Below are positions 1 through 36,030 of a stretch of DNA of 36,030 nucleotides, in pieces; the first letter of the stretch is position 1, and each line of letters opens with the position of its first letter. The translations under genes and the position numbers were made by a program. The notes under the pieces were generated by a model, which saw nothing but the letters and a program-made list of their open reading frames with translations, had not been told where the DNA came from and made no database searches. The stretch is taken from assembly GCA_964348745.1 (NCBI GenBank), contig CAYGDT010000003.1, forward strand, positions 1 through 36,030. Direction: 5' to 3'. Source of the DNA: an uncultured Candidatus Peribacteria bacterium (GTDB lineage Bacteria; Patescibacteriota; Gracilibacteria; Peribacterales; Peribacteraceae).

Positions 1-223
1 ATGCGGTGACGTGCTTGTACCCATGGACGAAGATATCCGGATGGTGTTTCTCCTCCTCAGCCACCTCCGCGATTTTCATAACCAATTCAATCGCCTCGCT
101 GAAATTTTTGCAGACGTACGTCCGTGCGATGGTCGTCCCCGCATCATCTGCAAACCATTCTGGTGTTTTGAGGATGCGGTGTTTTACTTGCTCGGGTGTG
201 AGGGGCTGAGTGTCGCGCTTCAT
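1..223 (-). CDS. pterin-4-alpha-carbinolamine dehydratase (PCD/DCoH family); C-terminus cut by the window edge
   Basis: Absent from the ORF track because it runs off the left edge. Manual reverse translation from the ATG at 223-221 gives MKRDTQPLTPEQVKHRILKTPEWFADDAGTTIARTYVCKNFSEAIELVMKIAEVAEEEKHHPDIFVHGYKHVTA, which contains the family-typical EE-x-HHPD motif. Confidence 0.7.
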   Translation of the reverse strand, partial: MKRDTQPLTPEQVKHRILKTPEWFADDAGTTIARTYVCKNFSEAIELVMKIAEVAEEEKHHPDIFVHGYKHVTA

Positions 224-472
224 ATGCAAAGTGTACCAGAACCTTATTTGAATTTTGGATTCGATTTCCAGTCGGTTCCCCAAAAATGGTCGAAGTTACC
301 GTGCTGACCAAATTGTCTTAAGACTCCGTTCGGATTGAAATAGAAAGTCTGAGCCTTTCTAAACCGTATCATTGCTTGCATATATTCGGTCAGCTCATCA
401 TTTGATTTACGATCTCTCGATCGTCTCGCCGTTCGTTTCTATCTCCTCTGCCGGCGGATTCGAAGGAGGTTG

Positions 473-1615
473 TCATACATGTATCCTCAAAAACTTCCTC
501 TTCCCCACTCGATACACCCCCTCTTCCACTATCGCATCCAGAAAATCGATGACCGTGTCGTCTTTCTTCACACCCCCTTGCTCCATCACTCTGCGGGCAT
601 CGGATTTTGATTTCGCAAGACCGGATTCTACAAGAACGTCGATGAGGAGCGCACCCTTGTGTGCTTTGAACTCCGGAATATCTTCGGGCAAGCCACCTTG
701 TTTGAATACGGTATCGAAAGCTTTGACTGCTGCATGGGCTGCGTCTTCCCCGTGGTACAGCGTCACAATTTCCTTGGCGAGGAGGACTTTTGCGTCGCGC
801 GGGTTTCCCTTCAAAATCTTTTTCACTTCGCCAAGTGGGACATCGGTGCAGCATTCGAAGTAGGTTTCCATCAACGAGTCTTTCACGCTCATGATTTTCC
901 CGAACATGTCACTTGGTTCATCATCCAGATAGATGCAATTTGCATAGGTCTTACTCATTTTCCGGCCGTCAATTCCCTCAATCAGCTTTGTTGTCAGAAC
1001 AAACTTATCGCGCTTGCCGTAGGCTTTTTGCAATTTTCTGCCGCAGAGCATATTAAATAATTGATCATTGCCGCCGATTTCGCAATCGACATCCAACACG
1101 ACAGAATCGTAACCGACCATCAGCGGATAGAAAAATTCCACTGGACTTAAGTCCTCCCCTTTTTTCATGCGCTCCTTAAACATGTCGCGTTGCAGCATCT
1201 GCTGCACGGTAAAGTGGCTGGCGGTTTCCATGATCTCCTGAGCTGTGAGTTTGGCGAGCCATTCGTCGTTGTATCGAATGTGCACCTTTGAGAAATCCAG
1301 TACCTTGCTTGCCTGCTGTTTGTACGTCTTAAAGTTTTCCTGCACCTGTTCCTTGGTCAGCGGTTCACGCATAGCATCTCTGCCCGTAGGATCGCCGATC
1401 ATTGCCGTGTAACTTCCGATCAAAAAAATGACATCATGTCCTGCATCGGCGAAGGCTTGGAGTTTCCTGAGTGGCACGGCATGGCCGATATGCAAGTGAG
1501 CGCCTGTTGGATCGATCCCTAAGTAGACGCGAAGCTTTTTCCCAGATTTCAACTTCTGCGCACCGAGTTCGGGTGGGACGACTTCCTGCACGCCTCTGGT
1601 AAGTAGCTCGCTCAT
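473..1615 (-). CDS. tyrS: tyrosyl-tRNA synthetase
   Basis: Class I aaRS signatures HIGH (HLHIGHAV) and KMSKT, plus a C-terminal S4-like domain (KSDARRVMEQGGVKKDD). The track ORF starts at 1657, but the ATG at 1615 (MSELLTRGVQEVV) fits the conserved N-terminus better, and the upstream 14 codons are low-complexity. Confidence 0.93.
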   Translation of the reverse strand: MSELLTRGVQEVVPPELGAQKLKSGKKLRVYLGIDPTGAHLHIGHAVPLRKLQAFADAGHDVIFLIGSYTAMIGDPTGRDAMREPLTKEQVQENFKTYKQQASKVLDFSKVHIRYNDEWLAKLTAQEIMETASHFTVQQMLQRDMFKERMKKGEDLSPVEFFYPLMVGYDSVVLDVDCEIGGNDQLFNMLCGRKLQKAYGKRDKFVLTTKLIEGIDGRKMSKTYANCIYLDDEPSDMFGKIMSVKDSLMETYFECCTDVPLGEVKKILKGNPRDAKVLLAKEIVTLYHGEDAAHAAVKAFDTVFKQGGLPEDIPEFKAHKGALLIDVLVESGLAKSKSDARRVMEQGGVKKDDTVIDFLDAIVEEGVYRVGKRKFLRIHV

Positions 1616-1727
1616 TGCTACTAGAGTAGCAAAGAATGAAGATGCGGAATACCTCACTTTGCTTCCATGTTTCGGCGGATTCTTGTATCTTGATCACTCT
1701 CCGTTTCGTCTGTAGTACTTACACTGC

Positions 1728-1747
1728 GCGCAGGAAGCATCCTGCGC
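1728..1747 (+). other. perfect GC-rich hairpin in the tyrS/rluD divergent intergenic region
   Basis: GCGCAGG (1728-1734), a 6-nt loop, then CCTGCGC (1741-1747). No flanking U-run, so it is not a classical terminator. It lies in the presumed rluD leader. Confidence 0.3.
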
Positions 1748-1761
1748 TGGGTGATCAATAG

Positions 1762-1797
1762 ATCCTCTGCATCCTCTGCATCTTCTGCATCCTCTTC
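1762..1797 (+). repeat. 4 x 9-nt pyrimidine-rich tandem repeat abutting the rluD start
   Basis: ATCCTCTGC ATCCTCTGC ATCTTCTGC ATCCTCTTC, ending 4 nt before the ATG at 1802. If translated from the GTG at 1751 it gives a SASSASSASSS low-complexity stretch. Confidence 0.85.
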
Positions 1798-1801
1798 ACA
1801 C

Positions 1802-2746
1802 ATGGAATTCACCACTACCCACCCCGGCCGCCTCGATGTACTCATAGCCGCGCAGGACGGGAAGCTTTCGCGCGTCAAGATCCAAAAGGCGATCCACGAC
1901 GGGTTTGTCTCAGTCAACGACAAGATCGTTACGAAACCGTCATTGCAGGTTCCCATCGATTCCCGCATCCGCATTGAAGGTGGCCGATCACCCATTCCCG
2001 ATCACCCATCTGCCATCGAATCTATCAACCAGCACCTCACCGTTTTATATGAAGACTCTTCCTGTATGGTTATCGACAAGCCTGCAGGCATTTCGGTGCA
2101 TCCGGGGCATGCAGCAGACCCGGACGAACCTACACTTTTGAGTGGCATCCGATTTCTCTTTGAAGAGCGGTCTCTGCCTTTCTCTCCGCAGAGCGTTCTC
2201 GTGCATCGTCTCGATAAACCAACAACCGGTTGCATTTGCGTTGCCAAGTCCGATGCGGCGTTTCAGCATCTACAAAAGCAGTTTGAGGGGCGAACCGTGG
2301 GGAAGACGTACCTTGCAATCGTGGCGGGGGTTCCAGAACATAGCGAAGCAGACATAGACGCTCCGATAGGACGCAATCTCACTGATCGTACGAAGATGTC
2401 TGTGCTGAGAACTTCGGTCAGTCGCAATGCCAAAACATCGTACCGCGTTGTAGACGCAGCGGATAATTGCGCGTTGCTTGAGTGCGATCTGCACACGGGC
2501 CGTACCCACCAGATCCGCGTGCACCTTTCGTCCATTGGGCATCCTGTTCTCGGTGATGATTCCTACAAATCAGGCATGAGCAATCAGACTGCGGATCGTT
2601 ACGGTATTTCCGGCCTCTGCCTCCATGCGTGGACCTTAAAGTTTGTCTCGCCGGAAGACGATAAAGAGCACAGTGTCCGTGCTCCACTTCCGTCTCAGTT
2701 CAATCAAGCATTGGCTGCCACCGGACTTTCAATGCCTACTGACTGA
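1802..2746 (+). CDS. rluD: 23S rRNA pseudouridine synthase, RluA/RluD family with N-terminal S4 domain
   Basis: HRLDKPTTG catalytic Asp motif, GRTHQIRVHL motif and an S4-like N-terminus (SRVKIQKAIHDGFVSVNDKIV). I prefer the ATG at 1802 over the track GTG at 1751, which would translate the tandem repeat. Confidence 0.9.
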   Translation: MEFTTTHPGRLDVLIAAQDGKLSRVKIQKAIHDGFVSVNDKIVTKPSLQVPIDSRIRIEGGRSPIPDHPSAIESINQHLTVLYEDSSCMVIDKPAGISVHPGHAADPDEPTLLSGIRFLFEERSLPFSPQSVLVHRLDKPTTGCICVAKSDAAFQHLQKQFEGRTVGKTYLAIVAGVPEHSEADIDAPIGRNLTDRTKMSVLRTSVSRNAKTSYRVVDAADNCALLECDLHTGRTHQIRVHLSSIGHPVLGDDSYKSGMSNQTADRYGISGLCLHAWTLKFVSPEDDKEHSVRAPLPSQFNQALAATGLSMPTD

Positions 2747-2763
2747 GTAGATACGTGCTCAGG

Positions 2764-4503
2764 TTACTGCGTAAATGTCACCACATACTCCATTTCATCG
2801 AGTATCAAACCACGGTCGCCGCGCGAGGTGATCCGGTAGACGTTGCGGCCGAGGTGCAGTGTTGAGAGCTTGACACTCGCGATGTAGTTGAATGTCACGG
2901 AGCCCGGACTGTAGAGTTGCAGACGATAGCCGTTGACCCAGACACTCTGCGTCAAGTCAGACACGGTTCCTTCGATCACAAATTCGGATTCAGTTGTAGT
3001 GTACTCATTGCCTTCCGCAGGAGCAGTGACGCGTATGCTGCCCGGTTGAGTCGGTGCGTTCCTGGGCTCTAGCGCTTCTTCAGCTGTTTCCGTTGTGACA
3101 GGGCGCACTGTTCCCACAGACGCTCCGGTGCCGACGATTCCCTCTACACCCTCGCCGAGAATAATGGTGATCGTAACGGGCTCAGATCGGTAACCGCCGC
3201 GATTGATAGCCGTTACTTCGTAGATATTTTCTCCATTGCGGAAATTGTTCAGTTTGGTACTTGCGAGGTAAGACCAATTGCTATCGCCGGGCTTATAGAG
3301 CTGCAGACGGTAATCATTGACGACGATACCTACGGCATCTCTCGGTGCTGTTCCACTGATCTCAATTTCCTGACTGCTTGTTGCGTAGCGCTCACCACCA
3401 CTCGCCGGAGATACGATCGTCGGAGGTTCGGGCGGAGTCCTATTGCGAGTAACGGTGCGAATGGCTTCGGAGACGATCACGCCATCTTTATCGACGCCTT
3501 CTATGGCGATATGTACCTGATCTTCATCGGGTAGGGCGAGCTCCAGAGAGAACGTTCCGGCAGTGCGATTAATACCGGCTAGATATCCATTGATCCGAAT
3601 TTTATCGACGCCCGCACCCAGCTTCCCAGAAACTTCCAGTGTTTCCGTATCAACTGTTGTGTCTTTTTCCGGTGAGAGCACGGTCAGGGAAATGTCGTCA
3701 ACGTCGCCGCTTCCGTTAGATCCCGCATTTTCGCCTGAGGTATCCGTATCGTGAGAGAGTCCAAATCGTGCTGCACGGCTTTCCTCTACGAATGGCGATT
3801 GGAGCTCCTGAGGATCCAGAGGACTCCTGAAGGAATAGAGGTCTTCCTCCGCTTCATTGCCTGCCGGTAGTGTAAAGCGTTGCCCCTCACCGACGATCAC
3901 CTCATTGTCATTCCCCGCAATACGAAGTGATAAACCCGGTCCATCTGCAGAGAACACAGTGATGGAGCGCGGAGACATAACGAATTCCGACTGAGAGGGA
4001 ACGGTTGCGGTAATGTATGCACTGGCTATCGTTCGAGTGATTGCTCCGGAGTATGTGGTAATGGTCGGCGTGACCATCCAGATAGTTCCTTCTTCAAGAT
4101 TGATGGCGAGTGTGCTGCGAATTTGACCGCGACTGGATTTTACAATTGTAACTTGCGTACTCTCATCGAGGCGAACGGCGCTTCCGTCGAGTAGCGAGAG
4201 CAACGCTTGGTTGCGAGGACTCGTAACAACAGCATCACTCGGATAGAGTTTCATATCATTCTCTGCGTGTTTTAACGTGCCACCTTCCACCGAGACATTC
4301 ACGACGCTACTCTCCGATATGTGCAGTATCACAGGCTCAGTTTTCACAGAGTTACCGACACCGAAGTACGCCAGAGTTTTCATTGCTACGATAAAGAGAA
4401 GGATCACGATACCTGCGACGACGAAAGCCTTGCGTGCACGCTGTCTACTTACGTTGCTGACGCCATTGCGTCTTTGCCGCTGATGTCTTCGCTGTTGCAA
4501 CAT
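2764..4503 (-). CDS. membrane-anchored envelope protein with a FecR-like segment and three Ig-like repeats
   Basis: 579 aa. Basic N-terminus plus a TM helix (FVVAGIVILLFIVAMKTLAYF). FecR-like stretch (LYPSDAVVTSPRNQALLSLLDGSAVRLDESTQVTIV). Three beta-rich modules (INGYLAGINRTAGTF / VNDYRLQLYKPGDSNWSY / VNGYRLQLYSPGSVTFNY). It lies 55 nt downstream of the ATPase gene on the same strand. Confidence 0.75.
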   Translation of the reverse strand: MLQQRRHQRQRRNGVSNVSRQRARKAFVVAGIVILLFIVAMKTLAYFGVGNSVKTEPVILHISESSVVNVSVEGGTLKHAENDMKLYPSDAVVTSPRNQALLSLLDGSAVRLDESTQVTIVKSSRGQIRSTLAINLEEGTIWMVTPTITTYSGAITRTIASAYITATVPSQSEFVMSPRSITVFSADGPGLSLRIAGNDNEVIVGEGQRFTLPAGNEAEEDLYSFRSPLDPQELQSPFVEESRAARFGLSHDTDTSGENAGSNGSGDVDDISLTVLSPEKDTTVDTETLEVSGKLGAGVDKIRINGYLAGINRTAGTFSLELALPDEDQVHIAIEGVDKDGVIVSEAIRTVTRNRTPPEPPTIVSPASGGERYATSSQEIEISGTAPRDAVGIVVNDYRLQLYKPGDSNWSYLASTKLNNFRNGENIYEVTAINRGGYRSEPVTITIILGEGVEGIVGTGASVGTVRPVTTETAEEALEPRNAPTQPGSIRVTAPAEGNEYTTTESEFVIEGTVSDLTQSVWVNGYRLQLYSPGSVTFNYIASVKLSTLHLGRNVYRITSRGDRGLILDEMEYVVTFTQ

Positions 4504-4558
4504 TGGCCCATAATGGTACTTGAAAAGAGTGTGGGGAGTAAAGGGTTTGTTTCCTCGT

Positions 4559-5659
4559 TCACATCGTCACTCTCTTTATCTCCGATAGACTCGTGACCTT
4601 GCGTTCCACGAGGATTTTCCCCCATTCATCCATGGTGCGGAAACCCTCTTCTTTTGATTTTTTCAGTATGACTTCCGCGGTCTCATTTTGAAGAATCATC
4701 TCCCGTAGAGCAGGCGTAATCATCAGCAGTTCCGGCAGAGCCGTTCTCCCGTTGTAGCTCATATTGTCCGCAGGATCGCACGTCTTCGTTTTACATTCCG
4801 GCTTCAGTGAACGGACGAGTCGCTGGGCGAGAATTGCGCGAAGCGCCGGTGCGAATGTATAGGGACTCACGCCCATGGAAAGGAGGCGAGGAATCGCTTC
4901 GACTGCAGAGTTGGTGTGGAGCGTCGAGAGGACGAAATGTCCTGTGAGTGCCGCGTCGATCGCAGTCTGCGCCGTTTCGTAATCGCGGATTTCTCCGACG
5001 AGAATCACATCAGGGTCGTGGCGGAGTACGGAACGCAATCCCGAAGCGAACGTATAGTCATGTTCCGGGTCGATCTGGCTTTGCACGATTCCCGGCAGCT
5101 CGTACTCTACGGGATCCTCAAGCGTAATGATATTTCGTGACTTTCCAACAATGGCATTGAGGAGCGCGTACAGCGTTGTCGTTTTCCCGGACCCCGTAGG
5201 TCCTGTAATCAGAAACAAGCCGTTAGGCATGTCGACGATTTCCGCAAGTTTTTGGGCGATATCATTTTCAAATCCGAGCTGATCCAGCGGAACGATGCCC
5301 CGTGCCGGGTCCAGAAGTCGCAGCGTAAATTTCTCACCAAAACGCGATGGAATGCAGGCGACGCGTACGTTCACGCTTCGGTTTTTTTCGACAAACGTAT
5401 AATGCCCGTCTTGCGGAACATTTGTGACATTCAGCTTTAACTTGCTAATAAATTTTATTTGTCGGACGAGGTCTTGGTACGTCTTGTGGCTGAGACGAGC
5501 AATCTCCTGAAGAATTCCGTGCAGTCGCACTTCCAGTCGCACGTCGGATTTTTCCGGTGCGAAGTGAATGTCGGAAATACCTTCTTCAGTACAGTATTCC
5601 TGCAGCTGCTTTTGGAGCTGCGGACCGTCCATGCCGTCCCATTGGATACCTGTAACCAT
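4559..5659 (-). CDS. type II secretion / type IV pilus assembly ATPase (GspE/PilB/ComGA family, short form)
   Basis: 366 aa. Walker A GPTGSGKTTT, Asp box ITLEDPVEY, Walker B DPDVILVGEIRD and His box GHFVLSTLHTNSA. It lacks the long N-terminal GSPII domain, so its size is ComGA-like. Confidence 0.9.
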   Translation of the reverse strand: MVTGIQWDGMDGPQLQKQLQEYCTEEGISDIHFAPEKSDVRLEVRLHGILQEIARLSHKTYQDLVRQIKFISKLKLNVTNVPQDGHYTFVEKNRSVNVRVACIPSRFGEKFTLRLLDPARGIVPLDQLGFENDIAQKLAEIVDMPNGLFLITGPTGSGKTTTLYALLNAIVGKSRNIITLEDPVEYELPGIVQSQIDPEHDYTFASGLRSVLRHDPDVILVGEIRDYETAQTAIDAALTGHFVLSTLHTNSAVEAIPRLLSMGVSPYTFAPALRAILAQRLVRSLKPECKTKTCDPADNMSYNGRTALPELLMITPALREMILQNETAEVILKKSKEEGFRTMDEWGKILVERKVTSLSEIKRVTM

Positions 5660-5667
5660 ATCAATTT

Positions 5668-5696
5668 ATTATAGCACTTTTAGGACCTGTTGGCTA
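5668..5696 (-). promoter_or_regulatory. candidate extended -10 promoter of the ATPase gene (leaderless geometry)
   Basis: On the minus strand: TAGCCA (complement of 5691-5696), N17, then TGcTATAAT (-10 is the complement of 5668-5673). Only 8 nt separate the -10 from the ATG at 5659. Confidence 0.45.
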
Positions 5697-8296
5697 TGCA
5701 TCATTTCAGCATACCAAACTTGTCAAACGCACTCTGTATTCATCTGCTATCATCCCCCACCGTGTACTCCCGTGCCTCAAATCTTTCGGAAACCCAGCGC
5801 AGACGCTTTGTACGACAGCGAATGGTTGTCGTGCATGCAGGATTACTCATTTTGCTGCTGGTTATTGTGGCGCGGCTACTTGAACTTCAAGTTCTCAAAG
5901 GAGGTGACTATCGTGCGTTGGCTCAATCGCAACACTATGGCGGAGTTGTTTTGCCGGCGAAGCGCGGCGAGATCCTCTCAAGAAATAGTAAGACAGGTGA
6001 AACTAGTCTTTTTGCCACCAATACCACACTCGACATGGTGTACGTCGATCCGGTCGTGACGGATGATCCGGTTCTCGTTGCCAGACGTCTTGCGGAAATG
6101 CTCGTGACGGAGGATTTCCATGATCTGTGCACTCGAGGAAGTAAAGATTGTCCTTTAGAGCTTTCCGGATACTTCACTGATTCTTTTGATCCGCTTGCGC
6201 AGGTGCGACGTTTGGAATCCGGAGCGATCTTGGAGCCTATGCATATGATTTTTGCAGTGCCGGATCACCCTGAAAATACACCTTCCATCGAAGATGTTCG
6301 CAGCAGTTTTACTTCGGATATTCAAAAGAAAATCAGCGAGAAGCGAGTGACGTTTGTCCCTCTGAAATACGGAGCTACAAAAGAGGATATGTCTGCTGTC
6401 GATGCACTTGCGATTCCGGGGGTGTATGTCGTGCATGACACCAGTATCATCTTCGCGAATCCCGAGGCCGTTTCCCAGAATAAATTATCATCTGTTGCGC
6501 GCGATCTCTCCGAAATTGTTGAAACAGACGAAGATGTTTTGCAGCGCTTGCTGCGTTCCCGTCCACTGCGGTACGTACCGGTCATGCGCAAGTTGCCACC
6601 GGATCTCAGCTTGAAAATCAAGGAAATGAAGCTTCAGTCGATGAAGGACACCCAGAGCAGCAAACAGCAGGCTGAGACGCGCGAAGCAGCAGCATTGATT
6701 AGAGACCCCCTTCGATCAATTGCTCTGATCCCGGAACATTGGCGATACTACCCCGATGGCAGGGTTGCTTCGAGCGTCGTAGGGTTTCTCAACTCCCAAC
6801 AGGAGGCGCAGTATGGTATTGAGCGAACGTTTGATGCGGAGCTCAAAGGGCAGGAGGGTCTGATCTCGTCGGTATCCGATCCACAAGGGGGTCAGATTCT
6901 TACTGCAGAACAAACCATTATTGACCCGAAAGACGGCGATACGATCGTGTTGACCATTGATCGCTTCGTGCAAAAGAAAATTGAGGAAATCATGGATCAG
7001 GCAGTCATCGATTTTCATGCAGAGAGCGGGCAAGCGATCATGATGGATCCGTATACCGGTCGTATCATTGCCATGGTCAACGCTCCGACATTCGATAGTA
7101 ATAGCTTCGGAGGCGTTTACGATAAAGAGCCGCTGTATGTCGATGAAGGCAAGAGGAATAAAATCGTTGTGGAGATCTACCATCCGGTAACCAATCAGTT
7201 CGTTGTGAAGGGCTACATCGATGACATTTTTGGCAATGGTCGTACCGCCCTCGCTGTAATAACACAACAGGTGCTTGATGAAATAGAGAAACTCTATGAT
7301 CTTCGCGACATTGCTCGTTACTACTTATATATCGGTGACAACGATCGAAGAGAGGTTTTCCCAACGCAACGAGACGACATCTGGCTGAAGTTTAAAAACA
7401 ACGTCGGTGTGGGGGCATATCTCAATCGCACTATTCAGCAGATCTACGAACCGGGATCGGTTTTCAAGCCTATTACGATGGCTATTGCAATTGATCAAGG
7501 AGAGATCTCTCCTGAGGATACATATGATGACAAAGGTTTTATAAAGGTCGATGAGTTCACCATAAGAAACGCACTCAACGCAACGTACGGAAAGGTCAAC
7601 ATGGTAACGTGTATTCAGTTCTCCATTAACACGTGCATGACATCGATTTCCGAAAAGCTCGGAAAAAAACTTTTTCACCGCATGATCGAGCGTTTCGGAT
7701 TCGGAAAGATCACCGGAATAGAATTGGAAGACGAATTGCCAGGGGAGATTCTTCCATGGAAAAAGTGGAGTAACTCTCTTCTGGCGAATGCGGCATTCGG
7801 ACAAGGCGTATCCGCGACTCCGCTGCAAGTTATCACCGCTTGGTCGGCACTGAGCAACGGTGGCAAACTCATGAAGCCAACGATTATTGATAGTATTATT
7901 AAGAGCGATGGAACAGTGATAACGACGCAGCCGCGCATCATCGATCAGGTTATTACTCCCGAAACATCGGATACGATTACAGCGATTCTGGTTTCTTCTG
8001 TCGACGAAGGTTGGGGCAAGAGCGCCTCGATCCAGGGGTACGCGATTGCAGGGAAAACAGGTACAAGCCAGATTGCAGGTCCCGGTGGAAAGTATGAATC
8101 TGGTACGGGTTCGGGTATCGCATCATTTGGCGGATTTGCTCCCGTTCCGGATCCAAAGTTTCTCATGCTCGTAAAGTTTGATCGTACAGCGACCAAAGCT
8201 TCGGAGCATGGAGCTGGCTCCGCGGCTCCCGTCTATAAAAAAATCGCGGAGTTCCTCTTCGATTACTACGGGATTCCTCCGGGAAGGGAGGAGTGA
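5690..8296 (+). CDS. class B penicillin-binding protein (PBP2/FtsI-type transpeptidase) with large insertions
   Basis: TM helix (VVVHAGLLILLLVIVARLL), AKRGEILSRN dimerisation-domain motif, SxxK = SVFK (YEPGSVFKP), SxN = SIN, and KTG = KTGTS. The start is uncertain: TTG 5690, ATG 5696 or ATG 5822. Confidence 0.9.
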   Translation: MAMHHFSIPNLSNALCIHLLSSPTVYSRASNLSETQRRRFVRQRMVVVHAGLLILLLVIVARLLELQVLKGGDYRALAQSQHYGGVVLPAKRGEILSRNSKTGETSLFATNTTLDMVYVDPVVTDDPVLVARRLAEMLVTEDFHDLCTRGSKDCPLELSGYFTDSFDPLAQVRRLESGAILEPMHMIFAVPDHPENTPSIEDVRSSFTSDIQKKISEKRVTFVPLKYGATKEDMSAVDALAIPGVYVVHDTSIIFANPEAVSQNKLSSVARDLSEIVETDEDVLQRLLRSRPLRYVPVMRKLPPDLSLKIKEMKLQSMKDTQSSKQQAETREAAALIRDPLRSIALIPEHWRYYPDGRVASSVVGFLNSQQEAQYGIERTFDAELKGQEGLISSVSDPQGGQILTAEQTIIDPKDGDTIVLTIDRFVQKKIEEIMDQAVIDFHAESGQAIMMDPYTGRIIAMVNAPTFDSNSFGGVYDKEPLYVDEGKRNKIVVEIYHPVTNQFVVKGYIDDIFGNGRTALAVITQQVLDEIEKLYDLRDIARYYLYIGDNDRREVFPTQRDDIWLKFKNNVGVGAYLNRTIQQIYEPGSVFKPITMAIAIDQGEISPEDTYDDKGFIKVDEFTIRNALNATYGKVNMVTCIQFSINTCMTSISEKLGKKLFHRMIERFGFGKITGIELEDELPGEILPWKKWSNSLLANAAFGQGVSATPLQVITAWSALSNGGKLMKPTIIDSIIKSDGTVITTQPRIIDQVITPETSDTITAILVSSVDEGWGKSASIQGYAIAGKTGTSQIAGPGGKYESGTGSGIASFGGFAPVPDPKFLMLVKFDRTATKASEHGAGSAAPVYKKIAEFLFDYYGIPPGREE

Positions 8297-8304
8297 GGCA
8301 GTGT

Positions 8305-8988
8305 TTATCGTCTAGCTTTATAGGCTCGGAGAATATTCTTAGCGACTTCTGGAAAATCTGCCATGAATTCCAGAATTCCTCGTGGGTTTTTTTCCTTTTT
8401 TAATTGTACGAAGGCGGCAGTTCCCTGCTCAATGCTTGCACGACTTATTGGTGCACCACCTTCCACAAGTGCCCCAAAGGCTCCACCAAGTGTTTCTGAT
8501 CTTATCATCATATGATTGGGAGCATGGGCGATGATGGTGTTGTCATTCCTGTCTTCACCGGCATCCGGGAAAACAAGTGCCAGCATTCCACGTTCACTAT
8601 GGATGCAAAATGGTTCACGGGGTTTTGCATACTCAGAGCTTTGAGTCTGGTTACAGATATCACCCACAATATCTGGAATCTTAAACGCTGCTTGCAGTGC
8701 TTGCATATGCGGATTCAGCACTCTTTGTGCTTCTGCTCCCCTCTCCGATTCTGTGCAAGCGTGCACGGCAGCATATACATCATGAATGATTCCTTCTCCT
8801 TGGTCACTGGCATTGAGGATTGCAAACACTCTTTGCAACATTGTTGCTCGTATATCATCGGAAGCAGTGTCGATGCGAAATCTCCGCGTTTCCAGGTTCG
8901 TTCCTACTGGCATAACCGATGCGTTCTGTTTTTCGTCTTGTCCCAGCAGAAAGAGTGGGCACTGATTATTGCGTTGGGTGCAGTACAT
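8305..8988 (-). CDS. hypothetical protein (orphan, AT-rich)
   Basis: 227-aa ORF with no motif I recognise. It lies 36 nt downstream of the 208-aa orphan on the same strand. The start could also be the internal Met (MPVGTNLE). Confidence 0.55.
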   Translation of the reverse strand: MYCTQRNNQCPLFLLGQDEKQNASVMPVGTNLETRRFRIDTASDDIRATMLQRVFAILNASDQGEGIIHDVYAAVHACTESERGAEAQRVLNPHMQALQAAFKIPDIVGDICNQTQSSEYAKPREPFCIHSERGMLALVFPDAGEDRNDNTIIAHAPNHMMIRSETLGGAFGALVEGGAPISRASIEQGTAAFVQLKKEKNPRGILEFMADFPEVAKNILRAYKARR

Positions 8989-9024
8989 GCAAATGTGCGT
9001 AATTTATAGAATATTTTCTACAAA

Positions 9025-9651
9025 TCAATCATCACATGATGCTTGATTTGGATTAAGAGGAGTAAAATCATTGATGCCGAGCTCAGATAATAGTTGTTTG
9101 AGGTATTCCTGCTTTTGAGAAGACATCAGTCCTACAAGAGCCGCCAGAACGAATTCGTCATCTTTATAGCAATTTGGATGAGTAATCAAAGTACCAAAAT
9201 TACCAGCAGGTGATTGTCGATTTGGATGCAGAGGTAATTTAGAGTCGCCTTTCATTAATGATAGTTTGTGTAATGTTTTATCCAGTTTCACACGCAATTC
9301 TTCCATTTGTCTAACGATTTCCGCAAACGAATTTACTTCGGGAGAATTATGCACAAGCTGCATTGTGTCAGCTGCCATTTTTAAATTTTGCAAAGGTTCG
9401 ATCAGATCCTCAGCATCCAATTCCACCCACTCTGCAAGCTCTCCTGCTGTGGAACGTTGCAAGCGGGCACTCGTATCATTTCCTATGGTGCTCGCCACTG
9501 CTTCAGCTATGACTCGCGCTTCATTATCAGTGTATGATTCTCTTCCACACTCCTTTCTGCTCTTCATTCGTGAATAACGAATAGCTTGTGCAAGCATATC
9601 CATGCGCTCCTTCGTAGCATCATCTAATTCTACTGGTGTTTCGGGACTCAT
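9025..9651 (-). CDS. hypothetical protein (orphan, AT-rich, predicted helical)
   Basis: 208-aa ORF with no recognisable catalytic motif, preceded by its own strong promoter. A hand count of 9025-9144 gives 48/120 G+C, against 63/120 for a glmS sample (10021-10140). Confidence 0.6.
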   Translation of the reverse strand: MSPETPVELDDATKERMDMLAQAIRYSRMKSRKECGRESYTDNEARVIAEAVASTIGNDTSARLQRSTAGELAEWVELDAEDLIEPLQNLKMAADTMQLVHNSPEVNSFAEIVRQMEELRVKLDKTLHKLSLMKGDSKLPLHPNRQSPAGNFGTLITHPNCYKDDEFVLAALVGLMSSQKQEYLKQLLSELGINDFTPLNPNQASCDD

Positions 9652-9673
9652 ACGAGAAAATGGAAAGGACAGT

Positions 9674-9701
9674 ATATTAATACTCTTCCGTCAAATGTCA
9701 A
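9674..9701 (-). promoter_or_regulatory. candidate sigma-70-type promoter of the two-gene orphan cassette
   Basis: Minus strand: TTGACA (complement of 9696-9701), N16, TAATAT (complement of 9674-9679). It is followed by the CT-rich leader actgtcctttccattttctcgtATG. Confidence 0.5.
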
Positions 9702-9735
9702 CTCTGCAATTCAGATCAGTAGCAGGGCAAAATCC

Positions 9736-11511
9736 CTATTTGACGGTAACGGATTTTGCAAGATTCCTCGGCATATCAGGGTCCTTACCTCTCTTGACCG
9801 CGAGGAAATACGCCAGCACCTGAATGGGGATGATATTCACGATTGCCTGCGCAGCGCCCGCATCGGGTACTTTGATCCACGTATCGAATGCGTCGTTGTT
9901 TTTCGGTGCTATACCAATTGTATGTGCGCCGCGCGCTTTCAGTTCGATCGTGTTATTGATCAGGTCGCGTGTTACTTCGTCGTTGCCGGCAAGTGCGATG
10001 CAGGGTGTCCCCTCCTCTATCATAGCAATCGGACCATGTTTCAACTCGGAGCCTGCAAATCCTTCGGCGTGGATGTACGACACTTCTTGGATCTTGATCG
10101 CGCTCTCGAGCGCCATGGGGTAGTTCCAGCTTTTTCCGATAATAAAAAGGTCGGTGGAATCCTGCAGTTCCTCGGCGACTTCTTCAAGGAATTCCACGTA
10201 CCGCGGGTTTAACATGTCGTTGATCATGGAGGTCGTCTCCATAAGAAGCAGTTTTCCTTCGTGGAGTTTATTTGCCATGGCGTATGCGACAAGTAGCAGC
10301 ACGGCCATTTGTCCCGTGAGCGCCTTCGTGGATGCAACCGCACGTTCGGGGCCTGCATTAATAAGGAGCGTGTAGTCCGCCTCTCGGTCGATGGTGGAAC
10401 CTTCCGCATTGACGATGGCGAGGACTTTCGCCCCTTTGCTCTTGGCAACCTTCATCGCTTCGAGAACGTCTGCGGTCTCGCCGCTTTGAGATACGACGAT
10501 CAGCAGGCTTTCGGGTTTCAGGAAATGGTGGTGGACTTTAAATTCGCCTGCTGAGGTTACGTTGACGTGGTGTCCGGAAACAACCGAGAAGAAGTATTCA
10601 GCAGCCATGCAGGCTTTGTGTGCTGTGCCACACCCGACGAGGTATGTTCCTCTGGCATTTTTAATTGCTTCGGCAACGGTAAGAATCTGCTTCTCATCTT
10701 GGTTCACCGCGCGGGCGATGCTCTCTTTTTGCTCCATAATTTCCTTGAGCATGTAGTGTGCAAACTCTCCTTTCTGCGCTTCTTCTACCGACCACGTTAT
10801 TTCGATCTCGCGCTTCGGGCGCTCCTGTCCGGTCTTCAAATCGGTAAAGAGCACCGAATGACCGTCGGTGACGACCATTTCTCCGTCATCGAGATATTGC
10901 ACTATTTTGGTATGTTCCATGAACGCAGGAATGTCGGATGCAATGAAATATCCATCGTCTTTGGAAACGCCAACGATCAATGGAGATCCTGTGCGCGTGG
11001 CGACCAACACATTACTTTCCAAGTGGAACGCGAGGATGCCGTACCGACCGGTGAACTTGGCACATGCGTTGCGGACTGCCGAAGCGAAATCGTCGGTCAG
11101 TCGCATCTCTTCCTCGATCATGTGCGGGATCACTTCGGTGTCGGTTTCACTTAAAAACGTGTGCCCTCTCTTTATGAGATCGGTGCGCAGCTCGTGATAA
11201 TTTTCGATAATGCCATTATGGACAACGGCGATCGTTCCATCACAGTTCACGTGCGGATGCGCGTTTTGGGGTGTCACGCCTCCGTGCGTTGCCCAGCGCG
11301 TATGTGCAATCGCCAGTCCGCATTCCTCATGGAACCTCTTTTCGTCTACCGTGCTGATTTTGCCAACATCCTTCTCAACCAAAATAGATGAGCCGATCTT
11401 TCGGGCAACCCCCCAAGAATCATATCCGCGGTATTCCAAATTTTTCAGTCCCCGAACAACGAGCTGACCCGCGTCGCTTCTGGAGCCGACGTATCCAAAT
11501 ATTCCACACAT
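9736..11511 (-). CDS. glmS: glutamine--fructose-6-phosphate aminotransferase
   Basis: N-terminal MCGIFGY (Cys nucleophile), two SIS domains, C-terminal NLAKSVTVK, 591 aa. Confidence 0.97.
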   Translation of the reverse strand: MCGIFGYVGSRSDAGQLVVRGLKNLEYRGYDSWGVARKIGSSILVEKDVGKISTVDEKRFHEECGLAIAHTRWATHGGVTPQNAHPHVNCDGTIAVVHNGIIENYHELRTDLIKRGHTFLSETDTEVIPHMIEEEMRLTDDFASAVRNACAKFTGRYGILAFHLESNVLVATRTGSPLIVGVSKDDGYFIASDIPAFMEHTKIVQYLDDGEMVVTDGHSVLFTDLKTGQERPKREIEITWSVEEAQKGEFAHYMLKEIMEQKESIARAVNQDEKQILTVAEAIKNARGTYLVGCGTAHKACMAAEYFFSVVSGHHVNVTSAGEFKVHHHFLKPESLLIVVSQSGETADVLEAMKVAKSKGAKVLAIVNAEGSTIDREADYTLLINAGPERAVASTKALTGQMAVLLLVAYAMANKLHEGKLLLMETTSMINDMLNPRYVEFLEEVAEELQDSTDLFIIGKSWNYPMALESAIKIQEVSYIHAEGFAGSELKHGPIAMIEEGTPCIALAGNDEVTRDLINNTIELKARGAHTIGIAPKNNDAFDTWIKVPDAGAAQAIVNIIPIQVLAYFLAVKRGKDPDMPRNLAKSVTVK

Positions 11512-11529
11512 TGGCTTAACTGTGCGAAA

Positions 11530-11557
11530 ATTCTACGCTGAATTCGCTGGAAGTCAA
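11530..11557 (-). promoter_or_regulatory. candidate glmS promoter
   Basis: Minus strand: TTGACT (complement of 11552-11557), N16, TAGAAT (complement of 11530-11535). 18 nt separate the -10 from the ATG at 11511. Confidence 0.5.
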
Positions 11558-11589
11558 TCGAGGACAATCAAGACTAATGAGACATTCTC

Positions 11590-11618
11590 TTGACCACCAC
11601 CATAAGCTTCTTTATGCT
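11590..11618 (+). promoter_or_regulatory. candidate rpsT promoter (near-leaderless geometry)
   Basis: TTGACC (11590-11595), N17, TATGCT (11613-11618). 9 nt separate the -10 from the ATG at 11628. Confidence 0.45.
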
Positions 11619-11627
11619 TTGCACGCA

Positions 11628-11888
11628 ATGCCACTCATTAAGTCCGCCATCAAACGTATGCGCCAGAATTCTGTGCGCAGAGATCGTCGTAAGCCGGCGA
11701 AAACATTGATGAAGACCATGATTAGAAAAATGGAGGATGCTGCAAACGAGGGAAAGAAGGAGGAACTTCTTAAACTCCTTCCGGAGACGTACAAAGCGAT
11801 CGACATGGCGAACAAGCTCAATATCATCCATCGCAATACTGCAGCGAGAAGAAAGTCGAATATGGCGAAGCTGACTGCCGTTTCTTAA
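11628..11888 (+). CDS. rpsT: 30S ribosomal protein S20
   Basis: MPLIKSAIKRMRQNSVRRDRRKP matches the conserved S20 N-terminus. The track ORF start at 11577 adds 17 non-conserved codons that overlap the predicted promoter. Confidence 0.9.
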   Translation: MPLIKSAIKRMRQNSVRRDRRKPAKTLMKTMIRKMEDAANEGKKEELLKLLPETYKAIDMANKLNIIHRNTAARRKSNMAKLTAVS

Positions 11889-11896
11889 GTAATTCT

Positions 11897-12262
11897 ATGC
11901 ACTATCTTGGTGTCGATGTCGGCATGCGCCGTTCAGGTTTTGCGTACGCCGATTCTCAGAATGATATCCTGTTTTCTCTAGAGACCTTTTCACATACTTC
12001 GCAGGAAGAACTTGCCGAGCACATTGCGATGCTGGTTTCCGATCGAGCCATCGATGTTGTGGTCTTGGGGAATCCACTGCTCCCTTCCGGAATTCCTGGT
12101 AAACAGTCCAGAGCAGTGCAAGCTCTTGCATCGCTTCTAGAATCGAAGGGAATTCGCTCGCAATTGCTCGATGAACGCTACTCAACGGCACCAAACAGTG
12201 ATTTTGACCCCGATGCTGCTTCTGCATGCGAAATTCTGGGCGTAGTTCTCCAAAGAAAATAG
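11897..12262 (+). CDS. ruvX: Holliday junction resolvase-like / pre-16S rRNA nuclease YqgF (RuvX)
   Basis: N-terminal YLGVDVGMRRSGFAYAD (RNase H-fold Asp motif), 121 aa, typical size. Confidence 0.85.
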   Translation: MHYLGVDVGMRRSGFAYADSQNDILFSLETFSHTSQEELAEHIAMLVSDRAIDVVVLGNPLLPSGIPGKQSRAVQALASLLESKGIRSQLLDERYSTAPNSDFDPDAASACEILGVVLQRK

Positions 12263-12274
12263 ATTCCGGCATTG

Positions 12275-12302
12275 TTGACAATTACAAAAAATGCTTTAAA
12301 AT
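12275..12302 (+). promoter_or_regulatory. candidate promoter of the sigma-r4/HARE-HTH gene
   Basis: TTGACA (12275-12280), N16, TAAAAT (12297-12302). This predicts a leader of about 145 nt before the ATG at 12455. Confidence 0.55.
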
Positions 12303-12454
12303 TAACTCCTTTCGCGCTCATTTAGATACTTCGTTATACTAAAGACTAAAGTGCAATAAGCACGATAAGTCGTCTACCCAAACCTATGAGACATCTTTCA
12401 TCTCTGTCAACATTATGGTAAAACGAGGGTTGTTCTATTTCTTCAGAAAATATT

Positions 12455-13552
12455 ATGCCTGATTCCGCTACCGCCACCGCTCAAAAATCTTCCGGTTCAC
12501 AGATCCATCTCGATCTGCAGCAGCTGCTCGACAGCCTCTTTATGGTTCTGACGGACAAGGAGTCTATGGTTATCCAAAAACGCTTCGCATTGAAGGGAGA
12601 ACAAAAGCAGACTCTTGAAATGATTGGTAAACATTTTAATGTTACTCGCGAGCGCATTCGGCAGATCGAGAGCATTGCACTTTCGAAACTCAAGCGCACA
12701 GTGCGCACCACACGTCTCGACGAGGTCAATGCGTTGGCGAAAGATATCCTACGACTTCATGGTGGTGTGTTGCGTGAGGACGGGCTCGTATCCGATTGCC
12801 TACGGCATATTGCAGGTGCCAGCGAGATAGACGGAGCGGTTTTGCGGCTGAGTTTCTCTATTGATTCTGACATGGTTGCAGGCAACCGTGCCCAAACATT
12901 CATTCCTTTCTGGAGGATCGAGAGTCTTGCACTTGATGATATTTCAACCATTGTGAACAATATTGTTAAAATCTTAAAGAAGAGAAAGAACTGTATGCAA
13001 TCGGATGAAATCGTTTCGGCTATTCAGGCATTGAATCTCTTTGACGGTAGAGTTCCCAGCAAGGAACTTATTTCAAGTTGTCTGGAGATCGATGAGCGTC
13101 TTCGCCATATTTCCGAAGGGTGGGGGCTAACCGAGTGGCGTTTTGTCCGTCCGAGAAGCATTCGTGACAAGGTGGAAATCATTCTCCGCAAAACCGGCGA
13201 GCCACTCCACTTTATGGACATCGCCAACCGCATAAAAGCTGCACAATTTGATCACAAGAACGTAACGGTTCAAGCAGTGCATAACGAACTCATCCGTTAT
13301 CCGCAGTTCGTATTGGTAGGAAGAGGACTGTATGCGCTTAAGGAGTGGGGCTACGAGCCCGGTACGGTTGCGGACGTCATCGAAAAGATTCTGATTGAAA
13401 AGGGACCCTTGAGTAAAAAAGAAATCATCATCGAAGTTGCCAAGCAGCGTACAGTGAAGGTTGGCACAATTAGTTTGAATCTTCAAAAGATGCCGTACTT
13501 TAAGCGTGTTGGACGAGCAGTGTATGCTTTTGACTCGGAAGCGAAGAAGTAA
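12455..13552 (+). CDS. sigma-70 region 4 domain protein fused to two HARE-HTH-like modules (no region 2)
   Basis: ESMVIQKRFALKGEQKQTLEMIGKHFNVTRERIRQIESIALSKLKR is a clear sigma-70 region 4 HTH. The C-terminal half has two HARE-HTH-like units (FMDIANRIKAA...VHNELIRYPQFVLVGRGLYALKEW and KKEIIIEVAKQ...LQKMPYFKRVGRAVYAF). No -10-recognition region 2 motif is visible. Confidence 0.8.
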   Translation: MPDSATATAQKSSGSQIHLDLQQLLDSLFMVLTDKESMVIQKRFALKGEQKQTLEMIGKHFNVTRERIRQIESIALSKLKRTVRTTRLDEVNALAKDILRLHGGVLREDGLVSDCLRHIAGASEIDGAVLRLSFSIDSDMVAGNRAQTFIPFWRIESLALDDISTIVNNIVKILKKRKNCMQSDEIVSAIQALNLFDGRVPSKELISSCLEIDERLRHISEGWGLTEWRFVRPRSIRDKVEIILRKTGEPLHFMDIANRIKAAQFDHKNVTVQAVHNELIRYPQFVLVGRGLYALKEWGYEPGTVADVIEKILIEKGPLSKKEIIIEVAKQRTVKVGTISLNLQKMPYFKRVGRAVYAFDSEAKK

Positions 13553-13608
13553 TTTTGGCTTTGCGCAGCGTGGCAATTACGAATTGAATTTGCACTTCCC
13601 GTATACCA

Positions 13609-14418
13609 ATGCGACCTCTTATAGCTTTTGTAGCACTCGTAGCTCTTTGTAGCTGTTCGCAGCAGGTTCTCCCGCCGTTACCCGAGGGTGAACAAACCGT
13701 TACAGGAATACTGTTATCTGCACCTCTTTCTGCCGTCCGTCGTGGGTCGCACTTTATCGAACAAGACGGTGTGAACGTGTATTACGCGGAGAGTTCCCTT
13801 ATTAATCTACGCGACTACGAAGGCAAGAGAGTAACGCTGCGTGGATTTCTCGAGCACAACACCGATACAGATGATCTCTCCGTCCTCGTTGCACACTCCG
13901 TAGTGGATGTGGAGGAAACTACTCAAGAGTACACACTGAGCGAAATTTCTGTACTCGTCACAGTTCCTATCCAATGGAAGATGGTAAAGCGTGAGGGATT
14001 GTTTCAGTTTCGCCCCGAAGGCGACGAAGATCCCCTCCTGACTATTTGGCAGAGTGAAGGTACGGAGCTCCCCGATGGTGGGGTGCCGATCGTTGTCGAT
14101 GCGACACGGGCAACGCGGTTGATTGATGATCTTTCAGGAACGCAGATTGTCGCCATAAAACGCAGTGATTCCATCATGCAATTGCGATTCAGTCCGGGGA
14201 AGCGCACAAATGCTGATCGGTTGCTCGAGAATTTCATCGATGTACTTAAATCTGTGCATCTCGTTGGCAGCTCATCGAGTAGTTCTGCACTTCCGCAGTC
14301 CGGTAGCGGTGCGCTCGGAAACCCCTGCGGCGGTTCTGCCGGTGTCCTCTGTCCGGCAGGTTCCTTCTGCGATATTCAGGATTTTCAGGAGAATATAGGA
14401 CACTGTAGGACATTGTGA
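13609..14418 (+). CDS. lipoprotein of unknown function with a Cys-rich C-terminus
   Basis: Signal peptide with lipobox (MRPLIAFVALVALCSCSQ). C-terminal GNPCGGSAGVLCPAGSFCDIQDFQENIGHC. Confidence 0.75.
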   Translation: MRPLIAFVALVALCSCSQQVLPPLPEGEQTVTGILLSAPLSAVRRGSHFIEQDGVNVYYAESSLINLRDYEGKRVTLRGFLEHNTDTDDLSVLVAHSVVDVEETTQEYTLSEISVLVTVPIQWKMVKREGLFQFRPEGDEDPLLTIWQSEGTELPDGGVPIVVDATRATRLIDDLSGTQIVAIKRSDSIMQLRFSPGKRTNADRLLENFIDVLKSVHLVGSSSSSSALPQSGSGALGNPCGGSAGVLCPAGSFCDIQDFQENIGHCRTL

Positions 14419-14456
14419 TTGGTGATTGGTGATTAGTGATTGGTGATTAGTGATTT
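14415..14456 (+). repeat. 6 x 7-nt tandem repeat GTGATTR
   Basis: GTGATTG GTGATTG GTGATTA GTGATTG GTGATTA GTGATTT. The array starts inside the TGA stop (14416-14418) of the lipoprotein gene. Confidence 0.9.
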
Positions 14457-14558
14457 GGTAAAGAGGTACTCGTTGATTCCCATCTCACCTGCAATTTCCA
14501 AATTTCAGCAAGGGAGGAGTATTTGGAGTACCCGCAATATTTGCTATGATTCCGTCAT

Positions 14559-15206
14559 ATGGCGTTTTCATCACGCATGCGCTGGGCTGTAGGATTTCTT
14601 CTTTTTGCCGGTATTGTCGCAACAGTCGTACTGCAGAGCGACTTCGTCGTTTCGCGTGCTTCACTCATAGCTCAGAGCATTCCGACTGGTCAGCAAATGA
14701 TATGCGGTGATGGGATCGTCCAAGATGGAGAGCAGTGCGACGATGGTTCGCAGAATAGAAACGTCTCGGGAGCGCGTTGCAGAGCAGACTGTACTTCGGC
14801 TCGCTGCGGCGACGGCGTGCTGGATTCCTCGGAAATTTGCGATGATGGGAACCAATCAAACGGAGACGGCTGCGATTTCTTCTGCAATATTGAAGCAGGC
14901 GACCCCGGTATTACCGTGATCGGTTCACCGACGAATACGGATGACGTTATCAATATCAGCTTCCCTGCTCTCCCCGGAGTATTGCAGCCTCACGTGCCTG
15001 CAAACGTTCCGTCGGTCTATCAACAGCCGCCCGTTTTGCCGACACTTCCAAATATCCAGTCTCTCCCCATGCAGATCCCCTTGGCGCAGTTTCAGCCTCT
15101 TATTGAGTCGCACGGTCCCGCCGGTAAAACAGGCCCTGCTGCAGTAGCGATTATTGGGGCTGGCATAGCCGGTGGTGTGGGATGGATTCGAAAGAGGGGG
15201 AGGTAG
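14559..15206 (+). CDS. secreted cysteine-rich repeat protein (Myxococcus-type CGDG/CDDG repeats) with a C-terminal anchor
   Basis: N-terminal TM/signal (WAVGFLLFAGIVATVVL). Two repeats: CGDGIVQDGEQCDDGSQN... and CGDGVLDSSEICDDGNQSNGDGCDFFC. Pro-rich linker. C-terminal AGKTG, then a hydrophobic helix (PAAVAIIGAGIAGGVGWI), then RKRGR. Confidence 0.8.
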   Translation: MAFSSRMRWAVGFLLFAGIVATVVLQSDFVVSRASLIAQSIPTGQQMICGDGIVQDGEQCDDGSQNRNVSGARCRADCTSARCGDGVLDSSEICDDGNQSNGDGCDFFCNIEAGDPGITVIGSPTNTDDVINISFPALPGVLQPHVPANVPSVYQQPPVLPTLPNIQSLPMQIPLAQFQPLIESHGPAGKTGPAAVAIIGAGIAGGVGWIRKRGR

Positions 15207-15211
15207 GGTTG

Positions 15212-15232
15212 AGTTCTTAGTTCTTAGTTCCT
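15212..15232 (+). repeat. 3 x 7-nt tandem repeat AGTTCYT
   Basis: AGTTCTT AGTTCTT AGTTCCT, starting 6 nt after the TAG stop at 15204-15206. Confidence 0.8.
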
Positions 15233-15320
15233 AGTGGTGATGATTCGATGCATTTTTTATATATATTTATCATTTGCAACCAAAGGTGTACGTCGTGCAA
15301 TACTATCTGCTTGCATTGTA

Positions 15321-15338
15321 GGTGTACAGGTGTACACT
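15321..15338. promoter_or_regulatory. palindromic operator-like site A (GGTGT-N8-ACACT) overlapping a candidate promoter
   Basis: GGTGTacaggtgtACACT contains the 8-bp perfect palindrome GTGTACAC. It overlaps the spacer and -10 of TTGCAT (15311-15316), N16, TACACT (15333-15338). An extra GGTGTAC half-site lies at 15285-15291. Confidence 0.45.
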
Positions 15339-15484
15339 CACATCCGCCATCAGCCTTCGCTCCTCGATCTTTCTTGCTTTCCTATTACTTGTAGCTCTCT
15401 GTGCTTCACGTCAGAAGCTACGGCCGACAGGTCAGCCTTCGCTCTTTGTTATTGTTTATTCACTGCACTACTACGATTCATTTT

Positions 15485-15526
15485 CAATTCTCAATTCTCC
15501 ATTCTCCATTCTCCATTCGCCATTCT
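15485..15526 (+). repeat. 6 x 7-nt pyrimidine-rich tandem repeat CMATTCT
   Basis: CAATTCT CAATTCT CCATTCT CCATTCT CCATTCG CCATTCT, ending 3 nt before the ATG at 15530. Confidence 0.9.
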
Positions 15527-15529
15527 CTT

Positions 15530-15772
15530 ATGCATTCTCTACCTCCAACGCCGGCCCGTGTATTTTCTCGCTCCGTTGTTATCGATTGCAGCAGGAATGC
15601 ACTGCAGAAACGCTTCGATCCCCGCTCGCTCCTGCAGTGGGTCCAAAGCTTTCCCTCTCGCGACGATGTCCATGTCTACCTTGGCAATGTCGCATTCAAC
15701 GGACAACGCGGCCTCATGCGTCAGCTACAGGCTATGGGATGCACGGTTACGTGCAGGCAGTACCAAAGCTAA
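15530..15772 (+). CDS. candidate small protein (80 aa) of unknown function
   Basis: The ATG follows a heptamer array in the same way as recA, mraY and gap. Product: MHSLPPTPARVFSRSVVIDCSRNALQKRFDPRSLLQWVQSFPSRDDVHVYLGNVAFNGQRGLMRQLQAMGCTVTCRQYQS. The C-terminal 60 aa look like a normal globular sequence and faintly resemble the first half of NYN/LabA-type domains (weak, unverified). The gene is not certain, because all three plus frames are open here. Confidence 0.3.
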   Translation: MHSLPPTPARVFSRSVVIDCSRNALQKRFDPRSLLQWVQSFPSRDDVHVYLGNVAFNGQRGLMRQLQAMGCTVTCRQYQS

Positions 15773-15783
15773 ACTTCCATAAT

Positions 15784-16800
15784 TTATTCAGACTCAGCAG
15801 TCAGCTGTTCTGTAAAAAACGCTACCGTTTTTTCCATGAAGTCGTTCCATTGCGAGACAAATTCATGCTTTTCTCCATCGTAGACTACAAATGTGGAGTC
15901 CTTCAGCTCTTCTTGTAGCGCAGTACCTAGTTCTATCGACCAGTCCAGCGGTACATCGGTGTCTTCGCTTCCGTGAAAGATTAACACAGGATCATCGATC
16001 GTTCGTAGATGCGTGAGCGCGGAAATGGCATTCCATGGTTCGGTGTTTTCTTCTTTTTCACCCCAGACTGCAATGGTCTTGTCGCCTTCCGGCCTTTCAC
16101 GGCGCCAGCGATTGAAGTTTTTGTATGCATCACCGGATACGGGCGCGTAGAGAACCGCAGCATCGATCATTTCAGGATGCGCGGTGAGTATATTTAGCGT
16201 GACTCCCCCACCGAGTGAGTGCCCGAGCATGCCAACGTGCTTTGTGTTGATGGCACTTATTTCACTCAGATCGGATTCACGAATTGCATTGATAGCATTG
16301 ATGCTATCCATTGCATATTCCAGTCCTGCATCGTAGATCTCACGGGTATCAGGGCTATCGTCTGAAAGCCCATGTCCGCGGTAGTCGGTATGCAGTACGG
16401 CAAATCCGTGCCGAGCGAGGTAGTCTTGTTCACGCTTCAACCCTCTACCAACGGTGTAAACCTTGGGGTCGATATAGCCGTGGTTCAGTATAATCAAAGG
16501 AAACGGTCCAGTGCCGCGTGGGACATTGAGTATTCCGCTGATACGCAGTCCATTACTTAAATACTCGATCCGGTACCGTGTGTAGCTCTCTGTACGTGCT
16601 AGTTGTTCCAATAACTTCAACCCCGCTCCTACCAGTTTCATCTTTGCAAAGTGATCAAGTGTAAGTGATGCAGGGACTTGTTCTATGGAATCGAAAGCTT
16701 CGATGATAGATGATGCATTGCTCGAAGTCCCCTCTCCACTATGAGAATCCTGCACTGGGGCGCAGGCTGTGAGGAGTATCAGTAATACAATGCGCTTCAT
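15784..16800 (-). CDS. lipoprotein alpha/beta-hydrolase (S9 / dienelactone-hydrolase-like serine hydrolase)
   Basis: Lipobox signal MKRIVLLILLTAC, nucleophile elbow GHSLGG, and a late His (GEKHEF). 338 aa. Confidence 0.85.
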   Translation of the reverse strand: MKRIVLLILLTACAPVQDSHSGEGTSSNASSIIEAFDSIEQVPASLTLDHFAKMKLVGAGLKLLEQLARTESYTRYRIEYLSNGLRISGILNVPRGTGPFPLIILNHGYIDPKVYTVGRGLKREQDYLARHGFAVLHTDYRGHGLSDDSPDTREIYDAGLEYAMDSINAINAIRESDLSEISAINTKHVGMLGHSLGGGVTLNILTAHPEMIDAAVLYAPVSGDAYKNFNRWRRERPEGDKTIAVWGEKEENTEPWNAISALTHLRTIDDPVLIFHGSEDTDVPLDWSIELGTALQEELKDSTFVVYDGEKHEFVSQWNDFMEKTVAFFTEQLTAESE

Positions 16801-16882
16801 GAAGCCATGATATCACACCGAATATGTGTCGCATTTCACAAAGAATTTACTCGATTCCGTATTCTAGTCTGTACATTGAAAG

Positions 16883-16900
16883 GGTGTACAATATTACACC
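16883..16900. promoter_or_regulatory. palindromic operator-like site B (GGTGT-N8-ACACC)
   Basis: GGTGTacaatattACACC has perfect 5-bp arms and an A/T-rich 8-nt spacer. It overlaps the -35 zone of a leftward promoter whose -10 is TAGAAT (complement of 16861-16866), upstream of the hydrolase gene. Confidence 0.5.
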
Positions 16901-16964
16901 ATAATAAATGTGTACGAACGTAAAGTCCATCTACTTGCCCATCTCAGAAGATACACATATCGTA

Positions 16965-16982
16965 GGTGTACGTATAGACACC
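16965..16982. promoter_or_regulatory. palindromic operator-like site C (GGTGT-N8-ACACC) at the predicted recA transcription start
   Basis: GGTGTacgtatagACACC. It lies immediately downstream of TTGCCC (16935-16940), N17, TATCGT (16958-16963), so it covers the predicted +1. Confidence 0.5.
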
Positions 16983-17052
16983 TTTATTACTCATCGTACT
17001 AAACACTTTGGTTAGATAAGAGTAACAATTGTGCTTTATACCGAAAAATTTT

Positions 17053-17087
17053 CCATCTTCTATCTTCAATTTTCCATTATCCCTTTT
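17053..17087 (+). repeat. degenerate 5 x 7-nt pyrimidine-rich array in the recA leader
   Basis: CCATCTT CTATCTT CAATTTT CCATTAT CCCTTTT, followed by tcccactatcatc and the ATG at 17101. Confidence 0.7.
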
Positions 17088-17100
17088 TCCCACTATCATC

Positions 17101-18186
17101 ATGTCAAAGACTGCTACTCCTGTAAAACCTATGACCGATCAGAAAACTTCCGCGAAGAAAGACGACATAAAGCAAGTAAAGGATGATGCCATTGCTGCGG
17201 CACTTGCACAAATTGAAAAGCAGTACGGCGTTGGTGCCATCATGAAGATGGACGAGCACGCCGGCAGGCACATTCCTCGTTTCCCTTCAGGTTCCCTATC
17301 ACTCGATATCGCTCTTGGCGGTGGAATTCCGCATGGACGCATTATTGAAATCTACGGACCGGAGAGTTCGGGAAAAACAACTCTCAGTCTCCATGCAATT
17401 GCCGAAGTGCAACGCAAGGGCGGCAGAGCGGCCTTTATAGACGCTGAGCACGCACTTGATGTTCAGTACGCAAAGAAGATCGGCGTAAACATTGACCAAT
17501 TACTCGTATCTCAGCCGGATTCCGGCGAACAGGCACTCGAGATTTGCGAGACGCTCGTGCGCTCCGGTGCAGTCGATATCGTTGTCATTGACTCCGTTGC
17601 AGCGCTCACACCGCAGTCCGAAATCGACGGTGCCATGGGAGATGCACAAATGGGGACGCAGGCGCGTCTCATGAGTCAGGCGCTCCGGAAACTAACGGCC
17701 ATCGTCAATAAGACGCAGTGCAGCATCATTTTCATCAACCAAATTCGTATGAAGATTGGCGTGATGTTCGGCAACCCTGAAACGACTGCAGGCGGTCAGG
17801 CGCTTAAGTTCTACGCATCACTTCGATTGGATGTTCGCAGGATCGACAAAATCCTGGAGAAAATCCCCGGAACCGACGGAAAAGCAGCCGAACAGGAAAT
17901 TGTCGGAAACCGCACGCGTGTGAAAGTGGTGAAAAACAAGGTCGCGCCTCCATTTCGACAGGCAGAGTTCGATATCCTCTATGCACAGGGAATTTCCAAA
18001 GAGGGGGACATCCTCGATCTTGGCGTAAAGTACGGCGTCGTCGAAAAGAGCGGTGCATACTTTCGAGTCGGCGAGGAGACGATCGGGCAGGGTAAAGAAC
18101 AGGCGCGCATGTATCTCAAAGATAACCCAAAACTCACAGATCGCTTGGAGAAGGAAATTCGTAAACTTGCCGAAGTTGCCATCTAA
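17101..18186 (+). CDS. recA: recombinase RecA
   Basis: Walker [11 protein letters not shown]1/L2 region ([30 protein letters not shown]), 361 aa. The track TTG start at 17029 would translate the heptamer array ([14 protein letters not shown]), so I prefer the ATG at 17101. Confidence 0.97.
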
Positions 18187-18188
18187 CT

Positions 18189-18698
18189 ATGGAAGAACTC
18201 TACTCCGACAAACTCTGGAAAGTGGTGCGGGAATCCGCACCGCTTCCGGATGGAGGAGAAAAACAAATCACGCGACTGTATAGACCGGATGGAGTGCATA
18301 TTATTGCATTGACAGAAAATGGAAAAATCCTGCTTCTGAAAGAATTTCGGCCGTTTTACGGGACGTACATTTACATGCTCCCAAGCGGGAGAGTTGATAA
18401 AGAGAATGACCACCGCGAGGGGGCTCAACGGGAACTGCGAGAAGAAACCGGGTTTCGTGCAGAAAAGTTGGAGCACTTTTGCAGCGCACGCCAGTCGGAA
18501 TCGATGGAGTTTGAAAACCACGTCTACGTAGCTTCTGGACTTGTTAATGATCCGCTGCCGCAGGACGAAGATGAACGGATAGAAGTCATGGAATGTTCTC
18601 TGGTTGATACGATACTACTTGTTCATGGCAGCGCAAAGGTACATTTGCCCAGTGCGTACGCATTGCTGCGATATGCGTTTGAAAGGCCTAGGATTTAG
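18189..18698 (+). CDS. Nudix hydrolase (ADP-ribose pyrophosphatase-like)
   Basis: Nudix box GRVDKENDHREGAQRELREETGF. It starts 2 nt after the recA stop, so it is probably co-transcribed. Confidence 0.85.
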   Translation: MEELYSDKLWKVVRESAPLPDGGEKQITRLYRPDGVHIIALTENGKILLLKEFRPFYGTYIYMLPSGRVDKENDHREGAQRELREETGFRAEKLEHFCSARQSESMEFENHVYVASGLVNDPLPQDEDERIEVMECSLVDTILLVHGSAKVHLPSAYALLRYAFERPRI

Positions 18699-18712
18699 GA
18701 AAGGAAGCCTAG

Positions 18713-18740
18713 TTGACACATAAATAGTAAGCGTTAATAA
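18713..18740 (+). promoter_or_regulatory. candidate promoter of the MOSC gene (leaderless geometry)
   Basis: TTGACA (18713-18718), N16, TAATAA (18735-18740). ATGs lie at 18742 and 18748, and the second sits about 7 nt after the -10. Confidence 0.45.
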
Positions 18741-18741
18741 T

Positions 18742-19620
18742 ATGTTTATGGGAAATGAAATTCGACTTGTAGAGGCACGAAACTACCTGATTAAAGGTTG
18801 TGCAGCACAAATCTATAGAATGGGCGACGAATTCCCAATTGATAAAGAAGGTCCTGTGGATCAGCGCCGCTTTCAGATTGTAGATGCATTCAACAAAGTA
18901 TTTCGCAGCCAGAGACACAAAGGCTTTAATAGACTCGCACTTGTGCAACCGGAACTTGTGGAAAATACACTTACCCTTCGTGCGAATGGAATGCCCGATT
19001 GTGTTGTTGATTGTGACCACCACGGTGATGAAATAACTACTGTCACGTGGGAAGCCGAGGTTTTATCAGTTATTCAAGAAGATGCTTCGAGATGGATCAG
19101 TGAGTTTATGGGCAAAGATCTGCTCTTTGTTCAGAAGATTGGAGATCGTCCAATCAACAGCGAGTACGCCCCAGCAAATGCAACAATAGGATTCGCAGAC
19201 CGTTTTCCACTGACTTCTGTTTCTCAGGAGACAATTGATAAAACCGGTGTAGAAGGGAGTCGCTTTCGATATAACCTATTATTTTCCGGATGCAATGCTC
19301 AGGATGAAAATCGCATGGCGCGCTTCAAAATTGGAACATTTATTGCAACTGCTGCAAAGCCATGCGGTCGTTGCCCAACTATTAATGTTAATCAGGATAC
19401 AGGTGAAATTGATATGGATCTCTTGGATGAACTCTACAATAATTCCGCATTCCGGAATCCATATACTAGCGAAGTAGTAGTCTCCGAAAATAATCTTATT
19501 GAACAGCCGGGAGTTGTACGCGTTGGCAGCCCTGTCGAAGTACTTGAGTGGAGCGATGAAGGCTGGGACAGGCCTTATAATACAAATCATAAAAGGCAGC
19601 AGAAAATAATAGTTTCCTAA
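18742..19620 (+). CDS. MOSC domain protein (MOSC_N beta-barrel + MOSC)
   Basis: N-terminal IRLVEARNYLIKGC, FADRFPLTSVSQETID, and the conserved Cys motif KPCGRCPTINVNQDTGE. AT-rich: a hand count of 18781-18900 gives 50/120 G+C. The start may be 18748. Confidence 0.85.
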   Translation: MFMGNEIRLVEARNYLIKGCAAQIYRMGDEFPIDKEGPVDQRRFQIVDAFNKVFRSQRHKGFNRLALVQPELVENTLTLRANGMPDCVVDCDHHGDEITTVTWEAEVLSVIQEDASRWISEFMGKDLLFVQKIGDRPINSEYAPANATIGFADRFPLTSVSQETIDKTGVEGSRFRYNLLFSGCNAQDENRMARFKIGTFIATAAKPCGRCPTINVNQDTGEIDMDLLDELYNNSAFRNPYTSEVVVSENNLIEQPGVVRVGSPVEVLEWSDEGWDRPYNTNHKRQQKIIVS

Positions 19621-19623
19621 TCT

Positions 19624-19658
19624 AAAAAAAACACGCGCACTTTCGTACGCGTGTTTTA
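19624..19658. terminator. bidirectional rho-independent terminator between the MOSC and csp genes
   Basis: An 8-nt A-run (19624-19631, its last A doubling as the first stem base), stem ACACGCG (19631-19637), a 10-nt loop, CGCGTGT (19648-19654), then TTT. It sits between convergent genes. Confidence 0.75.
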
Positions 19659-19672
19659 GACATTCGAAGGAA

Positions 19673-19867
19673 TTATACCTTCTTAACATTCGCTGCTTTT
19701 GGACCTTTTGGTCCCTTTCCCTCTACGTACTCTACATTGTCTCCTTCGCGGAGAGAGTCGAAAGCAACACCTTCAAGGTCTGCTGAGTGGAAGAAAAGAT
19801 CGTCACCTCCCTCGCGGGTGATGAAGCCGAAACCGTTTAACAGTTTCTTAATAGTACCTGAACCCAT
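19673..19867 (-). CDS. cspA: cold-shock domain protein
   Basis: 64 aa, with the RNP1-like GFGFI and the RNP2-like DLFFHSAD motifs. Confidence 0.93.
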
Positions 19868-20020
19868 AGAAATAGGGTGAAAAAAGTAGAAATGTAATCT
19901 TAACTCTTGTAAGAAGCATCTCTACCTCTTTCAAAACTAATCTTACGTTTACAGTGTAGACCAAATCCAACGTATTTGCTAGCATATTTCCTTAAATCTA
20001 GAAGTATTTCTCCGTTGCTT

Positions 20021-20269
20021 CTATACAAGGGATATCTTCCAGTAGCACTCTCCGTGGCATTTTGCGCAGTACTGATTGCCGGATGCATGTTGCGGCCCGA
20101 CGGTGCAGTGCGCGCTGCAGCAATGTGATCGGATGTTTTTCTGCATATCCGGAGACATCCGCAATGTATGCTCCTTCTCGCGGACATGCTTCCAGCAGTA
20201 GTTGTTTCCACGCGCCTTCTTGGCCATACAACCTTGCATGGTACAATTTTGTCTTGCGGGCTGTTGCAT
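20021..20269 (-). CDS. candidate double zinc-ribbon mini-protein (82 aa)
   Basis: It carries two copies of a Cys/His module: CTMQGCMAKKARGNNYCWKH and CCSAHCTVGPQHASGNQYCAKCH (C-x4-C-x10/12-GN-x-YC-x2-H/C). This resembles the C-x4-C...G-x-C-x2-H ribbon seen at the N-terminus of many phage HNH endonucleases. It competes with overlapping ORFs in other frames, so the call is uncertain. Confidence 0.3.
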   Translation of the reverse strand: MQQPARQNCTMQGCMAKKARGNNYCWKHVREKEHTLRMSPDMQKNIRSHCCSAHCTVGPQHASGNQYCAKCHGECYWKISLV

Positions 20270-20481
20270 GGGAAGCTGGCGGAAAAATCCAGTGTATTCT
20301 CTTCTTTTAGATTGTGCTCAATGATCGTGCCTTTAATTACGCAGCGCATTTTCCACATCTTTTCCACATTTAGACCACAGTCAACGCATCATTCGCATCC
20401 AGCGTGGATACTTCGCAAGTCCACTTGGTTGTTTCGCTTCCCGCTCACACATAGAATCACATTCCTCTTAAGTATATACAT

Positions 20482-21870
20482 ATGCCAACCCAAAAATCCT
20501 CCGGCACAGGGCAGACTGTCGGCAACCAAGGCCTCTCCACGCAACCGCATAGCACGGAAGCGGAGCGTACGGTGATAGGAGCATTGCTCCTCGATCCTGA
20601 TGCCATCATTAAGGTCAGTGATTTCCTTGTAGCTGCAGATTTTTACGATCCAACCTACCGCGACATCTACGCGGCGATGTTTGAACTGTACAGCAACCAC
20701 GAGCCGGTGGACTTCGTAACGGTGAATGCGAAACTCATGAATAATACGAAACTTCAAGAAATCGGCGGTTCTGCGTTTCTTGCACAACTGACGTCGGAAG
20801 TACCGACCTCTTCGCACATCTATCAATACGGACAGATCGTAAAAACAAAGGCAATTCATCGCAGAATCATCGCAGCGGGACAGAAGATCGTTGGTCTCGG
20901 GTATAGCGAAGATACATTGATCCCAGAGTTGCTGGATGACGTGGAGAAAACGGTGTTTGAAATCAGCAATACTTTTTTAAAAGACAAATTTGTACATATT
21001 CGTCAAATTCTCGAGGAGCGTTACGAGCGATTTGCCGAGCTGCATGAATCCGATGAGGATGTTTTGAAGGGTGTCCCGACAGGATTTCATGTACTAGATG
21101 CAAAATTCTCTGGGTTCCAGCCGAGCGACCTGATCATTCTCGCAGCACGCCCTTCCATGGGAAAGACTGCTCTGGCACTTAATATCGCGCAAAACGCGGC
21201 AATTAAATTTGGAAAAAGTGTAGGCATTTTCTCTCTGGAAATGAGTAAGGAGCAGCTTGTTGATCGACTGTTTGCGTCCATGCTAGGCGTTGACAGCTGG
21301 AAACTGCAGAAAGGCAAACTGGAAGACAGTGACTTCCAAAACATGGGGCCGATTATGGATGAACTGAATAAGGCAAACATTTTCATCGACGATTCGGTTG
21401 CTTCATCCATTCCGGAACTGCGTGCAAAAGCCAGACGTCTCCAAATGGAGCACGGCTTGGATATGTTGATCGTTGATTATCTTCAGTTGATGAGTACGGG
21501 TAATCCTTCGTACGCTGGCAATCGCGTACAAGAGATCTCAGAGATTTCACGATCGCTTAAACAGATTGGACGCGAATTACATATTCCCATTCTCGCACTG
21601 TCACAGCTCTCCCGTGCAGTTGAAAGCAGGCCGGGGAACATTCCTGTGCTCTCGGATCTTCGTGAGTCGGGCTCCATTGAACAGGACGCGGACATCGTGA
21701 TGATGATGTACCGTGAGGACTATTACGAAGAAGACTCTGATCGTCCTGGCATGACGGATATCTACATCCGTAAGCACAGAAACGGCCCTATCGGGCGCGT
21801 TGAACTAATGTTTAAAAAGGATCACTTGCGCTTTTACGATGTAGATAAGGCACATAGTCACAGTGGATAA
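20482..21870 (+). CDS. dnaB: replicative DNA helicase DnaB
   Basis: N-terminal AERTVIGALLLDPDA, Walker A ARPSMGKTA, Walker B LIVDYLQLM, and SQLSRAVE. 462 aa. Confidence 0.97.
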   Translation: MPTQKSSGTGQTVGNQGLSTQPHSTEAERTVIGALLLDPDAIIKVSDFLVAADFYDPTYRDIYAAMFELYSNHEPVDFVTVNAKLMNNTKLQEIGGSAFLAQLTSEVPTSSHIYQYGQIVKTKAIHRRIIAAGQKIVGLGYSEDTLIPELLDDVEKTVFEISNTFLKDKFVHIRQILEERYERFAELHESDEDVLKGVPTGFHVLDAKFSGFQPSDLIILAARPSMGKTALALNIAQNAAIKFGKSVGIFSLEMSKEQLVDRLFASMLGVDSWKLQKGKLEDSDFQNMGPIMDELNKANIFIDDSVASSIPELRAKARRLQMEHGLDMLIVDYLQLMSTGNPSYAGNRVQEISEISRSLKQIGRELHIPILALSQLSRAVESRPGNIPVLSDLRESGSIEQDADIVMMMYREDYYEEDSDRPGMTDIYIRKHRNGPIGRVELMFKKDHLRFYDVDKAHSHSG

Positions 21871-21985
21871 CGGAAAATGATAGAGGATAAAGGATAGTGG
21901 ATAATAATTGAGTGATTTCATTTTATTACCCTTTATCCACTCTCCACTCTCCGTTATCCTTTACACACTCTCCGTTATCCTACTG
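21865..21985. repeat. purine-rich heptamer array followed by a complementary pyrimidine-rich heptamer array (long imperfect inverted repeat)
   Basis: Left arm, 21865-21920: GGATAAC GGAAAAT GATAGAG GATAAAG GATAGTG GATAATA ATTGAGT GATTTCA. Right arm, 21930-21985: CCTTTAT CCACTCT CCACTCT CCGTTAT CCTTTAC ACACTCT CCGTTAT CCTACTG. GGATAGTGGATAA (21893-21905) pairs with TTATCCACTCTCC (21933-21945) with 1 mismatch. GGATAACGGA (21865-21874) is perfectly complementary to TCCGTTATCC at both 21950-21959 and 21971-21980. Confidence 0.85.
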
Positions 21986-21987
21986 CT

Positions 21988-23049
21988 ATGCAAATCGACT
22001 TCATTCCCGTTCGCCCGGACATTACAACGGGAGAAATGCTTTTGTACGGTATCGTGGCATTCATCATTGGTCTTGCACTTACGCCATGGTTCGTAGCTTT
22101 CCTCCGCAAGAACCGTATGGGAAAGCAATTGCGCGTAGAAACTGTCGATAATCGCGAGGCGACGGTGTTCCGTAGATATCACCAGCACAAGTTCGGTACA
22201 CCGACGATGGGAGGTGTTCTTATATGGGTGTCGATACTTCTGACGGTTCTTGTATCCCGATCACTTGCACTCATGGGATTCGTCGATCACTCGCTCTTGC
22301 AGCGGGGACAGGTCTATTTGCCCCTCTTTGTCCTTGTGACGTTTGGATTGTTGGGTGGGTTGGACGATTACCTCAATATCATCGGAGCTGGGAAGAAAAA
22401 GGGGCTTGATTGGTTGCCAAAGATTCTCACGCTGCTGCTTATTAGCAGCATCGGTGCGTGCTGGTTTTACTTCAAGCTTGGGTACAATGAGATAGATATA
22501 CCGTTTCATGAACCATTGGAGGTTGGGCTGTTCTATATTCCAATCTTCATATTTATTATTGTCGGTACGGCAAATGCGGTGAATGTCACCGATGGTTTGG
22601 ACGGGCTCGCAGCGGGTTTACTTGCGATTGCATTCGGGAGTTTCGGCGTAATCGCATACTCAGCCGGACTGGATGTTCTCGCTGCGTTTTGCTTCGTCGT
22701 TGTCGGTTCTATTGCCGCTTTTCTGTGGCACAACGTTCCGCCGGCGCTATTTTTCATGGGCGATACAGGTTCACTTGCGCTGGGTGGTACGCTCGGGATG
22801 ATCGCCATGATGACAGATCAGGTACTGATCTTGCCCCTTGTTGGCTTCGTGTTTGTCATTGAAATGCTGTCGGTGATCATACAGCTTACCAGTAAAAAAT
22901 TTCGCGGAGGAAAGAAAATCTTCCGTGCTGCACCTATCCATCACCACTTCGAAGCGCTGGAGTGGGGTGAGAGCAAGGTGACCATGCGGCTCTGGATCAT
23001 CGGGGCATTCGTTGCGTTCATCGGAGTGGTTATTGCAACGTTGGGATAG
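21988..23049 (+). CDS. mraY: phospho-N-acetylmuramoyl-pentapeptide transferase
   Basis: Polytopic membrane protein with NAVNVTDGLDGLA and APIHHHFE motifs. 353 aa. Confidence 0.95.
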   Translation: MQIDFIPVRPDITTGEMLLYGIVAFIIGLALTPWFVAFLRKNRMGKQLRVETVDNREATVFRRYHQHKFGTPTMGGVLIWVSILLTVLVSRSLALMGFVDHSLLQRGQVYLPLFVLVTFGLLGGLDDYLNIIGAGKKKGLDWLPKILTLLLISSIGACWFYFKLGYNEIDIPFHEPLEVGLFYIPIFIFIIVGTANAVNVTDGLDGLAAGLLAIAFGSFGVIAYSAGLDVLAAFCFVVVGSIAAFLWHNVPPALFFMGDTGSLALGGTLGMIAMMTDQVLILPLVGFVFVIEMLSVIIQLTSKKFRGGKKIFRAAPIHHHFEALEWGESKVTMRLWIIGAFVAFIGVVIATLG

Positions 23050-23077
23050 CTCTGCGGAAGAGAAATCTGTATTTTCT

Positions 23078-23112
23078 CCATTCTCAATTCACTATTTCGC
23101 CTCTACTATAGA
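23078..23112 (+). repeat. degenerate 5 x 7-nt pyrimidine-rich array in the gap leader
   Basis: CCATTCT CAATTCA CTATTTC GCCTCTA CTATAGA, then cgc and the ATG at 23116. The upstream GAGAAAT (23060-23066) can pair with ATTTTCTC (23071-23078) with one bulge. Confidence 0.65.
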
Positions 23113-23115
23113 CGC

Positions 23116-24135
23116 ATGAAACGGATTGCCATTAACGGCTACGGTCGGATCGGGCGGAACGTGCACAGGCAAATTCTCAGTCGTTTCTCGGATAGCATGC
23201 AAGTGGTCGCAGTCAATGCATCATCCGATGCCGATTTGCGCGCATACTTACTGAAATACGATTCACTGCATGGCAGGTTTGATGGAGACGTCATAGCAAA
23301 GGACGATCATCATATCACCGTCAATGGAGCCGATGTTCGCGTAGTCAAAGAACGTGAGCCGGTCAAGTGCCCATGGAAAGAGCTCGGTATCGATGTTGTG
23401 ATTGAATCGACAGGACATTTTGTTACGGCCGAAGCAGTTCAAGGCCATATCATTGCCGGTGCTCAGCGCATTATAGTCACAGCTCCCATGAAAGACGACA
23501 CGCCGACATTCGTCCTTGGCGTGAATGACGATACACTGACGGGAGACATGGCAATCGTCAGCAATGCTTCGTGTACAACCAACTGCATTGCTCCGGTGAT
23601 CAAAGTACTCCATGCAGAATTTGGCGTGGAAAATCTCCTTGTCAGTTCGGTTCACGCATACACGGCGACGCAGAACCTACTTGATAACAAGCCGAGGGAA
23701 GAAGGCGATTTTCGCAGAGCCCGCGCGGCAACGCTCTCAGTCATTCCGACAAAGACGGGGGCAGTGCGAGCGTGTGCAAAGATTTTTCCGGATCTTAAAG
23801 GACGCATTGACGGTATGGCATTTCGCGTACCTGTTCCCACTGTCAGTTGTGCGTACATGGCGTTTGTACTTAAGAACGATGCAGATGGTGCGCAAATTAA
23901 TGCTGCCTTGAGGAATGCGGCGTCCGGATCTATGAAAAATGTACTGGCTGTCAGCGATGAACAGTGTGTCTCCATTGATTTTCAGACCGATCCGCATTCT
24001 TCCATTGTCGACGCTAACTTTACGAAAGTTATCGAAGGCAACGCCGCTCAGCTGCTGAGCTGGTACGACAATGAATGGGGCTACGCGATGCGTGTAACTG
24101 AACTGCTTCAAAAAGTCATTTCCCTTATTAAATAA
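23116..24135 (+). CDS. gap: glyceraldehyde-3-phosphate dehydrogenase
   Basis: NGYGRIGR NAD-binding motif and the active site SNASCTTNC. 339 aa. Confidence 0.96.
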   Translation: MKRIAINGYGRIGRNVHRQILSRFSDSMQVVAVNASSDADLRAYLLKYDSLHGRFDGDVIAKDDHHITVNGADVRVVKEREPVKCPWKELGIDVVIESTGHFVTAEAVQGHIIAGAQRIIVTAPMKDDTPTFVLGVNDDTLTGDMAIVSNASCTTNCIAPVIKVLHAEFGVENLLVSSVHAYTATQNLLDNKPREEGDFRRARAATLSVIPTKTGAVRACAKIFPDLKGRIDGMAFRVPVPTVSCAYMAFVLKNDADGAQINAALRNAASGSMKNVLAVSDEQCVSIDFQTDPHSSIVDANFTKVIEGNAAQLLSWYDNEWGYAMRVTELLQKVISLIK

Positions 24136-25124
24136 TGAAGCGCAAAGCTGAAAATCCTGTTCCGAAGAAGCCTTCGCTTAACTGGCACCTTCGTAATTTT
24201 ACAAATGCCGATGATGACCTGCGTCATTTGATTATGGATCTATCTCGTGCGTGTAAATACATCAGTTATGCGATTCAGACGACCGAAGCGGGTCTAGCCG
24301 GAACAACAAACGAGTTCGGTGAAAAACAACTGAAGCTTGACGTTCTTAGCGATCAACTTATACGAGACAGTCTCTGCGAAAATGGTAAGGTCTGCAACTA
24401 CATATCCGAAGAACAAAGCGACGTTATCGAGCTCGATTCTGATGGTGTATATACTGTCGTCTTCGACCCTCTCGACGGGTCATCGTTGGTGGATGCGAAC
24501 TTTTCCATCGGTACCATATTTGGTATCTACAAAAGCAACGATATTATCGGTACCACGCCGAGGCAGCAGGTTGCTGCACTGTATGTTCTCTACGGGCCTC
24601 GTACGATCCTCGTGTATTCACTTGGAAATGGCAAGGGCGTCCATGAATTCATTCTCAACGATGTCGGTGAGTTCATGCTGCTTCGCGATCACCTTGGAGT
24701 TTGCGATACTGCAAAAAACTTCAGTCCCGGAAACCTGCGTGCGATTGCCACGAATGACGGGTACAAGAATGCAATGATGCGCTGGCTCGATGAGGAAAAA
24801 ACACTCAGATATTCCGGTTGCATGGTGGCGGACATCCATCATATTTTCAGTAAGGGTCAGGGTATCTTTTCCAATATAGGCGGAGGCCCTCAAAGCAAGT
24901 ACCCCGATGGAAAACTGCGGCACGTTTTTGAATGCGGTCCTTTCGCCTTCTTGATGAATGAAGCAGGCGGATCAGCATCCGATGGTTCACTGAATATTCT
25001 TGATAAAAAAATTACGTCCATTGATCAACGCACTCCACTTATAATCGGGTCTACAGATGAAGTGGAGAGGACTGTATCTATTCTCGCTAATTCCAATACG
25101 GATTCTCCTGCAGCTTCTCAATAG
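24135..25124 (+). CDS. fbp: fructose-1,6-bisphosphatase class I
   Basis: DPLDGSS metal-binding motif and GKLRHVFECGPFAFLMNEAGGSASDG. The start ATG overlaps the gap TAA stop (TAATG). Confidence 0.9.
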   Translation: MKRKAENPVPKKPSLNWHLRNFTNADDDLRHLIMDLSRACKYISYAIQTTEAGLAGTTNEFGEKQLKLDVLSDQLIRDSLCENGKVCNYISEEQSDVIELDSDGVYTVVFDPLDGSSLVDANFSIGTIFGIYKSNDIIGTTPRQQVAALYVLYGPRTILVYSLGNGKGVHEFILNDVGEFMLLRDHLGVCDTAKNFSPGNLRAIATNDGYKNAMMRWLDEEKTLRYSGCMVADIHHIFSKGQGIFSNIGGGPQSKYPDGKLRHVFECGPFAFLMNEAGGSASDGSLNILDKKITSIDQRTPLIIGSTDEVERTVSILANSNTDSPAASQ

Positions 25125-25431
25125 CATCCTCAAGAGGAATATAACTTTCAACTTCCTTGTCTTTTCCTTTGCCGTGCAGGCGGTAGAGTTTCGCCATGGA
25201 GCGATAGCTTCCCCATGGATAGTACCGCACCTGCGGTTTACGATGCGGTCTTGTATCACGCTTTTCCGGCGCTGCAGCAGTTGCTTTCGCAGGGTCAGCA
25301 GCTGGTTGAACTCTGACCCATTCGCGTTCAAGGGCATTGCCTTCTTTGTCCCACTCTACGAGGGAAACAACCTCCCTTTTTTCGGGATCAACGTAAACGA
25401 AGTCCTCGTCTTTGTAGATCGTATCTGTCAT
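25087..25431 (-). CDS. hypothetical protein (114 aa)
   Basis: ORF with a mixed charged composition (MTDTIYKDEDFVYVDPEKREVVSLVEWDKEGN...YYPWGSYRSMAKLYRLHG). It lies downstream of the membrane-protein gene on the same strand. Its 3' end overlaps the fbp 3' end by 38 nt. Confidence 0.5.
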   Translation of the reverse strand: MTDTIYKDEDFVYVDPEKREVVSLVEWDKEGNALEREWVRVQPAADPAKATAAAPEKRDTRPHRKPQVRYYPWGSYRSMAKLYRLHGKGKDKEVESYIPLEDAIEKLQENPYWN

Positions 25432-25469
25432 AGTTTAATAGTACCACACATCGATTAGTTGATCATACA

Positions 25470-26009
25470 TTACCTTCTTCTGTACTCCTCGGGTTCTTCC
25501 GATGGCGGAGGAGGTGCACTATGCTCTTTCGCACCGCTATCATGCACAATCCCGTGTATAGAGCCTCGTTCTTCCTGGAACAACAAAAATCCGTAGAGCG
25601 TCGCGACAAAACTGCCGATCATCGTAACGTATAGACCGAAGTGTATTTCCACACGACTGAATTCAAACGTAAACTTCGTAAGAACCGACCAGACAGCGAT
25701 AGTGAGTACGGATGCCAATATGCATGCGAGCAATCGAAGAGCGTTTCTGCGGAGTTTGCTCACGATATCCGGCCCGCCAGCCAATGGCACGACAGTGACA
25801 AGCAGAATAAAGAGATGCAACATCAAAATTGCAATGCCTATGAATGAAGTGAAGAACCCCAAACCGGAATACATGATAGTTTTCCCTCCCAACCACTCAC
25901 CACCCACCCAAGGAAAAAAAACGGACACGAATGCGACAGCGGATCCTCCGTTTAATATCTTTTCCTCCAAGCTCAAGCTGATGAATTTCTGAAATGTGCT
26001 CCCTGTCAT
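25470..26009 (-). CDS. polytopic membrane protein of unknown function
   Basis: About 4-5 predicted TM helices (AVAFVSVFFPWVGG, FFTSFIGIAILMLHLFILLVTVV, LLACILASVLTIAVWSVL, LYVTMIGSFVATLYGFLLF) and an acidic/Pro-rich tail. I chose the start at Met 26009, because the track start at 26096 would overlap the divergent GT gene. Confidence 0.7.
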   Translation of the reverse strand: MTGSTFQKFISLSLEEKILNGGSAVAFVSVFFPWVGGEWLGGKTIMYSGLGFFTSFIGIAILMLHLFILLVTVVPLAGGPDIVSKLRRNALRLLACILASVLTIAVWSVLTKFTFEFSRVEIHFGLYVTMIGSFVATLYGFLLFQEERGSIHGIVHDSGAKEHSAPPPPSEEPEEYRRR

Positions 26010-26054
26010 ACGGGGAGCATAGCATTTTCCATCGACGGGAACTACACTTGCCAC

Positions 26055-27092
26055 GTGAAATGCATAATTGATGCGCGAGAGGCCTATCGCTTGCAAAAAA
26101 CCGGCAAAGGTCAGTGGACAGCCGGCTTCCTTCGGGAGCTATCTGCTCGAGATATCGATCTCACTATTCTGGTGGATCAGCCCGGTATCGCAGGAACGGT
26201 GTTTCTGCATGGAGGTCTGCGGTGGCATTTTCACGCCGCCTCGTATGTCCGACGTTCGAATCCTGATCTGTACATTGCACCGACTAGCTTTATTGTTCCG
26301 TTTCTCCTAGGGAGATCGATAGCGTTCGCTCCTGTAATTCACGACCTTATTGCCTTTATGGATGAGCCGCACGATCGCAAAGCTCGTCTGATTGAACGTC
26401 TACTCCTTCCGATTATTCTTCGTAGAGCCACATTCATCGCAACGATCAGCGCTTCGACTAAAAAAGATCTTCATGACCGCTTTCCATCACTCGATGCTTC
26501 CATCGTCGTTCCGGTGTACGCCGGACCCATGACTCAATCCCCTCCCCCCTCACGTCCGGATGCAGCGACTATTCTCTGTGCTGGAACACTCTGTCCGAGA
26601 AAAAACCAAGCAAGACTCATTCGAGCATACGCACAGCTGCCGCAATCTCTGCGTTCACGCTTTCGCCTCCTCCTCATCGGAGCTCGCGGTTGGGATGACG
26701 ATGAAATTCTTCGTCTCGTCGAGCAAACCGAAGGAGTTTCTTGGATGAACTACGTCACTGATGCGGAGTACCAGAGGCTTCTCTCGACTGCTGCTGTGCT
26801 TGCGTACCCCTCTCTCTATGAAGGGTTTGGTTTGCAGGTTCTTGATGCTCTGCAGCGCGGAACCCCTGTACTCACTTCCTCAAGAGGAAGCTTAAAAGAG
26901 GTTGTCGGCAACGCAGCCCTAACGGTTGATCCCGAGAGCGAGCAATCCATAGCTGCAGGGCTGGAGGCTCTCTTGAAAGATAGTGACCTTGCTGCTTCAC
27001 TTTCCGCTGCCGGTCCGGCGCAGGCGGATAAATTCTCTTGGAAAAAGACTGTTGATCTGTTCCTCTCGGGGCTGAAAAGCGTCGTATACTAG
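26055..27092 (+). CDS. glycosyltransferase family 1 (GT-B, GT4-like)
   Basis: C-terminal EX7E-type region YEGFGLQVLDALQRGTPVLTS. 345 aa, GTG start. Confidence 0.88.
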   Translation: MKCIIDAREAYRLQKTGKGQWTAGFLRELSARDIDLTILVDQPGIAGTVFLHGGLRWHFHAASYVRRSNPDLYIAPTSFIVPFLLGRSIAFAPVIHDLIAFMDEPHDRKARLIERLLLPIILRRATFIATISASTKKDLHDRFPSLDASIVVPVYAGPMTQSPPPSRPDAATILCAGTLCPRKNQARLIRAYAQLPQSLRSRFRLLLIGARGWDDDEILRLVEQTEGVSWMNYVTDAEYQRLLSTAAVLAYPSLYEGFGLQVLDALQRGTPVLTSSRGSLKEVVGNAALTVDPESEQSIAAGLEALLKDSDLAASLSAAGPAQADKFSWKKTVDLFLSGLKSVVY

Positions 27093-27096
27093 TATC

Positions 27097-27993
27097 ATGC
27101 TTCGCTACAAGCGCGTCGGCCTGACCGTGAAATCCGGTTTAAGTTACAAGCATGAAGCCGTACTGAAGATTACCGGAATTCTCGAGGATCTTGGTGCGAA
27201 GGTCTTTGTCGACAGTCAGCGGTTAGAAGAGATTAAGGAGGTATCGGATTATGATGTATTCAGTGAGGATGAACCGATTGACCTGCTCGTTGTCATTGGA
27301 GGTGATGGCACGATTCTCAGAGCGGTTCGTGAACTTTCAGATTTCCATACTCCACTGCTCAGTATAAATCGCGGTACGCTTGGATTTATGGCAGAGGTTG
27401 AACTGGACGAAGCAGAGACTCTTCTTCCAAAACTTCTTACGGGAGGCGGTGTCATCGAAAAGCGCAGTATTCTCCAAATTTCAGCAATACGATCAGGCAA
27501 AGTTCTGCACGAAGGCTTTGCGCTCAACGATGCCGTCATAGCGCAAGGAACGATCGCTCGTCTGGTAGATTTAAAGACGAAAGTACATGGTGAAGATCTG
27601 ACAACGTTCAATGCAGACGGACTGATTATAGCAACGCCTACAGGCTCTACTGCGTACTCCCTTGCTGCGGGGGGACCCATTGTCCATCCAACGCTCAATG
27701 CGACGATCCTCACCCCGATCAATCCGCATAGCTTCAGCCAAAAGCCGGTGGTCATCCCCAGTGATCACGAAGTGACTGTGGAAGTCATGATGAAGCAAAA
27801 TAAATACAGCGAGTCGCATGTCATCCTTACAATGGATGGGCAGGTATCCGTCTCACTCGAAAATGGCGATATTGTCCGGTGTTGCGGATGCAATAAAACC
27901 GTTTCCTTTCTACGAAGAGAGCAAGACACTTTCTTCGGGACATTACGAAAGAAATTGAAGTGGGGTGAAGGTGGGGAGCGAATGAATTCGTAG
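27097..27993 (+). CDS. nadK: NAD kinase
   Basis: GGDGT motif (VVIGGDGTILRA) and ATPTGSTAYSLAAGGP. Confidence 0.93.
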   Translation: MLRYKRVGLTVKSGLSYKHEAVLKITGILEDLGAKVFVDSQRLEEIKEVSDYDVFSEDEPIDLLVVIGGDGTILRAVRELSDFHTPLLSINRGTLGFMAEVELDEAETLLPKLLTGGGVIEKRSILQISAIRSGKVLHEGFALNDAVIAQGTIARLVDLKTKVHGEDLTTFNADGLIIATPTGSTAYSLAAGGPIVHPTLNATILTPINPHSFSQKPVVIPSDHEVTVEVMMKQNKYSESHVILTMDGQVSVSLENGDIVRCCGCNKTVSFLRREQDTFFGTLRKKLKWGEGGERMNS

Positions 27994-28004
27994 CGAGCAT
28001 ATGA

Positions 28005-29225
28005 TCACCGCATGATCATCTCCTCCCTATCGGGCCCTGTGCCAATATACGTCACAGGCACTCCTGTTTGCGCTTCTATGGTCTTCAAGAAGCTCTGCGC
28101 ATTGTCGGGGAGGTCGTCCCAGCGAGTCATACCTGCCGTACTGCGTTGCCATCCTTTCATTTTAATCATCTTCCCGTTGAGATAAACGGGGATCTCTTCT
28201 TCTTCATCGAGCACGTCGAGTTTTGTAATGTTCCAGTGCGTAAAGCCATTCAGCTTTGCTGTGAATTTGAGATCATCGATGTTTAACCAGCCTGTACGCC
28301 GCGGACGCTTGGTAATTGAACCGTATTCCCCCCCACGGTCTCGAAGGCGAGAGGCTGCAGGCTCCGTTGCTTCTGCCGGGAATTCACCGGATCCTACGCG
28401 CGTGCAATACGCTTTTGCAACTCCAATGCACGACGTAACGCAGCGCGGCGGAAGCCCGAGGCCCTGTAGTGCGCCGGCAAGCGTTGTTGAGGAACTCGTA
28501 ACGAAAGGATACGTTCCGTGATCGATATCCAAAAGAGTAGCTTGTGCACCTTCGATGATGATCGACCGCTTTGCATCGATGGCATCATGCAGATACGCAA
28601 CGGTGTTTTTGACACAATGACCGATAATTTTCTGTGCATTTGTCAGGTTTCTATGTTCCAACTGCATATCGATCTCTATTCCGAACATTTGCTTCAGTGA
28701 CGCAGCCCGTGACGAAAGTTCGGTAGACAGATCGCTCCCGAGATGTTCCAGGCGAATCCCTGTTCGTGCAGCTTTGTCCATGTACGCAGGGCCGATGCCC
28801 CGCTTGGTCGTGCCAATCCCCTCTCCTTTCTCTTTGGTTCGCTGTTCTTCCATCTTAGCGTCAATCTCTTTATGAAAGTCAAAAAGGATATGTGCTTCGC
28901 TTGAGATGTGCAGCCTCTGGAGAACGCTGATACCCGTTGCTTCCAGCACTGCAATTTCTTCCAACAAAGTCGGAAGGTGGATGACGAGACCGGAACCGAG
29001 TACGACTTGTTTGCCGGAATGCAGGCAGCCCGATGGTAGCAGTTTGAAAATATGCTTCTTCCCACCGACGACAATCGTGTGCCCGGCATTCGCTCCGCCG
29101 CAGGCACGCGCAATAATATCGTAATGCTCCGTCAGCATATCGACGATCTTTCCCTTTCCCTCGTCTCCCCACTGCGCACCAATGACAGCTGTACAAGGGC
29201 CAAGTTGCTTCAGTGGATCGGACAC
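28005..29225 (-). CDS. purA: adenylosuccinate synthetase
   Basis: P-loop GAQWGDEGKGK and GTTKRGIGPAY. GTG start, 406 aa. Confidence 0.96.
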   Translation of the reverse strand: MSDPLKQLGPCTAVIGAQWGDEGKGKIVDMLTEHYDIIARACGGANAGHTIVVGGKKHIFKLLPSGCLHSGKQVVLGSGLVIHLPTLLEEIAVLEATGISVLQRLHISSEAHILFDFHKEIDAKMEEQRTKEKGEGIGTTKRGIGPAYMDKAARTGIRLEHLGSDLSTELSSRAASLKQMFGIEIDMQLEHRNLTNAQKIIGHCVKNTVAYLHDAIDAKRSIIIEGAQATLLDIDHGTYPFVTSSSTTLAGALQGLGLPPRCVTSCIGVAKAYCTRVGSGEFPAEATEPAASRLRDRGGEYGSITKRPRRTGWLNIDDLKFTAKLNGFTHWNITKLDVLDEEEEIPVYLNGKMIKMKGWQRSTAGMTRWDDLPDNAQSFLKTIEAQTGVPVTYIGTGPDREEMIMR

Positions 29226-29278
29226 AGCGCAATTGTAGTGGAGAGTTTAGGGAATATCACTACGTAATTGCTATTAGT

Positions 29279-29599
29279 TTAATGCGCTCTGCGGCTCCTC
29301 TCCAATACTGAATCAATATCACCGCGTCCGAATCTTTCACGAATACTTTTTCGTGTTCTCGCCAAATCATTCAATTCTTCTAGAGCGCTGTGAACTGAAT
29401 GAATACCACTATTGTGGCAGCGTATCATTGTTTTTGCGCGCTCACTTGTCATGAGCAATTTGCCAAGATCGGCACTATTCGTTTGAACGATCGTCCTCAC
29501 TGCTTGGAGAATATCGTCTCGGTCATTTATCTCATGAATTTCTTCTACTGCTCTTACAATTTTTGCGTATGTTGTTTTCGGCGCATTTCTTACTTTCAT
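29279..29599 (-). CDS. hypothetical protein (106 aa, helical, AT-rich)
   Basis: ORF between prmC (18 nt upstream) and purA (53 nt downstream) on the same strand. No recognisable motif. Confidence 0.5.
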   Translation of the reverse strand: MKVRNAPKTTYAKIVRAVEEIHEINDRDDILQAVRTIVQTNSADLGKLLMTSERAKTMIRCHNSGIHSVHSALEELNDLARTRKSIRERFGRGDIDSVLERSRRAH

Positions 29600-29617
29600 A
29601 AATGCATACTATCCTTG

Positions 29618-30418
29618 CTATTTCTCGAATTCAAGCCACTGATCTGCCTTGCACTCGATAACGACTCCTTTGCAGAATTTGTGGTTTATAGCCACTTTTA
29701 GCAACAATCTTAGAATATCTGCCCCATCATTTCCACCGAAAAGTGCACTGCTTGGTTCATATTCTGAGACGTCTGCATCCAGCACTTCATTGTCTGGAAT
29801 ATAGGGTGGGTTTGAGACAATGATGAACGGTTCTGTGAAATCTGTAAAAGGATCAAGGAGGTTTCCGCTGCGAAAATCTATCACCGCACCAAGGCGCTGA
29901 GCATTCTCCTTTGCGACACGAAGGGCGCGCTCAGAAATATCAGAAGCGTAGACGGAGTACTCTGGTAATTCCAGCTTTAGTGTCACAGCTATGCAACCGC
30001 TACCCGTACCGATATCGATGATCGACCGCACGTTGTCACCTATATTGCCTAACACCTTTGTGGCGCAGACGATGCCACTATCCGCTATCCTGATTTCATC
30101 TTCTCTTCTTTGTAAAAAGTTCATCAAAAGATCAATGAGCGTCTCCGTTGCAGGTCTTGGGATCAACGTATCGGCAGACACATGAAAATCCCTTCCGTAA
30201 AACTCTTTCCTACCTGTAATGTACGCGACAGGCTCGTGCATTTTTCTGCGTGTGATGCGTGATCTCCATGCAGTGAGATCAGCAATTTCTTCTTGTGGAT
30301 GCGCATGCAACCATGCGCGATTTTTGCCAAGCAGATCTGCGAGTAAAACCTCTGCATCGAGGCGTTCGATTCCCGCCGATTCCAGTGCTTCTTTAATAGT
30401 TATGCAGGTATCATACAC
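29618..30418 (-). CDS. prmC: release factor glutamine N5-methyltransferase PrmC/HemK
   Basis: SAM motif DIGTGSGCIA and catalytic NPPY (IVSNPPYIP). The track start at 30583 adds 55 non-conserved codons antisense to the neighbouring GT gene. An in-frame GTG at 30418 gives a typical 266-aa protein. Confidence 0.88.
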   Translation of the reverse strand: MYDTCITIKEALESAGIERLDAEVLLADLLGKNRAWLHAHPQEEIADLTAWRSRITRRKMHEPVAYITGRKEFYGRDFHVSADTLIPRPATETLIDLLMNFLQRREDEIRIADSGIVCATKVLGNIGDNVRSIIDIGTGSGCIAVTLKLELPEYSVYASDISERALRVAKENAQRLGAVIDFRSGNLLDPFTDFTEPFIIVSNPPYIPDNEVLDADVSEYEPSSALFGGNDGADILRLLLKVAINHKFCKGVVIECKADQWLEFEK

Positions 30419-30420
30419 AT

Positions 30421-31470
30421 ATGGCTTTGATCGGTATCGATTGCCGCTTTGCGGCTGTACAGGCAGGACTGGGCACGTACACGAGAAACTTGGTTCCTTC
30501 GCTCGTTGCTCAATTGGCACCTCATAGTTGTATGCTCTTTGTGCGCAATAGAAATGAACCCTGGCTTGATTCCATACCTGCAAAGACGAGCGTCATTGAA
30601 TGTTCAGCCGAGCAATATTCCATTGCAGAGCAGATTCATTTTCCAATCATCATTAAAAATTCAGGCATCGATTTTCTTTTTACGCCGCACTTTAATGTCC
30701 CCTACTTCTGCCCTGTGCCGTTTGCCGTGACGATCCATGATCTAATTCTTCATCGATACCCCAATCGTGCATTTTTTTTAAAAAGGTTCGCATATCGCAT
30801 GATTATCGGACGTGCTATAAAGAATGCTGAGGCGATCATCGCCGTCAGTGATTTCACAGCAGGAGAACTCAGCGATGTGTATGGTGATCAAATGAAGGAC
30901 AAGGTGACTGTTGTGATAGAGGGTCTCGATCCACTATTTCGGCGTTGCAGTCAAAGCGAATGCGCAGAAGTCCTGGATCGGTATGATTTAAAGTCGGGTT
31001 ATCTGCTTTATGTGGGCAATGCAAAAGAGCACAAGAACCTTTCGCTCTTGCTTTCCGCCCATAAGGAAACTCCCGGACTACCCGAACTCGTACTCGTTTG
31101 TAGTGGAAAGGAATGCGCAGCACTGAAACTGCATACGGGCACCCGTTTACTCTCAAACGTGCCTGAAGCAGATCTCCCCGCAATATTCTCCTGCGCACGT
31201 TGTTTCGTAACTCCGTCACTCTACGAGGGATTTTGCTTACCTGTTCTGGAAGCTCGTGCATGCGGTCTTCCTGTCATCGCTATCAATGGAAGCGCTCTTC
31301 CGGAAGTAGCAGGAAGGCACGCCTGTCTCATAGAACCAACACCTTCAGCAATGCGAACTGCACTTGAGAATTTTCCGCTTGAGGCTGATCCCATTACTGA
31401 GGATATGTCTTGGGTACGAGTAGCCGAGCGGACGGCTGCTATACTCCGTACACATCTCGTTCATGGATAA
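30421..31470 (+). CDS. glycosyltransferase family 1 (GT-B, GT4-like)
   Basis: MALIGIDCRFA...GLGTYTRNL N-terminus and YEGFCLPVLEARACGLPVIA. 349 aa. Confidence 0.88.
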   Translation: MALIGIDCRFAAVQAGLGTYTRNLVPSLVAQLAPHSCMLFVRNRNEPWLDSIPAKTSVIECSAEQYSIAEQIHFPIIIKNSGIDFLFTPHFNVPYFCPVPFAVTIHDLILHRYPNRAFFLKRFAYRMIIGRAIKNAEAIIAVSDFTAGELSDVYGDQMKDKVTVVIEGLDPLFRRCSQSECAEVLDRYDLKSGYLLYVGNAKEHKNLSLLLSAHKETPGLPELVLVCSGKECAALKLHTGTRLLSNVPEADLPAIFSCARCFVTPSLYEGFCLPVLEARACGLPVIAINGSALPEVAGRHACLIEPTPSAMRTALENFPLEADPITEDMSWVRVAERTAAILRTHLVHG

Positions 31471-31765
31471 AGTATCACTCCTGCTCGGCAAGGTTTTGCG
31501 CAAGCGCGGCTTGCAAGATCAGGCAGCTGCTTCGTACGCGGTTTACTTAGCCAACGAATGGCTATGCCTTCATTGCGCCCCTATCGCGAAATCGATTCAA
31601 GCTGTCAGCCTAACGCATTCGATACTATTGATTGAGTCTGACCACGGAATAGCTTCTCAGGAACTCACGGGACGCATCGAGCATCTGCGGGAGTATCTTA
31701 ATACACTCGATGGTGTCTGTATTTCAGAAATTCGGATTATGCGATCAAAAGAATCTGCAATTTGA
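31463..31765 (+). CDS. DUF721 / DciA-like protein
   Basis: 100 aa. LGKVLRKRGLQDQAAASYAVYLANEWL...ILLIESDHGIASQELTGRIEHLREYLN matches the DUF721 pattern. It overlaps the GT stop by 8 nt. Confidence 0.7.
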   Translation: MDKVSLLLGKVLRKRGLQDQAAASYAVYLANEWLCLHCAPIAKSIQAVSLTHSILLIESDHGIASQELTGRIEHLREYLNTLDGVCISEIRIMRSKESAI

Positions 31766-31812
31766 CCGATTTTGCGCTTGCGCCACAGGGACCCTGCCCG
31801 TACACTCTGGCG

Positions 31813-31837
31813 GCTGATTCTGTAATCAGCAGCTTTT
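31813..31837 (+). terminator. hairpin plus T-run immediately upstream of rpsP
   Basis: GCTGATT (31813-31819), loop ctgt, AATCAGC (31824-31830), then agcTTTT. It lies 8 nt before the rpsP ATG, so it could be a terminator for the upstream gene or an attenuator. Confidence 0.35.
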
Positions 31838-31844
31838 CATCCAT

Positions 31845-32234
31845 ATGCTTCGCATTCGATTTCAGCGCACTGGCACGAAGAACACCCCTACATATCGTTT
31901 GGTCGTATGTGATAAACGAAGGGCTGCCAAAGGTAAGTCCATTGAAAACCTCGGCGTATATCTGCCCGCTCGCAAGCCTGCAGTGTTGGAAGTAAAACAG
32001 GAGAGGATACAGCACTGGATCTCCCAAGGTGCTCAGCCGACGGATACCGTAGCGCGTGTTTTGATGAAACTTGCAGGATTTAAAAAGCTGGAATCCTTCA
32101 CGCAGCGCTATACTAAGCAGAAAAGCAAAAATCCAGAAGATGTGCCTGCTCCCGTGCCGCAGAAGGCAGAAGTAAAGCCCGAAGCGAAACCTGAGCCAAT
32201 AGATGAAGGTGACAAGGCAGAAGTAGCAGCGTAA
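31845..32234 (+). CDS. rpsP: 30S ribosomal protein S16 with a Lys/Pro/Glu-rich C-terminal extension
   Basis: MLRIRFQRTGTKNTPTYRLVVCDKRRAAKGKSIENLGVYLP matches the S16 N-terminus. Confidence 0.93.
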   Translation: MLRIRFQRTGTKNTPTYRLVVCDKRRAAKGKSIENLGVYLPARKPAVLEVKQERIQHWISQGAQPTDTVARVLMKLAGFKKLESFTQRYTKQKSKNPEDVPAPVPQKAEVKPEAKPEPIDEGDKAEVAA

Positions 32235-32246
32235 ACTCTCAATGCA

Positions 32247-32510
32247 ATGAGTGACGAAAAGAAATCAGATTTGCCCGGCTACAGCTTTCTTAAGTACGTT
32301 CTTGAGTCGATTGTTGATGATACCGATGAGCTGCAGATTACGCAGCAGGAAGATGACCTCGGCATACTGCTTACAGTCCAAGTTAGCGACAAAGATATGG
32401 GCAAACTGATCGGGAAAAGCGGACAGACCATTAAAGCACTGCGAACGCTACTGAGGATTATTGGCGGAAATACCAATAAACGTGTTAATCTTAAAGTATT
32501 AGAGCCATAG
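32247..32510 (+). CDS. KH-domain RNA-binding protein (YlqC/UPF0109-like)
   Basis: GKLIGKSGQTIKALRTLLR contains the GxxG KH motif. Its position after rpsP is conserved. Confidence 0.85.
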   Translation: MSDEKKSDLPGYSFLKYVLESIVDDTDELQITQQEDDLGILLTVQVSDKDMGKLIGKSGQTIKALRTLLRIIGGNTNKRVNLKVLEP

Positions 32511-32532
32511 ATCGCCAAATTCCCCCTTTATT

Positions 32533-32850
32533 ATGCTGAGAGATCTTCTTGAAAACGCAAGTATCCTAGAAATCGTTGCAACGTTCGTTGCACTTGGGCT
32601 GATCGCAGCTTCGATTCTTTGCCTCCTCTATATCATCATAGGGGGAATCACCTTTATTCTTTCTGCAGGGAATGAGGAAAAAATTAAGAAGGCTGTGCAC
32701 ACAATTCGCTTCGCGATTGTCGGTCTCTTCGTCGCATTCTTGGCATTCTTCATCGTTGCCTTCCTCGCGAAGCTGCTCGATATTCCATTTGATCTCAACT
32801 TCTCGCTGATCGTTGATCTCATGAGTCAGATTCTTACTGCGCTCCAATAG
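32533..32850 (+). CDS. TrbC/VirB2-like (T4SS-pilin-family) small membrane protein
   Basis: 105 aa with two TM helices flanking YIIIGGITFILSAGNEEKIKKAVHTIRFAIVGLFV. This is the pattern of the small pilin-like proteins that are abundant in CPR genomes. Confidence 0.65.
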   Translation: MLRDLLENASILEIVATFVALGLIAASILCLLYIIIGGITFILSAGNEEKIKKAVHTIRFAIVGLFVAFLAFFIVAFLAKLLDIPFDLNFSLIVDLMSQILTALQ

Positions 32851-32852
32851 GG

Positions 32853-32880
32853 AAAAGCTCTTCATATGAAGAGCTTGTTT
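32853..32880. terminator. bidirectional terminator (perfect 22-nt palindrome)
   Basis: AAGCTCTTCATATGAAGAGCTT (32855-32876), flanked by an A-run and gTTT, between convergent genes. Confidence 0.7.
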
Positions 32881-32902
32881 CATTCCCTTCTCTTGGAATT
32901 CA

Positions 32903-34696
32903 TTACGCAAGTTTGATCTGCTTTCTACGCTGCATCATGGTTTGTGCGGCTCCAGCCACTCCGGACAGTCCTAGGAATATCGCATCAAACGCTGCTCCCG
33001 TTGGTGGAAGGTTTGAAATGATTGCTATGTCGGAGGTCTGAATGCGCTGCTCGAGCGAGACGGTATCCATGCCACCACCGCTCACAGTGACAATATTTGG
33101 CACGCTGATACCGTTTGGTGCTCTTCGATCCACTTGTGCGGTGTACTGAACACTCCATACTTGCTCCGGTTCCAACGATGGGATAACCCATGCAATGCTG
33201 TTTGCGCTCATGGTACCTCCTTGGCCACCACTCAGAATCTGCATGTATGGAGAATCCATGCGATCTTCTACCTTCACGGCTGTGAGGGTTCTTCCGGTAA
33301 TATTTCGAAGAGTCACAGTGTATGTTACCTGTTCACCGGGTTGGACTTCCGTGCGATCAGATGTTTTGCTGATCAGCACATCATCCTGACCGGAAACGCC
33401 AATTCCACGTACATTTGTATCAACCGTGGTATAGTCTACCGATTGTGCTCCGTTTACGGCAATTGTGCTTTTCAACCTCGTTCCGATCGGCGCATCACTG
33501 CGCACGCGTCCGGTGACTCGCAATGAGCGTGTTCCATTTGGAGCAACCGTAAGCCCCTTCCAGCGTACATTCGTTCCGGTCCAGTAGCCTCCTTCGCTTG
33601 CGTCGACGAATTCTAGATATGTCGGAAGAGCGTTTTGTAAATCGAGTTCCGTCGCCAATTGATTGGTTTCGTTTTGAAGACCGATATCGTACGTCACAAG
33701 TGAACCAGGAGCCACTTGGTCTAGGTTATCTGTCGTTGTTGCGATGATTGCATCGGGTAGTGCACCTGTATGAATAGTTGTGGTGTCTGATGCTACGGAA
33801 ACTCCGATCGAGGCATGCGTGCGAACCATATAAAATTCAGGAACGTCTTCTTTTATACGGAGTGCGACGCGATATTCTCGAGCGCCGCGCGGTTCAATTG
33901 TTTGAGCATTCCACGTGATCGCCTGACGATTGCTTGCGTATTTTCCATCGATTGCGACTACCTCGGTATCCGTCGGAATTTGAAATCGAAGGTCGAAATC
34001 ACGCATTTGACTGCTTGGGTTCGTTACAGCAATGAGATATTCCAGAACTTCGCCCGGCTGGGCATACTTCTTTCCATCCGTGACGGAAATATCCAGTCTT
34101 GGTGCTGATTGGATATCAATATTATGATCATGTGTAACACGTGTTGTATCAGTTGTTTTCTCCCCTTCGCCGTAGGCCTCCGCAACGAGAAGCAGGCCTT
34201 CCTGAGCACCTGGCTTCACTTCTACCGTCACAGTAAGCTTTCGGAGGTTTCCTGGGTACAGAGTTACATTCTTCCATGAAATCAGTTCGTCATTGCGTGT
34301 AGCATCACCACTTGTTCCTATGAGGTTCGTTTGGTGCGGCATCTGGAAATGCACGTCGATGTTTTCCGGATTCTCACGCTCAGTACGCAGTCCGATAATA
34401 TACGTTAAACTGCCGCTCGGGGTGACAGTTTCCTTGCCATCACTCAATGAAAGAAACAAACCTTGACCAGTCGGACCTTCGCTTTCGTCTTGTAACGAGA
34501 GACACTGCACGTCCTGCGGATAGTCAATCATTCCATCGTGGTCATTATCAATTCCGTCAGCACATTCAGTAAAAATCGCTTCAGCTATGTTGACGGGAAA
34601 TCCAGTGGAGATTGCATGAAGAGTGATAACAGCTATACCGAGCATCGAAGCGATGCCGAGCAGTTTGCCGCGGGTTAGACAACAAGGAAGTTCCAT
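32903..34696 (-). CDS. LPXTG-anchored surface protein with four DUF11 (conserved repeat domain) repeats
   Basis: N-terminal signal/TM. A CADGIDNDHDGMIDYPQDVQC module. Four repeats of the DUF11 type (for example LISKTSDRTEVQPGEQVTYTVTLRNITGRTLTAVKVEDRM). C-terminal sortase signal LPPTG, then a hydrophobic helix, then QRRKQIK. Confidence 0.88.
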   Translation of the reverse strand: MELPCCLTRGKLLGIASMLGIAVITLHAISTGFPVNIAEAIFTECADGIDNDHDGMIDYPQDVQCLSLQDESEGPTGQGLFLSLSDGKETVTPSGSLTYIIGLRTERENPENIDVHFQMPHQTNLIGTSGDATRNDELISWKNVTLYPGNLRKLTVTVEVKPGAQEGLLLVAEAYGEGEKTTDTTRVTHDHNIDIQSAPRLDISVTDGKKYAQPGEVLEYLIAVTNPSSQMRDFDLRFQIPTDTEVVAIDGKYASNRQAITWNAQTIEPRGAREYRVALRIKEDVPEFYMVRTHASIGVSVASDTTTIHTGALPDAIIATTTDNLDQVAPGSLVTYDIGLQNETNQLATELDLQNALPTYLEFVDASEGGYWTGTNVRWKGLTVAPNGTRSLRVTGRVRSDAPIGTRLKSTIAVNGAQSVDYTTVDTNVRGIGVSGQDDVLISKTSDRTEVQPGEQVTYTVTLRNITGRTLTAVKVEDRMDSPYMQILSGGQGGTMSANSIAWVIPSLEPEQVWSVQYTAQVDRRAPNGISVPNIVTVSGGGMDTVSLEQRIQTSDIAIISNLPPTGAAFDAIFLGLSGVAGAAQTMMQRRKQIKLA

Positions 34697-34719
34697 AAGA
34701 CCTTTGGGTAAAGGCGAAT

Positions 34720-34748
34720 ACTATAATGATTTCGTATGTATATGTCAA
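34720..34748 (-). promoter_or_regulatory. candidate promoter of the DUF11/LPXTG gene
   Basis: Minus strand: TTGACA (complement of 34743-34748), N17, TATAGT (complement of 34720-34725). 23 nt separate the -10 from the ATG at 34696. Confidence 0.55.
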
Positions 34749-34862
34749 GCAATAAGATTTTATCTTAAAACAGGGCTGATAGTAAAACTGACACAGCAAA
34801 CGTGCTCTAATCTCAACATGACATTTTTTTTAAGAGCTTCCTATGGTTACTGTTTACTTTTT

Positions 34863-34871
34863 GGGGGGGGG
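34863..34871. repeat. G9 (C9 on the minus strand) homopolymer tract
   Basis: Nine consecutive G in the intergenic DNA between the ClpP-like gene stop (34921) and the surface-protein promoter. Confidence 0.95.
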
Positions 34872-34920
34872 CAGATGAAGGAACTTATCACGGGTCAAAT
34901 GGTAAACGGATATGCCTTTG

Positions 34921-35871
34921 CTATATCAGTTCTGCAATAAGTGCTGTGACACGAGATTGAAACGGTCCATCTAGTTCTACTGAAAGATCATCGTCAGAAT
35001 CATGGATTACACGACAATCAACTCCTTCCTCCCGAAGCCGCCAGACTACTTCGGACATATTGAACATTCTGGAAGTAATTTCTTTCCCTTTTCGTATTGC
35101 TGGCATGTGTGAATTTTTCACGAACGATTTTCTCAAACTATCAAAATCTTCATGTATCGTGAGACCTTTGATTCCTTGGAGTTCCATGCCCGTAGCTGTA
35201 AAATCGCCATCCATGTTGAATCGACTTAAGTCTCCTGATGCCAGATAGTCTAGAGGAGACTGATCAAACATCTCCTGTAATTCCATATTGAATGCGTGAT
35301 CATCAGAAAAGAGCTGGGCGCCTGCGCGTTGCACGAGATTTATTTTTCTGGCCGCCAAAAGCAACGAGAATAATTGTCTCGTGTAGTAGCGCATTAACCG
35401 TAGTATATGTGCGTGATCTGGCTGCTCAATCGTGCTGTTCTCCACTATTTGTCGTCCATGCCAAAGAAATGAGGTATTCCGGAGACAATGCCGTTTGGCA
35501 TTATTGATATTTGCACCAAAAATGTTGGCACCCGCACTCATGACCTTATTTCCGCCGTACAAGTATACTTCTCCTTTGTCGCTCATATCTTGTGCTAACC
35601 CAATCGCCGAATGTTGCGCTGAGTCGTAGCCACCATTGGTATCTAGAAAAATGTGAAGTTTGTTCCCGTTGTTTCTTAGCAAACTCTTCATACGTCCTCT
35701 TTGCTGATTGGAGAGATGTGCAGCCCGATGCAGTTTTTGTGTTTCATGGTGGCTCAACGTATCACTCGCTGTTTCCGGACTCATCGTTCCATATTGTTTC
35801 CATCGTTCGTCATACATTATAAACGCTCCTTCATTCATTAGATCTCCAACAAGAGGGTAAAAGTATTCCAT
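34921..35871 (-). CDS. divergent ClpP-fold serine protease with N- and C-terminal extensions
   Basis: LHIFLDTNGGYDSAQHSAIGLAQDMSDKGEVYLYGGNKVMSAGANIFGA...RHCLRNTSFLWHGR...DGDFTATGMELQGIKGL aligns with the ClpP core around the Ser, His and Asp triad residues. It carries about 70 extra N-terminal and about 80 extra C-terminal residues. AT-rich: a hand count of 35101-35220 gives 48/120 G+C. Confidence 0.7.
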   Translation of the reverse strand: MEYFYPLVGDLMNEGAFIMYDERWKQYGTMSPETASDTLSHHETQKLHRAAHLSNQQRGRMKSLLRNNGNKLHIFLDTNGGYDSAQHSAIGLAQDMSDKGEVYLYGGNKVMSAGANIFGANINNAKRHCLRNTSFLWHGRQIVENSTIEQPDHAHILRLMRYYTRQLFSLLLAARKINLVQRAGAQLFSDDHAFNMELQEMFDQSPLDYLASGDLSRFNMDGDFTATGMELQGIKGLTIHEDFDSLRKSFVKNSHMPAIRKGKEITSRMFNMSEVVWRLREEGVDCRVIHDSDDDLSVELDGPFQSRVTALIAELI

Positions 35872-35877
35872 AGTTTA

Positions 35878-35906
35878 TATTTAAACGCTTTTTTTCTAAA
35901 TGTCAA
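35878..35906 (-). promoter_or_regulatory. candidate promoter of the ClpP-like gene (leaderless geometry)
   Basis: Minus strand: TTGACA (complement of 35901-35906), N17, TAAATA (complement of 35878-35883). Only 6 nt separate the -10 from the ATG at 35871. Confidence 0.5.
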
Positions 35907-35969
35907 ATTACTACGTACCAGCTCCCTCTGTATTTGCAGGAGCTATGCTTGTAGTACAACGTCGAATCA

Positions 35970-36030
35970 TGGTGGGCGCCGGGGGATTCGAACCCTCGAC
36001 CCTCTCGGTGTAAACGAGATGCTCTAACCA
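35970..36030 (-). tRNA. tRNA-Val (anticodon UAC), 5' end cut by the window edge, CCA encoded
   Basis: The reverse complement reads TGGTTAGAGC A TCTCG TTTACAC CGAGA GGGTC GAGGG TTCGAAT CCCCC GGCGCCC A CCA. This gives an anticodon loop with TAC, a canonical T-loop (one A-C mismatch in the T stem), a 7-nt 3' acceptor strand, discriminator A and CCA. Confidence 0.85.

Follow-up and report, generated by a model that had tools for sequence, protein, structure and literature searches.

The DNA analysed here (the window, a stretch of 36,030 nucleotides) comes from the genome of an uncultured Peribacteria-type CPR bacterium (1.37 Mb, 99.5% complete), the RecA of which is 83% identical to that of a 'Candidatus Peregrinibacteria' MAG. 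Genes and start codons (about 1,125 called genes) were obtained with our own ORF/dicodon caller, and tandem arrays were called with Tandem Repeats Finder (TRF). The gene names assigned earlier to the window agree with Pfam, which gives Glycos_transf_4 for mraY, PseudoU_synth_2 for the rluD-type gene and dnaB for the gene upstream of mraY. A preliminary description had reported periodic pyrimidine-rich arrays directly before five start codons, in place of Shine-Dalgarno (SD) sequences. Such arrays are indeed found at the rluD-type gene, at the small gene 15530-15772, at mraY and, in a weak form, at recA (Table 1), but the tract at gap is pyrimidine-rich only, with no TRF array at score >=30 in 23078-23112. 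All five tracts are invariant across three sequencing runs. The related words cited for three minus-strand genes are not arrays; tyrS and purA are instead preceded by -10-like boxes (TACTCT at -13 and TACAAT at -12, respectively), and the 208-aa gene by TTTCC at about -16.

Table 1. Arrays, hairpin arms and pyrimidine-rich tracts in the window
Feature	Coordinates	Strand	Placement	Basis
9-nt tandem array ATCCTCTGC x3.8, 92% matches	1762-1797 (TRF 1762-1795)	+	Divergent tyrS/rluD spacer; stops ~4-6 nt short of rluD-type ATG 1802	TRF, sequence
Heptamer array GTGATTG x5.9	14415-14455	+	Begins at stop codon of gene 13609-14418	TRF, sequence; copy number variable
Heptamer array AGTTCTT x3.4	15212-15235	+	Directly 3' of stop of gene 14559-15206	TRF, sequence, family census
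Array CATTCTC/CCATTCT x7.0, 88% matches	15479-15527	+	Stops 2 nt short of ATG 15530 of 80-aa gene 15530-15772	TRF; lone pyrimidine-rich tract
Weak array TTCCATC x3.9	17051-17087 (TRF 17051-17077)	+	Within pyrimidine-rich tract upstream of recA ATG 17101	TRF, 80% matches, score 33
Purine-rich 5' hairpin arm, GGATAAA/GGATAGT units	21865-21904	+	Overlaps dnaB stop codon (21868-21870)	TRF, fold
Pyrimidine-rich 3' hairpin arm, TTATCCA/CTCTCCA units	21930-21985 (7/21-nt units 21933-21980)	+	Stops 2 nt short of mraY ATG 21988	TRF, sequence, fold
Pyrimidine-rich, non-tandem tract	23078-23115	+	Before gap ATG 23116	Sequence

The two arms in the dnaB/mraY spacer fold into a hairpin (21850-21995; -50.9 kcal/mol, z = -7.5) that none of the shuffled sequences matches in stability, and the last unit of the 3' arm yields TATCCT at 21976-21981, a -10-like box at -12..-7 of mraY. 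The 9-nt array of the tyrS/rluD spacer (3 matches versus 0.04 expected) is without an inverted partner, and the fold predicted there contains a small upstream hairpin of which the array is not part. The arrays before the gene 15530-15772 and recA are unstructured (fold z = +0.64 and -0.22, respectively). The tract at gap (fold z = 0.07) includes the -10-like box TACTAT at 23104-23109 (-12..-7), a candidate promoter for a leaderless transcript. The gene 15530-15772, previously considered an orphan ORF, is a real, conserved gene for which 40 of 61 family genomes contain a homolog, and the leaders of its orthologs are without the array. At recA, the relative with 83% RecA identity has ATTCCCT x4.4 at the matching place, and another relative has a non-tandem CU tract. 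An array of other heptamers at this position hints at a function that recurs or has been retained.

The whole genome contains about 320 period-7 arrays, compared with 64 for period 6 and 72 for period 8, and the 7-nt phasing emphasized earlier is thus far above chance. Intergenic DNA, which makes up 18% of the genome, holds 229 (72%) of the arrays. Their units are mostly 7 nt long, with some of 8 or 9 nt, and nearly all arrays fall into about 10 unit families, which recur at dozens of unrelated loci and in intergenic DNA of every kind. These include the GGATAnn family (73 arrays), the AACTAAG/AGTTCTT family (24 arrays genome-wide, with the one at 15212-15235 as a member) and the AATCGGG/GATTCCC family of GGGAATC-like units (13 arrays). 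Unit repertoires vary from genus to genus. A change in copy number was seen in assembled contigs at one array only, namely that at 14415-14455, which has an extra GTGATTGGTGATTG (+14 nt) in a contig of run X3. The strict phasing had been described as unexplained by any annotated feature; the tracts are in fact STRR-like heptamer repeats, often serving as hairpin arms, and represent a known repeat class in a new lineage and variant.

An inverted partner array within 200 nt accompanies 115 of 206 intergenic arrays (56%), versus 12 of 206 (6%) in a reversed-unit control, with the remaining 44% being unpaired. Similarly, 34 of 64 adjacent array pairs are inverted complements, versus 4.7% in the null. 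In the typical pair a purine-rich arm, abutting or overlapping a stop codon, is followed by a complementary pyrimidine-rich arm that abuts a start, resulting in a long hairpin, the loop and flanks of which are not conserved between loci. Such pairs could be functional RNA hairpins, acting as sites of RNase III processing, as insulators or in the stabilisation of 3' ends, with cuts between the genes of a polycistronic RNA giving the downstream cistron a short, single-stranded leader of pyrimidines. The frequent pairing, the strength of the hairpins and the placement of their arms at stops and starts point in this direction, as do the encoded RNase III, a heptamer hairpin directly 3' of the 16S gene and the Coxiella IVS, whose heptamer-containing stem is cut by RNase III (PMC4990558). 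Against this, the arms are imperfectly complementary, with unit variants out of register, close to half of the arrays are unpaired and canonical terminators exist in the genome. We regard this reading as possible, if rather unlikely; it is compatible with the explanation favored below.

Arrays are present in 97 of 548 co-directional spacers (17.7%), 34 of 190 divergent spacers (17.9%) and 28 of 164 convergent spacers (17.1%), the last class being impure because at least one such spacer in the window hides the real small gene 15530-15772. Array bases per kb amount to 45, 25 and 62 in these classes, respectively. The preliminary description had named lag-7 enrichment upstream of starts as a check, and this enrichment is absent: the autocorrelation is 0.302 upstream of starts and 0.301 after stops. 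The CCAYTCT word occurs 14 times in sense and 3 times in antisense upstream of starts (5.4 expected), and 11 and 13 times, respectively, after stops. A heptamer array lies within 20 nt at only about 75 starts, or ~7% of the called genes. Thus, it is not the presence of arrays but only their orientation that relates to gene starts. Arrays within 20 nt of a start are pyrimidine-sense in 45 cases versus purine-sense in 5 (binomial p = 4e-9), and hairpin polarity is 40:5 in start-flanked spacers versus 4:6 in convergent ones (Fisher p = 0.0023). A bias of this strength could mean that the arrays are used, rather than merely tolerated. It is still 17:1 in genes with a leaderless-type -10 box, where transcription is presumed to start downstream of the array.

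The reported lack of GGAGG-like elements near the starts holds both at the arrays and genome-wide: at -20..-1 the frequency of G is 0.10-0.18, and SD-like words are depleted (GGAG 15 versus 42 in a control window; GGAA 18 versus 62). Comparison with the 16S 3' tail, also proposed earlier, revealed an anti-SD core that drifts by C/U transitions across 37 family genomes (CCTCC in 6, CTTCC in 12, TTTCC in ~10 and TCTCC in ~10). SD/anti-SD pairing has thus been given up throughout the family, which is why the SD is missing at its starts. A sigma-70-type -10 box occupies -12..-7 at about 39% of starts. Of 684 starts, 118 have TANNNT beginning at -12 and 267 have it beginning at -15..-12, over a background of ~2% per position. 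These boxes are accompanied by TTG at a 17-nt spacer, TGn before the box and a pyrimidine at -1, a pattern also seen in two other genera, and from their position we infer that leaderless mRNAs are to be expected. Starts without the box, including those of operon-internal genes with spacers too short for a promoter, have G-poor, CU-rich leaders. Array-free genes, too, have few G and many pyrimidines in the 15-20 nt before their starts, and a TTTCCCC-type word peaks at -15..-10 here and in two other genera. Orthologous leaders in relatives are likewise pyrimidine-rich and mostly non-tandem. We found no description in the literature of SD-less initiation with such leaders for this CPR lineage.

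The general occurrence of CU-rich leaders and the -15..-10 word, together with the pyrimidine-sense orientation at starts, could be taken to favor the arrays as a dedicated initiation element that recruits the 30S instead of the SD, with ribosomal protein S1 as one possible mediator. The genome encodes a multi-domain S1 homolog of 544 aa, the recA leader of a relative also has a heptamer array and a similar proposal has been made for TAACTGA repeats (PMC4679880). However, we consider this improbable: arrays are no rarer in convergent spacers or after stops, mark few of the starts, retain their orientation bias even where the -10 box places them upstream of the transcription start, and have orthologous counterparts that are CU-rich yet not tandem. 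More than half of them are also hairpin arms, and hence structured. Of the original interpretation, the SD-less lineage, the CU-rich leaders and the pyrimidine-sense orientation stand, and the role of periodic arrays as an initiation element does not. The alternative raised there, slippage-prone simple repeats, is also borne out in part, by the +14-nt change at one array. Slightly less probable still is that the arrays are promoter modules, furnishing spacer, -35 region and -10 box for leaderless transcripts. In 28 leaderless-type genes the array reaches the -10 box or stops just short of it, this box frequently being the last unit in mutated form (TAAGCT in AAGCTAT, TATCCT in TTATCC and TACTCT in CGAGTACT arrays), and ATTGCTC arrays put TTGCTC 16 nt before TACAAT. 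Nevertheless, arrays lie upstream of 73 of 417 genes without the box versus 50 of 267 with it and are as common in convergent spacers, many unit families are without TTG or TANNNT, and a generic promoter scan of the window did not rise above shuffles.

The genome also encodes six S23p/IVP (PF05635) proteins, 30-43% identical to each other, and tandem arrays of period 7, 8 or 9 bracket all six genes, although only one side yielded arrays in the case of C29. The arm unit differs from gene to gene; the arms are clear inverted complements for four of the six, with complementarity being unclear for C17. Three of these genes use the arm units of the three commonest gene-less array families. Within the family, arrays are generally denser in genomes that have IVP genes: across 15 genomes, most of them sampled at 12-60 kb only, those without IVP genes have 0-36 arrays/Mb (with one, G059, at 225) and those with them 75-350 (Spearman 0.69, p = 0.0045; Mann-Whitney p = 0.002; kinship ignored). 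Pure local slippage of arbitrary low-complexity sequence, with neither a dispersal mechanism nor a partner protein, would agree with the whole-unit change at one array, the missing array in orthologs of the gene 15530-15772 and the variable repertoires of the genera, but as the sole explanation it is very doubtful in light of the recurrence of ~10 units at unrelated loci, a period 7 that is ~5x as common as periods 6 and 8, the excess of inverted pairing over the control and the association with IVP genes.

Taken together, we consider it likely that the tracts in the window are local members of a genome-wide intergenic population of heptamer repeats and hairpins, linked to gene starts by orientation alone, and not a substitute for the SD. 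Arrays would grow and be kept at any intergenic site that tolerates them, and beside a start codon selection would retain only the orientation with a G-poor, pyrimidine-rich sense strand, giving rise to the pattern first noticed. By analogy with rRNA intervening sequences, paired arrays in RNA are probably RNase III substrates.

SD-independent initiation is represented by leaderless mRNAs in Actinobacteria and Deinococcus and by SD-less, A-rich leaders in Bacteroidetes. As in these systems, there is no SD signal here and the anti-SD is unused, with a -10 hexamer ending ~6-7 nt before the start codon in ~39% of genes. In contrast to them, the anti-SD core is mutated and variable across the family, and the leaders are CU-rich rather than A-rich. 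The 23S IVS of Coxiella burnetii has variable GACAGAT heptamers in a stem cut by RNase III (PMC4990558), and it shares with the IVP loci inverted terminal arms of tandem heptamers (strain-variable in number), a long stem and a four-helix-bundle ORF in the loop; there are six such IVS-like cassettes with an S23p ORF in this genome. The arrays of the window, however, are gene-less, lie between protein genes and not 23S helices, and are unpaired in several cases; their stems are predicted, whereas the cut is known from Coxiella. In marine Beggiatoaceae, TAACTGA direct repeats precede starts that lack a ribosome-binding site, with S1 as the proposed binder (MacGregor 2015, PMC4679880), a proposal close to that of the preliminary description. 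In both cases heptamers lie a few nt before unrelated housekeeping genes, in spacers without a canonical ribosome-binding site. Unlike the Beggiatoaceae, in which one heptamer dominates and most sets are at starts, there are at least 10 families here, equally common away from starts, and most arrays are hairpin arms. Like the cyanobacterial STRR and the GGGAATC heptamers of Xanthomonas and Nostoc, which read in antisense ahead of ORFs and in sense behind stop codons (Rehm et al. 2015, PMC4692102), the present arrays consist of 2-12 tandem 7-nt units, form several families dispersed genome-wide and are strongly over-represented in non-coding DNA; as with GGGAATC, the G/purine-rich strand is antisense before ORFs and sense after stops. 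They differ from this class in that G-quadruplexes have no bearing on most units, the arrays reside in a 1.4-Mb CPR genome from a lineage that does not use the SD, more than half of the arrays are inverted pairs forming hairpins, and the orientation rule is tied to the start codon (40:5 versus 4:6).

Inspection of the sequence and a Tandem Repeats Finder (TRF) run recovered tandem arrays at four of the five pyrimidine-rich tracts cited in the preliminary description, namely those before an rluD-type gene, a small ORF (15530-15772), recA and mraY, but the fifth, before gap (23078-23112), is pyrimidine-rich and non-tandem and was ruled out as an array by TRF. The gene names proposed there were upheld by Pfam (rluD-type pseudouridine synthase, recA, mraY, gap, class-Ib aminoacyl-tRNA synthetase, purA and dnaB), and a Shine-Dalgarno (SD) sequence is indeed absent at all the cited starts. 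The small ORF, which had been taken for an orphan, is a real 80-aa gene without a Pfam match; it was overlooked by our ORF/dicodon gene caller, has homologs in 40 of 61 family genomes and shows up to 74% identity among them. An Rfam search of the window found nothing at the arrays, its sole match being a truncated tRNA. As a separate observation, palindromes of the form GGTGTAC-N-GGTGTACAC or GGTGTA-N6-TACACC lie upstream of the 80-aa gene in five genera (15285-15340 in the window; relatives' genomes L108, L109, L111, L112, L009 and L010), at 7 to about 190 nt from the ATG, and in relatives they occur upstream of recA as well. They look like a putative SOS/LexA-type operator.

Arrays and predicted signals in the window, and PF05635 loci on other contigs (C-numbers) of the same genome
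Feature	Position	Strand	Context
ATCCTCTGC x3.8 array	1762-1795	+	TRF; before rluD-type gene
CATTCTC x7 array	15479-15527	+	TRF; before ORF 15530-15772
TTCCATC x3.9 array, weak	17051-17077	+	TRF; before recA
7/21-nt units	21933-21980	+	TRF; before mraY
GTGATTG x6 array	14415-14455		TRF; after stop codon, newly listed
AGTTCTT x3.4 array	15212-15235		TRF; after stop codon, newly listed
GGATAAA-type units	21865-21904		TRF; after stop codon, newly listed
Leaderless-type -10 box TATCCT	21976-21981	+	mraY
Leaderless-type -10 box TACTAT	23104-23109	+	gap
Leaderless-type -10 box TACAAT	29232-29237	minus	purA
Leaderless-type -10 box TACTCT			tyrS
TTTCCCC-type word, caaattccccctttattATG	32515-32530
TTTCCCC-type word	~24117-24133
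PF05635 locus	C39:4566-5011
PF05635 locus	C7:13491-13990
PF05635 locus	C17:16194-16658
PF05635 locus	C29:9432-9933
PF05635 locus	C4:19604-20079
PF05635 locus	C14:12717-13362

The observation is largely real, and it extends to the whole host genome (1.37 Mb, 99.5% complete), of which the window is contig C3 and whose RecA shares 83% identity with the RecA of a 'Candidatus Peregrinibacteria' metagenome-assembled genome. TRF called 320 period-7 arrays genome-wide, compared with 64 at period 6 and 72 at period 8. Of the 320, 229 (72%) are intergenic, in the 18% of genomic sequence left uncalled by our own gene caller. Nearly all heptamer arrays belong to about ten unit families, including GGATAnn (73 arrays), GGTGATT/GATCGGT (46), AGTATTA (39), AATTTTC/CAATTCT (34), AAGCTAT (29), AACTAAG (24), CCATTCT/CGCCATT (14) and a GGGAATC-like family (13). 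As dispersed families of tandem 7-nt units with a non-coding excess, these arrays have the defining features of STRR or heptanucleotide SSRs. They are STRR-like heptamers, a known but unexplained class of repeats, here in a new lineage and a new architecture. To our knowledge, bacterial heptanucleotide repeats have been on record since 1990, and neither their origin nor their function has an agreed explanation; literature searches on tandem repeats in Peregrinibacteria and on leaderless translation in Patescibacteria returned nothing relevant.

Placement specifically at start codons, as originally proposed, fails the refutation test set out with that proposal. The share of spacers with arrays is 17.1% for convergent (28 of 164), 17.7% for co-directional (97 of 548) and 17.9% for divergent ones (34 of 190), the convergent class being impure because the gene caller overlooks some small genes, such as that at 15530-15772. 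Their density peaks in convergent spacers, at 62 array bases/kb, and is lowest in divergent ones, at 25. Lag-7 autocorrelation hardly differs between the 60 nt preceding starts (0.302) and the 60 nt following stops (0.301). What does depend on the start codon is orientation, and here the suggested strand specificity on the mRNA sense strand is borne out: among arrays ending within 20 nt of a start, the sense strand is pyrimidine-rich in 45 and purine-rich in 5 (binomial p = 4e-9), with ratios of 20:4 for unpaired arrays and 25:1 for those paired with an inverted complementary array nearby. Unpaired arrays beside stops are unbiased (16:16). Likewise, hairpins running from a purine arm to a pyrimidine arm predominate 30:4 in co-directional and 10:1 in divergent spacers, or 40:5 in total by starts, as against 4:6 in convergent spacers (Fisher p = 0.0023). 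Since convergent spacers are unbiased, we rejected the idea that this polarity is intrinsic to the hairpin element; it is imposed by the neighbouring start. In addition, some arrays overlap the last 12-25 nt of a neighbouring ORF (e.g. C14:13261-13362, C2:43786-43849 and C13:17063-17140), so repeat units may encode some C-termini, or the stops may be miscalled.

The arrays are not a substitute for the SD sequence, which is missing from the whole lineage. The 3' tail of the 16S rRNA (C105:20-62) reads GGAACACUUCCUUA, with CUUCC replacing CCUCC. Across 37 family genomes the anti-SD core is CCTCC in 6, CTTCC in 12 (this genome included), TTTCC in about 10 and TCTCC in about 10; all these differences are C/U transitions, and the anti-SD has drifted by such transitions. 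At 692 confident starts the G content is 0.10-0.18 at positions -20 to -1 with no purine peak, and SD-like words are depleted relative to a control at -60 to -43 (GGAG 15 versus 42, GGAA 18 versus 62), with GGGGA found 0 times against 8.8 expected. The claim that these spacers lack a canonical SD is therefore sound genome-wide. The related claim of a pyrimidine-rich, G-poor context in place of the SD is true in general, but it describes all starts and not the arrays. Avoidance of upstream start codons was rejected as the cause of the G-depletion, as ATG, GTG and TTG are undepleted beyond composition, in a start set that is biased for this test.

Two kinds of start context emerge from the genome-wide alignment. 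Of 684 starts, 118 have the hexamer TANNNT beginning precisely at -12 and 267 (39%) have it beginning anywhere from -15 to -12, versus about 2% per position elsewhere. When starts are aligned on this hexamer, TTG appears at a 17-nt spacer (-23 to -21 from the box), TGn lies just upstream of it and a pyrimidine occupies -1. This is the arrangement of leaderless promoters, a -10 box that ends about 6-7 nt before the start and a -35 element at a 17-nt spacer, with transcription starts here predicted. Statistically, it points to sigma-70 promoters placed for transcription from the start codon itself and suggests widespread leaderless mRNAs. Scanning the window for a generic sigma-70 consensus gave no excess over shuffles, and the promoter signal emerges only with the alignment of starts across the genome. 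The remaining genes have CU-rich leaders, including operon-internal genes with spacers of at most 19 nt, whose leaders have a G content of 0.13-0.17 and contain GGA[GA] in 2-3 of about 50 cases. A word of the form (A/C)TTTCCCC(C)TTT places its C-run at -15 to -10 before a subset of starts, where TCCCC is about 10-fold enriched; it is unable to pair with the 16S tail because both share the same sense. The pattern extends across the family: in two other genera (420 kb each) we found the same -12 peak, G-poor leaders, SD depletion and TCCC enrichment, together with 226-348 heptamer arrays/Mb. Leaders orthologous to those of recA and the small gene are CU-rich in relatives, and tandem in one case only.

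Arrays are equally frequent before leaderless-type genes (50/267) and other genes (73/417). In the former, the -10 box comes after the array, in many cases directly at its end, and is itself frequently a mutated form of the last unit. Where the array thus lies upstream of the predicted transcription start, the pyrimidine bias is 17:1, which a purely translational reading does not predict.

Of 64 pairs of neighbouring arrays, 34 are inverted complements of each other, versus 4.7% of random pairs, and 115 of 206 intergenic arrays have at least 2 complementary units within 200 nt, versus 12 for a reversed-unit control. Fourteen GGATA-type loci share the plan [GGATAnn]n, loop, [nnTATCC]n; the repeat unit is all they have in common, their loops, arm lengths and flanks being unrelated, and T runs follow some of the pyrimidine arms. 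A mobile repeat of REP/BIME or MITE type was rejected, as loops and flanks are unconserved at these loci. In the window, the tract before mraY is the 3' arm of a hairpin (21865-21985) whose 5' arm overlaps the dnaB stop codon and whose fold has a free energy of -50.9 kcal/mol (z = -7.5). It has the long stem with inverted arms of the S23p/IVS type, which the lone arrays at 1762, 15479 and 17051 lack; by folding, those before the small gene (15479) and recA have neither a partner arm nor structure, and that at 1762 lies outside any hairpin. A terminator scan of the window returned a canonical terminator at 19628-19657 on the minus strand (13-bp stem and T run) and flagged none of the heptamer hairpins; the lineage uses ordinary terminators besides these hairpins.

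One array also shows signs of length change. In three runs of one study the cited tracts are invariant, and the array at 14415-14455 gains an extra GTGATTGGTGATTG (+2 units) in one run's contig. Metagenome contigs frequently end at arrays. A further observation, over 14300-14596 of the window, concerns the GTGATTG array, which in metagenome runs X1-X4 has about 10-fold the flank depth and many loose ends leading into unrelated sequence; the metagenome must therefore contain the same heptamer array elsewhere, on further contigs or in further organisms.

PF05635, the '23S rRNA intervening sequence protein' (IVP or S23p), is a four-helix bundle. Six genes of this genome match PF05635 above the Pfam cut-off; of 14 control genomes, only 1 has any such gene. 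All six lie on other contigs, with no match within the window, whose arrays are at most gene-less relatives of these cassettes. Each gene is bracketed by period-7, -8 or -9 arrays, those of the C29 locus being detected on one side only, and the arms are clear inverted complements in four of the six, with ambiguous complementarity in C17. Four cassettes (C17, C29, C4 and C14) have strand-biased units, and all four run, in the gene sense, from a purine-rich 5' arm to a pyrimidine-rich 3' arm. Identity among the six paralogs is only 30-43%, and every paralog comes with an arm unit of its own; the units of three paralogs are those of the three most numerous gene-less families (GGATAnn, GATCGG-type and AGTATTA). 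Within the family, 52 of the 61 genomes carry PF05635, with copy numbers of 0-24 across the set. Samples taken from 15 genomes gave a heptamer-array density of 75-350 per Mb with PF05635 and 0-36 without it, with one exception at 225 (Spearman 0.69, p = 0.0045; Mann-Whitney p = 0.002; a small sample, uncorrected for phylogeny). The genome encodes RNase III but has no match to the reverse transcriptase PF00078, a possible Avd-like IVP partner, which makes a mechanism of the diversity-generating retroelement type unlikely.

These results suggest candidate functions for the arrays as RNase III hairpins, promoter spacers or selfish, IVP-partnered elements. We can envisage, though we think it rather improbable, that the 7-, 8- and 9-nt arrays are non-autonomous partners of IVP genes, each paralog maintaining or spreading its own family as a transposase-less class of element, and that the copies surviving beside genes are those whose pyrimidine strand is usable as a CU-rich leader or promoter spacer. 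Our preferred reading is that the lineage tolerates arrays beside starts only in the G-poor orientation. The start-dependent orientation rule itself (40:5 versus 4:6) indicates that selection acts on the strand facing the gene start, and the co-occurrence of array density with IVP, along with paralog-specific arm units, makes a protein partner testable. The drifted anti-SD, the dominant leaderless-type promoters and the CU-rich leaders bear on gene calling and translation in the CPR: SD-based start prediction will fail in this lineage, arrays break short-read assemblies, and they should not be annotated as ribosome-binding sites.

The closest published relatives of the arrays are the repeats described in PMC4692102 and PMC4679880, and the GGGAATC heptamers of Xanthomonas and Nostoc follow the same strand rule as the arrays reported here (PMC4692102). 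An IVP-partner origin, if true, would explain the cyanobacterial STRR and the Xanthomonas heptamers too. We also observed, in the rRNA spacer about 30 nt beyond the 3' terminus of the 16S gene (C105:91-160), a GGATA-type heptamer hairpin, which recalls RNase III-processed rRNA insertions; the Coxiella IVS carries a strain-variable number of GACAGAT heptamers in its RNase III-cut stem (PMC4990558).

Follow-up and report, generated by a model that had tools for sequence, protein, structure and literature searches.

A third gene sits inside the 577-bp gap (15207-15783) between two convergent genes in the window, the whole 36,030-nt stretch of Peribacteria DNA that we analysed. The gap most probably constitutes a complete small transcription unit, with an 80-codon gene, a promoter palindrome shared with recA and a lineage-specific leader, probably under a repressor of LexA type. 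In promoter, operator and transcription-start geometry alike, recA and a conserved orphan gene share a cis-regulatory unit that is unusually clean and has comparative support. A preliminary description of the DNA had argued that no promoter was to be expected between convergent flanks; the flanks do converge, but a promoter in the gap is expected because a third gene lies between them. The motifs that it had listed (GGTGTACAGGTGTACACT, GGTGTAC, TTGCAT-N16-TACACT, the TCAGCCTTCGCTC pair, the heptamers and the ATG at 15530) were all recovered in place, among the following features of the gap and of the recA promoter.

15207..15282, + strand: spacer after the DUF4215 cysteine-repeat gene, with AGTTCTT heptamers at 15212-15235 and then an A/T-rich stretch before the promoter
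15240..15782, + strand: spurious 180-aa ORF of public assemblies, in the wrong frame (it differs from the frame of 15530)
15283..15301, + strand: upstream half-site module AAGGTGTACGTCGTGCAAT, from comparison with the close clade and the recA counterpart
15311..15316, + strand: -35 hexamer TTGCAT of the 80-aa gene promoter, from comparative evidence only
15322..15337, no strand: operator, perfect 16-bp palindrome GTGTAC-AGGT-GTACAC, from conservation across loci
15333..15338, + strand: -10 hexamer TACACT, invariant in 32/32 loci
15345..15529, + strand: predicted 5' leader, pyrimidine-rich and free of ATG, from comparison with relatives and a fold test
15350..15371, + strand: leader element copy 1 (TCAGCCTTCGCTC...), matching the conserved start of leader-bearing relatives
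15432..15453, + strand: leader element copy 2, an internal duplication also present in L005, L017 and L018
15479..15527, + strand: CATTCTC heptamer array of 7 copies (TRF), abutting the start codon
15530..15772, + strand: coding sequence of the 80-aa protein, from homologues, selection and family length
16884..16899, no strand: recA operator O1 GTGTACAATATTACAC, 1 mismatch, from relatives and the window scan
16910..16925, no strand: recA site O2 GTGTACGAACGTAAAG, degenerate, with the half-site module 5' of the -35, from relatives and the window scan
16935..16963, + strand: recA promoter TTGCCC-N17-TATCGT, from a 12-locus comparison
16966..16981, no strand: recA operator O3 GTGTACGTATAGACAC, 2 mismatches, from relatives and the window scan

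The 80-codon gene and its protein family

The ORF at 15530-15772 is a real, conserved gene of an uncharacterised family. Its product is kept in relatives, with 15 homologues at 63-79% identity and 45 via profile search, and the family comprises 173 clusters (50% identity), all of 57-164 aa and typically of ~80 aa; the named members are from Peribacteria/Peregrinibacteria. Whether the ORF itself is conserved, rather than only its nucleotides, is settled by the pattern of substitution. Across a 44-codon core in 13 relatives, pN was 0.116 vs a pS of 0.784, and the variable columns at codon positions 1, 2 and 3 numbered 21, 12 and 43 of 44, with third positions variable in this frame only. The gene is under strong purifying selection.

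Seven residues are invariant in the family (D19, W37, P42, L66, G70, C71 and T74), D19 being the sole invariant acidic one, and both the C-terminal motif LQA(M/L)GC(T/R)VT and the position of the stop codon are conserved. The window protein is soluble, stand-alone and basic (pI 10.3), in a family with a median pI of 9.6 and a pI >9 in 80% of its members.

The earlier suggestion of a decaying gene remnant is refuted, since ~80 aa is what a complete member of the family measures, and this length is conserved. A specific form of that suggestion, in which the ORF is what truncation has left of a longer nuclease gene of NYN/LabA type, had a faint pattern in its favour. The order of elements at the start, strand-helix-strand-helix-strand, is that of NYN/LabA (PF01936), an Asp ends the first strand, and NYN appeared in 2 of 32 family members searched against Pfam (best E 0.042), in a sub-threshold scatter that also included STAS_2 in 1. 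The window protein, however, had no NYN match at E <=10, with neither a hit at the gathering threshold nor coverage of the complete ~140-aa domain, and the resemblance fell away. The family is uniformly ~80 aa long, half the domain length, and lacks further conserved acidic residues beyond its single invariant one; its conserved stop and C-terminal motif, the purifying selection and the lack of longer relatives among the 173 clusters leave this reading effectively refuted.

Profile searches and structure prediction, both proposed earlier for the 80-aa product, revealed no recognisable family or fold relative. There was no Pfam match on the three + frames of the gap or on its single long - strand ORF, and NCBIfam and PADLOC returned nothing for the family. 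Two AF2 models had pLDDT values of 64.5 and 74.1, and the better one (pLDDT 74) runs beta-alpha-alpha-beta-alpha-alpha-beta. This predicted alpha/beta unit has three strands and no helix-turn-helix, ribbon-helix-helix or winged-helix element. Foldseek with the 80-aa model found nothing in the PDB at E <0.05 and a single poor-quality, unnamed match in BFVD (E = 0.008, rmsd 8.7 Å).

Some candidates were set aside. Ovalbumin and MlaB/STAS, from a profile search of PDB sequences (E 0.006-0.17), were judged spurious. Barstar (PF01337), an idea that arose from an identical secondary-structure order and a common C-terminal 'GC.(I/V)T', was the top Foldseek match but with a TM of 0.29 and E = 0.056, and hhalign gave it a probability of 2.9% over 12 columns.

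The gene lies directly upstream of recA throughout the close clade. Among the more distant half of the family the gene is not linked to recA, and the neighbourhoods of four distant members (P0041, P0040, P0042 and P0035) contain no conserved partner gene.

Promoter, operator and probable shared control with recA

The predicted promoter of the small gene, TTGCAT-N16-TACACT (15311-15338), would be of sigma-70 type. The palindrome GTGTAC-N4-GTACAC fills its spacer and overlaps the -10 hexamer, within GGTGTACAGGTGTACACT at 15321-15338, and, when bound, would occlude RNA polymerase. A GGTGTAC half-site (15285-15291) begins 26 nt before the -35; this heptamer occurs 9 times in the window vs 1.55 expected, and the half-site module is kept as AAGGTGTACG..(G/C)CAA in the close clade. 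A simple consensus promoter scan misses the promoter, the -35 matching at 3/6 positions only; CTTGC(A/T) or CTTGAC is nonetheless kept 16 nt before TACACT in ~30 relatives. The spacer upstream (15207..15282) is not kept, and the upstream gene of the relatives stops nearer the promoter.

The operator is both conserved and specific. In 37/43 loci there is one perfect copy, always directly 5' of the small gene, and across 32 loci the palindrome has no mismatch in 29, one in two and two in one. Allowing <=2 mismatches, the window holds 4 sites vs 0.57 expected, all at the small gene or recA, and in 255 kb of Peribacteria loci such sites occur only 5' of these two genes, plus 3 strays; the single stray looked at (L030) is inside a coding region. 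About 60 operator sites were located in all. With its 13-14 specified bases, the motif would match by chance thousands of times in the metagenome collection, drowning out genuine sites. The known targets are two promoters only, those of the small gene and recA.

At recA, 1.1 kb downstream, copies with 0-2 mismatches flank the promoter, and two to three palindrome sites occupy orthologous positions in 12 relatives. The spacing from O1 to O3 is 81-82 bp in every relative, and O3 begins 2 nt after the recA -10 and spans the predicted transcription start. The promoter of the relatives reads TTGAC(N)-N17-TA(N)(N)GT, with the T, T and G of the -35 and the T, A, G and T of the -10 invariant across 12 loci. 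The recA half-site module (16908-16926), conserved in 12 loci, stands at the same distance from the -35 as at the small gene. Both genes therefore have one architecture, a half-site module 26 nt before the -35 and a palindrome on or right after the -10.

This architecture and motif, common to the two promoters in 12 relatives, and the purifying selection on the ORF support the earlier proposal that the small gene is co-regulated with recA. Because the same operator brackets the recA promoter, one repressor most likely shuts both promoters and releases them together. LexA, or a protein resembling it, is the probable repressor, because cyanobacterial and Gram-positive LexA boxes have the same GTAC-N4-GTAC core as this operator. 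Neither the window nor 347 kb of relatives' loci yielded LexA or another candidate repressor, the loci having been searched for LexA with the E. coli protein as query. On comparative grounds, the small gene most likely belongs to an SOS-like regulon, probably as a tightly repressed, DNA-damage-induced effector.

We weighed two other accounts of the shared operator. The small basic protein could itself be the regulator, binding GTGTAC-N4-GTACAC, repressing its own promoter and modulating recA. The strongest and most conserved operator does lie at its own promoter, a typical pattern for repressors that control themselves, basic proteins are the rule across the family and no other regulator was found nearby. 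Yet the predicted fold has none of the three helix-turn-helix, ribbon-helix-helix or winged-helix arrangements, DNA-binding families gave no match, a candidate binder already exists for an operator core of the known LexA-box type, and autoregulation would come with no obvious signal-sensing mechanism; we regard it as unlikely. Alternatively, the operator could define a regulon unrelated to DNA damage, such as competence (DNA uptake/recombination) or a growth-phase response. The competence regulons of some Gram-positive bacteria include recA, the operator has just two known targets here and lexA was not seen in the 347 kb. However, a palindrome over the -10 or the transcription start is repressor geometry, the core matches LexA boxes and, across phyla, recA counts among the core genes of the SOS response (PMC8565304), which makes such a regulon improbable. 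Repression of both promoters by a LexA-type protein is the reading that we prefer.

Known damage responses and the possible role of the protein

Peribacteria are uncultured candidate-phylum bacteria, and almost nothing is known of their gene regulation. The locus offers an entry point to their DNA-damage response, since it yields both an operator motif and a family of small proteins that is new. The SOS network of Patescibacteria is reportedly the subject of Sanchez-Osuna et al. 2017 (Environ Microbiol 19:3465); the operator motif of that network is not described in the papers citing it.

The organization resembles LexA/SOS systems in several respects. There are likewise several operator copies at the recA promoter, over the -10 or the transcription start, and the tightest site belongs to a small lineage-specific gene, as with the sulA-type genes, the tightest-site small genes of the E. 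coli SOS response. The core GTAC-N4-GTAC is common to GTGTAC-N4-GTACAC and the cyanobacterial LexA-box consensus AGTACWNWTGTACT, the B. subtilis consensus being CGAAC-N4-GTTCG (PMC3091678). The flanks differ, GT-GTAC...GTAC-AC here vs A-GTAC...GTAC-T, as does the number of known targets, which is two here.

A second parallel is the radiation/desiccation response of Deinococcus, many of whose transcripts are leaderless. In that lineage-specific DNA-damage regulon, a promoter palindrome (RDRM, with the repressor DdrO) controls recA as well as functionally uncharacterised small proteins of the lineage (PMC8072749, PMC5552922). The Deinococcus motif is a different one, an XRE-type, metalloprotease-cleaved repressor is not in evidence at the Peribacteria locus, and the proteins have no sequence relation.

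The division inhibitors SulA, YneA, SidA and SosA and the RecA modulators DinI and RecX are, like the 80-aa family, small, poorly conserved and clade-restricted, and they are damage-regulated and often encoded beside recA or lexA. The likeness does not extend to sequence or profile similarity, and no family profile of DinI, SulA or other named SOS effectors matched in Pfam, NCBIfam or PADLOC. DinI is 81 aa and acidic, and YneA, SidA and SosA are membrane proteins, whereas the window protein is soluble and basic. It is possible, though we advance it tentatively and with some doubt, that the 80-aa protein represents a Peribacteria-specific DNA-damage effector family, new at the level of fold, which would form with recA a minimal SOS-type regulon under an undescribed LexA-box variant, GTGTAC-N4-GTACAC, and be expressed from an ancestrally leaderless mRNA. 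Such an effector may act, for instance, by inhibiting cell division as a soluble protein, or as a modulator that binds RecA or nucleic acid.

Stop-free tract and leader

The gap had drawn attention for a tract without TAA, TAG or TGA in any + strand frame. The tract exists and exceeds the claimed length a little, being bounded by stop trinucleotides whose first bases are 15392 and 15770, 378 nt apart, and it is the longest in the window on either strand (the next are 286, 253 and 204 nt). Under a first-order Markov model, the probability of no stop over the tract is ~3e-4; stop-free 240-nt windows are rare in real genes (5/7423), and 0/5000 resamplings conditioned on the protein sequence and the codon usage of the region had zero off-frame stops.

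Owing to the absence of stops, a spurious 180-aa ORF exists, and public assemblies call it as a gene, its coordinates mapping to 15240-15782 in the wrong frame. We considered whether the tract reflects overlapping or alternative-frame coding, by this ORF or by others of 198 and 123 aa. Three ORFs of 123-198 aa do overlap in the gap, gene callers picked the 180-aa one, and the resampling makes zero off-frame stops improbable given the protein sequence. Against this, the two alternative frames of the coding sequence are interrupted by 2-10 stops in each of the 31 homologues, no frame of the gap gives a family match, third-position variation is confined to the 80-aa frame, and the N-terminal extensions of some database proteins are read-through translation of conserved promoter/operator DNA. 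Alternative-frame coding is thus highly improbable. Because the lack of stops is not conserved in any homologue, and because the region was chosen post hoc, we take it to be a coincidence of one sequence that carries no functional message. The tract illustrates that a statistically striking oddity can be biologically empty, and its analysis corrects a systematic error in public annotation, the wrong-frame 180-aa ORF at the small-gene locus.

Transcription of the small gene is predicted to start at about 15342-15346, and a start near 15345, as predicted earlier, fits the spacing observed among the relatives. The start codon follows TACACT by 6-7 nt in 22/32 loci, the geometry of a leaderless mRNA, which the window does not have, its TACACT and ATG being 191 nt apart; the leader classes among relatives, measured from the -10 to the ATG, are 0, 33-44, 71-77 or 191 nt. 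An mRNA from near 15345 would run through a 185-nt unstructured, pyrimidine-rich leader into the 80-codon gene.

The leader is itself built of repeated parts. All leader-bearing relatives conserve a leader start, CCATCAG(Y)CTTCGC, to which copy 1 of the leader element corresponds. The 13-nt repeat TCAGCCTTCGCTC (15350-15362 and 15432-15444) extends to copies of 22 nt with 82% identity, and L005, L017 and L018, whose leaders measure 71-77 nt, contain the same kind of internal duplication. Before the ATG, TRF reports 7.0 copies of CATTCTC (15479-15527), an expanded form of the C/T-rich tract that precedes the ATG at recA, an MraY-like gene and GAPDH.

A leader of this length is long for a bacterial 5' UTR, and its conserved start and internal repeat could suggest that 15345-15529 forms a folded riboswitch or attenuator acting in cis, or else an independent small RNA, in line with the structured or processed RNA once proposed. 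That proposal did not hold up. The leader folds no better than shuffles (minimum free energy -22.1 vs -22.65 kcal/mol, z = +0.18), Rfam scans at the gathering threshold and at E <=10 gave only noise, and no terminator-like hairpin is present. Among relatives the leader measures anything from 0 to 191 nt, most of the 80-aa family having no leader at all, and we consider an RNA function very unlikely. We favour instead a simple history of insertion and expansion, in which the ancestral mRNA would have lacked a leader, its ATG falling 6 nt beyond the -10; the lineage of the window would then have inserted a leader and duplicated part of it, giving the 13-nt repeat, after which the C/T-rich end of the leader would have been amplified into heptamers. 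The series from leaderless to a 191-nt leader in close relatives shows in nature how a 5' UTR can be gained and then enlarged.

A mis-annotated small gene upstream of recA

The gap at 15207-15783 holds a real, conserved small gene that has been mis-annotated and has a well-defined operator in common with recA. We read the stretch 14900-16100 and verified every listed motif by script; each element that a preliminary description had named here was found where it had been placed.

Features of the gap and its neighbours
14559-15206, +, DUF4215 Cys-repeat protein gene, upstream neighbour
starting 15285, additional GGTGTAC
15311-15338, TTGCAT-N16-TACACT promoter
15321-15338, 18-mer GGTGTACAGGTGTACACT
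15350 and 15432, copies of a repeat, identical over 13 nt and 82% identical when extended to 22 nt
15479-15527, heptamer array, CATTCTC x 7.0 (Tandem Repeats Finder)
15530, +, ATG of the small gene
15784-16800, -, alpha/beta hydrolase gene, downstream neighbour

Beyond the hydrolase gene comes recA, whose true start we place at the ATG at 17101 because its TATCATG context is conserved. Elsewhere in the window, a 365-aa protein (12455-13552, +) carries sigma-70 region 4 together with a HARE-HTH domain, without other sigma regions, and is kept in the same neighbourhood in relatives (for example, locus L008, 1-524). A partial tRNA (35973-36030, -; Rfam RF00005, 35.6 bits) is cut by the window end.

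The 80-aa translation is matched at 63-79% identity by 15 proteins, mostly of 80-82 aa, one of which carries the name Candidatus Peregrinibacteria, and profile search raises the family to 45. HMMER, run exhaustively against 1.84 billion cluster representatives, yielded 173 clusters at E <= 0.001; all have lengths of 57-164 aa, which means that the domain always stands alone. Among species-representative genomes, 28 carry the family, and nearly all of these bear a Peribacteria or Peregrinibacteria label; one further match, the 29th, in a Bdellovibrionaceae genome, is a false one to a 378-aa protein. Invariant residues in the family alignment are D19, W37, P42, L66, G70, C71 and T74, and the C-terminal motif is LQA(M/L)GC(T/R)VT. 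In 13 relatives, compared over a 44-codon core free of gaps, the mean difference per site was 0.116 for non-synonymous and 0.784 for synonymous changes (the latter saturated), omega was 0.04-0.08 where estimable, and variable columns at codon positions 1, 2 and 3 numbered 21, 12 and 43, each out of 44. Profile search and homologue comparison, which were among the checks proposed for this ORF, found a conserved frame: the one opened by ATG-15530 encodes protein and is held by strong purifying selection. The suggestion of a decaying gene remnant is rejected because about 80 aa is the family's conserved full length.

The preliminary description had also noted a stop-free tract. It is real: no plus-strand TAA, TAG or TGA lies between stop trinucleotides starting at 15392 and 15770, and this 378-nt interval is the window's longest on either strand (next 286, 253 and 204 nt). 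The tract joins a 137-nt pyrimidine-rich leader stretch, for which a first-order model gives P(no stop) of ~0.09, to 240 nt of coding sequence without off-frame stops, a state reached in 0/5000 synonymous resamplings and 5/7423 real-gene windows. It is absent in homologues, all 31 of which have 2-10 off-frame stops, and comparable stretches without stops, 253-286 nt long, are found at other places in the window. We read the tract as chance, noticed for being extreme, with the coding part's lack of off-frame stops unusual. Because of it, three public assemblies (L001-L003) of this organism carry a wrong-frame 180-aa gene call (15240-15782, +); the true 80-aa protein has no identical self-match in the protein collection. 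Seemingly conserved N-terminal extensions in some database homologues (KGVRRAI...GVRVYT) are translated promoter/operator DNA.

An operator shared with recA

Upstream DNA of relatives aligns strikingly well with the small gene's promoter region, giving the conserved pattern CTTGC(A/T) or CTTGAC, 16 nt, TACACT, in which the palindrome GTGTAC-N4-GTACAC spans the spacer and runs five bases into the -10. Exactly one perfect palindrome, always immediately upstream of the small gene, is present in 37/43 loci, the remaining six being truncated loci, a false match or palindromes with 1-2 mismatches. Across ~255 kb of Peribacteria sequence, sites with <=2 mismatches occur only upstream of the small gene and recA, plus three strays, the one examined falling within a surface-protein coding region. 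The window has four such sites (0.57 expected), one at the small gene and three at recA. The double GGTGTAC that gives the window's site a direct-repeat look is a by-product of the close clade's N4 bases; distant relatives carry GTGTACGAGCGTACAC there, and therefore the palindrome, not a direct repeat, is the conserved feature.

Upstream of recA, alignment of 12 regions revealed islands of invariance amid otherwise free sequence.

Conserved islands upstream of recA (alignment A3)
Island 1: operator O1, GGTG(T/C)ACAA-N3-(W)(Y)ACACC
Island 2: second module, AAGGTGTACG-N-C-N-GACAAG
Island 3: -35, TTGAC(N)
Island 4: spacer of 17 nt, then -10 TA(N)(N)GT
Island 5: operator O3, which starts 1-2 nt past the -10 and hence lies over the predicted transcription start

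The O1-O3 distance is 81-82 bp in all 12 relatives, about eight helical turns (window 16884-16981), a constancy that suggests cooperative binding or looping. The same upstream module lies 26 nt from the -35 at both promoters (15283-15301 at the small gene, 16908-16926 at recA), so the likeness to recA first noted as an order of elements holds in a stronger sense, the promoters sharing architecture and operator.

Throughout the close clade, the small gene lies just upstream of recA, and the slot between them varies: it is empty in L009-L011 (L009 5325-5670), and holds a convergent Peptidase_S41 gene in L005 (5237-6304) and the convergent hydrolase gene (15784-16800, -) in the window. In the distant half of the family, neighbours vary and the operator is kept.

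Palindromes over the -10 or transcription start have repressor geometry. The operator core, GTAC-N4-GTAC, equals that of the cyanobacterial LexA-box consensus AGTACWNWTGTACT and departs from the B. subtilis box CGAAC-N4-GTTCG at a single base in each half-site (PMC3091678); across phyla LexA motifs are known to drift, and recA belongs to the SOS core (PMC8565304). On these grounds we infer that an SOS-type circuit governs the small gene and recA; its logic, an SOS-like pairing of repressor and operator, would be a familiar one. LexA is encoded neither in the window nor in the relatives' loci examined.

Leader and translation start

In 22/32 loci the start codon (ATG in 20, GTG in 2) sits where transcription is expected to begin, its distance from TACACT being 6 nt in 19 loci and 7 nt in 3; the ancestral mRNA was therefore probably leaderless. 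Leaders of 33-44, 71-77 or 191 nt occur in the other ten loci, all in the window's subclade, and all open with a conserved (N8)CCATCAG(Y)CTTCGC, of which the 71-77-nt leaders have a second, diverged copy. The window's leader has both copies (the 13-nt repeat) with ~48 nt between them, an expanded T/C-rich end and no ATG. A structured RNA had been one suggestion for the gap; this leader folds no better than shuffles (z = +0.18) and has no RNA-family match, which argues against it.

C/T-rich tracts, often heptamer-repeat and ending TAT(C/T)ATG, also sit immediately ahead of the start codons of four other genes: recA, one that is MraY-like, GAPDH and a hypothetical gene (17051-17100, 21933-21987, 23075-23115; 9652-9680 on the - strand), and the unit TCTCCATTCTCAATTC is common to the GAPDH tract and the small gene's heptamers, which continue a general habit of this genome. 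Other heptamer arrays are GTGATTG x 5.9 (14415-14455), in the gap that separates the DUF4215 gene from a hypothetical gene of 269 aa, and AGTTCTT x 3.4 (15212-15235), immediately 3' of the DUF4215 stop. No GGAGG-like Shine-Dalgarno is visible before any of 29 genes examined, which hints at non-SD initiation in this lineage.

The small protein

The family is uncharacterised and recognised by no library searched. Pfam returned nothing for the window's protein, and NYN, the only recurring named domain among 32 members, appeared sub-threshold in two (best E-value 0.042), leaving the once-noted NYN/LabA resemblance unsubstantiated. NCBIfam and PADLOC gave nothing for the family, and PDB sequences only weak matches judged spurious. 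A moderately confident AlphaFold2 model (32-sequence alignment, pLDDT 74) predicts a disordered N-terminus followed by strand-helix-helix-strand-helix-helix-strand. Foldseek found nothing significant in PDB or BFVD; its top PDB match, barstar, has the same order of elements and was rejected as an identity (TM-score 0.29; hhalign probability 2.9%). Members are basic throughout the family, with a median pI of 9.6 (10.3 for the window's protein), and lack any hydrophobic segment. We would guess that the protein is an effector of the damage response, kept under tight repression, that either inhibits division or acts as a modulator binding RecA or nucleic acid; a minority alternative makes the protein itself the autoregulator. 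Two distant relatives have a 30-codon ORF called directly after the small gene, overlapping its stop (L042 10297-10389; P0040 locus 6339-6431).

Follow-up and report, generated by a model that had tools for sequence, protein, structure and literature searches.

Conserved palindromic sites at the recA promoter of Peregrinibacteria as candidate operators of an SOS-type repressor

The CPR bacteria (Patescibacteria) are uncultured and carry very few regulators, and to our knowledge almost nothing is known about how their genes are controlled. The stretch of DNA analysed here (the window, 36,030 nt of an uncultured Candidatus Peribacteria bacterium) contains recA, preceded by two copies of the palindrome GGTGT-N8-ACACC. 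The locus thus raises the question whether these palindromes are operators, which genes they would control and what kind of regulator would bind them. The analysis yields a precisely defined and phylogenetically supported candidate operator and a promoter model (TTGnnn-N17-TAnnGT, without a Shine-Dalgarno sequence) for one CPR class, together with a putative core regulon of two genes (recA and a small gene that had not been annotated before).

The palindromes and the parts of the recA control region

Both palindromes were recovered as exact matches at the positions given in the original prediction (Table 1). The full motif GGTGT-N8-ACACC occurs twice in the 36-kb window, where 0.01 matches are expected, and none of 100 shuffled sequences reached two. 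The shorter core GTGT-N8-ACAC was found four times (0.39 expected) and not three times and exclusively between genes, as had been claimed: two matches are the recA sites, one (15322-15337) lies in the promoter of the small gene and one (10618-10633) lies within the coding sequence of glmS and is probably a chance match. The heptamer GGTGTAC is present in nine copies (1.55 expected), five of which fall in two short control regions, 15285-15335 and 16883-16971. The symmetric 5+8+5 form originally proposed describes both sites of the window exactly, but the unit that is conserved across relatives is asymmetric, GGTG(T/C)AC-N5-(t)ACACC, with seven conserved bases in the left arm and five to six in the right arm. 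It forms a pseudo-palindrome of 18 bp in which the centres of the half-sites are separated by 11 bp, in line with the dyad of 14-20 bp and the half-sites on the same face of the helix that characterise LexA operators.

The predicted recA promoter, TTGCCC-N17-TATCGT, scores under the threshold of a generic promoter scan, but its TTG and TA..GT are invariant over eight lineages. Three extra half-sites had been pointed out, of which only TGTGTACG (16909-16916) is conserved in relatives, as part of an element at about -60, whereas TGTACA (16870-16875) and TACAC (16952-16956) are not. The centre of the distal operator lies about 79 bp upstream of the predicted transcription start. No tRNA or Rfam family overlaps the recA control region. 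The nudix gene is probably co-transcribed with recA, because the gap between the two is 2 nt. Control of a recA-nudix unit as such holds for part of the lineages only: the two genes are adjacent in the window, L088 and L093, and a nudix gene is found downstream of recA in L098 and L099, but it is absent in most other relatives.

Table 1. Features of the recA control region and of the neighbouring genes in the window
Feature	Sequence	Position	Strand	Remarks
-60 element of small gene	AAAGGTGTAC	15282..15291	+	GGTGTAC half-site starts 26 bp upstream of -35 TTGCAT (15311-15316)
Small-gene operator	GGTGTACAGGTGTACACT	15321..15338	.	PWM score 22 bits; overlaps -10 hexamer TACACT (15333-15338)
Small gene		15530..15772	+	previously unannotated; 80-aa basic protein, pI 10.3; 15 homologues, 63-79% identity
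S9/alpha-beta hydrolase gene		15784..16800	-	Pfam Peptidase_S9/DLH; lineage-specific cargo between small gene and recA
Distal operator of recA	GGTGTACAATATTACACC	16883..16900	.	exact match; shared by 14 of 15 lineages, with a spacing of 80-83 bp to the proximal operator in 13
Auxiliary element at about -60	AAATGTGTACGAACGTAAAGT	16906..16926	+	one GTGTAC half-site, starting 26 bp upstream of the -35 hexamer
Predicted recA promoter	TTGCCC-N17-TATCGT	16935..16963	+	TTG and TA..GT invariant in alignment A4 (8 lineages)
Proximal (primary) operator of recA	GGTGTACGTATAGACACC	16965..16982	.	exact match; equivalent site in each of the 15 related lineages, even L098 and L011, the most distant; no arm covariation
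recA		17101..18186	+	Pfam RecA, E 7e-130
NUDIX hydrolase gene (NudE-like)		18189..18698	+	Pfam NUDIX; best NCBIfam match NudE, under curated cutoff

Several motifs and processes with some likeness to these sites were considered and rejected. Avoidance of GTAC through restriction-modification was ruled out, since GTAC occurs 149 times against 145 expected, and likenesses to dif/Xer, the NrdR box, CRP and CIRCE sites were ruled out by orientation, copy number or sequence. Another perfect palindrome, GGTGCGGGAATCCGCACC at 18224-18241 (7-4-7), shares the GGTG...CACC ends and lies 35 nt into the nudix coding sequence. This palindrome has no conserved counterpart in the nudix genes of L088 and L093 and is therefore probably due to chance.

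Some general features of the window were noted as well. Most start codons are not preceded by a Shine-Dalgarno sequence (e.g. 17060-17100, 15488-15529 and 21948-21987). Many genes are preceded by C/T-rich leaders, such as ttctccattctcc or tcctcccctattatcATG, which have the same sense as the anti-Shine-Dalgarno sequence and are not complementary to it. Relatives show this pattern as well. At the end of the window (35973-36030, minus strand) there is a partial tRNA (Rfam, 35.6 bits), which was not called by ARAGORN as the tRNA is incomplete.

Conservation and specificity of the sites

The nearest relatives of the window's RecA are found in MAGs named Candidatus Peregrinibacteria or Peribacteraceae. 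We compared the recA regions of 14 other distinct lineages (L001/L085, L002, L081-L084, L088, L093 and L096-L101), whose RecA proteins are 72-87% identical to that of the window. Thirteen of these 14 have the same two sites at a spacing of 80-83 bp, and the remaining one, L098, has the proximal site only. The columns without variation in an alignment of eight lineages (A4) correspond to two copies of GGTG.AC...ACACC, to the TTG of the -35 hexamer and to the TA..GT of the -10 hexamer; the upstream flank could not be aligned and the length of the leader varies. The promoter consensus just before the proximal site is TTGnnn-N17-TAnnGT, and as the proximal site always starts 0-1 nt past the -10 hexamer it covers the predicted transcription start. 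In a more distant member of the Peribacteria, L011 (RecA 64% identical), GGTGAGTGCGCACTCACC exactly fills the spacer of TTGACG-N17-TATCAT; its variant form, GGTGA...TCACC, is also that of the proximal site of L097. The distal site is retained whatever gene stands upstream of recA.

All 19 loci of the Peregrinibacteria lineage have the relaxed pattern GGTG-N10-CACC in the 330 bp before recA, and none of about 77 recA loci from other bacteria has it there, with about 0.5 matches expected overall. The recA upstream regions of Saccharibacteria contain neither GAAC-N4-GTTC nor CTGT-N8-ACAG nor GTGT-N8-ACAC. The local gene order is strongly conserved in the relatives (S20, RuvX, a protein with sigma region 4 and HARE-HTH, a hypothetical protein, recA, dnaB, mraY, gap and fbp). 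The footprinting of recA upstream DNA that had been suggested as a check thus turned out in favour of the sites: at least 14 other lineages keep their sequence, their number, their spacing and their placement relative to the promoter, but not the surroundings. This conservation suggests that a sequence-specific, probably dimeric regulator uses the recA sites as operators, as had been proposed.

A position weight matrix (PWM) was built from 14 site sequences and used with a cut-off of 15 bits. In 15 loci (262 kb) 37 sites scored at or above the cut-off, all of them at the promoter of recA or of the small gene, against 0.35 expected from shuffled sequences; the 262 kb are essentially one syntenic region, in which recA is the only classical repair gene examined. 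In the seven loci that had not contributed to the matrix (L093 and L096-L101, 146 kb) there are 13 such sites, again all at most 220 bp upstream of recA or before the small gene. No conserved site was found at any other gene in the 20-36 kb neighbourhoods of recA, and the 8.7 kb past the right end of the window contain no motif site. In L096, the closest relative, a weaker site of 12.7 bits, GGTGTAATACTCCACACC (11029-11046), was found at the stop codon of recA, upstream of dnaB; it was not seen at this position in the other loci. The motif is ready for scanning complete Peregrinibacteria genomes for the full regulon.

Palindromes at such a position could also act as nucleic-acid structures, for instance as a leader hairpin or attenuator, as a terminator, or as recombination sites behind a variable slot in the gene order. 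The proximal site was indeed flagged as a weak terminator-like hairpin. Pairing of the arms was therefore counted in 14 proximal sites (alignment A5). Arm pair 5/14 is paired in seven sites, compensated in one (the symmetric double change of L097, which would suit a structure) and unpaired in six; of the other four arm pairs three are invariant and one (1/18) is unpaired in a single sequence. Seven single-sided changes that break a pair thus stand against one that is compensated, and the arms are conserved by sequence and not by pairing. Covariation of the arms amounted to 0.022, compared with 0.010 in shuffled alignments, and was equalled by 196 of 500 shuffles. Since changes in the arms do not co-vary, the data argue for a protein-binding site and not for a hairpin. 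In addition, the distal site lies upstream of the promoter, neither site is followed by a T run, and there is no Rfam match. For recombination sites it could be said that the genes in the slot vary between lineages, but these genes do not have flanking repeats, and the sites follow the promoters and not the borders of the slot, which in L083 is empty. We consider a role as nucleic-acid structure highly improbable. The sites are real, conserved and, in the DNA examined, specific to two promoters, and they do not form an RNA structure. Judged from sequence comparison, they very probably constitute the operator set of a regulator.

The small gene upstream of recA and the variable slot

The second promoter with a conserved site belongs to the small gene, which sits in a 570-bp gap (15207 to 15783). 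Homologues differ 381, 183 and 1178 times at the first, second and third codon positions, respectively, and synonymous codon differences number 915 and non-synonymous ones 399, which indicates a coding sequence under selection. The protein has the signature VVIDWS...LLxWVQSFPSRDDVHxYLGN...LMRQLQAMGCTVTCRQY, and a profile search retrieved 90 clusters of similarly small proteins at E<=0.001, but neither Pfam nor NCBIfam yielded a match. The AlphaFold2 model (pLDDT 64.5) has an alpha/beta fold without a significant match in the PDB (best Foldseek E-value 0.17), and one remote member of the family showed a sub-threshold match to NYN (E 0.055). The gene was found upstream of recA in nine lineages, and it was not found within the reachable 9-21 kb in L002 and L097-L101.

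The promoter of the small gene reads TTGCAT-N16-TACACT, and its operator, which can also be read as an exact GTAC-N4-GTAC, spans the spacer and the -10 hexamer. Save for one A/G difference this operator is identical in nine other distinct lineages, always before the same gene. The -60 element of the small gene is kept as rAArGTGTACG at the same distance in L001, L081-L084, L086, L088, L092, L093 and L096. Its counterpart at recA is kept as AAGGTGTACGTCYGACAAGT in L001, L081-L085 and L088, as AAAGTGTACGAACGTAAAGT in L093 and as AAAGTGTACGACCGTAAAGT in L096, and is not present in the recA regions of L002 and L097-L101, so that it appears specific to a sub-clade. Among the lineages of the sub-clade with the small gene, the half-site element of either promoter begins at a distance of exactly 26 bp from the -35 hexamer, on its upstream side.

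At about 185 nt, the small gene has a longer leader in the window (15345-15529) than in relatives, where the length is 40-100 nt. Within the window's leader there are a direct repeat, TCAGCCTTCGCTC (15350 and 15432), and about five copies of the 7-nt tandem repeat CCATTCT (15488-15525); a portion of this leader, CCATCAG...GGCCGACAGGTCAGCC, is found again in L082 and L088. Ahead of the small-gene promoter, another short tandem repeat, GTTCTTA/GTTCCTA (15207-15240), follows directly on the stop codon of a DUF4215 gene.

Between the small gene and recA there is a slot (15773-16882 in the window) that has a different gene content in almost every lineage, with DUF559 nearby. It holds the S9 hydrolase gene in the window, an S41 peptidase gene in L088 (its ATG overlaps the distal site), PALP plus a methyltransferase in L093, a PIN protein in L081, a Cys-rich ORF in L001, a hydrolase and two more genes in L096 (the latter separating the hydrolase from recA) and nothing in L083. 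No repeats were seen flanking these cargo genes. As the distal site remains unchanged next to such different cargo, it belongs to recA and not to the divergent hydrolase gene, which it had been supposed to control. The leftward promoter that had been proposed for the hydrolase, TGTACA-N18-TAGAAT, was indeed found by the promoter scan with nine of 12 matches, but promoter-like matches in this region are not enriched over shuffled sequences (5 vs 3.5). This weak match overlaps the distal site in the window, so that incidental co-repression of the hydrolase gene may occur, although without a conserved function. On the comparison of lineages, the hydrolase is not a conserved part of the system.

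Candidate regulators and likeness to known systems

The sites are reasonably likely to be operators of an SOS-type (damage-response) repressor of Peregrinibacteria, for which LexA is the most likely candidate. Several resemblances make LexA plausible: recA is a target, the proximal site overlaps its core promoter, the core of the motif resembles the cyanobacterial type, and a lexA gene, next to valS, is listed for a complete genome of the class, that of Candidatus Peribacter riflensis (202 aa, K01356, E 5.9e-55; PMC4736985 supplement). The overlap is with the predicted promoter, the proximal site beginning 1 nt past the -10 hexamer in the window and the site of L011 lying in the spacer, in line with LexA operators. 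Besides lexA only a few regulators are listed for P. riflensis (hrcA, nrdR, dksA and a trpR-like gene), and recA is preceded by the same genes (rpoD-like, hypothetical, recA; PMC4736985 supplement). The DNA studied here contains no lexA or other regulator gene, either in the window, in the 8.7 kb past its right end or in the approximately 260 kb of related loci. A phmmer search of the ORFs of the window and nine related loci with LexA of E. coli and B. subtilis (approximate queries) gave no match, and Pfam searches on about 50 ORFs of the window and related loci gave neither an S24 peptidase nor a candidate repressor.

The original prediction had compared the sites with the SOS box of E. coli, CTGT-N8-ACAG. 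Both share the 16-bp span, TGTA...TACA, an A/T-rich centre and the position at the recA promoter, but the defining outer C/G is G/C here in all 14 sites of the PWM and in all 14 proximal sites of alignment A5, and position 6 is C instead of T. More than one SOS box per promoter is also found in E. coli (lexA and recN), but the two full sites here are 81 bp apart and not adjacent. The LexA box of cyanobacteria, RGTACNNNDGTWCB or AGTACWNWTGTACT (with CGTACGTCTGTACT as an example of a recA box; PMC3091678), is closer. It has the same dyad axis, the same 4-N4-4 core, an identical left GTAC and the same location upstream of recA; it is likewise a pseudo-palindrome with the better half on the left (PMC3091678), and the operator of the small gene has the exact GTAC-N4-GTAC. 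Unlike in cyanobacteria, where the flanks are A...T, the flanks GGT...ACC are invariant here, and the right half is mostly nTAC and not GTAC or GTTC. The cyanobacterial and Gram-positive class also covers the CGAAC-N4-GTTCG box of Gram-positive bacteria. When the 14 proximal sites were compared with G(T/A)AC-N4-GT(A/T)C, the AC of the left half was found in all 14, G12 in four and T13 in nine. If LexA does bind, the sites would add a further motif to its unusually variable series, in between the cyanobacterial GTAC and the gammaproteobacterial TGT types. The operator would be a new sequence variant of a known switch, and the family of the small protein is a new component. This conserved and unannotated protein is a candidate for a new SOS function.

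It had also been said that no published SOS-box description was known for CPR-like lineages. The SOS network of Patescibacteria has, however, been studied (Sanchez-Osuna, Barbe, Erill 2017, Environ Microbiol 19:3465, PMID 28618189), according to PMC8565304 and PMC7739468, in which that work is cited. Its subject, the motif and regulon of LexA in CPR bacteria, is the one addressed here, and so is the superphylum. PMC7739468, a later paper from the same laboratory, cites it among the cases in which LexA evolved a direct-repeat motif, and judging from this citation the published Patescibacteria motif may differ from the palindrome described here. Non-canonical LexA proteins of Bacteroidetes (CTAA-N5-TTAG, GGA-N5-TCC) likewise have a palindrome over the core promoter of recA and a small, lineage-specific regulon (PMC8565304). 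The repressors have been identified in Bacteroidetes, as in the DdrO-PprI system of Deinococcus, while here there is a candidate only, and the motif sequences of both systems are unrelated to the one found here. In Deinococcus, too, a palindromic operator (RDRM) lies over the recA core promoter and the regulon is small and lineage-specific.

These examples bear on the possibility that a repressor other than LexA binds the sites, such as an XRE-family protein with a metalloprotease (as in DdrO/PprI), a lineage-specific HTH protein or the 80-aa protein itself. LexA could not be tied to the motif in the DNA that was reached, the visible regulon is tiny (recA and one lineage-restricted small gene), and in Bacteroidetes control of the SOS response has been taken over by non-canonical repressors (PMC8565304). 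The 80-aa protein is basic, always has the operator in front of its gene and adjoins recA in nine lineages. However, L002 and L097-L101 keep the recA operators with no small gene nearby (9-21 kb), which means that the protein is not obligatorily linked to the operators, and its predicted structure is an alpha/beta mini-domain without HTH and with weak similarity to NYN. More generally, the geometry of the sites matches that of known LexA boxes, and lexA does exist in the class Peribacteria. We regard a non-LexA repressor as a possible but less likely reading. Its most specific form, a damage or stress regulon restricted to Peregrinibacteria, with a non-LexA regulator and recA and the 80-aa family as its sole conserved targets, seems rather unlikely; if true, the 80-aa family could be a RecA-associated factor or a regulator, and the circuit would be SOS-like but built from CPR-specific parts.

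Alternatively, the sites could bind an activator or a dual regulator (e.g. of competence or stress) that switches recA on. The fixed location of the -60 element, 26 bp upstream of the -35 hexamer at both promoters, is typical of class I activators, and the distal site keeps a constant distance to the promoter. However, half of the lineages lack the -60 element, and the best-conserved site, which is the only one that L098 and L011 retain, lies over the -10 hexamer, the transcription start or the spacer. This overlap with the promoter core is incompatible with simple activation, and activation therefore appears improbable. Repression of recA and of the small gene would be the most likely mode.

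Under control by a LexA-like repressor, which we favour, a dimer would recognise GGTG(T/C)AC-N5-(t)ACACC, i.e. a GTAC-N4-nTAC core extended by GGT and ACC. Bound to the proximal operator, over the predicted transcription start, it would block RNA polymerase, while the distal operator at its fixed distance of 80-83 bp and, in the sub-clade, the -60 half-site would probably contribute cooperativity. Repression by the same protein would extend to the neighbouring small gene, through the operator that overlaps its -10 hexamer. Upon DNA damage the repressor would be inactivated, in the case of LexA by self-cleavage stimulated by RecA bound to single-stranded DNA, and its loss would induce the small gene and recA, in some lineages along with nudix. 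Which protein binds, that it represses and does not activate, and that DNA damage is the signal are inferences in this scheme, and the transcription starts are predicted ones.

The protein encoded two genes upstream of recA was considered as the regulator and rejected: it is always syntenic, but its gene has no site of its own and nothing ties it to the motif. It is encoded at 12455-13552 (plus strand), in every relative examined likewise two genes upstream of recA. The protein, of 365 aa, combines an RpoD-type sigma region 4 (residues 17-90) with a HARE-HTH domain like that of the delta subunit of RNA polymerase (238-298), and its counterpart in P. riflensis is annotated as rpoD (PMC4736985 supplement).
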